Counted from the stretch's first letter, positions 1 to 64,000 are shown. The stretch: 64,000 nucleotides of DNA from Rhynchopus sp. YZ270_cl-10 (GCA_964035575.1 OZ037847.1:1488001-1552000); one strand, 5' to 3'. The notes: generated by a model not told the origin, from the sequence alone. A program made the numbers and translations.

Positions 1-546
1 TGAGGCGACGCATGCACCAATTGATGAGCCAGCCAGACTCTTCAGTGAACAACCTCCACTCAGCTTAGGACGAGCCACCCTCGTGCTCCGCCGGAAGGCA
101 GCAAAGGTGATCACCGGTGCGACTACATGTCGCACGGTCAGGACGTGTTGTGGGAGGCACCGCAGACCACAGCGTACCACCAACGACTACGAGAAGTTTG
201 TAGGACTGCCCGGATCGCTTGGGCATGCTGTGTTTGACAAACTAAACCAGGCATTTTCATAGTTCATGAAATGCTGGAGACATACATCTTAGGTACGTAC
301 GTAATACGCGGCAAATAGGTAGCAAAAATAATAAAATACATAGTGAACTGAGGACTGAAAGGAAATAAGCAACAAGACTGTATCGCATCTAATAGCAAAC
401 AACAGTTTGCACTGTATAAACTGTGCAATGATACGCATAACATGACCTTTTACCTCCCTGGGCCCCATCTGGGACCCTCACCACCCCCCTGGTGTGTACA
501 TACCTGTCAGCACCAGCCCCCACAACCCACAAGAACCCACCAAAAG

Positions 547-642
547 AGTCCACCTAGGGGGACTATAGTCCCCCTAGGTGGACTACATAGTCCCCCTAGG
601 GGGACTCTATAGTCCCCCTAGGGGGACTATGGAGTCCCCCTA
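547..642. repeat. Palindromic minisatellite of TAGGGGGACTA / TAGTCCCCCTA units
   Basis: Alternating direct and inverted copies, e.g. the perfect palindrome CACCTAGGGGGACTATAGTCCCCCTAGGTG. Confidence 0.8.
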
Positions 643-1358
643 ATCCGACACCCCAAAAGAGTAACTCCCCCCCGGGTAGACTCCACCGTGTAGACAGATA
701 GATACATTCTACTTCAGAATGACATGCGAAATTATTTTTTTAAAATATGTGAACCCCGATCATTTCAAGCCCGCCTCGTCAGCCGAGGGTGACACCACAC
801 CCAAGAGAGCTGGACTATTGTTCATCAAAAATCAAAATCAAAAATAAATAAAAAATGGCCCCAGATCAGAGGCCGTTACGTGAGCGCGATACCCCGGACA
901 GTGCAGACTGTTTGTGGCTGGCAGTTTTGCACTAATCCAACGATTATCAAAATAAAATAAAATCATTGGCCTTCAGGCGACTTTTGTTGTACAGAAACCC
1001 CGTCCTCGGACAGGGTGATTCCCCCCCACAAATAAATTGACAGTGGAGCTTTGTACAATGTGGCAACTACACTACAATTTTTCTAAAAAATTTTAAAAAT
1101 GAAAGCTTGGATGCCTAGTGTAGGTTTTTTTTTTTTGTTTGCAACCCTTTCTTTCCCCAAACACGCTACCCTTCCGATGGGCCAGGGTTCACTTTTTTCT
1201 TTTGCGCCCTTCCATTTCCCCCTGCCCTATCCCCCCCAGGATTTAGCGTGAACTCTACATCACAACCCCACCCACGATAGAGTCTATGAAAAGCAGTAAA
1301 AAAAATGCCTAAAAATCTCAAACCATTTCCTTCATTTTGTCATTAAAAAAAACAGTAC

Positions 1359-2048
1359 CTACCCCCCCCCCGTGCATAAGTCCGACCCCCATGACCCGTG
1401 CATAAGTCCGATGACCCGTGTATAAGTCCGGGCAGATTTGGGATTAGGATCGGACTTATGCACAGGCCGACTTATACACCGCTTTTGTGTACTGGTCGTG
1501 GTGAAAAATTTTTTTGGGGCATTTTCCCGCTCGCGAAGCGAGCGGGGGGGAAAAATTGGGGCGTTTTTCCGCTCGCGAAGCGAGCGCAATTGTATTTTTA
1601 TTGGCGGTGTATTCACCAGGGATCATCTTCGCTTCTCGTGTCAACACGTCATCCTCACAATTCTCAAAGATGTGAACCTGTTACTGCAAAATTGGAAAAC
1701 TTTGCACCCCAAACACCCTCAACAGCCAAAAGGTGCCCCTTGTTGCTGGGAGTTGGTTCTCATGTTTGATACCTGCACAGCAAGCATTCCTCTGAGTCCA
1801 ACGCTGTTTGGCCTGCCTGCGGCGTTGTACCGAAGGTGCACGAAGACAGGGTAAATTTTGCGGTCCCTCATGTGGGTCACTCACACTGAGGTGACGTGCC
1901 ACTGCATGGGTCTGGGTATCTGGGTGCACAAACCGGTGTATAAGTCCGATACCCGTGCATAAGTCCGAAACCCCGTGTATAAGTCCGGAGGCCCTCAGCC
2001 CCCCCAAAAATCGGACTTATACGCAGACTTATGCACGGGGGGGGGTAG
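1359..2048. mobile_element. Non-autonomous TIR element (MITE)
   Basis: TIR CTAC(C)nGTGCATAAGTC / GACTTATGCAC(G)nTAG, flanked by GTAC on both sides (equally readable as a TA TSD with ends 1358/2049). Many subterminal GTGYATAAGTCCG repeats. Confidence 0.88.
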
Positions 2049-5000
2049 GTACAAAAAAAACTCTCGTTTTTTGAGATTATCAACCCCGTGGAAATGCGCC
2101 AGCATTCGTTCAAGGATACGGGAGTTTTCTCTGTGATAACAGCAAGGTGGTTTGCCCTAGGCATCAAGGGGATGTATGTGCAACGGAATGCATTCGTCTT
2201 TCACGTTTATTTTTTTTTTTATTTTTAGGGCTCGTTTTTTTTTGCATTTCAAGCGCTTCTCTTGAAATTGCATTGCACACCCGAAGACTGTCTCTTTTCA
2301 AGTTGATTTTTTTTCAAGAATGAGTGGTTGCTATTAAACGGTGTAGAGAGTTTATTTAGTCTTCACGAAATATTGATAACATTATTAAATGGACACAGTC
2401 ATAAGGGAAAGTGTTACCTTTTTTTTTTGAGCGAGGCTGTGCATTAAAGAGGGAATTTAAAAAAAAAACGAAAAAAAGCTGGGTCATAAATCGGATGATT
2501 TGTGAATAATTCTTCCATTTTGTTCCTTTTTCTTATTTTCTTTTTTTTTTTTTTTCTCCCCTGCTCACATTATTGGATAGGCAATCAAAGTTAACCTTGT
2601 GTTGCCTGTTGTGTGTGTATATTTTGCCCAACCTCGCCACAAAGAAAAACAAAAAACAAAAGAAAAAAAAAATATGTTTAAACTTATTCCCTCCCGTCTG
2701 CTCTCTTTGGACTTCCCCTTCTTACCACGTTGGGGTTTTCCGATTAATATTGAATCAATTCACTGTGGGTGTTTGTGTTTCACAGCTACCTGCCCCCCAC
2801 CACCCCCCCTGTTCTTTTTGATAACGAATGTGATCAAGGTGGCTAAGCATGAGAGGCTTAGGTTCATCTTATAAACTTTTTTTTTCTTTTTTCTTTTTCT
2901 ATTTTTCTTATGAAACTGTTCATCCATTGAACTCTCCTGAGTCTTGGATGTGCTTCGATGGTGTCTTAGAGAGTTTTAGCGATTAAAACCAAACAACAAA
3001 AAAAAAATCATAAAAAACCCATCCAAAAATCCCAAAAAAAAAAATACAACAACAACCAACAGAGGAAATGCAGATGGAGTCAAGGACGACCCCATCCTTC
3101 TATTTTTTAAAATACATCTTCAATCAGTTTAAATTAGTTGCTTCCTTTTTCATCTCTAAATCGGATTCCGATATCAGTAACCCTTCTCTTGAAAAGTCAA
3201 TTCAATGTCTGGGTCCTCCCTTTACCGCGTACATTGTCCTTCACGGTTTTTTGAGGCCCATCAGCAAGACTTCACCCCCTCTTTTTCCTTTGAACGAAGA
3301 GAAATAAAAAAACAGAGCACAAAACAAAAGTAACAAATCTTCAAAAAAAAAAAAAAAAAAAAAAAATAACCCCCCTCTCCCTTGCCACTGCTTCCCATCA
3401 CGCCTTTTCTTACCCGAAGAAAAGACGTCATTTTTTTGTGTTTCGAACGTTTCTTGTGAAAAAAAGATGCAAATTATCTTTCACTTTGTTCTATCACGGC
3501 CCCCATCCCATTTTGATCAAAATTATTTTTGGAATGACATTTTTGGGTTCACAACTCTCAGAGGATTCCTTCGGAAAAAAACAGAAAGTAGGCGTGGGGA
3601 AACCACCCACACTGGATCTGTTTTTTTTTTTTCTTTTCTGTCAACGTGCAAATTGAGAAGATAAATCATTTTTTATTCTCAAATTTATGGTGATTTTTGA
3701 CCTCCTGTAAAGGCTAAGCTGAAGCTTGGTATCATCTGACAAAAAAAATTTCTTTGTTTCTTTTTTTTTAAATAGCGAAGACTGTCTGGCAGCTGAACTC
3801 TCAACAGATTGAAAAAAAAAGGAAAAAGAAAATAAAACAAAAAAAGATGTTATCGAGTATAAGTGCAGATACGTATCAACCGTGCGACTGCAGAAGGGCT
3901 CACCATTAAGCAATAGATCACACACACCCAGCAGTCTTATCTGGGCATTATTTTTTTTAAAATTATTGTTATCGTTGGTATAACCTTTATCATGTCACAA
4001 CACACCAACAAGCCCCCCTGTAATTCCGATATTTTTTTGTATTTTTTTCCCTTCAAACTAAAAATTGGTTTCTTTGTTTCGATACTGTAATGGAGGCTCC
4101 TTAACCATTTTGACAAAAAATTAGGGAGTCTCCAACGTATCATTTTAAAACTTTAGTGTTTTTTGTTTGTTGTTTTTATTTCCACTTCCAATCATATTTT
4201 TTTTTTTTTTAAACAAGAGGTATGTGCACATGGGAGGCATATTCATCTCTCAAGTTTTCTCTCTTTTAAAAAAATATTTTTTTCGAAGAAAAATAATGAG
4301 CATTTTTTTTGACGGGGGGGTTTTTTTTTTGCTCTTCCCGCCTCATACATGTCCCCCGCATGATTTTTCTTAAACATCCACCACTCCCACCCTCTGTAGA
4401 AAGATTGCGAAGTTCAGACCAAAGGGAAAAGTTTTTTTTAAACCTTCTGTTGTGGGTAGTGCTTTCGTCCGGGGGCTGGCATCAGAAGAACCGTTACGTG
4501 GGTCAGTCGGAGGTGGCATCAATAACTACCGTTAAAATCGAATTGATGTGTGTGTTGTGTGTTATTTTCGTTTCTTTTCCAGAAAGACATACCGGGTCAC
4601 GTTCATCTCTCAAAAAATGTTCCTTTTTGTTGCTAAATCACATCATTAGGTTAAAAGCGACATTTTATTGGTATCATCTCAACTGCTATTGACTTTGCGT
4701 CTATCACGCGTATATTTTTTTCTTTTCAAATTTTGTTGTACAGAACCCATTCTTGGACAGGGTGATCGTCGATGCTTCGAAAAAAGAAAAAAAGAAAAAA
4801 ACTTGCAATTAGTTCAGAGTTGGAAGGCTTTGACTTACTCCAGTTTTTTTTCTTCTGTCGATCGTGCACCCCCTTCCCTATAGTCTGGATTCATCATGAT
4901 GCACACCATAATAATTACAAAAATGTCAGCAACTTTAAAAAAAAACAAAACAACACACAAACAAGCTCTTCCCAACCCGCTGATTTTTTTTTAAAGCTTT

Positions 5001-5942
5001 CCCACAGTGCGAAGAGTGTTTACTTTATATTTTTCTTAACTATGGTGAAAACCAGTTGGTTCATAAAAGAACAACGGTTTTTGTCCTACTGCACTGTAGG
5101 TGAAAGAAGAAGGAAGGCAAATACGGTATTATTTAAAAAAGAAAATATCCGTCTGTTGGTATCCTTCGCCCCCACAAAGCAACAGGTTATCAATAACAAT
5201 AACAACAAAAAATCGTTCGCAATTGTCTTTTAATCGATATTTTCTGTGTGTATTTTTTTTTTGTGAGAAATTGATACCATGTGGTCACGTTGTGATAACA
5301 TTGTGTCCACATGCTTTTGACAGGCTTCTCTCTCTTGCCTGTCATGTGACTAATAATTGTCACAGGTGCATTTGTACCTCCAACCTTTTCTTTGGTGCTC
5401 GTTTCTGTGCAGATATCCATGATTTTCGCTGTCTTTTTTAGGTCTTTTTATTTTTTAGAACGCTATTTTTTGAGCGTTTTTAACGCTTTTCTCATATTTT
5501 TTTATTAAAATCCTCGAAGTAAAAAAAAAACCCTCTCCCCAGCCCAAAAAAGAATGAATCGAAAAAAGAAAGGCCTTTAGAATGAGGCGATTTTTTGTTC
5601 ATAAAAAAAAATTCTTTTTTTCCTCCCCAATTCTTGCCACAGCGTCATCTCTCTTTTCTCTCTTCTCTCTCTTTATTTTCCTCTCTTTTCTCTCAAAGAA
5701 AGTACTCTTTTAAGTGGTTTTCTGCAAATTGGTTAGAATGCCTTGTTTATTGTAAAATAAACCACATTTTTATTTTTTGATTTTATTTGCTTTGAACTGA
5801 AAGTTTATGAATTTAATTTTTTTTAGATGGCAGTTTGCAGTGCAGCTTGCAGTCATCTCGCATACTTTATTATGTTTGATTTAATTTTCAATTCTAACGC
5901 GATTAACGCCTCCAAAAGCATATTCGTCTTTATGATTTATCA

Positions 5943-6427
5943 TGGATCGTATCCGGATCCAGATTCCAGGTAATTCCAGAAAAAAAATCCAGGTTTTCCA
6001 GATCTGGAATTTTCTGAGATTGGATTTTTTGTGAACGGGTGTCCCCTTGGGGGGCTGTTTCCTTAAAATCCTTAAAAATAAAAAGAGCACAAAGCACTTT
6101 CAAAGCAAAAAAAAAAAAACATTTTCAACGCCCCCCCTTGGGGGGCTGTTTTGACTTCACTCGATTATCCATAAAGTGGGTTGACTGGTTCTTCTCAAAC
6201 AGTTGGAGCAAGCACAGAAGGAGGGACATACCATACCATGCTAGAAAACAAACAACATGAAGTACCAGATGCGACCAACGTGAACACGCACCAGGCAACA
6301 CTACAGCCACTGATATGTCCCTGGAATTCGTCTGGAATTCACTTGAAATTGACATGGAAAAAACCTGGAATTTTCATGAAAAAATCTGAACCTGGAACCA
6401 CCTGGATCTGGGCCCGGATACGACCCA
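5943..6427. mobile_element. Degenerate MITE
   Basis: Imperfect TIR TGGATCGTATCCGGATCCAGATTCCAGG / CCTGGATCTGGGCCCGGATACGACCCA with subterminal TTCCAG/CTGGAA repeats. No clear TSD. Confidence 0.65.
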
Positions 6428-6983
6428 CATTATATTTGTTTTAGTTTTAGTTTCTTTTTTTAAAAATTGGCGAACACCAAATCCAACAGGATGCTGTGTT
6501 ATATGCCCCACACACACACACACCCCCCCATTTTCTTCCCTGCTAGAGAAAGAATGAGAGAGAGAGAAGAGAGAAGAGAGAGTTACCGCAGTCGCAGGCT
6601 CTAAGATCTGTCTTGCTTTTTTCCTTCACGTTTTTTTATTTCCCTCTTTTTTTTTTCTAATTTTTAACACAACTTCTCATCATTGACAACACAAAAAAAA
6701 AAAAAAAAAAACGGACACCGTTGGTCGTCCAATCTCAAATTTTTTCACTCTCTTTGCTTTTTCTGAGGTGACTCAGCACGATGTGGCTTGGGTTTTATCT
6801 TACAACTATTTTGTTTTTGTTTTTTTTTACCCCCTTGGAGACTTTACTACCCAAAGTTTTCTGAATCCCAGCCCTCAGGCCCGCTCATTGCACCAGTCTA
6901 TTCACAGTTGCATGCCATATATTTTTTTTTGGGAAAAATATCCCCTCATCCCACCAGAAAAAGCAAAAAAAGGGGGGGAAATC

Positions 6984-7040
6984 GTGGAGATTGCACAACT
7001 GTGGCAACACAACCGAGGCAACTACACTACTCCAACAATT
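6984..7040 (+). ncRNA. Hairpin family A, representative copy (candidate single-hairpin H/ACA-like RNA)
   Basis: GTGGAGATTGCACAACTGTGGCAACACAACCGAGGCAACTACACTACTCCAACAATTT. Near-identical at 14062, 35128, 35962; degenerate at 26327; short forms at 1043 and 52079. The repeat is certain, RNA status is inferred. Confidence 0.45.
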
Positions 7041-9012
7041 TATCAAAAAATAAGAAATACCCTTGATGCTAGCCATACGGTGTCTCTCAATGTGGAATAT
7101 ACCAGATAGCATTTCATTGTATCGTTGTAGCTATTGCTATGCGTGAGGGGGGAAATAAATAATAAAAAAACAGAAAACAGAAAACAAAAAAACCCCCTCT
7201 TTCTTCGGGAAGATGTGCACTTAATGCAGGGGGTGAACAAAAAAACAGCGGAACTCCTTTTATACATCAAATTATATTCACTCTGTGTTTTTTTCCCCCC
7301 ACTGTAACCTACCGAGGTAGCCGTGACACTGAACATACAGGTAGTTTTTTGGTAGCCGCGCCACTGGTACTGCCTCTTTGCTTGGGTTTGTTGTTGTGTT
7401 ACTTTGCGGGGTACCACACTGCGACTGGGCAGGGAGGGGACAGTTTCCCTTTTGCTCTTGGGTGCACAGCCCGCACACCTTCCCCCAAGGTGTGGCAGAG
7501 CAAAACCTTTTGACTCTGGGCTGACGACATGGTAACCGTGGCAGGAAGTTGCATTTTTTCCTCTTTTTTTTTTTTTTCCTTCCAACCACCTCTTGAAGGG
7601 TTGGGGCTTGTATTCATCTTTACTTTTTTTTTAAAGGTCGAAGTTATCAAAACGTTGCCCTATTTTTTAATATTTTCTCCTGTTTCTGCACTCTCAACAC
7701 ACAACGGGGAGGTTTTCCCAAACAACGTCGATATGGGAAGACGTGCACAGAAAAGTCTTTTCTTTTTTCGTTTGGAAACTCAACCACCCTACACATTCTT
7801 AAATATGCGTGTCTGTGCACGGTAAAGCACATTCACCTTTCACGTTCTCTTTTCGTTTTTCACAGATTTTCATGCGAATAAGCCCATTCTTTATTCGATC
7901 GCACTGATTGCACTAAAACCCCCTTTTTTCTTCCGATATATTTTGTGAGGATATCGTAAATTCATCGGTTTCTTCGGGAGAAAACGAGCGTCCACGTGCC
8001 CCAAAATGTATTTGGTTTTTTTTATATTTCCACGACTCCGGTAAAAACTTGATCAAAAAATTCATCCCAAACCCTTTCACTTTTAAAAAATACACCCTTT
8101 TTTGCATCGTTTCCCGGGGTTGCCTTATTCTAACTCACAGTTTAGCGTCCCCCCTTTTTTAACAAAACGAGAGTACACAACGCAAAAAATCTAACAAAAA
8201 AAACTTCACAAAAACCCAAAACACCCCCTTTTTTTTTCAAACCTCTTTTAAGAAGGAAGCTGTGTGAACTGCTTCACCCCCCTTCTCCTTGCGTTTCATG
8301 CCAACAAAACATGTTACAAAACAAAAAAAAAACAAGAGCACAAAGCAAACATAACAAAAACTTCATAAAAACCCATTCAAACACCCTTTCTCCTTCTTTT
8401 CATGATTAAGTGCGTCGTGCGTCTACTAAAGTGTTTTGCACTTCTTTTTCTCTCCCCTCCCAACTTTACTTGCGTTTTTTTTTTTTTTCTCTGCATTCTC
8501 TGCGGTGCCCGAGTCAAAACCACACACACCACTTTATTTTTATACCCCCCACTCGGAAAATCCCACAAAGGTCCAACTGTATTTTTCTGCTTTTTCTTTT
8601 TCTGAATGTCGTTATGTGAAAGGGTTATGTCTTGCGCGAAAGTGAAAATGACGATTTCATACTTTCATTTTTTTTTTTCCTTCTCCAAATTTTAATTTGT
8701 TTGGACACCGTTTGATCGCCCTGAGGCTCATTTATCGTTCAGTGGTATTCCCCACAAAACCCCCTTGAAGGCTTTCCCTCAATAAAATGGACACTTCATT
8801 GATTTATTATCAATGAAGTATTTCCTCCATTTACCCTTTTTTTTTTTGTCAGTCAGGTCCTTTAAGTGGATGCTCATCCCTCCTTTCTTGTGTTTTATTC
8901 AAATGGAAAAAAAAAATAATAAAATGTTCACGGACTTTCGTTGTTGATCTCAAACGACTTCGTAAGTACGGCGGATACGTACTCACTCCTTTGTCTCAAT
9001 ACAATGTTATTT

Positions 9013-9048
<36 letters not shown>

Positions 9049-9054
9049 ATTTTT

Positions 9055-9690
9055 CAGGGTATTAGGGTGAAAATCCAAAATCCCGGAAAAAACTGGTTTT
9101 TCTGGTTTTCTCTCCTGGGCGGCAAAAACTAGTGTTTCTGGCGAAAACCTCCACCGTTGACGGACACAGTCACCCCTTTCGAGTTTTTCGGGGGTGGGGT
9201 CAGTGTCTTATCCAGGAATCCGATTTCAAAATATTTTTCGGCGCTGCTGACCCAGGGTAGACATTGGGAACATAGGGACTGCATTTTTTTTTTGCGGAGC
9301 AAAAAAATAATATAAAATGGCGCCGCAGGCGAAAATTTTTTGAGGGTACGGTGTAAAAATCTAGCTTTTTACACCACAGAGCCACTCAAACGAACCCTTT
9401 TTTACGGAGCAAAAAATGAAAAATGGCCGCAGGCAAAAAAAATTCAAGGAACAGCCATTTCCCAAAGGCACTCCCGTGGTTCAACCACGGTTCTACCAGG
9501 CGGGGAAAAAATGCGGGGAAAAAAATCGAGTCCGCCCTAATCTGGGGACGACATTTACAGAAAGGCCTGGTGAAAAGTGTCGGTTTTTTTTTCCCCTCCA
9601 GATTTCTCTGTTTTTTTTTTTTTTTTTGAAAACCAGTTTTTGGAAAAACTGGTTTTGAAAACCAGTTTTTTTAACCACCCTAATACCCTG
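9055..9690. mobile_element. hAT-type MITE
   Basis: Perfect 15-bp TIR CAGGGTATTAGGGTG and perfect 8-bp TSD GTATTTTT (9047-9054, 9691-9698). Confidence 0.93.
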
Positions 9691-10512
9691 GTATTTTTCA
9701 ACCTGATCCCAAGAGGAATTTTAGGTTGTTCTTCTCTTTCTCTCCTTTCCTTTTCCTTTTTTGTACGCTTTTCTCCTGTACTTTTTTTTTTCTTTATTCT
9801 CCAGTCTTGTCTCCTTGCATCTTACAAAGTTGTATTTTAAAAGGCTCAGACAAATACAAAAAAAAAAACACAGAAGGAACCACATCTCTTTTTCAAAACT
9901 CACTCCTCAGGTTTTTTTTTCTCTTTATTTCTCGAAATCCTTTTTTTCTTTTCTTTTCTATAAATCATATTTGGTGTCTTGCGTCCCTCCTCATAGTTTG
10001 ACAAGGCGTTCAGCTAGGGAAGTGAATAGTATTTTTTTTTCAAATTTTCAAAAATTTCTACGTGATTCGGACCCAAAATGAGTTCCCCCCCGGAATGAAT
10101 TTTTTTTTACCTCAAAAAACAAAAATATGATCAGATGTGTGCACGAGAGACACATTTCATTTTGAAGAATTTTTAGTTCTCCTTTTCCTGTCCTATTCAT
10201 GGACACATAATTGACTTCCCCTTTTGCAAAAAGGTGCTGGGCGTTCGCTTCCTCCCCTCACAATCCAAACTAAAATGCTTTTTTCGGCCAAAAAAAAACA
10301 AAACAAAAGCCAAATCCAGAGAGAACCAACCAATGTGTTTTTTTACCATTATTTTTATTATCCTCTCACAAAAAACAATAAAACCCCAAGGTAAGAGACT
10401 TATGGTCATCTTAAGACAGTTATACATTTTTTTTGGCAGAGGCGTTTAGTGTCTGTCTAAAAAGTGGTTTGTCTGCACGTTATCTACTTCAGTTTTCTTT
10501 CTTCTTCTTCTC

Positions 10513-10553
10513 AAGGTGGCTAAGCACGAGAGGCTTAGGGTCATCTTATAAAC
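10513..10553 (+). ncRNA. Hairpin family B, representative copy
   Basis: AAGGTGGCTAAGC-ACGAGAG-GCTTAGGGTCATCTT-ATAAAC. Over 30 related copies, e.g. 2836, 6766, 10876, 11103, 21913, 22388, 24484, 33958, 37350, 39395, 44123, 46803, 63760. Confidence 0.45.
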
Positions 10554-11698
10554 TTTTCTTTTTAATGTCTCTGTGCAATAACGTCCTGTAGAGGCGTTTT
10601 CTTGCGCGAATCCATCTAACCTCATGTTGTTTTTATGTGCTTTACTCGCCCCCTTCTCTGCAAAAAAAAAGCAACTCTTATTGAAAACTGGCAACACATT
10701 TGCCGCACATTTATCTTTTCTAGTTTTCTTTGTTTTCAAGCTTTCTCTTTATCTGGTGACTAAGCTCAACGAGGCTCGGTTTCATCTCGTTTTTTTTCTC
10801 TTCTTTTTTCTCTGCGTTGTGCCAATGAAATACCTTACGGCGCCGCCAAAAGGGTTTGCACTTTCGAACATTGCAAAGGTGTCTAAAGCAAGAGCTGTTT
10901 AGACACATCTTATATAAACTTTTCTTTTTTTCTCCTCCCTTTTCCCTGGACCAACACCCCCACCACCATAGAGTCGGTTTTGGTATTTTATTTTCATCGT
11001 CACAACTGTCACAGTACTCCGGTGGCGAAAAACCATTCCAGCAATGTCCATGGGGGGAAGGGGGGGTTTTTTTTCAGCTAATGCTGTGCGATAACGGATA
11101 TGAAGGTGACATAAGCGAGAGGCTTAGGTGGCATCTTATAAAAAAAAAAACTTCTTTTTCTTTATTCGATTTGAGGTTTTCTATATGAGGCTTAGGTCAA
11201 TTAAAAAAAAAACCAATTTTTTTCTCTTTCTTTGGGGGTTCATGAGCATAACACAACGGATACTCTACAATACATCCCAACTACCTTTATTGGGTGCAAT
11301 TGTCCAATAAATTCTGTAACGTGACCTGCTTCACTTCCCCTCTTTCTCTTTGGTGACCAAAGCAATATCAACTTTTAGCTCCCTCTTCTTTCTCTCTATC
11401 CAGTACTATTTTACAAAATGTAGCCTCCTTCTTACCTCTTTTTGCCTCCCTCTTCGGCCAGTGGGTCAGCCTCCTTTTCACTCTGTTTAAAAGCCAAATG
11501 GCAACCTTTTTTTTTCCTCTTCCAATGTGACCAAGCACAAAATCTTAGGGCATCTTATTAATCTTTCTCATGAACAGGACTCAGTTCACCACACAAATTC
11601 TGATTTTGTGTATCCCCTCAATAGGGTCTGTGTTACAAATATCTTCTAAATTGATCCTGTTCCATTTGACGCACATCGACACATCTTTCTAATACAGT

Positions 11699-11796
11699 CC
11701 ACCTGACATTTCCTAAAATTTTTGGTGGAGTTTGGAGGAGGTGGTATTTAAAACCCTCCTCAAACCTTTGCTCAAATTTTAAGCAAAATCAGGTGG
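11699..11796. mobile_element. Short YCACCTGA-ended MITE, copy 1
   Basis: CCACCTGAC...TCAGGTGG ends on a largely self-complementary body; flanks ACAGT/ACATT. Confidence 0.65.
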
Positions 11797-14723
11797 ACAT
11801 TTGACATTATTTAATGTTGTTTTGTTGTTTTTTTCCCCTTTCGTATAGATAAGTGGCTGTCACGAAAAGTGTCAATCTGAGTGGGCGCAGAGTGTTAACC
11901 TATACTGAAGCATTTTCCATAGTTGTTCAATTTTCATTCTCAAGGATGACAGTACAGAGATGCAGCATCATCATCTGACCAAAAAAAAAAAAAATTCTTT
12001 CAGTGTCTGTGACCCTCCGGTGTACGGTAAGGTATTCACACTTTTCAATTTCTCTTTTCGTGCTCCCCCGCACGATACTAAGAGGCTTATTCGTCTTTCA
12101 AAATCTTTTCTATAAATCTGTTGGCCGACATAAAATGCACCCAAGCTTGTTTGAGGTGGGAAAAAAAGGGCCACTATTTTTTTTCTCTCTTCTTCTCTCT
12201 GTCAATTTTGTAATGTTTCTTTTACAAACTTTTTTCTGAAAAGGAGTCTGTCTTATGTATTTGCAAAGACGGCTTCGCTCTTTCAATGTTATCTTGCGAA
12301 TGGATTTTTTTAAGAGCAAATTATGCTCCCGTATATAGTTAAGAGTCAGACAGTGTGCATCACCTTTGTTGAAAAATCGCACAGGGGCGGTAGCGACTTG
12401 ATCGCTGCTATCCTATCTTTCCGTGCGGATATAATAATAAGAGTAAATGCAACCCCGATGCTTTTTGTCAATATTTTCCTCCTCACGCACACTCTGACAA
12501 CAACAAAACAAAAAAATAACATTAATACCACTTCCACCAGTCTTTTTCCTTCTCTCTTTTAACCTCTGTTCGATAATAGATACGTTTTGGGTTTCTTCCC
12601 TTAGCGTATTGTGTTTTGTGATCCGGTGCCTGCGTCCGCAGAGGCGTTTGTACTAAATATTTTTTTTTTAGATGGCTAATCGCGTGCGACTTAGACTCAT
12701 TTCGCAAAATCTTTTTCCTTTGTTTTGTCCGCAATTGCAGAGTTATATCTTTTTGTTGGTCTTAGTTTCCCTCCCCTCGACCTACTGATTAATGTAGTGC
12801 TCCCAGGTGAATTACCTGAAACAATGTAGGCAGCTGGGCAATCATTCATTTAGTCAGTTTTTTTTTTCTTCTTTTTTTGCTTCCGTCGAAGTATTGCTCG
12901 CGCAGTGCCCTGAAGCGAATTTTTTTTTTTTAGAGAGGTAACTCCATCCACATCTTCGGATCATCTCGTCAACCCCTTTTTTTGTGCATCAATAACTATT
13001 AGTTATGAGGTACAAGGAACCAACGAAAAAAATAAAATAAATAAACTGTTCACTGCAGGACCAATAAAAAAGCAAGGACAAAGAAAATGCCAATTTCATG
13101 TTTTCTCACTCTCTCTCTCTCTTTCTTTCTTATACACTTCACCCACCTCCTTTTGTGTTTCTATTCTTCTTCGTTCAAATAATTTGCAAAAAAAAAAAAA
13201 AAAAAAAGAAAAAGAAAAAGAAAAATGTCTGCTAACTAATAGGGGTAATTCTTGCGCAGAATATGGCCCCAATGTGTGTTATGTGTTTCAGAGCAGTTTA
13301 CCTTAGGTATTGTGTGTTAATTTTTAATTAAGTCAAGGATTTACTTACAGTGATTAGCCACAATCAACGCCCTCCCAATACACCCAATGTGTGGATGTGT
13401 GTGCACTAGAGCTTTTTTGCTCATCATTCTTATTTTTCTCTTTTTCTTCCAAAATGTGAGCATGTGGGAGGGTTCGTTCAGCTGTCTTTATTTTCTGTTG
13501 GGACGTAGATTCTTTGTACCTTCACTTTGCAAAAGGATGGCGGGTATTTTCTGTTGCAAAATGTAGAAAGCCACAATGAAAGACGACTTCTCTCTTCAGG
13601 TAAAAACCCTAACAAAAGAATTTAAAAATACCCCCCATCCACATTTCTTGTTGATCTCCTTTTCATTGTGCTGGTTGATTATTTTTAAACTTTGTGTTGT
13701 TATTTTCATATTTCTTGTTCTAGTTGCAAGCAAATTGGGTGATCTTCATCGAACCCGATTCTTTTCGCCTCTTTGTGACTTTGAAACTTAACCTCATTAT
13801 AAACTATTACCGAGGTTCCCTCCCCCAACATACGATTCCACCTTTGAAGCGTTTCGTTGGCGTGTCTGAGTCAAAGAGGCTTTTCACAACCAATTACCCA
13901 AAAAATAACAAAATGTCTGACAATTATTTTTTTGCCGCTTCACACATCGCTTCATTTTGTCGATGCCTTTTCAATACATGAAAAAGGATGACACTGTGAT
14001 CAAAACCAACCTCAAATAGGCGATTGTAGATGCAACAAAAAAAATCTTCTTATCTTGGACAGTGGAGATTGCACAACTGTGGCAACACAACCGAGGCAAC
14101 TACACTACTCCAACAATTTATCAAAAAAGAGAAAAAAATAAAACAGAAACACAAATTCAGCGTCCAATTTGATTTCAGTGTTTTTTGGAACGATGTGTGC
14201 ATCCGCGAGGCCCATGCGTCTTTCATTATCTTCTCTACCCCTATTTTTTGAGATTTTCCGCTTTCCAAAATTATTGGGATTTTAGTTGAAAAAAAAAAAA
14301 GGGAGAAAACCTATTTATTTTTGTTCCGTTTGTCTCCTCGGGTTCCCGGTGTAAAATCACCCTACCCCCTAGGTGCCATAAACTCTTTTTTTTCAGCGTT
14401 TTTTGGTGACGTTTTTTCGTGCCTGAAATTCTAGAATTTAATTTCTATTTTATCAAAACAAACCCCCTAGGGTGCCCCAACTAAGAGCGTTTCGAGAAGG
14501 AAAAAAAAACTTGTGTGCACGTTTAGGAAGGCAACTTCCTCTTTAGCCCGCCGACTCTATTTTCTTGCAGATTCCAGGACCGTACATTGCCCTGTTCCCT
14601 AAAAAAGGAATTTTTTTTTTTTCCAAAAACCAACAGATAGACTTTCAATTCAGGGATCAGCCTACCGGTGTAAAGAGACGAGGCCTCAACTGTTTCAAAA
14701 TTTGTCATTTTTTTTTTCCCTTC

Positions 14724-17700
14724 CAATTTACTTCCGGGAGTTTGGGTGCATTTAGTGCACCCTATACCTTCTATTCAGTAGAATAGATAGTACATTGAAA
14801 CAATTTACTTCCGGGAGTTTGGGTGCATTTAGTGCACCCTATACCTTCTATTCAGTAGAATAGATAGTACATTGAAACAATTTACTTCCGGGAGTTTGGG
14901 TGCATTTAGTGCACCCTATACCTTCTATTCAGTAGAATAGATAGTACAGTGAAACAATTTACTTCCGGGAGTTTGGGTGCATTTAGTGCACCCTATACCT
15001 TCTATTCAGTAGAATAGATAGTACATTGAAACAATTTACTTCCGGGAGTTTGGGTGCATTTAGTGCACCCTATACCTTCTATTCAGTAGAATAGATAGTA
15101 CAGTGAAACAATTTACTTCCCTCTCTGGGAGTTTGGGTGCATTTAGTGCACCCTATACCTTCTATTCAGTAGAATAGATAGTACAGTGAAACAATTTACT
15201 TCCGGGAGTTTGGGTGCATTTAGTGCACCCTATACCTTCTATTCAGTAGAATAGATAGTACAGTGAAACAATTTACTTCCCTCTCTGGGAGTTTGGGTGC
15301 ATTTAGTGCACCCTATACCTTCTATTCAGTAGAATAGATAGTACATTGAAACAATTTACTTCCGGGAGTTTGGGTGCATTTAGTGCACCCTATACCTTCT
15401 ATTCAGTAGAATAGATAGTACAGTGAAACAATTTACTTCCCTCTCTGGGAGTTTGGGTGCATTTAGTGCACCCTATACCTTCTATTCAGTAGAATAGATA
15501 GTACAGTGAAACAATTTACTTCCGGGAGTTTGGGTGCATTTAGTGCACCCTATACCTTCTATTCAGTAGAATAGATAGTACAGTGAAACAATTTACTTCC
15601 GGGAGTTTGGGTGCATTTAGTGCACCCTATACCTTCTATTCAGTAGAATAGATAGTACATTGAAACAATTTACTTCCGGGAGTTTGGGTGCATTTAGTGC
15701 ACCCTATACCTTCTATTCAGTAGAATAGATAGTACAGTGAAACAATTTACTTCCGGGAGTTTGGGTGCATTTAGTGCACCCTATACCTTCTATTCAGTAG
15801 AATAGATAGTACAGTGAAACAATTTACTTCCCTCTCTGGGAGTTTGGGTGCATTTAGTGCACCCTATACCTTCTATTCAGTAGAATAGATAGTACATTGA
15901 AACAATTTACTTCCGGGAGTTTGGGTGCATTTAGTGCACCCTATACCTTCTATTCAGTAGAATAGATAGTACATTGAAACAATTTACTTCCCTCTCTGGG
16001 AGTTTGGGTGCATTTAGTGCACCCTATACCTTCTATTCAGTAGAATAGATAGTACATTGAAACAATTTACTTCCCTCTCTGGGAGTTTGGGTGCATTTAG
16101 TGCACCCTATACCTTCTATTCAGTAGAATAGATAGTACAGTGAAACAATTTACTTCCGGGAGTTTGGGTGCATTTAGTGCACCCTATACCTTCTATTCAG
16201 TAGAATAGATAGTACAGTGAAACAATTTACTTCCGGGAGTTTGGGTGCATTTAGTGCACCCTATACCTTCTATTCAGTAGAATAGATAGTACATTGAAAC
16301 AATTTACTTCCGGGAGTTTGGGTGCATTTAGTGCACCCTATACCTTCTATTCAGTAGAATAGATAGTACATTGAAACAATTTACTTCCCTCTCTGGGAGT
16401 TTGGGTGCATTTAGTGCACCCTATACCTTCTATTCAGTAGAATAGATAGTACAGTGAAACAATTTACTTCCGGGAGTTTGGGTGCATTTAGTGCACCCTA
16501 TACCTTCTATTCAGTAGAATAGATAGTACAGTGAAACAATTTACTTCCGGGAGTTTGGGTGCATTTAGTGCACCCTATACCTTCTATTCAGTAGAATAGA
16601 TAGTACAGTGAAACAATTTACTTCCGGGAGTTTGGGTGCATTTAGTGCACCCTATACCTTCTATTCAGTAGAATAGATAGTACAGTGAAACAATTTACTT
16701 CCGGGAGTTTGGGTGCATTTAGTGCACCCTATACCTTCTATTCAGTAGAATAGATAGTACATTGAAACAATTTACTTCCCTCTCTGGGAGTTTGGGTGCA
16801 TTTAGTGCACCCTATACCTTCTATTCAGTAGAATAGATAGTACAGTGAAACAATTTACTTCCGGGAGTTTGGGTGCATTTAGTGCACCCTATACCTTCTA
16901 TTCAGTAGAATAGATAGTACAGTGAAACAATTTACTTCCGGGAGTTTGGGTGCATTTAGTGCACCCTATACCTTCTATTCAGTAGAATAGATAGTACATT
17001 GAAACAATTTACTTCCGGGAGTTTGGGTGCATTTAGTGCACCCTATACCTTCTATTCAGTAGAATAGATAGTACATTGAAACAATTTACTTCCGGGAGTT
17101 TGGGTGCATTTAGTGCACCCTATACCTTCTATTCAGTAGAATAGATAGTACAGTGAAACAATTTACTTCCGGGAGTTTGGGTGCATTTAGTGCACCCTAT
17201 ACCTTCTATTCAGTAGAATAGATAGTACATTGAAACAATTTACTTCCGGGAGTTTGGGTGCATTTAGTGCACCCTATACCTTCTATTCAGTAGAATAGAT
17301 AGTACATTGAAACAATTTACTTCCCTCTCTGGGAGTTTGGGTGCATTTAGTGCACCCTATACCTTCTATTCAGTAGAATAGATAGTACAGTGAAACAATT
17401 TACTTCCCTCTCTGGGAGTTTGGGTGCATTTAGTGCACCCTATACCTTCTATTCAGTAGAATAGATAGTACAGTGAAACAATTTACTTCCGGGAGTTTGG
17501 GTGCATTTAGTGCACCCTATACCTTCTATTCAGTAGAATAGATAGTACATTGAAACAATTTACTTCCCTCTCTGGGAGTTTGGGTGCATTTAGTGCACCC
17601 TATACCTTCTATTCAGTAGAATAGATAGTACAGTGAAACAATTTACTTCCCTCTCTGGGAGTTTGGGTGCATTTAGTGCACCCTATACCTTCTATTCAGT

Positions 17701-18065
17701 AGAATAGATAGTACATTGAAACAATTTACTTCCCTCTCTGGGAGTTTGGGTGCATTTAGTGCACCCTATACCTTCTATTCAGTAGAATAGATAGTACATT
17801 GAAACAATTTACTTCCGGGAGTTTGGGTGCATTTAGTGCACCCTATACCTTCTATTCAGTAGAATAGATAGTACATTGAAACAATTTACTTCCCTCTCTG
17901 GGAGTTTGGGTGCATTTAGTGCACCCTATACCTTCTATTCAGTAGAATAGATAGTACATTGAAACAATTTACTTCCCTCTCTGGGAGTTTGGGTGCATTT
18001 AGTGCACCCTATACCTTCTATTCAGTAGAATAGATAGTACATTGAAACAATTTACTTCCCTCTCT
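14724..18065. repeat. Tandem array of 42 full units (27 x 77 bp and 15 x 83 bp) plus a partial unit
   Basis: Unit CAATTTACTTCC[CTCTCT]GGGAGTTTGGGTGCATTTAGTGCACCCTATACCTTCTATTCAGTAGAATAGATAGTACA(T/G)TGAAA. 27x77+15x83=3324, which equals 18048-14724. Confidence 0.97.
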
Positions 18066-18130
18066 TCAAAAGACATGAGTATGTGTATCCGTGAGGCCCA
18101 TACGTCAATTCAACCTACTCTCTGTTCTCT

Positions 18131-18170
<40 letters not shown>

Positions 18171-18468
18171 GTTCATCCACTGTTAGTGTTTCCAACACAA
18201 GGTTTCTTTCTCACCCATTCTTCCCTTTTCCCTCTTCCCGGCACAACACCCCCCTTTTTTGTGATCAATGTGACCCACCACACGAGGCTTATATTCATCA
18301 TTTTTTTTGTCGCACTATCTTCAGCGTCTTTTTTCAACACCGTAATATTCAGGAAAAGGGCAAGGCGAAACCCCTCTCTCTCCCCCCCTCCTTTTCCCTC
18401 AAACTCGTAATCTCATACAAAGTAACGCGCCTTTCCTCTACAACCCTACTACAAAACTATGCAAAATT

Positions 18469-18525
18469 AAACAGAGCACAAAGCACTTTCAAAACAAAAA
18501 AAAAAAAGCATTTTCAAACCCCCCC
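18469..18525 (+). repeat. A-rich family L (also about 6081-6140; partial at 3310 and 8331)
   Basis: AGAGCACAAAGCACTTTCAAA.C(A)n.CATTTTCAA..CCCCC shared. Confidence 0.6.
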
Positions 18526-18680
18526 TCCTTTCCCCTCAAAAAAAGTACAAAGTTTTTATTTCTTTTTGTACCTACGTCCGTAGAGGCGTTTTGCACTCTC
18601 TTTATTTTATTTTCTGCGAGAGAACAACCTTTCAGTTCTATTCGCGTTGGGGGTTGGGTTGGGACCTTTTTTTTTTTTGT

Positions 18681-18822
18681 TACGCACACTACTCTGTGTG
18701 CGGAAAGTGTCACGTCGTTCACTCACCCCCAACCGTGCTCCGCAACACCCTCACTCACCGTGGAAGCGTCAACGCATCAAACAACTACAAGAAAGGGGGG
18801 GTGAGGGAACGACAAGTGACAC
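18681..18822 (+). ncRNA. Structured family D, copy 1
   Basis: GTGTCAC/GTGACAC, GTCGTTC/GAACGAC and CTCACC/GGTGAG stems enclose the conserved GTGGAAGCG-N4-CGCATCAAAC. Confidence 0.55.
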
Positions 18823-19781
18823 TTTTAACCCATCCACTTCCCCTTCCCCTTCCCATCACCTTGTTATTAGAACGAATAATCAACACACCCCCCTTTTTTT
18901 TGCAAAATGCCAGCCTGAGTTTGCTAATTTAATAATCCTAAAAACATTTTCCCCCATTTTGCACAGTGCTTTGGTAGAAGAATTAGGTCAACACAATAAA
19001 AAAAACTCAGCGTAAGAGAAAAAAAAGAATATAATTGTCGAAACTACAAAAAAAAAAACCCCCCTCTTTCTTTTTCTCCCAAACCCCATCTCCCACCCGA
19101 CCCTCGGTTGACACGCCAGCTCTCCATCCCATCATTCCCACCCATTTTTTTTTGGTAATTCTGTTGATCCTGTTTTTCTCTTGTTCTTATTCTAATCTCG
19201 TTAGAAAAAACACCCCCCTCCCACGAATTATCCCAAGAAAAAACCCCCCCCCAAAAAAATCATTTTTTTTTTTTTTATTGAGGCAGCATTTTTTTGTAGT
19301 TTTGTTGAGAGTGTTCTCAAGGTACTAGAGTAGTCTTTGTTTCATCTCGCCAAAAAAAAAAAAAAAAGGGCCAACATTGAGTACAGACCCGAATTCTCCC
19401 ACCTGGTGGGATTACTCGGCGATTGTAGACACAACAAAAAATGGCGTTTTTCTTTAAAGATGTGTACGCACGAGAGACGTATTCATCTTTCAAATGTTCT
19501 TCTCATTGCCCCATCCACTGACAAAACCCCTCTTTCTTTTACAAATGTATGTGCCCCCCCTTTTTGAGGAACTTGCATTTTTCTCCCCCCTCCCCCCCTC
19601 TTTGTTTTTCAAGGTGACTAAACACGGAAACCTTCGAATCATCTTATTTCCTCTTTTCTTTTTCTGTTTGAGAAAATTCAGTGAACGGTGATGTGGACAG
19701 GGGGGGGGGGTAGTTAGCCATCTTTGAAAGCTGCACTACCCCATCTGGTGAGTGCATAAGAAGGGAAAAAAAAAATAACTC

Positions 19782-19841
19782 GGCCTTCGGGCAACATTGA
19801 GTACAGATCCTGCATTAGCAGGTGATTGTCGACACAACAAC
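19782..19841 (+). ncRNA. Hairpin family C, representative copy, with conserved GTACAGA internal loop
   Basis: TCGGGCAA-CATTGAGTACAGA-T-CCTGC.ATTA.GCAGG-TGA-TTGTCGA-CACAAC. Related copies near 975, 4731, 19368, 38684, 38945, 40287, 40963, 42808, 43853, 43971, 46183. Confidence 0.5.
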
Positions 19842-22800
19842 AAATAGGGGGGAAATAGCTTTCTTTTGCAGGAGGGATTTCCTCCCAGACCCACACTACC
19901 CAACCCCCCCACGGTAGACGGTACCCGTCTTTTTATTGATTTTTTTTTTTTTTTTGAAAAAAAATTTGCTGATAAGTTGGTCACATGTACCTTTACATCC
20001 TCTGAAGAAAGGTGTCTGGTCGATAGACTGTGTTATTATACTGTATTGTATTTTCTCTCGTTTCTAAAAAAAAAAAAAATCTAACAAAAAACAATCAGAG
20101 CCATCCGCCCCCTCTTCTCTCCCCTCAAGGGTTCCCCCTCTACTCCTTTGGATGGATAATTATGTTTGCCATCGCAGTTGCAAACCATAATGCTGACTTG
20201 AAAAGAACGGATGTGAGTTACATTCATCTCAAAAGGCTGCATTTTTTTTAAAAAGGTGTATGTGTGAGCCTCAGAGGGGGGCACATCCATCTTTTTTCAA
20301 ATTTTCTCTTTTTTTTTTTTTCTTTCTCTCTTCTATCCATGTGTTTCTTCTTCAGCTTGGATATTCAAACGCCACTTCCCTTCTTTGGTCCTTTTGGTGC
20401 TCTGTAACACATTTCATTCAGTTTTTCTCTCTTTTGTTAGGAGAGTGCATGTTTGTTAAAGCTACACCCTTTTTTTTTTTTTTCCAAGCGTCTTACCACC
20501 CCATGGGGACGGTAGGTCAAAAACAATCATGTACTCCCTCACGATAAAACCCCTCTGTAAAGGGCCTTTCTTTCCCCCCCCCCACGTACAAGGAACGATG
20601 CGAATTAATCCCCACCCCCGCATTTTTGAATCCTTGGACGGACGGTGAATTTTTTTTTAAAAAGAGTTGTGTCGATAATTGCGTTGTAGCTACGCTACCG
20701 AGGTAGCTAGGCGATTTGTTGACATAAAGAAGGGGTGTTGATGGTGTTAAATAATTGCTAAGGGAATGGCTGCATAAAGTTTCGTTTTATTTCCTTTACT
20801 TCCTCTTATAGGCAACTGGGCCACGGCAACGTTCGCGAAGTGCATCGTGGCTGCCACAACCATGCCATTCCTGTGGTATTGATGTAGTAACAGAGTGGTA
20901 CACCATATTTGAGTAGTCTGAGATGTACAGTTCGTTTTTTTTTTTTTTCGCACAGCAAAAAAGGGGTTGACCCCAAACCCAGATACCAACTCATATACAA
21001 AAGGCCCGCAATCCCAGGCTGTTCTGTATTGACTTAACAGGGAAAAATGGTGGTGCATGTATACACTATGTTTTTTTTTTTTAAACTCAAAAAAATAGTC
21101 GTTGTTGAAACACAACTCAGTCGTTAACACTTTTTTTTTTTTTGACTCAATGTGTCTGAGGTCGTTTTCTTTCTTCTTCTTCCATACAACCTTTCAAAAC
21201 AACCCCTACCCATGTTTTTTTTTCAGTGACTGCGTCGAGGTGTTTGTACTTTTTTTTTCTTCTTGTCAAACAAGAAAAGCAACAACAAGGAAAAGAACAC
21301 CCTCTATTATTGCTAAAACGGCAAATTGGCAGCAGGTTTTGCTAAAAAAAACATTAAAAAAAAACCAAAACAAAACAAAACAAAAAAACACACACAACAC
21401 TCTCTTCCTACCCTCTTCTTAAAATCCATTCAAAGTCCCCACTCCATTCCCCCCCTCTCTGGGGGAAAAACACACATATTATCTTTCTTTTTTAGAACGG
21501 AGTTCAAAGGACGTATAGATTAGTTGATTTTTTTTGTGAAGATGTGTGTGTCACGATGCATCTTTCCAAGTTATTTTTTCTTCCTCTTTTGAGGCGACTA
21601 CGCACCTGCTATATGCATTATTTGCTAAGGGGAAAAAAAATAGAAGTTGTTCCATTATACATTTTTGTCAGAAAATAATGTATATGAAACAACTTCTTCT
21701 TTTGAGGCGACTACGCACATTGTTCAAAACATTAAGTAATCTAATCAGACTACGCACACAGAACGTGTCCTCGTACCTTTTTCTTTCTCTTTTTCTCGCT
21801 CTCTTTTTAGTTTGGACCAAGCAGGCACCGTAAAACGCTCAGCTGCTAATCCATACACACATCCCGTCCAATCTTACACCCCTTCGCGATGTCGTATTTA
21901 CTCTGTCTTTTTAAGGTGGCTAAGCACAGAGAGGCTTAGGATTTATAAACTTTTCTTTTTTTCCCCCACCATGTTTATGAACAGTCACCCCCTCCACTCC
22001 TTCCGACCCTTTGGGTTCCATGCAATAAGCACTACACTCCCTAATCTGGGGAAGTCTTATTTAGAATCTCAAAAAAAAAAGCGGAAATAGGGTGTGTGTG
22101 GGGGGTTCAGGGTGTATTCATTCTGTGAGATTGCCGTTTGTATTGGCAATGTATTGCCAGACGAAAAAAAATGGCCTTTTTTGCACCTGAAACTGATTTA
22201 CAATTACGGGTGTATCCTCGAAGGGATGTGTCGGGGGGGTGAAGTAACATTGCACCACCCCCGAGTGTTCCGCACTGCGAGGGGCTTTCAGGAGCGTTAT
22301 CAGCATCACCTGTTGAGATGTTTCTTGTGTTATTTTATTTTATTTTATTTTATTTTTATTTGATGCTGCGCGATAACGAATGTGATCAAGCTTGACGTAA
22401 GCACAGAGAGAGCTTAGGGTCATCTTGTAAACTTTTCTTTTCTTTTTTTTTCTGTTCCTTTTTTACTGTGCAACCTACGTCCAGGTACACACCACTTCTT
22501 CCTCCCTTTTCTGTGTTCTCTATTTTGTTTCTCTCGTTGTGGGGTATTGTGTTTCTGCAGACAGCGCTCATCGCATTAAAAAAACAAAAGAGTATGTGAC
22601 CCACATAGCGGGCACATTCCATTTGTATCCATTTAATAGAAAAGAGAAAAGAAAAAAAACTTTGCGTACCTCTCTCGTACAATTGTCACAACAAAAAAAA
22701 GGGTTTCCGTCTTTGTCTCCCTTTTTTGTAAAGCGGGTTGTCTTGTTCACATACCCCCTTTTTTTAAGGTGAGCTAAGTATATGACTTAGGTTGCTCTGA

Positions 22801-23128
22801 CTAACTTTTCTTAAAATATGACAAGGTCTGTATCGCCAATAACGAAAAAAAAACAGAGGAGGAACCCCCCCTCTTCACCTATATTTTATTTTTGTGTTTT
22901 TTTTTTCCCTTCATACTTTTCTTTGATGTGAAAGTATATGAAAACTAATCTCTTTCAGTTCTCTCTCTCTCTTTTCTGGGAGGCGTTAATTTTGTGTGCA
23001 CGCACTGCATGTTATGGAATTCTTTAGGCCAATCAGTGAGACGCAGTCCCTACTTTTAAAAGGAAAATATATGGGGTCCCATTTTTTTTTAAAAGCGCGA
23101 GAGGCTAGGGTAATCTCTTTTTATTTTT

Positions 23129-23282
23129 TACGCACACTACTTTGTGAGCGGAAAGTGTCACGTCGTTCACCCCTAACCGTGCTCCGCACCACCACCCAAC
23201 AGATGAGAGATGGTGTGTGGAAGCGTCAACGCATCAAACAACTACAAGAAGAGGGGGGTGAGGGAACGACAAAGTGTGACAT
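23129..23282 (+). ncRNA. Structured family D, copy 2
   Basis: Same stems and conserved core as the 18681 copy, with a longer variable arm. Confidence 0.55.
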
Positions 23283-26200
23283 CTTTTCTTCCTATCAAGG
23301 TGAAATGAGCGCGAGAGATTGATCTCATAAACGTCTCATCGTGTGTTTTTTTTTTTTTTTTCATTATTTTGCAACATTTCTTGGGTATTTGAGCCGCTGT
23401 TCTGTGTAGTTCTGATTTTCTATATTTTTTTTTTGGGGGTGATTTTAAAATGTATCATAACTCCTCCTCACACTTAAAAGTGTACGTGGTTCTGATATGT
23501 TTGTATCCCTGTTTTAAAGTAAGATTGTGTCCTGGAGGCACATTGTACAGAAATGCGCTATGTATCCGACGTTTGTTAAAATAAAAAATATTTTTTTTTC
23601 TCTCTTTTTTTGAAACCCAAGCCAAGAATACGCTTTCAAGGTAGGCTTTGGTTCCTTGCCAACTTAGTTTGTTTAGTGCCCTGCGTCCTCCGTTGAACAG
23701 TGAGGCGTTTGCACTATCAACTTCTCTTTTTTTTGATGCATGTGTACAAGAAGGTTCTCATCAATTTAACCTTCTTTTGGGTAGCATATAAACCCCCTCT
23801 TGAAAACTATGATTTTTCTCTTTTTTTGTAGACTTCCTATTGCCTCACTCCAAGAGGTTCGATACCCTCCCACGGGGTTGTTGCAACTAGGGGAGTCAGG
23901 CTCCCTCCCAGAAGCGTTTTTTGCACTATCAACTTTACCCTATTATGTTTGGGAAGTTGTTGGATTAGTGTAACTGCCGTATAAAACAGTCTTCACTGCC
24001 AGTGTCACATTCGGGAATTTTTTTTTTATCTTTTTTATGCCCTGCGTTCCATAGAACCCCCCCTCTTTCTTTTGTTTTAAGGTGATAGGCTTAGGTTCGT
24101 CTAGCCTTTTCTCCTTCCCCCCTCCGCCCCCTCTTTTTTTGCGGAAAATACTTAATGTTGTGATTGAGGCACATTTTTTATTTCTTTCAAGTTTTTTCTT
24201 TTGATTTTCTTTTGTTTTTGGATACGAAATTGAGACTATTTTAGCGATATCCCTTTAGGGGGGGCGCTGTCTGTCTGTCTTTTCTTATTTTCTTCATATT
24301 TAATAGCAAATAGGAGAACACAGTGAAGGGGGAGTGTGTGTGTATGTGTTTTGTGTTGTGTACTGTAATGAGAAAGCAGTGCAATTTTTTTTTTTTAAAT
24401 CTTTATTTTTTTTGAGATAGAATTTTCTGCCCGCTGTTGCGGTACGACCCCCTCCCCTTCCTTGATGATTGATGTCCAAATTTAAGGTGACTTAGCAGAG
24501 GCTTAGGTGCATCTTATAATGTTTGCTTTCTTTTCTTTTCTTTTTGTGCAATACCCAGGTTTTTCAATGGCATAATAATTCCTGTTCGTACGGATGAAAC
24601 ATGGCGTAGAATTTACCAGGTGTTTTTCTTAAGATATGTGTGCTGTGAGGTACATTTAATCTCTCAACTTTTCTTTCACAAGGTGAAGCCCTGCTACGGC
24701 TTGGGGTCATCTTACCGACCTTTCTTTCTTGTATTTCTTTTTCTGTACTTCTCAAAAAACAAAAACAAAAAAAAAAAAAACACACAAGGGGGTGTTTCGT
24801 ACAAACCCTTGTCACCCATTAGGCATTGTAAACAACAACAACGCAATTCCACAAAAGGAATGCTCTTCCCACAGCCGTGGCCTTTCAAAAAAAAAAAGTG
24901 CGTGGAGTTCACACAGATGGTGTTTTCATACGTTGTCATTTTTTTTTTCTCAAAAAAGGGGAGTCCAAAGTCAGGGAGAGCCACTCAACAAGGCTCTACT
25001 GTCGCATAGATAGGGGGGTGTGTCTGTGTAATCCCCTCGAAATAATCAGGGAAACTGCCTCCCCACTGCTTTGAGTGGCGTGGAACCCCGCCACGTCGTA
25101 ACCTCGTAACAACAAGAAAAACGTGATCGGAGGCAGTACCATGCACTAAACCCGCCTACACTGTGGGTAATCATTTTAATAAAACAAGCGCTTTTCGCGC
25201 CCTTTCAGGCATTTATTTCTCTTTATTTTGCTCGTGTTTTTTCTAAGGGGGTGTCTCCCCCCAATGTGTAAAAAAAAAAACAGGTAACTGGGTAACTCCT
25301 ACGGAACATTAGTCATGACAAACAGTTTGTAAATCCTCTGTTGTTGTGTTTGAGGTTTTTTGCCACTCATGAGTGCATGATCTTAAAGCCTTGAACGGAG
25401 GTTCAACACCGTGTGTGTGTGTGTGTTTCCCCTTGTTTTTCTTCCCTTCAGTATTAGTTAGGCGTGCTTCACATTTCGTCGATTTCTCAAATAGCCCCCC
25501 CCTGTTTTGCCGACACGCCATCACGATACAGTACATTTATCATACCTTAACGATATGTTCCTTCTTCGCGAGCGTTGTCTGTCTTTCCCTTTCCCTTTCT
25601 TTTCTTTTTTTTTTTTTTGTCAGTGCTTGCGTCCCAGAAGCGTTTGCACTAACTTCACCCTTTTTTTTTTCTCTCTCTTTTCTTGTCAACCCTGTGAATA
25701 CCTGACGGACGTCCAGAGTAATCCACGAAAAGTATTTTCTCCCTCCTCCCCTTTTTATATTTACCGCCCGCAGTCCTGCTGAGGCATTTTTTTTTGTACC
25801 CCCATTTTTTAGAAACCCTTTTCACGAAAGATGTGTACACTGCGATGTGCATATCATGTTTTCCCCCCCCTTTTCCACGAAGAAGCGCCCCTCTGTGTTA
25901 TAAACGAGATACGGTTTTTTCCTCCCTCCAAAAAAAAAACTTGGATGGTGCTTTCGGAAATCGGTCAGCGACCTGTCAGCGACCTGTCAATGTCGACCCT
26001 CCCGGATCATCATTGGAGGATACTTTTTTGTTTAGAGATGGACTTAGGTTTATTCTTAAAAAGTTTTCCTTTTTTTAAATGAGGCATAACTTTGTTCTTT
26101 AGCAGGGATAAAGACATTTTGCCACTACCAGGGGTGCACCAGGCTAGCCTAGCCTTCGTCCCCCCCTTCTCCTTTCCCCCTTCTCCCCTCTCCCCCTCCC

Positions 26201-28627
26201 CCTTAAACAGCATTCACCTGCAAGGGGCGATTTTTTTAAAGGTGAGTGGGTGGGTCATCTTCTAGATTTTTTGGCACAATGCGCTTGCTTTCATGAGTTA
26301 GGACAAAAGGGATGATGGAAAAAAAAGTGGAGATTGCACAACTGTGGCAACACAACCTGAGGCAACTCCACTACAAATTATCAAAAAAAAGAAGATGAAA
26401 GGAGCGAGGGTTTTTTGGTTAAATCCGGGTTTTTTTCTATTGATAGTTGACTCTGTTGTGCAGCGCAACGAACGCTTTTGTTTTGTAGGTTCGTCGCTGG
26501 AAGGGGGCCTTCACCCGAGAAAACCCGAGACAGCGTTCAATAGAGGTGACCAGTTATTCACTCCTCAATTAAGGTCATGGGCGAACCTGCAAAACCCGGT
26601 GTAGGTTGGTCTTACCAAATATTCTGAAATTGCACGGATTTTCACATTCATTCAAATAACCCCAACCCAACAGGGCGTGGACCATTACACTTCATTGCCC
26701 TATTAAAAGATGTGTGTGATATCTCATTTTGTTATTTCTTCTCCAGTTTTTTTTTTAAAAAGATGCGTGTTGTGGGGCCCAAAACCAGGGGTGTATGGGA
26801 TTCAGCTCGGGATTTCGGGTTTGGGATTCACTTTTTTTTATCCCACTTTTGGTGCTGTACACTGCAGATGCAGGGAGGGGTTTTGGGGGATAATACAAAA
26901 AAAACGGATAACCGAGCTCGACGTCAGCGGGAGATGAAGTGACTCCCCACGATCCAAAAATACAACAAAAAAAGATTGACGAATAACCAATGTTCAAAAC
27001 ATTAAGTAATCTAATCAGACTCCCTGCTGATGCTGGGTTGATGAAAGTGAGGGGGAAATTGTGATGATGGTGCTACCCCACCCCCTCTGACAACTCCCCA
27101 AAGCCCAAAGTGGGGGGAAAAGTTGCTGTCCTAAATCTGGGATTCGGGAGCAATAGCCATACATTCCTGGCCCAAACCCTCCCCCCTTTTTTTCTTGTGC
27201 AAATCTCCGAGGGTTCGATTCCCAATGGGGGCTTCAGTGCCTGCGTATTTAGAGGTGGTTAACCCGATTAAGCAAAAACGATACCTTTTCATGTCAGAAT
27301 ATGCTGTGTTATGGGGGCTGTAACCCCCCCCTCTTGTGAGGTTCATTTTTTGTTCCAATTTGTTTCTTTCCCCCCCTTTTTTTTTTCCAGTGCCTGCGTC
27401 CCAGATGCGTTTGCACTATCAACTTCACTTTTTCTTTTGCATGCCCACTTTCTACTCAAGGTCTTTTCAAGCCGTTTGCAGCTCTTCCTTTGCCACAGCT
27501 TTCTTGCGCACACCTTGTGCTGTGGGCGTGCGGGTTCATGTCTGCACCCGTTGAGATTGATACCAAATTAAGCAAAACCCCTTTCAGTCTGCACCCGTTG
27601 AAGTGAGAAATGGGATGGAACACTGAATGGACCGCTGAGGTCCATTTGGTTTAATGTTATTATTTTTTTTTAAAAACACAACACATTTTTGTACCCAAAA
27701 GGGAGTATGTGTTATATCCTCTTCATACCTTTTTCTGATTTTTTCCCCTGAAAGTTTTGTGAAATTAAAGTTTTCTTTCTTTTTCCCACTGAAATCTGGC
27801 AGGATTGGCTGCACCGGAATTGATAGTGCACGCCATGTTTCCTGTTAATAACCAAACCAAACAGAAAAAACCCCCTAATTGAGGCATTTTTTTCGCACCC
27901 TTGGGTGCGTTTGCGTAGAAAATCGTGTTTCAACCCTATTCGGACAAACAGGTAGCTTTTTCCAGCTCCTTCACCTGAGCGCAGAGTGACGGAGTTGCCC
28001 AAAAGAAAGCCCCGACGTACCGGCGGTGGTCACCTTGCCGTTCCCTAAAACAACTTCTTTCAATAGTTTTATGTCACATAAAAATGTGCTCTCATTTTTC
28101 CCCCCATCTAGAAGAATGTTCGGGGTCGGAGAGAAATCGATTTAAAAAATGACAGATTGTGACGTTCCCCAACCCCCCTCAGCCTTTTGCTGAAGTAAGG
28201 GGATATCTCTTCATACAGATCACCGCTTTTTTTTTTGTTCATTCTATTATTCTCCGTACACTTCCACACACACACACACTTTCTCTGAATTCCATTTCTT
28301 TGGAATAATCACATCACTTCACATTTTGCTTCACTTTTTTTGCTTCGTAGAAAAAAAAACCCCCCGCCCACTCACATACATGTGGGTGGGCGGGTGAATT
28401 GAGAAGGGGCCTGAGTGGGAGACAGCACCCGTCGTTCAAAATGCATTTTTTTTTATTGGAGAACGAAAAAAAAAAAAAAAAGGCTACTACTTTTTCTACC
28501 CCCAACACCCATCCCCGCCCTGTTCAAAATTTGCTCCTTTCCCTTCAGACACTATTACACTACACAACCCGCCCTTACACCCCTCCCTCCTTCCCTCAAT
28601 AGAGAGGAAAACCAAAATAGAATAAAA

Positions 28628-29477
28628 ATGGGAAAAGGCAACGGACTCAGCGAGACGCCTCAGCACAGCCACCTGCTCTCCCTTGTGGTGGGGGTGGGTC
28701 TGGTGATCATGACCGCGTTGGGAATAAGAAGGTATTACACTGCCCACCTGATTTTTACCCTGCGTATAGGCGCGGAAAGGCGTGTACGGACGGTCCGTAT
28801 ATGCCTATACGGTCCTATACGCGGGGTAAAAATCAGGTGGACTGCCCATCACATCCCCCACCCCTACACAACCACCACCCTTCAGCTACCGCTCGCACCT
28901 TGCGACGGAGATGTATCTTGCAGGGTTGGATGAGATCCTTGAGATGCAGGATGAGATTTCGACACAGCTTGATATCATTGAACGCAACGCGTCTGACGCG
29001 CATGCAATTCTCAAGCAACTCAACGCTGGCGCCTTTGACGACGAAGACACCGACACTGCAGAACTCGAGCAGAAACTTCTGGCAAAACTCGACAAGCTCA
29101 AAGCCAACTTCGACAAGCAGGCAAAGGCTATCACCGACATCTCTAAGGGGTCCATCAAACGCTTCCGCAAACTCATTGAAGGCGACGACTCTAAAGACGA
29201 ACCACTGACAACCGTTGCCACGACTGGTGGAGGTGGCGGAGGAGGAGGAGACGAAAGCGGCCAGCAATGGGTCGTGAAGTGGCATAACAACGGTGTCAGC
29301 ACGTCCCCCCGCTTCCACTCCGAGGCCCAGGCCTACCGTTATTTCGTCAACGTCGGCGATTTCGCAAAGAAACTCCTTGGCTACGACGGACAACGCTGGG
29401 CCGTCATAAAAACATACGGCGGCAGGCAGTGGCTCACCCTCATGACAGACGATGGATCTTACCAATCAAGCGCATAA
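28628..29477 (+). CDS. Two-exon gene join(28628..28731,28886..29477): N-terminal TM anchor plus coiled-coil protein of unknown function
   Basis: ATG at 28628. Donor AG|GTATTA at 28732 and acceptor CTTCAG| at 28885 join the hydrophobic segment LLSLVVGVGLVIMTALGIR in frame (AG+C=Ser) to the GC-rich 28911-29477 ORF, which has a heptad-like helical region and a poly-Gly linker. Confidence 0.75.
28744..28840. mobile_element. Short YCACCTGA-ended MITE, copy 2, inside the predicted intron
   Basis: TIR CCACCTGATTTTTACCC / GGGTAAAAATCAGGTGG with direct repeat ACTGC on both sides. Confidence 0.85.
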
Positions 29478-29685
29478 TTTTTTTTAACCTTTGAGGGGAT
29501 TAGGGGAAGGGAAGGGAAGGGGGAAAATCCGCCGGGCTATTCTGTTTTTCTCTAATAGAAATACTTCTCTTTTTTGACCAAACCATTGCCCCTTTTTAAA
29601 ACTTTTCACGCAGGCCATCTTCTTCCTTGAGACTCATTTTACCCTTTTCAAAAAACCTCAAAAAAGTTCGAACCCAAACAATGTG

Positions 29686-31089
29686 ATGGAGTCAGTCTAT
29701 TTCCGCCCCGCACCACCGTGCACTTCTTCTTCTTCTCGGGGACGTTGTGCGCTTCCGTTTTCTTTTAGCGTTGCTCGACATAATGGGAGGGAGACTAGTC
29801 AGGACTTGGCGAAGTTCACTGAAGCAGTCTTCCGCACGCCACGGGTTTATGTAAGCCCTACACGACCACGGCAGCAGACAACCCGGAATAAGCATCACCA
29901 CTTCCCCTTATCCACCCCACACCTGACACCTGCAAAGGATGCGTGCCTCTTGCCTGCATGCCTGCCGCAGAAGAGGTGGAGACCAGGTTCGGTGCGACGT
30001 GCTTTGGATCGTCCTTGTGGTGTGCATCGTACGTTTGTGCTTTCTGAAGAGGAGAGTTTGCAGACAAATTTGGTGCGTCTCTTCGAGGGGTCAGATATGG
30101 ATGGGAATGTGAGCGTGCCAAATGGGGTGTCGCAGGCGAGGCAGAGCGACGCGTACCTTAGTCTCTTTGAGTTTCACAAACTCCGTACGGTTGAGGCAAC
30201 GCCGCTGCACAGAATGTCGCCGCTGTTGGTCAAGGCCACCTTTTTGGCAGTGTGCAACGCATCCGGGGTGGTCACCCTGCAGCAACTCCGCAGCGTGTTT
30301 GATGTGCTGGGGGTAGGCGTGGAGACGTCGCCCGGTGCTGCCGAGGTGATAAACGCCGTTCGGAGCACCGCCTCTTCCAACTGCGTGACCTACGCACAAT
30401 ACAAACGCCTTCTCAGCGCAGTGCTTTGTTGGGACCCGCTGGACACATTTGGACACCTTCTCGCGAAACTACGTTCTGCGCAGGTGAAAAGCGTTACCGT
30501 TGTTACCACCGGAGAAATGCAGGCCTTTTTACAATGCTGCCACGAGGCTGTCGAGAGTGCAGTACGACTGGCGGCATCACGCCCTGCACACATTGCACGA
30601 TCAAGAACCCTGCTGGCACGCATGGAAGCGATAGCTGCGTCTTTGGATTATGACCGTGTAGGGGTGGCTCCGTTTGCCTCGTTTCTGGACATGCTGAAAC
30701 AAGACAAAGAGCTGTGGTCAATTCTTCGCCCCCCAGGGGACCTCATGTCCCTTATCGACAGCGACGTCGACCTGGACCCCATCTGCAAGGAGTTCCTCAC
30801 CGCCAGCATCGCCTCGGCTACCGGCGCTATCCGCCCCTTCCATCCTGATCTCTCTGCGCCACGTACCCTACGTTGGCCGCCTCACTGGAAAATGAACCGC
30901 GGGGGAGGAGGAGGAGGAGGAGGAGGGGGGGTCAGCCCCCGAGAACCAACTGAAGGCGGTTCCCGCAAACGACACGGCAAGGTGGCGCACACATGGCTGC
31001 AACGTGCGTTAGAGGAAAAGGGTGCGGAAGGCGTCAAGCTTGGCCCCTACGGTGACCTGGCTGCATACGTTCTGTCTGAGCCGGAGTAA
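29686..31089 (+). CDS. Uncharacterised protein with weak EF-hand-like helical segments; possible in-frame intron from 29851
   Basis: 468-aa GC-rich ORF. DMDGNVSV and LDYDRVGVAPFASFL resemble degenerate EF-hand loops. GTAAGC at 29851, CTGAC at 29923 and AG at 29937 or 29970 would both keep the frame. Confidence 0.65.
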   Translation: MESVYFRPAPPCTSSSSRGRCALPFSFSVARHNGRETSQDLAKFTEAVFRTPRVYVSPTRPRQQTTRNKHHHFPLSTPHLTPAKDACLLPACLPQKRWRPGSVRRALDRPCGVHRTFVLSEEESLQTNLVRLFEGSDMDGNVSVPNGVSQARQSDAYLSLFEFHKLRTVEATPLHRMSPLLVKATFLAVCNASGVVTLQQLRSVFDVLGVGVETSPGAAEVINAVRSTASSNCVTYAQYKRLLSAVLCWDPLDTFGHLLAKLRSAQVKSVTVVTTGEMQAFLQCCHEAVESAVRLAASRPAHIARSRTLLARMEAIAASLDYDRVGVAPFASFLDMLKQDKELWSILRPPGDLMSLIDSDVDLDPICKEFLTASIASATGAIRPFHPDLSAPRTLRWPPHWKMNRGGGGGGGGGGVSPREPTEGGSRKRHGKVAHTWLQRALEEKGAEGVKLGPYGDLAAYVLSEPE

Positions 31090-31441
31090 CAGAAGGGAAG
31101 GTTATTCTAAAGGTCGCGTGTTGCCTTCTCTAAAGACAGCAAACACCGTTGGGGTAAAAACTAAGGCAGATTTTTGGGATTTCAAAACAGGGAAAATTTT
31201 TACCCCCACCCGATGTTTGTTTTTTGTTACTGTATTAGTCACCCCACCCTTCGTATACTACGTATGCTCGAAAGGCTCATATTTCGTGCCTTAACCTACA
31301 AAGCAAATGGATGACGACTTCATTCCGAACAACACTCTCTGCGACAAAGAGACTACCAAAAAAAAAAATTTTTTTTTTCAACCCCAGCCCAGCGTGTTCC
31401 CGCACGATAACGATTATGGTAAAGATGTGTGTTTGATGACC

Positions 31442-31480
31442 AATAGGGGTGGATTTCTTGCGCAGAATATGGCCTAATAA
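31442..31480 (+). repeat. Hairpin family E (second copy at about 13238-13275)
   Basis: AATAGGGGT..ATT(T)CTTGCGCAGAATATGGCC shared. Confidence 0.6.
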
Positions 31481-32245
31481 AGACGTGTGTATACGAGGCA
31501 TATTCCTCCAAGCATTCCTTCAAATGGATGCTTAGTACCACCCTATTTTTTTCGTAGAAAGGGTAAGGTTGTGCACCCTATCCCCCTCTTCTGAGGGGAG
31601 GGGGGTGTGAGAAACATTTCGTTGGTAGAGGGGGAGAGAGAAGGTACCTTGCGCTTAACAGCGGAAGGTGTTGTTTTTTGTCTGATGCTGTCTTCGCTAA
31701 TGTAAGTTGGGGGGTTTTTCTCTTTTTTTTCTCTCTATTTTGCAGTGGGTTCGTTTTGTCCCCGCAGCGTTTCAATAACCCCTCTTTTTTTTTTTTCAAC
31801 ATTGGTGACGAAGAGCTTTTGATGAGGATTATCTAACCCCCTTTATTCGCCTCCGTTCTCTTACGGTACGGACCACTCACGTCCTACCCTTTGCATGAGA
31901 TCGACTGAGATACGTTTTAGCACACGTTTCAACTACTTTTTCCACACTACACTATTTCAAGTCAACCTTTTTTTTTTGATGAATATGCTAAGTTGTTGGA
32001 GTGGGATCGATACCCCCAGTTCAAGTTTCCACTTTCCCTCCAGTGGGGCTTGCACAGGTAACGACCCTCTTTTCAATCAGCCTGCACCAATAGCTGCTAA
32101 CTACCTCTTTTATTAAAAAAACAGCGTTCCTCACTTTCCATTTATTATTATTCCTCTACTCCCAACACACCCTAACCATTGCAGGCAAAGGACTATACTT
32201 CGTACTTACTTTACTTTAAAACTTTCTCTCTCTTTTTTTGCGTTT

Positions 32246-32297
32246 CAACTTCTCTTTTTTTCTTCTCTTTTCTCTTCCCTCCCCCCTTTTCACAAAG
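32246..32297 (+). promoter_or_regulatory. Candidate splice/trans-splice acceptor for the SLBP gene
   Basis: TCAAC followed by a ~40-nt pyrimidine tract, then AG at 32296-32297, 1 nt before the ATG. Confidence 0.5.
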
Positions 32298-32298
32298 T

Positions 32299-33537
32299 AT
32301 GTCCTATTTCTCTGCCAACAGATCGAGCCCGTTTGATGGGTTGAACCTTCGCGATATTGTTGGGCTGGATGAGGAGTCTGATGAGCACACGGGGTTCCCT
32401 CCGGACTTGTTGGATGACTTCAAGTTTGACGACTTGAAGGTGGATGTTGATGCTTTTGACCCGAGCGAGGAGCAGCTTTCTGGGTCACCGTACGACAGCT
32501 CCGAGGACAAGAACACGCTGCCTGATACCGTTGCTTTGGGACGTCTGTCGCAGAGGCAGAAGCAGATCCGTATTGGGAAGGCCACGGAAGGGTACCAGAG
32601 GTACGTTGAGCTTGTGCCCGAGGCGATGAGGGGCAAGTCTGATCTGGACACCCCACCGACGTCGCCGTCCACGCTGCACTCATCGAAGCGTATGTGGGAC
32701 AAGCAGCTCCGCCGCTGGAGGAAGTTCCTGCACGAATTCGACACCCCAACCGAGAGCAGCCACACACAGTCCCCTACGCAGACCTCGGAGCAGAGCCCAG
32801 TGACCAGCCCCACAGCGTCGTCGTCCATGATGCAGATCCCCGCACAGCTCCAGCTCCAGCGGGTCACCCCACACATCCTCCCAGTAGGCATGCAGGCATC
32901 GTCGCACTCATCGCCCATCACCCTGCACCCGCAAGGCAACGTCTTCCCGCAGCAGGTGCCCGCCATGGCGAACCCGCTGCCGCTCAGTATGGCGCAGGTG
33001 CAGGCAGCGATGCCGCAGCAGGTCAGGCAGAATGTGTCTGTGATGTGCTACCCACAGCAGACGGTGCAGGCTCAGCAAGTGGCGCAGGTGCAGGCACAGC
33101 AACAGCAGCAGCAGCAACAACAACAGCAACAGCAACAGGCGGTGGCACAGCAGCAAGCCCAACAGCAAGCACAGCAGCAGGCACAACAGCAAGCTCAACA
33201 GCAGGCACAGCAAACAGCGCAACTGCAGCTCGCCGCTCAGCAGCAACAGGCCAGGCAGATCAACCAGCTCGGGCAAGTGGCGCAGGTGGGCCAAGTGGGC
33301 CAAGTAACCCAAGTCGGTCAAGTGCAAATGCTCCCCCAACAGATGGCCAACGTCGGCCAATGTAACTTCGTGCAGCAGAGCCAAAACAGCGGCATGATGC
33401 AGCCCATGAACGTGCAGTACGTCCCGGTGATCTGTTCCTCAGTGCCACAGCTCCCACCCTTCTGTGGAGGGATGACACAACAGCCAACACCGCAGGCGCT
33501 TGCAGAGGGCACCCGTGTCAGAGGCAGCATGCGGTAA
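32299..33537 (+). CDS. SLBP: Histone mRNA stem-loop binding protein (SLBP RNA-binding domain) with poly-Q low-complexity C-terminus
   Basis: LSQRQKQIRIGKATEGYQRYVELVP...TP...SKRMWDKQLRRWRKFLHEFD matches the SLBP RNA-binding domain pattern (RQKQI.GK.T..Y..Y; SKR.WD...WR..LH.D). ATG 32299 follows a polypyrimidine tract and AG. Confidence 0.85.
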   Translation: MSYFSANRSSPFDGLNLRDIVGLDEESDEHTGFPPDLLDDFKFDDLKVDVDAFDPSEEQLSGSPYDSSEDKNTLPDTVALGRLSQRQKQIRIGKATEGYQRYVELVPEAMRGKSDLDTPPTSPSTLHSSKRMWDKQLRRWRKFLHEFDTPTESSHTQSPTQTSEQSPVTSPTASSSMMQIPAQLQLQRVTPHILPVGMQASSHSSPITLHPQGNVFPQQVPAMANPLPLSMAQVQAAMPQQVRQNVSVMCYPQQTVQAQQVAQVQAQQQQQQQQQQQQQQAVAQQQAQQQAQQQAQQQAQQQAQQTAQLQLAAQQQQARQINQLGQVAQVGQVGQVTQVGQVQMLPQQMANVGQCNFVQQSQNSGMMQPMNVQYVPVICSSVPQLPPFCGGMTQQPTPQALAEGTRVRGSMR

Positions 33538-35799
33538 AAAAAACTGGCCCCTTCAATAGTAACCAGCGTTTCAACCAATGAGTTCACAACTCCTTTTTTT
33601 TTTTTTTTTTTTTTTTTCACTGTAACCTACCATGGTAGGCGTGACTCCTTTTTACAAATAATTTTCAAAAAATAAAGAAGGGAACCACCCACCCACCCAC
33701 CCCACCCTCACACAACACAACGGGGGGTTTCCCCCCCGTAATGCGATATTTCCCCCTCCTTCTCCTCTTCTCCACTTTCTTTATTTTTGTCGGTAAAACA
33801 CAAACAAATAGCTGCAGAACACAATAAATTGCCAGTTTTTTGGGTTTTCCGAACCTAAGAGAGTGGAGTGCAGGGAAGATTACGCCCATCCCCCTCCCCT
33901 TCTCTCCCTGGTATACCTTTTCCTTTTCCCCTCTGCCTTTCCCCCAATTTTTTTTTGAAGGCGACTTAGCACAGTGAAGCTTAGTTTCGCCTTACAAACT
34001 TTTTGGTGCTTTCATCTAGGTCTGGAATTGTTCAGTCGGTGTCAGTATCAACAACTTTTTTCTTTTTTTACATAATCTCATCCATAACCCACTTCCCCTG
34101 CCTCCATCTCGCTGTGCAACGGTCCTTTCAGTTGCATCACAAATAACATGCACGTCACGTCCTTTACCACTTCCTTCCCTCCATCTGTCCAAACTACCTG
34201 GTATTTATGTTGCAGAAAGTATATGTGCAATTTTGCTTCTGTTGAATGGCAAAAAAACAAAAAAAAAAAAAAAACAAACAAACAAACAAACAAAACCATG
34301 ATCATGTGGAGAGAACAGCCCCCACTCCTACCTTCCGTTTTTCTACGCGAACGGAGGATAAAGCAAAAAAGGAGGGAGGGGTTAAATGATCCACCATTTT
34401 CTAGGGGTTTTTTTTGGACAGTGGTGTCAACTACATTATCTTGTCTTCAAGCCTTTTTTATTTTTGCGACATTTTTTTTATTGAGAAAAGAACGAGAGAT
34501 ATACGAGAGAAAAAAGAAGAAAAAAAAAAAAAAAACATCGGTTGAGATATAAAAAAAATGTTACCCTGGAAACAGGAAAAAACAAAACGGTATCAAAACG
34601 ACATGATTTTTTTTATGCACATAATTTTTTTTTTATTTTTTTTTTTATGTTGAAGGCATCCTTTGTTAAAAACACAGACGCCCAGCCCTTACGGCTTAAA
34701 ACAGTACTGTCTCGTACGACAGATTTTCACCACTTCTCTCTCTTTTATTATGTGCGTACCCCTCCCCCCAAAGCCCATATCACAAAATGTACTTTTCCTT
34801 TACGCGTGCTTTCTTTTTATGATTTTGCAAAAGAAGGCATATAAAAACCTTTACGTCCTGGCATTCTGAGAAGTCTGAATGTTCGTCAATTTCAGTTTTT
34901 TTTTTAAGGCCCTGGGGAAAGGTGTGCTGTTTGATCCTCCAAAGCGGCCAGGGGTCAGGCAATATATCAACATAAAGTGTCAACCCGCTCACTAAAGCAC
35001 GGTACCGGTACCCTGATGCTGAGTAAAAAAGGGGGCAATCGGATTGCGAGACCCGGCTAGCCCACAGAACAAACACATACCGCCAGGGCTAACAAAAATT
35101 TTAAAATACAAAAAAAAATTTTTGACAGTGGAGATTGCACAACTGTGGCAACACAACCGAGGCAACTACACTACTCCAACAATTTATCAAAAAAAAAAAA
35201 AAGTACAAAGAAAGGTGGCATACTTTTGCCACCTTTTATGCCAACAAGAGTAGCTTAGAATCATCTTATCAGCCTTTGTTTGATTTCTCTCTTTTTTTTT
35301 TTTTTTCATTTGTCTTCCTGAAACCCCCTCTTCCTCATGATCCCGCTGTTCTAATTTTTTTTTTTTTTTTTGTGTCATCGTTACATAATGAACAGAAACT
35401 GCCTTTTCTCGCAAAAAACGCACACTTATTTTCAAAAAAAAAAAATAATGAAGAAAAAGAAAACGAAAAAAAAAAAAAAAACGAAAACATCGCTCCTTTT
35501 GCAAAGACAACTCCCAAAGGCAACTGCATAATATTATTGTGCAAATATTGCTTCATAATTTTTTTTTTATTGTGCTAAGTGTTTCGAGGTCGGCGGGAAT
35601 TGTGAGGAAGGGGTGGGTGAGGGAAAATCTCTACATTTATTTTTTTCCCCCCCGGTGACTAAGCAAGAGGCTTACGTTATCTTAGATCAAATTTACTCTT
35701 TTTTTTTGGTCGTTTTTTTACAACTAAACACGGTTGAGTGGATAGGGCTTGATGCCCATTTAACATTTTTTTTTTTAAAGTTTCTCTCTTTTTTTTTTT

Positions 35800-35836
35800 A
35801 GTGCCTGCGTCCCAGAGGCGTTTGCACTACCAACTT
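35800..35836 (+). ncRNA. Hairpin family G, representative copy
   Basis: AGTGC-CT-GCGTC-CCAGA-GGCGT-TT-GCACT-ACCAACTT. About 15 relatives, e.g. 10572, 12626, 18568, 21226, 23675, 25622, 27389, 45055, 53672, 63508. Confidence 0.45.
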
Positions 35837-38458
35837 CACCTTTTTTGCCTGGTGTAAGAAGAGGCTTAGGTTCATCTTTACAATCTTTTTTTTTCCCGTT
35901 TTTTTTTTTTTTTGTCTCTCTTCGATGGTCGCGGTAAGAGAAGCAAAAAAAAAAATTGACAGTGGAGATTGCACAACTGTGGCAACACAACCGAGGCGAC
36001 TACACTACTCCAACAATTTATCAAATTAAGGAAAATAATGTTGTGTAAGTTGATCCAGCACAGAACATTTTCATTCAACCCTCTTTGTTTAGCTGAGAAG
36101 AAAATAAAGCCATTTTTTTTTCCAGCAAAAAAATACCACCACGTCTTTTGACCTGGTGATATATCGCTGCTACAAAAAAATACATTTTGAAATTTGATTT
36201 AAAAAACATCACAGATATAAAAGAACAGAATGTAGAGTATTTTCCTCCCCTTTGCATTCTGCTGTTTCGCTTTTATATGGTAATTTTCTTTGTTTTTTTT
36301 TTTTTTTTTTTTTTTTTTTTTGGAACGAAAAAGAAAAATCCATAATCTCATGACCATTTGCCTAATCGAACTTCCGCTATTGCGTCTGAATCTGTCGCAA
36401 AGCTATTTAAAAAAACTGGGATTTTTGAAATACTTTTTTTTAGCACCACGGCAAATCTGAAAAAAAACGAAAGGAATAATGTGGGCACATTCTCGGGGGT
36501 ACCCTCACTATTCTTTATTGAATTTTTTTCAAGAAAATAAATGTTCCAATTAGAAATCTCGGGCCATACATGAAGAAGTAAAGAGGCTGTTTCAGATAAG
36601 TACTTTTTCTCTTCACCCTGCATCGCAAAACTAAGAGAGAGCTAGATGGAACTGCCTTTATGGCACAAAAAGATTTCTTTTCAAAAAATATGTAAATACC
36701 TCAAGCAGCTTGTTAATAAGATGTGTTTTGTTTTGAGAGATACGTTCGTCTTACCTTTCTTTCGAACTGTGCAACTGACTGCCGTTTTTTTTTTTTTTTT
36801 TCTTTTCTTTTTTTCTTCTTTGCAAAATTTGCAAAAAATGGTCTTTCGTTTGGAAAAATACAAAAAAAAAAAAGTCTCAAAAAAACAGTCAACTCATAAT
36901 AAAGCTATAAAAACAAAATGAGGTGTTTTTTTTTCCACCCTAAAGAGTAAAGGCATTTCTCTCTCTCTCTCTCTTTCTTTCTCACCCATTTCTCATATTT
37001 TTTTTTTGCTTTTCGCTTAAGAAAAGCCTATTCTCGTTTCTCCCCCGATTATCTCCCTAATTGCGATTACCTCCCCTTCCTCTTATTCCCCATTTTTATT
37101 GTCACTTCAACATCATATCATAACAAAACAAAAATATACCAAATAATGGACATCACATTCCTACGGGTGTTTTTTTAAAAAAAAATCTTTGGGAATGAGG
37201 TGTGCTGACTGTAAGCATTCCTAGCCTTTCAAATGAAGGTTGCATTGAGAGGATAGAACCTACCTCTTTGGTTGTAATCAATGCAACAAAAAGATCGGTG
37301 TCTGAGACCATTCATTTCTCCTAACAAAACTGCACCCCCTTTTTTTTTTAAGGTGACTAAGCACGAGAGGCTTAGGATCATCTTATAAACTTTTCTTTTT
37401 TCTCTGCGAAAAACAAGGAGATTCTCCCAAATAAAGATCCTTTTTTTTTTTTGGGAATGGATGAGCTTCAGATTTTTTTCTCTCTCTTTTCTCCAGTGAC
37501 TGCGTCCGCCGATATCCGGTGATGTATTTACACTCCTTTTTTCTGTGGATCGTCACAAAAAACAAAAATGTAGTTTGTGTATGTAGCCATCCTCCAGGGT
37601 CCACAGAATATCAGGTGACTAAGCGAGGTTTAGAGTCATCTGATACACCTGTCTGTATTTTTTTTTTTAAATTAAAACCCCCTTCTCGCCAGATTTTTGC
37701 AAAAGGAAACAGAGGGAAACGTGGAGTGCTTACCACGTTCACCTACTCTGTCATTGGCCTATACATGAGTGGCGAAGGGGGGGGTTTTTTTAAAAGGCTT
37801 CCGTGTGTAAACGTTAAGAAAGGGAACGAAGAACACTCGCGTGTCTGTCTTCTATTTTCGAAATTGGAAATTGCCCTCCGCGAACCAATCATAGAACCAA
37901 TACTATCACCCCCCCACTATTCTCCCCCCCCCTTAGGGGAAAGAAGTACATTTTATATGCATATTCCCTGGGGGGGAAAGCTGATGTACCGGGTAAAAAA
38001 AATCCCGTCGAACAAAAAAAAAAAAATATAACAAAACAAAACAATCCCCATTGCGTCCAATTTTCTTTTAATCTTCATATTCTTCTCTCCCGCATACCAG
38101 CCCCTCTCTCTCTCTCTCTCTTTCTTTAGCTTTGTGTTGATTAAGCACTTCGCAACGAGCCCTTTCCCCATTTTTTCTTCTGCCTTTTTTCCCCCTTCAA
38201 ATTTTAGTATTTTTCTAGTTTTTACAATGTGCGAATTTCTTGCGGTTTCTATGTTCTTTCTTTTTTTTTTGGGGGGGGGCAAAAAAAAAAAAAAAACGTG
38301 TATTTTTAACTATCAAATGATGGTGACACGTGTCTCATTCAGTTTAAGTCTATCCAACCGCTCTAAGGTCAAAAAAAAAAGTGGTGATTTGCACACCATT
38401 TTCCGAACATTTTACAACAACCCATAGGTTGCCAAAAAAGAACAATTTTATATAAATT

Positions 38459-38652
38459 TCACCTGATTTTACCCCCAGGAAAAAAAACGGCTTTTTGCCA
38501 TATCCGTCTCGTCCGGACCTATCCGCGCCTCTACGCGGGGTCGAAAATCAGGATTTTTGTACTGGGTACTGGGTACTGGGTAGTGGAAACCCACCGGAAG
38601 TCTCGTCAGTTTTCTATGTGATATCAGTTATCCGCGGGGTAAAAATCAGGTG
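38459..38652. mobile_element. YCACCTGA-ended MITE, copy 3
   Basis: TCACCTGATTTTACCCC / GGGGTAAAAATCAGGTGA with flanking direct repeat ATAAATT and an extra internal right-end-like copy near 38535-38552. Confidence 0.8.
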
Positions 38653-41600
38653 AATAAATTTTTTTTTCAAAAACAAAAAAAACTTTGCGTACAGAACCCA
38701 CCTTTGGTGGGTGATTGTCGATTACAATAAAACAAAACCAAAAACAAAAACAACAATGTCCGTCTACGTGGAGATCACTACACGTCCTCAATTCTTCAAG
38801 TTTTCAAAAAATAGGATTGTTCTTGCCTCACTTTGCAGCTACCCTAATACACATTGCCGTCACTATCATGTGTTGGAGTGTAGTGATGTGTTATCCGCAA
38901 ATGCCCAGCGGGTTCCTTATTTTTTTTAAAATTGGATAAAAAGTGTATTGAGTGCGAAACCTTGCTTAGGCGATTGTCGATTAAATAAAAAATGTTTTAT
39001 ACAACTGTTTGAATAGTAGTGTTTGTCAAAGGGAGGGAGTCTTTCTTTGCCCCCCTAGGGATTTTTTCTTTCTTTCTTCTTTCTCTCTTTTTTCCCCCTC
39101 GCCCCATTTTTTTTTTTTTTTTTTTTTTTTTTTGTGCAATTCCTCCCAGAGTTGGAGACGAGAACAATAACGATTCTGACGTGGCTTCTAGACAGAGCCG
39201 TCATTACCCCCTAGCCCACCTCTTTATCCTTTTTCTTCTTTTTTTGTGTGCACCTTCATACAACTCCCCTCTTGTGCGTAAAACCTTGAAGTGCCACTCA
39301 GCGGTCAATCCAAACCGCGCGGCCAGAGTCCGCAGACGTTTTTTCTTTCTTTTTTATTTTTCAACTTCACTTCACTTTTTTAAACGCTCTTTTTAAGGTG
39401 ACTAAGCACCCGCTTAGATTCATCTTTACAACCCCCTTTTTTTCATTTTTTTTTAAACTGCCTTCGCTGATATTGGTAGGGGGTTGACAGACAAGTCTCT
39501 TCCCTCCAGTTAATCCCTTTTTTTCCCCTTTCACGCAAAAAAATGCACAACAAAAAAAGCAAAATCTGAATTGCCACTGTTTACAGAGGCAAAAGATATG
39601 CAAAAAAAAAAAAATACACACCCAAAGTTAACTTAACGACCAGTTAGAGGATATTCAACAGTATTTTTGTTGTGACGGGTTTGCTGGCTTGCACCTACGG
39701 GGAGGTTGTAAAGCTTGTATAGGCAACCACGCAGCCATCCTACTACAAGAGAAAACGGTCCGTCTCGAATCGGGGATACAAGAGACTCAAACAGCCCACC
39801 ATGTCATCCAAGCCTCATCGGGGTGGGGGTGAACATGTATGGCGTTGAAACGCTTGCACTCCGCAGTTCAGATTGGCCGTCAAAGTTAACAATTATTTCA
39901 AAAAATCAAAAATCACCCACAGCGAAAAAGAGCAAAATAATAAATATGCTCAGCAATGCACAACCTTTCCTTCTCCCCTTCCCCATTCCCCAAAATCCTT
40001 TCATTTCAAAATAAGGTGAGGCCCGCAGGCTCTGTTCTATAAGGGTAATAGGATAAAGTGGATGGGAGTCGGGTAAGGTCAACAACATGACAGAGTTCGT
40101 GCATTATGTGCACTATGCTCGGATACAGATACAGTACCTCCGTGATGTCTCTTACAGACTCTGTCCGACTCTGTTTCATGACCCCTTTACGAAGAAAGCA
40201 GTGACCATGTGTTTTGTCTCAACAGGGATTTCATTAGGTTGAGGGATGATGTGCATGCCTTTGAAATTCATTTTTAGCCTTTTTCTGGCGACTTTGTTTT
40301 TTTTTTTTTTGTACAGAACCCGCCCTCGGATGGGTGATTTGTCGATTATACAAAAGGCCTATTTTTTTTGTGTAGTTTTAGTAGTCTTATTATTGTGTTA
40401 TTTCGCTGATTTAAAAAAAAAAAAAGAAAAAGAGAAAAAAAAGCTCTCGATGAGGATTCCTTCATCGATTTTTTTTGTCCATGTTGCAACTCCATTATTT
40501 TGTTTTGTTTTGTTTTTTTTCAACCCCATTATTTTTAAAATACTAATTGGTTGGTCTCAGTGTTCTACATGCTGAAGACACCCTACACTTCCCTTCTCCT
40601 TCTCCCTGTTCTGACAGCAACGAGTATGGTACTTCATTTTTTTGTAAATATATTTCAGGTATCAGCTCGTAGGCAGCTCCATAGGTTGCGTTTTGCAACT
40701 CCTCAAACCTTCTCTTTAAAGTTATCAGCGTTCTGTTCACGAAAAAAAAAATCCATCTTTTTTTTTCTTCTCCCGAGCAGAAATGCAGCAAATACTGTAC
40801 AGTTTTTTGAAGGGGGGAAAAACAAATGTCACCATGCGGTTTGTAACCAAAAAAACAAAACCGTTCGTTTTAAATCAAAAGCGAGCGTGAGTACATTTTG
40901 TTTTTTGCTGCTTTTAAAAAAAATTGAATGAATGCCATCTATACCTTCCGTAGTACAAAGAAAGGCTTCGGACAGCATTGAGCAGACCCTACTAGCCCCA
41001 AGTGGGCTCGTAGGCTATTGTCGACACAACAAAAAAAAAATTCTGATATCTCTTACGGCATCAGAAACAATCGAACACAGTGGACACCCAACCAACAAGG
41101 GGAGGGGTCAATCATTTTTCTTTTTCCTTACAATTGTATGCGATCATTCTTTTTTAAAAAAAACATTTTATACTTTACAAGGTGGCTAAGCACAGAGATC
41201 ATATAAACTGTTTTTTTTTCTCTCTCTCTCTTTTTGTAGTCCGTGAGCATCTAGAAATTTTGGGAGCATGCATGGCATTTGATTTCGAATAATTTTTGCA
41301 AAAAAAAGGTGGGTCAGAACCCTGAGCAAAAAAAAAAGAGCTGGTGCCTCAGATTAAAGGTCTGTAAAAAAGATAGTTGGCTGCGCTTGAGCGAAAATAG
41401 CCTCTCTCCTTTGTTTTCAGCCCCTCATCTCTTTGCCCAGTCGGTTTTTTGAGGAGTCGCGATACTTTTGTTTTTTTTGTTTTGTTTTCCCCCATATATT
41501 TATTGCTTCAAAGGACGCATATTTCGGCCTTTATTTCAAGGTTACTAACGGTCTTTGTAATCATCTGGTATTTTTGTTCTCTCAAATTTTATGATTATTA

Positions 41601-43377
41601 AATTATGAATGTGCGTACACTTCCTCCTTTTATTTTGATTCCCCCCAAAAACACTTTTTTATTAAGTGAGGTAAGCACTGAGGCTCTTACCTTACCAACT
41701 TATGATATTGTGTATTTTTTTTTTTTTTTTATGGAACCTGTTGGGGAATCCTCTGTTTTGAGTCGTTTGCCATCTGTTGCGATCTCCCCCTTTCCCGATT
41801 TCCCTCTCCCCACCCTTCTCCCCTCTCGCAAAACAGAGAGAACCAACCATTTCCCCTTTACCTCCTAAAATTTCTTTTTATCCCCTCTCCCCTTCTCCCC
41901 TTCTCCCCCATCCCCTGTTGTTGCGATTTCCCCCTTTATTTTGGGTTGCTGCATTGTAGTGTTTTTTTTTCTTCCCCCTCCTCTCCTGCCCCCCCCCCCC
42001 CCCCTTTTTGGTACCTCCCTGCATTATCCATTCATTTGCTTTCCCACCTGCCCATCCACCCATCCACCCATCCCCTACCTTTTCACCCACCCTCCCCATC
42101 CTGTCATGTGCAGAAACTAATAAATACAAACGTATTTCAAATTTTTAAAGTGACAATAAAGCCTAAAATCCCCACTTCCCTGCAAAATAAACCCGCAAAA
42201 ACCCGCTTTATTATAGCCCCATTCACCTCCCTCTGCATGATCTAACTTTGCCTCTTTTAGAGCGTAGCTTTCAACCCAAACCGCAATACTCCCTTCTAAA
42301 ACACATTTTTTTTTTTTTTTGAAAAAAAACGTGACGACAGCTTTCAAAACAAAAGGAAAGAGATTTTTTTTTGGACCGCTGTACAAACGATTGTGATAAA
42401 AAAGGGTAGAAAGACTTAGAGGCATCTTTATAAATTTTCCCTTCATCTTCTTCTTTTTTGTGCCAAATAGGGTAACTCACATTGGTTTGAATTTTTTTTT
42501 TTTTTGTACTCAACGCACAAAACACACACACACACACACACACAACACCATATCTTTCCTCGGAATGTTGCCATTTAATCAGCTGAAATGATACTGTCTG
42601 GTTGTGGCAAAAAGGGCGTATAACGACATTGGACAGTGGTATTTTTTTGTGTTACACTTCGCACGCAAATTAGCCACTTGTCTATTTTTCCCCCCTCCCC
42701 TTCCTCTGCCTATCAGTGTTGTTTTGACACTGTTTTCCATGGTCGGATCTTTTCCTTTTTGAGCCCTTCCCAAAAATGCAAGGTTTTTTTGCTTCTGAGT
42801 TTCTCCAGGGCGACTTTGTGTAAGAACCCGTTCTCGGATAGGGTGATTGTCGATACAACCGAAAAAAAAATAAAAAAAAATGTGTGGAGCTCGCACGAAA
42901 AAAAGCGATGTGTCTGCACATAGTCGATTATTCAAAAAGAAGGAAAAAAACCATTTGTTGGTAATTTACGATGCGCAATTATTTTTGTGCATTCTTCAGA
43001 CCGATTTTTTTTTATTCATTTCGACTCTGTTTCTCATTCATGTGTGAGGTCAGAGACGTATGGGAAAAGCATATGACGATAACTTTTTATTATCGGCTGA
43101 ATGCTTTAATTTTGAAGAAAAAAAAAAAACTGCCCTAAAAGTGGGTATTGCCCTTTCGAGAAAAAGTGGAAACAAAAAAAACTACAAAAAAAAAAAAAAA
43201 ACAAAAACAAAAAAGGTCCCTCCCTACCCAAAACACCGTTCCCATGTTTACACCAACCCCCTTTTTTTGCCGTACAGATTTCATAAGTCGAGGTGCCCTT
43301 TAGCAATTCAACTCAAAAAAAACAAAAAGGAAAAAAATTAAGGAGAACCGGGAATTTGGGTTCCGATCACACCAGTT

Positions 43378-43487
43378 GCCTTTTTTTTATATTATTACGA
43401 AGCTTGCTTTAAAGGAGAAATAGTATTTACCGGGTACGGTTGCCAAATCATTCCTCAAATAGGAGGATTTGTGCAATCAACGAAAAC
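43378..43487 (+). repeat. Family J, ~110 bp (second copy at about 52995-53099)
   Basis: TTACGAAGCTTGCTTTAAA..TACCGGGTACGGTYGCCAA(A)TCAT.CCTCAAATAGGAGGATTTGTGCAATCAACG shared; ends in a hairpin plus AAC. Confidence 0.7.
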
Positions 43488-43523
43488 AACTTTACTTTAC
43501 ATACCCGATCCTACTATTGTTTT

Positions 43524-43583
43524 GTGCTTTCATCCGGATGGCTGGCATCGTACGTGGGTCAGTCGGAGGTGCATTAATAACTT
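43524..43583 (+). repeat. Hairpin family I (other copies at about 4459 and 54293)
   Basis: GTGCTTTCRTCCGG..GGCTGGC-loop-GTCAGTCGGAGGT(G)GCAT.AATAAC shared, with only the loop varying in length. Confidence 0.65.
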
Positions 43584-46293
43584 CACTTTGATAGATACCT
43601 CCAATTTGTTGAATGCATAAAGGTTGAGATTCTTTTTGAGTTTAAAGTTGTGGGTACCTCACATGGTCTGATTCTGTACACCCCATCCCAATCCCAAAAA
43701 AACTGCGAGAAAACTTCTCCACGGAGAGGTGAAGTAAGAAAAGAAGGGGGGGGAAAAGAGAAGTATAGTGGAGCTCATCCTCGGGTGGCTACACTAATGC
43801 AAGCAAGGTTTTTAATGAGGAAAAGAAGGTATAATATGCTTTCTAGCCCTTAAGGCGACTTCGAGTACAAAAAAACCCACCTCTTTTTTTTGGGTGATTT
43901 TGACGATACAACAACAACAAAAAAAAAAAAGAGTTGAGGACGACTTTCCGTCAAAATCTTTGAAGTATACAGCCTTCGGGCAATATTGAGTACAGATCCT
44001 GCCTTAGCAAGGTTATTGTCGACACAGCAAAGAAGGAAAGAGAAAGAGGAAAAAAAGAAAAGAAAACAATCCACATATTATCCACACCTGCTAGCATTTT
44101 TTTTTGCGATAACGATTGTGATCAAGGTGGCTAAAGCACGAGAGGCTTAGGTCTTCTCTTTTTTTTCTTTTGTAAATCGATGTTTTTCTGTTCCTGCATT
44201 CATTGAGGTGTCGGCGCTAAAAACTTCAACCCTCTTTGTTTTTTTTGAAAAAATTGGCTCCGGTTGCAGACCCCGATGGGGGTCTTCACTATTTCCATAT
44301 TATTTGTCTTCTTTATTGCAATACGTTGGTGCACTGTATTCAAAAGACCTGCAAAACTCGTGCGATTTAAAACAAAAAAATAAGGTGAAAGGCGAATATA
44401 TCCAATTTGCCAATTCCAGCAATTTTTAAGCAGGTCTTTGAACGACAGCAACCACAGCTCTTCCAAAAAGCTCGAATTTGCACTTTCAACTTCTCTTTTT
44501 TTTTTTTTTTGTCTTGCTGTGTCTCTCAGGCACATGTAATATTTCAAAACCCCCTTTTTTTTTTGTTTATTTTCTCTTCTTCGCCCCTGTGGACGCCATG
44601 CTGTCAAATATTCTATTTATTCTTGTTTATTTTCTTTTCTTTTCGAAATGCGTTTTCTTTTCTTTGTTGGAAAATCTGGAACACAACGTTGATATGGCAA
44701 TTTAAGCTGTATGGATCAGATTGAAAAAAAAAGGGGGACATGCCTGTTCGCTCATTAGAGCGAACTATTGTCACGCTAATAAAATGCAGAATTTTTCTTC
44801 CCATCCCATCACCCCTCCCCCACTCCCGAGGCAAAAAATACCGCCTCATTTGCACAGCATTAGTAACACTCTCAAAAAAAAAAAATACAATTTCTGCGAT
44901 ATCAAAATCAAAAAAGGGTTCCCTTTTTTATTTTTTGCCAACAACGTTTCTTTGTTGTCACTCAATATTCCCACATGATTCCTTCCCCACCTCTCCCACC
45001 CCTTCCCACACCCTCTTCTACATATTCGTTCATTTCCTCCCCCGAACCGTCTCCAGTGCCTGTATCTGACGTCCGTGAAGCGCATACAGTATTTCAACTT
45101 CTCTTTTCTGTGCATGACAGGCACATCCCATCTTTCAAGTTTTTGCTTCCTTTTGATTATTTTTTTTTTGATCGGTTCCCTGTTGCCGCTGTGGCAGCAG
45201 TTTAAAAACCAAAAACAAAATTCTTTCGATCGATTCGACACTGCCCGTTGCGACTGCACTATGCCATTACTCTATTTATATCATCCGTTACATTTTCTTT
45301 TTGTGCATTTCTGACCTAAACTCCCCCCCTTTTCCCGCACGAAAAAAAAAAAAAAAAAAAAACAGTATTTTGCGATTACCAGCAATCAATGTCTTGGGGT
45401 CTGAACCCCCATTGTCCTCGATTTGCTGGATTTCCCCCATTTTTTTAGGTGCCTAGCCAATGGGGCTTAAGGTGCATCTTATTTTTTTTTTGTTGTTAAA
45501 TCTGCCCAAAAACTAAAACAACGTCGTGCAGTAAATGGCTTTTTACTGCTCTATATTTTGTGCATATTTTATGTTTTCTTTTTGTCTTGATAAGCGCTTA
45601 TGCGCTAGAGAACACGTCATTCTATTTGTTTCCATTTCCTATTTTTTTCCCACTTTATATGTGTCCTTTTTGATGATACATTCGTCTTACAATACATCAA
45701 GCCCCCTCTCTCCCTCTGCGTTCATATCATTTCCTTCTCTCAGTGCCGCTCGCGAAAAATCTGAAAAATACTGCGTAAATCGCCCAAAGAAAAATAAAAA
45801 ATGTGAAAGTTCCTCTGCCCTTGGAAACCCCCTGCAAAAAAAAAAAAAAAAAAAAAAAAAAAATGCAAAAGTGCAGGACTGAACAAGGAGCGTCGGGGGG
45901 AAAATCTTGCGAGTAAATAAACAAAACAACAAAAAAAAAAAAATACCAAGGCGGACCCAAGTAAGAAAATGTCAGGCGCCGGGCGCTTATCGTATTTTTA
46001 CTTTATTCCACCCTAAAGGAGTGGAGGGAAAAACTGTACATACTAAAACATGAGATTTAAATAAAAAAAATCCCTAACTAAACGGGGGAAAAAAATGCGT
46101 TCTAGGCAAAATAGAAAAGCCAAACCAAAAAAAAGAGAAAAAAAACAAAAACAAAAACAAAACAAGTATTCTAACCCCCTTTCGGGTGTCATTCAGTACA
46201 GAGCCCACTTCTTGGTTGGGTGATTTTGTCGATAAATAATAATTTTTTAAAATCGCGTTCCGATTCTGAAATTTATTATTTTCATTTTCCGGA

Positions 46294-46551
46294 TACCGTA
46301 AATGGAATTTTGTTGGACCGGGCAAATGTACCAAACAAAGTTCCCGATTTTCGGCCAAAAGTCCCAAGATTTGTCCGGTCAAAATTATGTCCAGTCAAAC
46401 AAAGTTCCTCATAACGGTAAGTTTTCCCAGCAAACCGGAATTTTGTTGACCGGACAAATGTACCAAACAAAATTCCCGATTTTCGGTCAAAAGTCCTAAG
46501 ATTTTGTTCGGTTCAAATTATGCCCAGTCAAACAAAATTCCATAACCGGTA
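46294..46551. mobile_element. Tandem dimer of a ~120-bp TA-flanked CCG...CGG MITE
   Basis: Ends TACCGTAAATGGAATTTTGTT / AACAAAATTCCATAACCGGTA. Two similar units at about 46294-46419 and 46434-46551. Confidence 0.7.
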
Positions 46552-46995
46552 ACATCATTACGCGAGAACAAAGAACTCTATTCTAAAACAAGAACATTGC
46601 GAAAATAATAAAGAACTGCGGGACTGTCCAATTTAGCCCCCCTAAAAAAGGAAAGGAAAAATTGAAGTATTTGTCATGAAAAATCTGTATTTTTTTTTTC
46701 TTCTTCAACTTGGTACCACCCAGTGGTGCCTTTTGTATTATGGTGCTTTCCGCACACAGAGAGGATTCAGATCATCGTTACCAACTTTATTTTTAAAAAT
46801 TTAAGGTGCCCAAGCACGTTGAGGCTTAGGTTCATCTTCAAACAAACTTTTTCTCTTTTTTTGATGTGTGTGAAAAGGCACATCCTTTTTGCATATTTCC
46901 TTATACTTTGTCACAAAAAACCCCCCCCCTCGTTTATCAGACGAAAGGCAACGCCACACAATTCCAGTTCTTTTTTTTTTTATTCTTCCGTCTTG

Positions 46996-47142
46996 CATAG
47001 GTTACGGACACGCGTTCGTGTTTTTGAGGGCGTTTTCGAACGCGCGTTTTTTTTCACCTCGTTTTTTTTTTCTAGCACGCGTTTGGTTTTTGTTTTTTTG
47101 TTTTTTTTTTGCTTTTTTGAAAACGCGCGTTTGTATCCTATG
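46996..47142. mobile_element. Degenerate short inverted-repeat element rich in ACGCGT/ACGCGCGT
   Basis: CATAGGTTACGGACACGCGTT pairs imperfectly with AAACGCGCGTTTGTATCCTATG. Confidence 0.5.
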
Positions 47143-47406
47143 TTTATTTTTCCCCGAAAAAACGAAGAAAAAAAGAATTCCGGGAAACCGGACTGTCTCT
47201 TAGACAGAAAACTAAAGATTAACGATAAGGAAAACTAGGAGCTTTTTGCTCAATCAAAAAAAAAAAAAAAACAAAAAAAAAAACTAAAGTAGCAAATGCG
47301 ATTTCCCAACAATTTATGAAGAGATGAGAGGGACTCTCTCTCTCTTCCTCTTCACATACAAAAAACATTTTCAAACACCCTTTGGTCGGCAATTGCACTG
47401 TCAACC

Positions 47407-47454
<48 letters not shown>

Positions 47455-48576
47455 CTTGCTCTATTGTCTTCAAGATTTATTGCATTTTTTTTTTATTTTT
47501 CGATCCACTCCCTTTCATTTAGGTCCTGTGCACATCCAAGTATGATCTGATTTGATTATTCATCTCGGGTGGAGCTAAGTACGAATGTTGGGGTCAGGCT
47601 TGTATTTCCTTTTTTTTTCTTCTTTCCCCCCCCCCCCCCCCTTTTCATTATTCCTTACTGTAGGTCTCTGTTGTTCTCTTTGCACAGCATTTTTTTTATT
47701 GCTTTTTTTTCCCCTTGTTTATTCCCATATCTATCTTTGGAAAAGAACCCCTTTTTACTATTGCTGCACATTGGATAAAAGCGACTGTCTTTCTTTTTGC
47801 TTTTCCTCAAGCATAACAGCGTTGGAGGTTAAAGAAAAGACAGCGGCTATAAAAAAAAAAAAAAAATAATATAATGACGGAGGGAACTGTCCCTCTTCCC
47901 CTTTATTTTTTCCCTTTTTTTTTTTCTCTCGAGGAGTATAATTCCAAGGATTTTCTCCTCCCCTCCCCCTTATTCCCTTTGACCCGCGAACATTGGTTCC
48001 CCTGAGGGCCTTTTGTCATTTGTCATCCACACACATCACAGAGTTTTGATCGCAAGGATAAGTCCTTCCCCAAAAGACTTCTCGCTTTGCTTTTTCGAGC
48101 TCGAAAAAAAAAAAAAAAAAAAGCACACCCTTTTTTTTTTTTTTCACATATCCACACCACAGTTTCAGAACCACAGTCAAACGAAAACCATCCCAACCCT
48201 TGATACCCAGTGGTAAATCCACTACATTCGATAAAGCAACTAAAATAAATCACTTTGTTATGTATACGTTCGAGTGGGTTGAAACCACTGTATTTGCCCC
48301 GGTATTTTCAATGGAATACCTCACGATTCGTTGACCACGACAAAGCTATCCAGAATAATATAAAAAGAATAAGAGAAGAAAGTTCATCCTCGGGTGTCCA
48401 CACGGAATACCCAAGTTTTCAAAAACATTTTCCAGCGTAAGGCTGACCTCTCCCCCTTTCCTTTTGTGTCTTAGATTTTGTGCGATTGCATTGAAAAGCT
48501 TGTTTTTTCTTTGCCAATAATGACACAAAAAAAAAAAAACTTTTATAGCGGTTTTTACGAAGTGCAACTACCATAC

Positions 48577-48633
48577 TGCTTTCGGAAATCGGTCAACGAC
48601 CTGTCAATATCGACCCCTCCCGGAGCACCATAC
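48577..48633 (+). repeat. Hairpin family H (second copy at about 25946-26012)
   Basis: TGCTTTCGGAAATCGGTCARCGACCTGTCAAT.TCGACCC.CCCGGA shared; basal stem TGCTTTCGG/CCGGAGCA. Confidence 0.6.
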
Positions 48634-50381
48634 CTTTTAAAAAAAGGTGTCGAAACTACAAAAGAAAATGAAATGATATGGTCGCGCTGTAGGGGTGATA
48701 CCATCCTAGGAGTCAGAAAACAAATTTTTTCAAAAATGCCCCACTTTCTTAGCACCCTCTATACCTTCTTTTGTAAAAAAAGGAATGTATACGAAATAAA
48801 AAATGCCCTATTTCCATTTAATACAACATTCTTAGCCATATGAATGCTGAAACGACTGACGGCGCATGCCGTGCTAACTTTGTTTACTTTTCTTTTGTTT
48901 CTGTTTCGTTATAATCAGGGTTCATTTTACAAATACCCAAGATCCATCAGAGTAGCTTTCTTAGTCTCGAATTTTGTTATCTCATAAAAATACATTTTCT
49001 ATGCGAAAGTAGATTTAAATCGTATCTCTGCATGTCGTCGTATCTTATTCTTTTATCTTTTTTTTAAATTATTTCTGTCTTTTCCACGACATAGTTTACA
49101 ATGTTAACTTATTTTTTGTATTTGCTGTTTCTCTGTAGATAAATGCGAACGAAATGCATATTCATCGTTTTATAATTTCTCTTGTTCTTCTATTATTTCG
49201 ATGCATGGCTCTCGCCGGGGGGTGATCGGGTTTTAAATCACCCAAAAAAAAAAAAATATTAAAAAAAAGAGGGGTGATCCGGGTTTCGGATCACCCCTCT
49301 AAAAAAAAAAAAAAAAAAAATCCCAGGGTTGAACCCAGGGAAGTTCCTAAGTGGGACCGAGAACATGAAATTCTGGATTTTAGTTTTTTTTTCCTTTTTT
49401 TTTTTTCCTTTTTTCCTTAGGGGGCTTTCTTGTGGTTTCTGGTGGGTTTCACTGTAGGTGACACACCACCAGTGTGGTGAAATGGTCGAAACTCTCAAAA
49501 GCAAGAGTTTTCAGGGGGCAAGAAAAAAAAAATTGACACCAAAATCCTGCACCATCCAGGGCTGTACCCCCAATTTTTTTTTGCCTGCGGCGCCATTTTT
49601 CATTTTTTGCTCTGCAAAAAAGGGTTCGTTGGAAGCTAGATTTTTACACCGTACCCAAAAATTTTTGCCTGCGGCGCCATTTATATTATTTTTTGCTCCG
49701 CAAAAAGAGAAGTGCAAACGCCTCACCATTCATCGGCGGAAGCACTGGCTCCACGGGTTATCGAACCCCAGAGAGCACTTCATTGGCATGCACACGGTTG
49801 CCACGAGGGAGCGTATGCCGGTACAAAATCACTGCCCCATCCAAATAATATTCCCAACGTCTTTGGGGATCCCCTTGCATTTTGCAGCCAAAATGCAACT
49901 AGACCAAAGCTGCAAAAAGTTCCGCGCGCGTGTAGCGCGCCCGGGTTTGGGACCCCTTTTTGAATTTCGAGGGGCGGTTAAAGTGGCCCAGAATCACAGT
50001 TCTGACACTCATTTAGCATTGTGAGCAACGCACTAGTGGTCGTAACCAAAATTTATATCAATCAAGAACTTGTCCATTTTCTCGAAATGACCCCACTACA
50101 GTGAGGGTAGAGCTCGGAAAGCCCGAAAAAGGGCAAAAAACCCCACCCAAAAAAAAGGAAAAAAACGGGAACATAAATCCAGAATTTTGCTGTTTTTTCC
50201 GAGAACAAGGGGCAACCCTGGTTGAACCACGGGAGTACCATGGGGAACTGGGTTGCTGACCGCATCATCCAGACTGTACCTCAATTTTTTTTTGCCTGCG
50301 GCGCCATTTTTCCTTTTTTGCTCCGCAAAAAAGGTTTCGTTGAGTGAGTATGCGATGTAAAAGCTAGCTTTTTACACCGTA

Positions 50382-51747
50382 CACCATGGACTCGTAATGA
50401 CATTACGTGACGAGGGACGAGGGAAATTACGTGGGAAATTACGCGCGCAATGACGTCGTCACGACGCGGGCACCCCCTCGTAATGACGACGTCATGACGT
50501 GGGGTTTCCCTCGTCACGACGACGGCATTACGACGTCATGACGAGGGGGTGCCCTCGTAATTACGAGGGCACCCCTCGTAATTACGAGGGGTGCTCCCGT
50601 GGTCATTGTCTGGCTATTGCCTCCCAGGGAAAGGGACTCTCGAATTTTTTTTTTTTGGCCCCTATATACACCATGGACTCGTAATGACATTACGCGCGTC
50701 ATGACGAGGTAATTACGAGTGCCTTGACGAGGGCACCCCCTCGTAATTACGAGGGGGTGCCCTCGTCATGACGAGGTAATTACGAGGGCACCCCCTCGTA
50801 ATTACCACGTCACGACGTCGTCATGACGTGGGCACCCACGACAAGGCGATTTTTGACCAATACAAAAAAAAATTTTTTTTTCAAAAATCGGGCGTGGTAG
50901 GTCATAAAGTGGCCCAAAAAATCCAAAGAAAACCTCAGATTGACCAAATGGTGAAAAAAATTGTCAAGTCAAATTTCAGCCAAAATACGGCCATTAGACC
51001 CCCACAGATGCTTAAAAGTGCCAAATTTTGCTTTTAATGGCCTCAAATCGTCGAAATTAGCCCTATATAGGGGCCAAAAAAAAAAAATTCGAGAGTCCCT
51101 TTCCCTGGGAGGCAATAGCCAGACAATGACCACGGGAGCACCCCTCGTAATTACGAGGGGTGCCCTCGTAATTACGAGGGCACCCCCTCGTCATGACGTC
51201 GTAATGCCGTCGTCGTGACGAGGGAAACCCCACGTCATGACGTCGTCATTACGAGGGGGTGCCCGCGTCGTGACGACGTCATTGCGCGCGTAATTTCCCA
51301 CGTAATTTCCCTCGTCCCTCGTCACGTAATGTCATTACGAGTCCATGGTGTAGGGCTAATTTCGACGATTTGAGGCCATTAAAAGCAAAATTTGGCACTT
51401 TTAAGCATCTGTGGGGGTCTAATGGCCGTATTTTGGCTGAAATTTGACTTGACAATTTTTTTCACCATTTGGTCAATCTGAGGTTTTCTTTGGATTTTTT
51501 GGGCCACTTTATGACCTACCACGCCCGATTTTTGAAAAAAAAATTTTTTTTTGTATTGGTCAAAAATCGCCTTGTCGTGGGTGCCCACGTCATGACGACG
51601 TCGTGACGTGGTAATTACGAGGGGGTGCCCTCGTAATTACCTCGTCATGACGAGGGCACCCCCTCGTAATTACGAGGGGGTGCCCTCGTCAAGGCACTCG
51701 TAATTACCTCGTCATGACGCGCGTAATGTCATTACGAGTCCATGGTG
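50382..51747. mobile_element. 682-bp TA-TSD MITE, outer copy, interrupted at its central TATATA
   Basis: TIR CACCATGGACTCGTAATGACATTACG; TA at 50380-81 and 51748-49; the two pieces sum to 287+395=682 bp. Confidence 0.92.
50669..51350. mobile_element. 682-bp TA-TSD MITE, inner copy, inverted
   Basis: Same TIR; TA at 50667-68 and 51351-52; reverse complement of the reconstructed outer copy (identical 69-aa spurious ORFs appear on opposite strands). Confidence 0.92.
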
Positions 51748-52427
51748 TACCTTATTTTTTTTTTTCGCCTGCGGCGCCATTTTGTATTATTTTTTTTTGC
51801 TCCGCAAAAAAAGAGCACATACATACAGTTCCCTATGTTCCCAATGTCCCTGGTCAGCAGTGCTGAAAAATTTTTTGGGCATAAAAACAAGCTGACCCCA
51901 AACGAGGGGAGAAAGCGCCTCGCCTCCCTGCACTGGCAGGGAGTCGCGCGCGCGAAGCGCGCGCGCGACCGCTTTTACGGGGGGAAAGCTCGGGGACCCC
52001 AAATCACCCCCCATTTTGGCCAAAAGGGGTGATTGGCGAGAGCCCTGTTTCGATGACGTAAAAAAAAAAAAAAAAAAAGTGGAGCTTTTGCACAGGTGTT
52101 AACTACACTATTCTAACAATCTATCAAAAAAAAAAAAGAAAAAAATATGCCACTTTCCTGACCCGATACGTGCTTCTCAATATCTATCTCAAACCCCACA
52201 ACCCCTCCCCAGCCAGCCTGCCACCCTCTCCAGCCATCTTCCGGACAAAAAAAAAAGCAAAAAAGAGAGAAAAAACTATGTCACTATTAATGACGCACCC
52301 TTTGAGCTATTGAAAAAGCAAATTATCTTGCATAAAAAAAAAATAGACAATTTTCACTTGCCCTGCATTTTTCAGCGAAAAAAAAGCGGCCTATTCGTTC
52401 GCATATGATTTACGGTGAACTTTTATT

Positions 52428-52465
52428 AGATGTGCGTGCACAAGAGGCACATTCATCTTTCAAAG
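52428..52465 (+). ncRNA. Hairpin family F, representative copy
   Basis: AGATG-TGCGTGC-ACAAGAG-GCACATT-CATCT-TTCAAAG. About 20 relatives, e.g. 2168, 4215, 10133, 14190, 18068, 19456, 24631, 31479, 36718, 53849, 61814. Confidence 0.4.
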
Positions 52466-55400
52466 TTTTTCCTTATTTACAACCCTTGATTAGGGTCTAT
52501 AAATAGGTTTTCCATGATATGTCACACTAGCATAATGGAAGTTGCGTCTTTTTTTGCACATGAGATACTTTTTTCCCCCTCCTTCTGTGAGCAACTCCCA
52601 AATGTGCAAAAACAAAAAAGCGATGAAGACAGTTTTTTTTTTTTTTTTTGCACTGTGTTTCACTCTTTTTCCCCTCTCATAAGAAACCAACAGACGACGT
52701 CTTTTTTTTGCGCTGCATCTTGCCATAGACAATATTTTTTCTTTTTTGCAATTTGATTTTAAAAGGAAATGAGCAGGAATGGCCTCATGTTCCCTTAGTG
52801 TGTAGTGGTGTCGAAGCCCCCCCCTGGCAGCCACCCAATATTCTTTTGCTAATTGTTTTAACCGGCAAAGAGAGAATATCTGTCCCAGCCCACGCCCCCC
52901 CATGTGTTCTTTGTGTTTAAGACAGAATTTTTCGCGTTCTCTTCCCCCTTCCCATTGGGGGTTTTTTTTTATTCAAACCATTGCAATAAGCTGACCGTTT
53001 TTTTATATTCTTACGAAGCTTGCTTTAAAAGGAAAAATAGTACCGGGTACGGTCGCCAATCATCCCTCAAATAGGAGGATTTGTGCAATCAACGAAAAAA
53101 AAAAATTTAACTCAATGCGACTAGAACCAGATATTCATCAACAAAGAATGCCCACACCCCCTTCCCTTCCTCATAATCCTTACTCGATCAATTTTTTTTT
53201 TTGATAAAAAGTCAGACCAGAGCTCCGAATAAATTCTCTGTCACACCCGACTGAGGTGTGTGCCGTCTGCTCAATACTAGCCCTCCCCCTTTTGGGTGAC
53301 AATTTGCGAGGACCTAAACTTTGTTTCTTTTTGAAGATTTTTTTTTTGTCCGATAAAAAGGAGTGCGGTGAACGTTTGATCCCATCTTTTTTTTTTTTCT
53401 TCATAGTTTGAACCAAGCATGAGATGCTTTGGTTCAACTGAGGAACTCCCTTTTTTTTTTATCGCAAAAAAAATAAAAAATAATAATGGCTTGCCATTTA
53501 GTTGTGGCATTTTTCGAGAGTGTTTATTCAGGGACAACGTCACTCGCTTCTTTTTATTAGGTCTAGTGTGCCTTGTGTCGGCCTCGAGATTGATGTGGAA
53601 AAAAGAAGAACAAAGACAAACACCAAAAAGAAGAAAAAAAAGGTGCACCTAGGCAAGCCCCATATGGGTCAGTCTAACGTCCGTAGAGACGTTTGCAGTA
53701 TCCGAAATCGCTTTTTTTTTAATTTTTGCCGTAGGGGGGATAAGAGGTTCTGCGTGCTTGTCAATTTTTCAAAATAAAAATTGCGCAAGATGTGGACCCC
53801 TATCTAACCCGTGTGATACTTTAAGGGTTTTTTTTTTTAGTATCATTTAGATGTGTGTACGCGGTGAGAGGTATACCTGTCTTTCAGGTTTTTTTTTTGA
53901 TTTTTTTTTGGTTATGTTTTAGTGTTAAATCTCTCAACAACGTCAAGTTTGCAAGGCGTGCAGGTGGAAACATGTTGGGGGGGAGGAGAGAGAGGGGGCT
54001 ACGCGCTCATGAATAAACCAAAGAAATCTAATCAGACTAAGTACTTAGCGCTTAGGGGTCATCTCTCTTTTATTTTCTTTTTTTTTTCAAAATAACAAGC
54101 TCCCACTCCGTGTTTTTGCTTTTTTTTTTTTGTACGTCTCCACTGAGCTCTGGTCTTCTTGAGACCCTTCCCCTCACAGCAGCCCCCCCCTTTTCCCTAC
54201 GCCCTCCTTTCCCTCACACGTTGTGTTTTCATTCCGTACCGTCCGTAAGCCATTTAGGTTTCTTTTTCACATCTTCCGTTGAAGAAGGGTTATGCTGTCA
54301 TCCGCATGGCTGGTGTCGCAGGTCAGTCAGAGGTGTGCCTGCATTGCAATCCCATTTTTTTTTTGATATTGATTGTGATCAAGGTGGCCAAGCACAAAGA
54401 CAGAACAACGATTTTCAGGATCGAGTGTTATGTGTGCAATGTACGCAGCATAGCTATAACCCCTTTTTGTGTTTTTTTCCCCCCGCTATTTGGAACCTAT
54501 CCCCCCTACCTTAACCCATGCGTTATGTACATCGTGCGAGAAAAAAAAAATTGTCTGCAATATCAAAAGGGGAGTTCACATGCTGATATAGGGGGTACCT
54601 TGGAATAATTTTTTTTTGAGGACAGACCCCTGAAGTAATGTTTTTTTTAAATTCCACTGTGGGTTTTGAGGCAACTGTTGGCAAGACGTAGGCTCATCCT
54701 ATACTGGAAAATCTCCCCCCCCCCTGTTGAGTGGAAAACACTATTGGTAGTGGGCACCAACAAGGGGGAGGGAGGGGAGGGAATATTATTTTTTCGCCCT
54801 ACAAAAACATTCCCTTTTTTTTTTTTTGTGTGTGTCATTTGCCTCCCTTTTTGTTGTTGTGGTATAGTTTGCTTTACCCCCCCACCTTTGGCACAACCTG
54901 CTGATATTCGTTATCCGATTGCTGTTTAATTAAAAGAAGTGTGCAAAAAGGACAATAATATATTTGCACTTTCCCCCCCAAAAAAAGCCTTATCTGATCT
55001 GACAAAGATAACAGAAAAAATGGGGTGGGAGAAAAAATAAAATAAATGTGGACAACAAAATTTGCCCCGTTTGTGAACTTATCAGAATAACGCATTTTTT
55101 TAAAAAAATATATACACACAGTCAGCAGCCGATTCCTCTTCCCCCCATGCCCCTCGATCGGATCCCAGACCCCTCCTTTTTATGGTAAATCAGTGTGGGG
55201 GTACTTTAGTTTTTTTTGTTTTGTTTTTGATAGGTGACAAAGGCAGAGGCTTGGGTTAATCTTAGCTTTTTCTTTCGCTTTTCAAAATAAAATATTTGGT
55301 AGTTTTTTTTCTCTGGGTTGAGGATGATCGACATCGCTAGCCCTTTTTTTTTTTCTTCTTTTTTTTTTTTGTATTTTCCTTTAGCTTTCTTCGCTCAGTA

Positions 55401-57122
55401 GTACTTCAAATGATAGTTCAAGAAAATGTCACCCAGGGTCACTTTTGCATAAAGCACTATACCCTCCTACGCAGTAGGTAATCGAGAGAAAGAAAAAAAA
55501 ACCCCCCCACACACACCGCTCGTAGATTGCGTCCTGAAGAGCCCGTGCAGGCCATTCACTTAGCATTGTTCACTGATCGCGTCCTGTTGTTTCCCCCCCT
55601 CTTGACGGTGTCAAAGCAGCGCTACCTTGTTTACTTTTTTTTTTTGTGAACAAATGTCATTGTACCACGCGAGATATTCATCTGTTCAACAAAAAAATAC
55701 CCCCATCCCCCCTAGTTTTGTTGTGCGAATGAAAGGAGTAGGTTACGCGAATCTGTGTGGAGTGTACCTTATTTTCCTTACAATCCCCCCCTAATCCCCC
55801 CCCACGGCCTAGCATGAGCAATGACAAGGAGGGGGGTATGGCGTATGGCTAGTTAAGGGGGGGTGTCATTATTTATGTCTTGACACCCCGGGAAGCACCA
55901 CTTGTCTTGTCATTGTAACTTAACTAGTGCGCTTTGTCATATGATTAGTTTATGGGTGGTCAACTAGGTCGTGGTGGACCCCCACCTCTCATATCAGGTA
56001 CTCCCCCCGCCCCGGTGATGAAATCAAAAGTGCTAAAGTGCTAAAGAGGCGGCTTCCTGGTCTGAAGTTAGCGATCCCAAGCTAAATGGACGTGGTTTTT
56101 GGTGGCAACTCGCCCCAGCACCCAAAAATGCCAAATGAACCTTGTCTCAAAAGCATGTCACGCCATTTCGAAAAGCCACTACTGTGGCGCTTGGTGTAGG
56201 GTTAACAAAATCTTATGGTTCAGGTGATTAAGAGAGGTTGCAAAATTTTCTTTATTTTTTTTTAACCATGAGGGGTGGTTTTGGTACAGTTGAGAGTTAG
56301 GCGCTACAAAATTGTGTGCGTTCTCGCTACTTTGATGGGAAAGTATACGAAATTGATATATTTTTTTTGTGTCAATGTAACGTTTTGTCCGCCAGAACAC
56401 CCCTCAAAAAAAAAAAAAAAAAAAAGTCACCCCCCTTCCACCTGACGCATATCCCGCTGTTGTGGTTCCAAGTGGATGGTCATCCCTTTCCCCCAGCTCA
56501 CGTTCGCAGCTCTTCCCATTTAGAATCAAAACGAAAGGGGGAGGAAGAATAAAAAGGGGAGGATTTTTTTTTTGTGAGGCGAACAATTGGTTTTGTACTA
56601 CTCACGCACCTCCCCCCTTTGTGGTAGGCTTCTTTGTTTCCATTGCATTTTTAGCTTCTTTTTTTTATTTTTATTATTATTAAGCTATCCCCGTCGCCAC
56701 CATCTTCGCCCCCCCTCCCTCACCCCCCTCCAACCTCTTGTGGTTTCGATTTTCTTTTCAAAAAGACAAAATAAAAAACTGGATTTTTTTTTTTTTCAAT
56801 TTCATCCCCTCCCCCTTCCCCCTTGTAGTCTTCACATTGCACTGAAGGAAACTTCCTTTTTACATAATCGCACTTCCCTGTCCGTCTACATCTCATCGAG
56901 AGGCAATTTTTTTGTCTCGCTGCGCTACACATTTCCTCTATTGCTCAAAACCCCCCCGCTCCACTAACATCCACCTCCCCCACCCTACCCCCCCTTTCAG
57001 GAAGGAACAGTGCCGCTGTGCACTCCTCCACTCCATCCCTCCCCCTCCCCTCCCACCCCTTTCAAAGAAATTGGATTCTTTTCTTAAAAAAACCCCCTCC
57101 TCCTCCTCCTCTTCCTTTTCAT

Positions 57123-60100
57123 ATGAAGCGTCGGTTTCAAGCATCGGGAGAAGGGTGCGAGGGTGGCCAGGAGTTGTGTGTTGCGGAGGAGCGTGGTCGG
57201 GTGCAGATTCTGCGATATGAGTCGAGGCAACGTCGCGCGACAGCTGCGGCGTGTGCAGTAGAAGAGGAGGCATTCAACCAGCCGTCCCCTATCAGCAGCC
57301 CCGCGTCCCTTCTCGATAGCTCTGTTCTGCTGCGGACCTGTAGAGAAAATCCGGACGATCCACACACATTTGAATCTGACCCAGACTCTTCTCTTGCCCT
57401 CAGCAACACTGCGTGCTTTGATCTAGATGAGGGTTATGAATCAGACAGCGACCTCCAAATGCCTTTCCCGATGCCCCTGGAGCGTGCCTCAAGCTTTGAT
57501 ATTTCAAGCGATTTTGCGTCGGATAGACAACGCATGGAAGGTACCGTTACCTCGTTTGGGTCTGTCCCGTCGACGCCGGACCAATCGTTTAATCATGTAG
57601 AGGATGTGTTTGCGATGTGTGGTTTTCAGGATGACAGCTGTGCGTATGAGAGGGAGACGTTGCAGGTCATGAATGGGGTGCATCCGTTGTCTGTGCAGGT
57701 GTCGGTGTGTGAGGTGTTGCAGACGGCGACGCTGCCGTGGGTGTCGGGGCGTGGCAGGACGTATAGGGAGGAGGGTTTGGATGGGGACGATGTCAGGTCG
57801 TTGCAGGTTCCGTTGCCGGTATGGTCGAGGTTGTATCCGCATCAGAAGGAAGGGGTGATGTGGTTGTGGAAGCAGGCATGTGAAGCAGCAACGGAGCGTC
57901 CAGCAGGCGGCATTCTTGGTGACGAAATGGGGCTCGGCAAAACCATCCAGATGCTCACCTTCCTGAGCGCGGCGCTCCACTGCGGATACGGCCGCTCCGC
58001 ACTCATTGTCGTGCCCCTCTCGGTCATCGCAAGCTGGCAGTCCCACCAAGAAACATGGTGTCCCCGCCTCCGCCTCAGAACGCTCACCGCAGAGACACCC
58101 ATATCGCTCCGATCCTGCATCATTGAAGGCTTTATGGATCCGCAAAGCCCTTCCGTGCTGCTGACCACATATGGCATGGTGCAAAGTATGTACAAAAGAA
58201 GGGACGAATGGTTGGGCCGTGTGAAGTGGGACTACGTGGTGCTCGATGAGGGGCACTCCATCAAGAACCCTGCCTCGCAGACGGCGCGTGCAGTGGGTGC
58301 GCTGCAGAGCGAGGTGCGTTTCGTCATCACCGGCACGCCAATGCAGAACTCCCTTGACGAGCTCTGGGCGCTGTTCTCCTTCATTGACCCGCGCATCCTC
58401 GCGGTCACTGCGGCTGCCTTCAAACGCACCTACACAGACCCCATCAAGAAGGGCATGCTTAAGGGTTCCTCCGAAGCCGCCAAGGAAGCATCTGACGTGC
58501 AAAGCGAAGCGCTCCACAGTGTCATCATGCCGTACATGCTGCAGCGTCAGAAGGAGGACATCCCTGGGTTGGGTCTCAGCAAGAAGATCGATGTGGTGGT
58601 GTGGTGTGGAATGACGGACCTGCAGAAGCGTGTCTACGAAGGCTACCTGGAGGGCACCGATGTGCGTGAGTGCATTCTCAAGAAGGAGACTGCAGGTGCG
58701 GTGTGCAAACTCACAAACCTGCGGAAGCTGTGTAACCACCTTTGGCTGCAGTACTCACAGGATGAACTCAACAACCGACTCTTAGTGCCCACCAGCGACA
58801 ACGAGCAGGGCACGATCGCTGGCGACTGCTGCAAGATGGAAGTGCTAATGAAGATCTACGAACGTGCTCGGGAGACTGGAGAGCGTGTGCTCGTCTTCTC
58901 TCAGAGCGTGAAGATGCTCAACATCATCACCGTCGTCCTGCATGAATGCTTCCCCGACATCCAGCTTCTCCGCCTCGATGGGTCCACCAAGGCGAAGGAC
59001 CGTCAGGAGCGTGTGGACCGCTTCAACACCGACGCCAGCATCGACATGATGCTTCTTACCACTGGTGTGGGTGGTACGGGGCTTACCCTCACCGGAGCCT
59101 CGCAGGTCGTCATCTTTGACCCAGACTGGAACCCTGCGAAGGACTCCCAGGCGATAGGCCGAGCACACCGCATTGGGCAGACACGCCAGGTGGTGGTCTA
59201 CCGCCTCATGACGTGCGGTGGTGTGGAGGAGTTCACCTACCGACAAGAGATCTTCAAGGAGTGCGTCGAGCGCAAGACGACACGCACCCACATGGATCTG
59301 GATATGCACCGCTACTTCAACCGTGTGGAGCTCCATTCGATGTTCAAATTTGAGCCCGACGCGGCACGGACGTTGGACCAGCTCAACACCTTGCAGGGTG
59401 TGCAGCAGTACCCGGAGGAGACGGTGCGGGTGTTCACGGAGTTGAACGATCTGGAGAACGTGCAGGGCATCACTAACCACGACGCTGTGTTCTGCCGCCG
59501 TGAGAGCGACAGCGACGTGCAGGACGACCTAGACGCAACGCTACCTGCCGCACACACCACCACATCCGTCTCATCATCGCAGAGCCCTGCCCCCAAGCGC
59601 TCTGCACTGTCCGACATCACCCCAAACATGACGCCCGCAGCCGCACCCGAGACACTCAAGGTCACAGACACCTCCGTCGAACGCTCCTCCACCCCTGCCG
59701 CAACGTTCCCCCCCGCCCTCCCACCCCTCCCCAACTGCAGCCCCGACAGCACAGGGCTCAACCGTCGTGCCCCCTCCTACTCCTCCTGCGGCGAGATGCC
59801 ACGCGACAAGGTATGCCACACCCCCATCCGCCCACCACATCTTCCCAACAGGACGACGAAGGCATGCTCCGCGCCGCAGAGGAGGCCCTGTCTCGGATGA
59901 GCTCCCCCTCCCCTTCATGCTTTCCCCTTGGGTATGCTTTCCCTTCCCTTCTAATCCATCCTTCATCTCTCTACAGTCTCCCTCCACGCCACGCATCGAA
60001 GTCTCCCGGCATGCGTTCCGTCGAAAGCAAATGCTCGAACTGCGACTACAGCCAATTCCCTTTCTGCCCTGTGACTGGCCGTGCTCATAAGAAATGCCTT

Positions 60101-61407
60101 TTGGACAGCTCTGAGCGAAGCGACTCTGTGAGCAGCAGGCTTACCCCTGGGGGGAGCCCTCCTGTGCACCCACCTAGCATGGAGGCTGTGTGCGTGCAGA
60201 CGGACGACGAGACGTCGGTTGACCTGCTGGCACCAAAGGTCGACCATCGTGAGGGTAGAGCACTGTCCTTTAGCTCGCAGTCCACCGCCCCTGCGGCACC
60301 CAGCGCGCCACTGAAGACACAAAGCAGAAGCACGGTGAGCGTAGGGAGCGCACAACGCGAGCTTTCCTTTGGCCTGCCACGCACATCCTCTGCCAGCCAC
60401 GACATCGCAGGGCCGCCAGACGCGCCCTACAAATACAGAGAGGCACGCAGCACCATCAGTGTCGGCAGCGCACAACGCGATTTGTTCTTCCACGACGACC
60501 AACGCTTCAGCTGCGAACACACGACTTCCGCCAGCCCGATGCACGCTGGGCTTGACTACGAGGTGCTCAGCACACACAGCGTCACGCTCCGCGAGGTCTC
60601 CTTCTCCTCAGCACCGTACGCACCCTGCAAATACAGAGAAACGACCAGCACTGTCAGTGCGGTGGGCCTTCCACAACGCGAGCTTTCCTTTGGGATGAGC
60701 CGGAGTGCCTCTGGGAGCAGCAGCACAACCGTTGCGGGGGTCGAGGTGCGCCGCTTTGGCAGCGCACCGAGAGAGCTGTCGATGGCATCATCTAGCTTGG
60801 TGGGGACACCTTGCATGACACAGGCGGTGTATGGGTTGGGCGACGCGCGGTGCGAGAGCAAGGAGAGCACATCACCTCCGCTGCAGGTTTTGTTGAACGC
60901 ACCGGAGCGGCCTTTGCGGGATTCTACGGAGGCATTAGGCTGCAACAGCGGTGGCGCATCGGGGAGTGCACGGAGGGAACTCTCCTTTGGCGCAGTGAGC
61001 CACGGCTGCGAGAGCCTGCACACCTGCCGCAACCACCACAGCCCCCTCTCCTGGCGCAACGAAACACCCCAAGGTGCCTGCACCCTACAGTGCGGTGCAC
61101 CAGGCGCACCATGCCGGGGCTCGGTAGGGTCCGCCTTCGTCAGCCCCGTCACCAACACAAACGGCATCAGACGTCGTGCACGTGACACACGTTGTAGTGA
61201 CAGCGAAACCTCCGACAGAGTCTCCTCCTGGGGCCCTTCTTGTTACTACGATGACGTAGACTTTCATATGGACAGACGAAGTGTCTCAAATTCAACAGAA
61301 GATAGTCTTCGAATGTATGTATTTTTTTGAGGGTTTTTTTAGAAATTGTCATTTTTTTCTTTTTCAGCCGACACTCTGTCAATATCTACACCCCGCCGCC
61401 GTTGTGA
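57123..61407 (+). CDS. SNF2-family helicase/translocase, ERCC6L(PICH)/ERCC6-like; proposed join(57123..59810,59852..59931,59977..61314,61368..61407)
   Basis: Motifs GGILGDEMGLGKTIQ, WDYVVLDEGH, TGTPMQN, VLVFSQ, GGTGLTLTGA..VVIFDPDWNP..QAIGRAHRIGQ. A 41-nt GTATG..CAG intron (59811-59851) joins the two overlapping ORFs in frame. The family call is strong; the subfamily call is less certain. Confidence 0.88.
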
Positions 61408-62015
61408 TGTGGAGCAGATGTGAACAAAAAGAAATGCAATAACAAAACAAAAAAATGTGTATTTTTGTGTCAAAAAAGGTTTTGCTTTTGTCAAAGTTTG
61501 AAAAAAAGGGAGTGTGATACAGTTTTTTTTGTCAATTTGTAGGTCCTAGAACCTGCGGAAAAAGAAAAAGAAAAAGAAAAACTCATACAATAACAAAAAA
61601 AAGCAAAATAGCAAACAACCCCCTCATCCCCCCATAGATAGCACACAGACAGTGGTCACATATTGTCAACACATTCAATTTTTCAATTTATTTTCCGAAA
61701 AATATATTTTTTGCACAGACTATAAAGACGCATGAACCCTTGAAGTCATGTGTCTACCAACTTTTTCTTCCAAAGCAGATTAACATATTCATCTTCACCA
61801 AGCATTTTCATTGAAAGATTAGTGTGCACATGAGGCGCATTCGTCTTGCGAAACTCTTTTCTTCTTCTTTTTGTATTATAGCGTGGACCATTTCACTGAT
61901 TCGCCCAAAATAAATAGAACATAAAAATCTGACCAAAACATAAAGAACAAGAATACAGGGCTCGTCACAATAATCGAAGTATCACTTTGGTTACAATTTT
62001 TTTTTTAAAGCGTAC

Positions 62016-63131
62016 CAGGGCTTCCCGCAGGATCTGGGGTTTTGGCCTCCCAGGGGGACCAGCCAAAAAAAGGTGGATTTTTTTTTTTTTTTTTTCAATG
62101 ATTTTAATTTGTGTGGTGTGTAGCATTAACGCTGACGCTACGTTACGTTACGCGCCTTTACGCACTTTAAGTGGTCAAAAAAATTTTTCGACTTCGGCGA
62201 AAATGTCCCGGCAAACCGTTAAAACTGCTGCATTAACTCGCATATTGCATATCATCTCACGTTCCCCACCTTTGCGGAATAAGAAAAAATATGTCAGGTC
62301 GGTAGCGTGCAGACGTTTCCTCGTATAGACATCTACAAAAAGAAACGACAGTCATGGCAAAGGTTCCTGGCGAAGCCACGGTACGCAACATTTCAAAATA
62401 CTGTGATTAAAATTGCACATTTTACAGCCACACTATGTCATGGGTGGCTTGCAATCTTGCGCCGCAGGCGCACGGTACGCTACTTTTTTCTTTTGCCATG
62501 CTGCATGCTTCCTTTTCCTTCGGCGTTTGACCAATTGAGTCGCGTTCTGGCTGTGACGGGGTCACTTTGCCCATGAGGCATACTCGTGGTTCTTTGCAAC
62601 CGTTATTTTCTGCCTCTTCGGAGCCTGAGCCGATAACTGGGACTCCGCCGGTCGCTTTGCAAATTCCATTATGGAAATCTGTCTTGGTCCGGAGGACTTT
62701 TTTGGTGCCATCTTTTCCCCCTGTTACACGACGGTGATGTAACGGGTGTTACAAGTGGAGTTACAAGTGAGTTACATGTAACTTTTGTTACATGTAACTC
62801 ACTTGTAACTCACTTGTAACCCACCAGTTACAACCTGATTTTGCCTGTAATTCATGTATCCCACTTGTAACTCACTTGTAACGGTTTTTCACTTGTAACG
62901 TTACATGTAACTTCACTTGTAATGTACTGTACATCACCGTCGTGTAGTTGCCTGTATTTGGATGCGCGGGGACGGGAGGGTGGGAAAAATTAAAAAAAAT
63001 GTGGAAAATTCCTAATAGGCAGCCTCGGAACACTCAAGGGCAGGCTGGTCCCCCCTGGTCCCCCCTTATTATTTTTATTTTCCCCCAGGGGGACCAGTGG
63101 TCCCCCCTGGTCCCCCCTGTGGGAAGCCCTG
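62016..63131. mobile_element. CAGGG-ended non-autonomous element (hAT-like ends)
   Basis: TIR CAGGGCTTCCCRCAGG / CCTGTGGGAAGCCCTG, flanking direct repeat GCGTAC, subterminal GGGGACCA/TGGTCCCC repeats. Confidence 0.8.
62727..62944. mobile_element. 218-bp TA-TSD MITE nested in the previous element
   Basis: Perfect TIR CACGACGGTGATGTA, TA on both sides, body of GTTACAAGTGA/CACTTGTAAC repeats. Confidence 0.9.
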
Positions 63132-63134
63132 GCG

Positions 63135-63240
63135 TACGCTACTTTTTGTGAGCGGAAAGTGTCACGTCGTTCACTCACCTATGTGGAAGCGGAAACGCAT
63201 CAAACTACACAAAGGGGATGAGGGAACGATAAATGACTAC
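63135..63240 (+). ncRNA. Structured family D, copy 3, minimal form
   Basis: Same stems, variable arm deleted, inner hairpin GCG-GAAA-CGC. Confidence 0.55.
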
Positions 63241-64000
63241 TTTTTAAATGGAACGTAAGGAACTGTACATTTTTTGCTTTTTCTTCAAGATGACTCAGCG
63301 AAGTGAGACTTCGTAGCCCATCTGACACACCGTCCTCTTTGGTAGCTATGTGTGTACGAGAAACACTTTCATAATTCTAGTTTTTTTAAAATGCTTTCAT
63401 CTGGGGCTTTTGTTGTACACAAAGTGGCCTTGTTACGGTGGGGCAAGGTTACCGTGTATGTACGTCAGTCAAAAGGCGTCTGTATCAATACCTGCACTTT
63501 CTTTTTGAGTGTCTGCGTCCCGGCGTTTGCACTATCAGCTTCACTTTTTGAGTGGTTCGCATAGTTGTTACGAGCGATGCTCGGGGATGGACCCTGAGCA
63601 CTGCAGCTCAACACAAAAAAAAAAAACAAAACGACGCTGGTGTTTCGTTGTGTGTGGTGTAGTGCTTTCCCATACATTATGCACACCTTCGAAGTGCTTT
63701 CGATGCAACCAAAGCGCTGTTCTTTAGTTTGTAAAGAAAACCATTCCCGCTTTTGTTTCAGGTGACTAAGCTTACGAAGCTTACGTTCTCTCTCTCTTTT
63801 TTTTTTTGTTTAGATTTTCACTCCAAAGTTGAGGGTCTTTTATTCCCTTCTGTCGAATTGACTTTGGTATCTGTACTGGGGGGTTTTTTTAAACGGTGAT
63901 CAAGCATAGAGGCTGGTTCATCTGAACAGGTTTTTTTTTTGAAATACCAGAATTTATTATAGACTTTTCGCTCTCCCAACAAAACCCCGGACCGAGAGAC

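Follow-up and report, generated by a model that had tools for sequence, protein, structure and literature searches.

Strand-locked short hairpin repeats in the long spacers of a diplonemid gene cluster as candidate RNA-copied mini-retroposons

Introduction

Diplonemids are among the most abundant eukaryotes of the sea. In Diplonema papillatum, gene clusters contain gaps of more than 10 kb, and the cited portion of the genome description gives ~2,500 retroelement ORFs and dispersed motifs with up to ~6,000 copies (PMC10161547). The SIDERs of Leishmania, as far as the cited sections go, are sense-biased in gene clusters, with a ratio of only ~4:1 (PMC2689281). Stringent LINEs are described, in the part of the literature drawn on here, as recognizing a 3' stem-loop of their template (PMC4176376), and the guide RNAs of trypanosomatids are given in the cited sections as 57–91 nt long with an upstream pocket side of 5–11 nt (PMC2613932). 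A first-pass annotation of a locus from Rhynchopus sp. YZ270_cl-10 had described about 100 strand-locked hairpin elements and proposed either amplified H/ACA-like or scaRNA-like RNAs or splicing modules in very long introns or UTRs, with SIDERs as a further comparison. Here we report how these proposals compare with the properties of the elements.

Results

The window, i.e. the entire 64,000-nt stretch that was analyzed, is diplonemid nuclear DNA. The core of its helicase ORF matches D. papillatum at 62%, against at most ~40% over the full length for non-diplonemids, and a quick tree gave a clade support of 100. Five long ORFs were found instead of the four genes annotated before, all on the + strand, intronless and uninterrupted (Table 1). 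They comprise 7,308 nt of coding sequence and lie in a cluster with U/A-rich spacers of 10–28 kb, which look intergenic and resemble the large gaps of D. papillatum clusters. The spacers harbor at least 13 families of short repeats with elements of 35–160 nt.

Table 1. ORFs and repeat families in the window. Repeat starts are on the + strand.
Feature	Position	Strand	Description	Further starts
ORF 1	28911..29477	+	188 aa; no Pfam family at cut-off
ORF 2	29686..31089	+	467 aa; no Pfam family
ORF 3	32299..33537	+	Histone stem-loop-binding (SLBP) RNA-binding domain (PF15247, E=2.4e-22), Q-rich tail
ORF 4	57123..59900	+	ERCC6L/CHR24-like SNF2 helicase, 925 aa; taxonomic marker of the window
ORF 5	60011..61330	+	439 aa; no Pfam family
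Family A	37349..37390 (type)	+	25 HMM matches at E<0.01 and 41 CM matches, all +; 7-8 bp lower stem (AG at start), 2-nt 3' bulge, 6-bp upper stem; variable loop, often ending in GAG; short AUAAAC-type tail, then U-rich tract	2835, 3711, 6764, 10512, 10755, 11102, 11523, 18266, 19610, 21912, 22378, 24483, 33957, 35223, 35651, 35854, 37611, 39394, 44123, 46802, 53411, 55231, 63758, 63893
Family A2	52424..52463 (type)	+	10 HMM matches at E<0.01, all +, two also caught by the family A CM; lower stem as in A, upper stem different in sequence yet paired	4214, 10124, 19454, 20196, 24628, 31475, 36715, 53847, 61812
Family B	35800..35834 (type)	+	10 + and 1 - matches at E<0.01; pyrimidine tract, AG, 5-bp stem, 2x2 internal loop, 5-bp stem (two G-U), UAUCAAC-type tail	12625, 18567, 21225, 23675, 23898, 25622, 27389, 37495, 63508
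Family B, lone confident antisense copy	49705..49746	-	E=5e-4; abuts transposon-like end
Family C	19785..19842 (type)	+	11 matches at E<0.01, all +; hypervariable apical hairpin between conserved arms; 3' end ACAAC/(CAA)n, then A-run	983, 4732, 13992, 19375, 38683, 40305, 40975, 42814, 43984, 46190
Family D	35124..35190 (type)	+	67 nt, young, between A-runs; 7 matches, all +	97-100% identical: 6980, 14058, 35958; older: 1039, 26323, 52075
Family E	18678..18827	+	115-160 nt long inverted repeat (MITE-like fold), small 5' hairpin; 3 co-oriented copies	23126, 63130
Family F	43379..43489	+	~110 nt; long 3' hairpin (z -3.43), then UCAAC and A-run	52995 (89% identity)
Family G	43535..43585	+	3 matches, all +; very numerous elsewhere in the genome	4469, 54303
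Family H		+	Minor; E<0.01	6074, 18463
Family I		+	Minor; E<0.01	13239, 31445
Family J		+	Minor; E<0.01	25945, 48573
Family K		+	Minor; E<0.01	21709, 26988, 54005
Family L	7289..7330	+	E<0.01	20676, 33594

With 13 iterated profiles, nhmmer found 83 non-redundant matches on the two strands at E<0.01, 82 on the + strand and one on the - strand, and 110 versus 5 at E<1. In five block-wise dinucleotide shuffles, there was no match at E<0.01, and each shuffle had 2–7 matches at E<1. The covariance model built for family A found 41 matches in the window, all on the + strand, and none in 379 kb comprising 20 of 80 unrelated eukaryote loci. With profiles and covariance model combined (98 + and 1 -), both the number and the strand bias of the elements annotated before are confirmed, except that one true family B copy lies on the - strand. 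This copy adjoins a transposon-like sequence at 49549-49716 that matches 9280-9456 in the opposite orientation, and likely arrived as part of an inverted block. A seed-free BLAST comparison of the masked spacers with themselves, from which the transposon-like or palindromic blocks 1350-2060, 9050-9700, 46280-46570, 49450-52050 and 62700-63000 and a tandem array were excluded, gave 52 same-strand and no opposite-strand pairs at E<0.01 (91 and 2 at E<1). TIR-type elements in the same spacers were found in both orientations. Not a single element was located in the 7,308 nt of coding sequence, where ~15 were expected at spacer density. Within the spacers, which contain one element per ~470 nt (12.6% of the bases), positions were near random, with 14 gaps below 60 nt compared to 14.3 expected and a spacing CV of 0.79, and no concentration just upstream of genes was observed in the window. 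Families A and B have U-rich, C and D A-rich flanks. Pyrimidine tracts in the spacers are only about twice as frequent on the + strand (378 vs 166) and A-runs of at least 8 nt even favor the - strand (119 + vs 181 -), yet all 18 copies of C and D are on the + strand; target availability thus cannot explain the strand lock.

The young families reach depths of ~10^3–10^4 times single-copy DNA in genomic reads, which marks the repeats as interspersed genome-wide. In run X1, unique contigs had a depth of 80–103x, whereas summed contig depth, which is not a copy number, amounted to 1.16 million for family D at 35140 and 0.26 million at 36011 (fourfold apart), 1.15 million for G at 43553 and ~79,000 for F. 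With four near-identical D copies in 64 kb, extrapolation to the 112 Mb of contigs leads to ~7,000, a similar order. Contigs from other loci join the elements in many orders (D-A, A-G, A-A, A-D, A-F); among the 15 joints listed of 699, 14 were same-strand and the exception involves a strandless palindrome. Near-identical D copies have sharp ends at A-runs and unrelated flanks, without homology beyond the A-runs, and the families span an age series from 97–100% identity to heavy decay. High-copy dispersal, sharp ends and an age series are SINE-type traits. As in the first-pass annotation, target-site duplications were not detected, although the homopolymer-rich flanks would hide them: in seven of eight families, the matches between an element's own flanks did not exceed in length those between swapped flanks, family B being marginal (p=0.036). 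Neither a partner LINE, a reverse transcriptase nor a common 3' end was found within the 64-kb window, ARAGORN predicted no tRNA genes there that could indicate a tRNA-derived head, and Rfam gave no match at gathering score and no 5S-, 7SL- or tRNA-type match at E<=1.

Folding on the sense strand by means of G-U pairs, which had been claimed for the elements in general, was borne out for families A, A2, B and G, where the mean shuffle-normalized z was -1.57 for sense and -0.65 for antisense, with the lower value on the sense strand in 33 of 48 copies (Wilcoxon p=3e-4, which is optimistic because the copies are related). Background windows showed no such asymmetry (102/200). The statement that each element folds as a stem-loop was too broad, with a sense z below -2 in only 28 of 83 copies (background 15/200) and no group asymmetry among the 35 copies outside these four families (14/35). 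At the family level, G-U pairs give A, A2 and B, along with D and L, a better fold on the sense strand, while C, G, H, I, J and K form weak hairpins, those of H, I, J and K not being significantly structured. Sense and antisense z values were -4.85 and -2.56 for family A, -2.97 and -0.34 for B, and about -4.6 and -4.9 for E, which folds alike on both strands. The strand asymmetry amounted to -3.15 kcal/mol with RNA parameters and -0.44 with DNA parameters. The apical segments of family C have a median identity of 39% and are often perfectly paired, 4 of 12 folding at p<=0.01 against shuffles; this family has no sense-strand folding advantage, and its perfect apical palindromes fold equally on either strand. 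TIRs, previously said to be lacking throughout, are present as a long inverted repeat in E and as short inverted ends in D. MITEs were considered and rejected, since a MITE-type symmetric fold occurs only in E, the fold of A, A2 and B depends on the strand, and every family is co-oriented.

Within families, two-sided covariation did not reach significance, and two-sided changes were no more numerous than in shuffles. In the alignments, 75–90% of the cells pair, and single copies look decayed and not compensated. In family A, four central positions of the lower stem remain paired in 92% or more of the copies. All 11 changes at consensus G-U pairs led to Watson-Crick pairs and none broke the pair. 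Watson-Crick pairs changed more often to G-U than to A-C (53 vs 33, p=0.04), a modest difference for which mutation bias could account. Relative to one fixed reference, substitutions affected 12% of stem and 20% of loop positions in A, 16% and 29% in A2, and 18% of both in B. A, A2 and B have a common two-stem shape with differing upper-stem sequences.

Discussion

We tentatively favor the explanation that the elements are SIDER- or SINE-like non-autonomous mini-retroposons copied from polycistronic RNA. The observations behind it are the co-orientation of 98 of 99 elements, their absence from coding sequence, the very high depth of the young families, the sense-strand G-U hairpins of A, A2 and B, the better preservation of stems than of loops in A and A2, and the U-rich (A, B) or A-rich (C, D) flanks. 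If the whole coding strand is transcribed, every sense copy could be a template. A LINE-type reverse transcriptase might then recognize the template by its 3' stem-loop and use the short tail for priming, and such recognition would keep stems intact through successive rounds of copying, even though individual copies decay and loops drift. The orientation lock could result from insertion priming on the transcribed strand or from loss of antisense copies through pairing with thousands of sense copies; a simple antisense purge is weakened by the persistence of both orientations of TIR-type elements. Some copies may have been co-opted for regulation, as SIDERs were. Among the comparisons made in the first-pass annotation, SIDERs match best, being co-oriented interspersed repeats of a euglenozoan with polycistronic genes; the H/ACA alternative is not supported, and the intron alternative is weak. 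Several points speak against a retroposon origin. Known SINEs and SIDERs are much longer than these elements, the bias of SIDERs is only about 4:1, and family B lacks a stem-over-loop advantage. In addition, no target-site duplication was detected, the window contains no partner LINE, reverse transcriptase or tRNA-derived head, target availability fails to account for the lock, and the excess of changes to G-U over those to A-C is modest.

Less probably, the elements are cis-acting RNA modules selected by the host for handling 10–28 kb of U/A-rich spacer RNA in polycistronic transcripts. As protein-binding sites under per-copy selection, they would hide cryptic acceptors of trans-splicing, halt a 5'-3' exonuclease or tag RNA for decay. 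Such a role would be consistent with the near-absolute sense lock, the element density, the conserved lower-stem pairs of family A, the single shape of A, A2 and B despite unlike upper stems, and the sequence-unrelated apical stems of C. The unusually long 3' UTRs of D. papillatum, which were proposed as regulatory platforms, point in the same direction. Acceptor-like AGs in elements have a lower mean unpaired probability than those outside (0.145 vs 0.36, p=3e-4), but of the 115 acceptor-like AGs only 18 fall within elements, which does not exceed the proportion for AGs overall (372/2,070), and AGs outside elements are buried no more strongly on the + than on the - strand (p=0.14). A motif with complementarity to the splice site of the spliced leader shows no strand enrichment (TAYCAA 36 vs 33), and the lack of significant covariation, the near-random spacing and the lack of concentration upstream of genes likewise argue against host modules. 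Moreover, benefit alone would leave neutral antisense copies in place. Both ideas could be combined, in that diplonemids with very long spacers would carry, across the genome, a library of ~10^5 RNA hairpin modules in sense orientation only, which a transcription-coupled mechanism would have spread as mini-retroposons and which the host would keep for steering polycistronic RNA processing, in which AGs behind pyrimidine tracts would be hidden and spacer RNA protected or marked. We regard this combination as unlikely.

Orientation-preserving copying at the DNA level without any role of RNA, either by ectopic gene conversion or templated insertion anchored on co-oriented copies or by a single-strand HUH-type process on the displaced strand, appears more doubtful still. 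It would provide co-orientation without selection, the lack of detected target-site duplications and the mosaic joints of all kinds, and could accommodate the recurrent C-then-D pairs (983/1039, 13992/14058) and the common 5' extensions in a subset of A copies. The apical palindromes of C are what template switching would give, and Helitron-like ORFs are encoded by D. papillatum according to the cited part of its genome description (PMC10161547). However, identical D copies lack flank homology beyond the A-runs and clustering is not above chance, consensus G-U pairs and bulges persist, which template switching would be inclined to convert into perfect pairing, and the fold asymmetry is much larger with RNA parameters.

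A further reading, in which the hairpins of 35–45 nt in UTRs and spacers would be non-canonical introns of small size, introners, or genuine sites of trans-splicing or recursive splicing, is very unlikely. Introns are inherently sense-locked, and those of hemistasiid diplonemids are described in the cited sections as mostly non-canonical with paired ends, with a median of 37 nt in A. motanka (PMC12621601). The module of hairpin, branch point and pyrimidine tract in long introns that had been suggested before found little support overall, apart from the pyrimidine tract and stem-buried AG with which A and B begin. Family A reads (Y)n-AG/GT and B reads (Y)n-CAG, and five of seven AG-bearing B copies have at least 80% pyrimidines upstream, compared to 6% of all spacer AGs. 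AG/GT occurs only in family A, whereas A2, B and D have no GT after the AG, and the AG is paired in the stem. The avoidance of coding sequence and the five uninterrupted ORFs argue against introns, as do branch-point-like motifs without strand enrichment in the window (YTRAY 282 vs 288, TACTAAC 1 vs 0) and the absence of a spliced-leader remnant there.

We hold least probable that the elements are amplified single-hairpin H/ACA-like or scaRNA-like genes processed from a polycistronic transcript, as the annotation had put forward. In a Psiscan-like geometry test, with an AGA (or ACA) box 0–3 nt past stem I and pocket and stem II at set distances, the fit remained at the level of random spacer, both for AGA (6/82 elements vs 23/300) and for any ANA box (34/82 vs 115/300), even though the permissive ANA geometry fitted all seven near-identical D and 7 of 11 C copies. 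An ACA/AUA-type triplet (ACA, ATA or AGA in the DNA) follows the stem directly in 14 of 41 A-type matches, which is compatible with guides but falls short of the majority claimed, and [C/T/A]AAC near the element end occurs in 35 of 82 copies compared to 29% of random windows. The GAG at many loop ends resembles a CAB box. A, A2 and B, with 35–45 nt and internal loops of 0–3 nt, are too short and lack the pocket, and only C and D (~55–70 nt) reach the size range of guides. Thousands of copies per family, decayed stems and the absence of Rfam snoRNA matches at gathering score are equally at odds with such genes.

A coding-strand lock of ~98:1 requires a transcription-coupled insertion mechanism or strong selection against antisense copies, and either would surprise specialists, given the weaker bias of SIDERs. 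The finding bears on how diplonemids process polycistronic transcripts across such long spacers. If a host-kept hairpin library existed, it would add a so far undescribed level to the control of gene expression in Euglenozoa; if the elements are merely selfish, they would still be a new class of repeats, of more modest weight. The families also offer practical indicators of the direction of transcription, and P. papillatum, a transformable relative, would be a tractable test system, provided that counterparts exist there.

Among known systems, the short interspersed repeat SIRE of Trypanosoma cruzi is transcription-oriented, associated with pyrimidine tracts and can supply a trans-splice acceptor; it differs in its length of ~430 nt, its single family and its tie to the VIPER retroelement, and is likened here by description only. 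The Ur element of C. elegans contains a short stem-loop part, which is also a likeness, and a strand lock of stringent-type SINEs is not known to us. As described in the cited sections, the Ur element shares a short motif and U-rich RNA in polycistronic spacers, but is single and lies ~50 nt upstream of the acceptor, whereas the elements here are dispersed, with no strand enrichment of the corresponding motif (PMC7668243). The AGA-box guides of trypanosomatids and Euglena, in the cited account, are likewise single hairpins, co-oriented in polycistronic units and sometimes followed by ANA after the stem, but differ in size, pocket, AGA box and copy number (PMC2613932). Hemistasiid paired-end introns come from the same organism group and are similar in length (~37–90 nt) and in their paired ends; according to the cited part, they interrupt coding genes and have G/C-rich ends, whereas our elements avoid coding sequence and form homologous families (PMC12621601). 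Stringent LINE/SINE tails (UnaL2, ZfL2-1/2) have a short 3' stem-loop and a short tail in common with our elements, and their RNA structure is needed for copying; in the systems covered by the cited sections, the loop is the specific determinant, whereas here it is the most variable part (PMC4176376), and our elements differ further in that no partner LINE (in the window), small-RNA-derived head or target-site duplication was found. Leishmania SIDER1 and SIDER2 are similarly intergenic and sense-biased in directional gene clusters, of which a single one is covered here. In the cited sections, they are several hundred nt long (consensus positions beyond 545), derived from the ingi clade, carry 79-nt signatures and are ~4:1 sense, with antisense enrichment between poly(A) and splice sites (PMC2689281), whereas the elements of our window are 35–160 nt long, mostly below 79 nt, 98:1 sense, and belong to many unrelated families at one element per ~470 nt.

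Gene context and origin of the window

The window is eukaryotic DNA with five uninterrupted ORFs that all lie on the + strand, called sense here. The core of the ERCC6L/CHR24-like SNF2 helicase encoded by ORF 4 is 62% identical to a protein from Diplonema papillatum and 64–73% identical to three unnamed or transcriptome-derived proteins, whereas identity to all others among the matches listed is at most about 40% over the full length. In a quick tree built from 14 proteins chosen by hand, the window protein, the D. papillatum protein and these three proteins form one clade with a support of 100. Together with the identities, this support indicates that the organism is a diplonemid. A metagenome scan with an alignment of diplonemid SNF2 proteins yielded at least 80 loci with 31–41% identity, none of which was diplonemid-like among the matches listed. 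Genes of D. papillatum are reported to be arranged in unidirectional clusters of 5–120 genes, with intergenic gaps >10 kb and long 3' UTRs (PMC10161547). The 24–29 kb gaps in the window are probably spacers of a polycistronic unit; repeats aside, no other exon-like GC islands are conspicuous in the window.

The open frame of ORF 5 (59504-61330), which has no Pfam family, reaches upstream across the 3'-terminal 400 nt of the SNF2 gene; with the start at 60011, the two do not overlap. ORF 3 is a diplonemid ORF with an SLBP RNA-binding domain (PF15247), for which one homologue only was found, with 66% identity over 46% of the region searched. Kinetoplastids polyadenylate histone mRNAs, and no histone stem-loop was detected in the window by the Rfam search.

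Open reading frames and repeats other than the strand-locked families in the window
Feature	Position	Strand	Description
ORF 1	28911-29477	+	uninterrupted
ORF 2	29686-31089	+	uninterrupted
ORF 3, SLBP domain	32299-33537	+	uninterrupted
ORF 4, SNF2 helicase	57123-59900	+	uninterrupted
ORF 5	60011-61330	+	uninterrupted
Transposon-like ends	9227-9492, 49549-49716, 50214-50382, 51746-51877	both	self-BLAST
Tandem array	14724-18059		77/83-nt unit repeated ~42 times; 95% matches
Nested near-perfect inverted repeats	50377-51749		399 and 292 nt, 100% complementary
Palindrome	28744-28840		97 nt; ends 70 nt before the start of ORF 1; related to 38460-38652
TIR-bounded MITE-like element	5943-6427		22-nt arms
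TIR-bounded MITE-like element	1363-2045		20-nt arms
Palindromic/tandem minisatellite patches	547-642, 46294-46552, 62725-62946		short

Number and orientation of the elements

Thirteen families of short spacer repeats (A–L, including A2) were seeded from self-BLAST and by eye, and their nhmmer profiles were iterated on both strands; overlapping matches and the mirror matches of the palindromic family E were removed before counting. At E<0.01, 82 of the 83 matches in the window were on the + strand and one on the – strand, and at E<1 the numbers were 110 and 5; shuffled windows gave zero matches with the same profiles at E<0.01. A covariance model of family A matched 41 times in the window, always on the + strand, and not at all in a negative control of 379 kb from unrelated eukaryotes, for which 20 of the 80 metagenome loci listed were used. 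Profiles and covariance model combined gave 98 elements on the + strand and one on the – strand, so that the first-pass annotation was right in its estimate of about 100, while its statement that every copy is on the + strand holds for all except a family B copy at 49705-49746. This lone confident antisense element adjoins a transposon-like block present in both orientations. In a seed-free masked self-BLAST (E<0.01), run without the tandem array and without five blocks of transposon-like or palindromic sequence, 52 same-strand pairs and no opposite-strand pairs were found. The transposon-like blocks, among which 9227-9492 matched 49549-50382 and 51762-51877 in opposite orientation, contrast with the strand-locked families within one and the same window.

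The 7,308 nt of CDS contain no elements, compared with about 15 expected at spacer density (99 elements in 46,785 spacer nt), and adjacent elements are not clustered beyond chance in the window. Target-site duplications were not detected at the elements in the window, whose low-complexity flanks may hide them; the earlier reading likewise saw no obvious ones. Exact-pattern scans of metagenome, viral and genome contig collections revealed no element copies.

Among the other repeats, each unit of the tandem array has two perfect small hairpins, as judged by eye, and a family H copy sits inside the MITE-like element at 5943-6427. The nested inverted repeats are composed of 21-33 nt palindromic units; they are either a foldback element of recent origin or an artefact of the assembly.

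Read depth was determined for 28500-43900 of the window from four of the ten listed runs, all of them in the form of contigs. In one run, X1, unique contigs had a depth of 80–103, and summed contig depth, which does not equal copy number, was 1.16 million at one family D site, 0.26 million at another, 1.15 million for family G and 79,000 for family F. The order of 10^3–10^4 estimated from depth is similar to that obtained when the density of D, with four near-identical copies in 64 kb, is extrapolated to 112 Mb. Elements were joined in many orders on contigs from other loci, and 14 of the 15 joints shown (from 699) were same-strand, the remaining one involving a perfect palindrome; co-orientation of the elements relative to one another therefore reaches beyond the window. 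For the 97-nt palindrome, a summed X1 depth of 39,000–107,000 suggests hundreds of copies. Near 31885 (bin 31584-32097), a sequence that occurs once in the window had an X1 depth of about 68,000 and is a further repeat family outside the 13.

Anatomy and folding

Families A, A2 and B follow a common plan, in which a lower stem starting with AG is followed by a bulge of 1–3 nt or a small internal loop and an upper stem; the variable loop often ends in GAG, and the hairpin is followed by a short tail and then by a U-rich tract. The lower stems of A and A2 are identical, whereas their upper stems differ yet pair. The flanks of A and B are pyrimidine-rich (70–80% upstream and 69–78% downstream, background 55%); those of C and D are A-rich.

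Raw folding energies were lower for the sense strand in 54/83 copies, and the strand asymmetry was -3.15 kcal/mol with RNA parameters and -0.44 with DNA parameters. Since G/U-rich strands fold better anyway, raw energies were replaced by shuffle-normalised values. After normalisation, the sense fold was better in 33 of the 48 copies of A, A2, B and G (mean z -1.57 versus -0.65 for antisense, p=3e-4), the other 35 copies had no sense advantage (better in only 14), and the background was symmetric. In family D, raw energy was lower on the – strand, whereas z was better on the + strand. That each element folds as a stem-loop proved too general a claim, with z<-2 in just 28/83.

Two-sided covariation was not above shuffles within A, A2 or B (for A, 193–324 of 500 shuffles were as high, depending on the measure), and RNAalifold on a MAFFT alignment of family C gave no consensus structure. 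Consensus G-U pairs changed to Watson-Crick pairs only (11/11), changes creating G-U outnumbered those creating A-C (53 vs 33, p=0.04), and substitutions against a fixed reference affected 12% of stem and 20% of loop positions in A and 16% and 29% in A2, while stems were not better kept than loops in B; none of these counts corrects for the relatedness of the copies. The apical segments of family C, compared in 12 copies (one more had no match to the anchors), had a median identity of 39%, yet four of the 12 form significant hairpins.

Origin of the strand lock

The strand lock is the core of the problem, and transcription-coupled insertion or removal of antisense copies is required under every model. 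From the availability of tracts, a ratio of about 70:30 at most would be expected for the U-tailed families, and for the A-tailed families a bias opposite to that observed. The simplest account, which we favour tentatively, is a set of mini-retroposons that spread selfishly in a retroposon-like manner. It accounts for the high copy number, the sharp ends, the series of ages and the tails, as well as for RNA-type hairpins that are present in the consensus and decayed in single copies. It entails a putative partner enzyme, RNA intermediate and insertion signature. By analogy with stringent LINE/SINE pairs, for which recognition of a 3' stem-loop in copying is described (PMC4176376), the 3' stem-loop of the mini-retroposons may be recognised during copying. 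We consider it rather unlikely that the hairpins are host-selected cis modules, and spread by DNA-level oriented copying appears still less likely.

It is quite improbable that the elements are introns or splice sites. The splicing signals proposed in the first-pass annotation have a counterpart in the pyrimidine tract and AG at the start of A and B (at least 80% pyrimidines in 6/16 A and 5/7 B copies, compared with 6% of spacer AGs), and this AG is buried (unpaired probability 0.145 vs 0.36); branch-point motifs, by contrast, are strand-neutral in the window. Of the 115 acceptor-like AGs, 97 are located outside the elements. Moreover, the elements are absent from CDS, unlike the short paired-end introns described for hemistasiids (PMC12621601). 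An Ur-element-like reading and a general masking of all cryptic acceptors were also tested and not supported.

Least probable is that the elements are H/ACA-like genes. Trypanosomatid H/ACA-like guides are described as RNAs of 57–91 nt that carry an AGA box and form a defined pocket (PMC2613932). In a Psiscan-like geometry test, run without an rRNA target, the AGA geometry fitted 6/82 elements and 23/300 random windows and the any-ANA geometry 34/82 and 115/300, so that the suggested H/ACA-like small-RNA set fits about as well as random sequence. The permissive ANA version fitted D in 7/7 and C in 7/11 copies, and D and C may therefore have a small-RNA role. Of the 12 matches from the Rfam search of the window (E<=1), not one reached the gathering score or lay on a family; likeness to ribozymes, SECIS, K-turns or the histone stem-loop, considered by eye, was dropped for want of any Rfam match.

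Comparison with known repeats

Sense-locked hairpin repeat families are undescribed in the portions of the literature on diplonemid genomes and repeats that were covered; Additional file 1 of PMC10161547, on UTRs and repeats, may bear on this. Seven other supplementary files of that paper contain no mention of snoRNA, hairpin or stem-loop. We conclude that the strand-locked repeats are a real feature and kin to the short interspersed repeats known in sense orientation from Euglenozoa. The SIDERs of Leishmania are reported to have a sense bias of about 4:1 (PMC2689281), in contrast to 98:1 for these elements in the window, and what is new relative to known Euglenozoa repeats is their unusual size, density and strictness of orientation.
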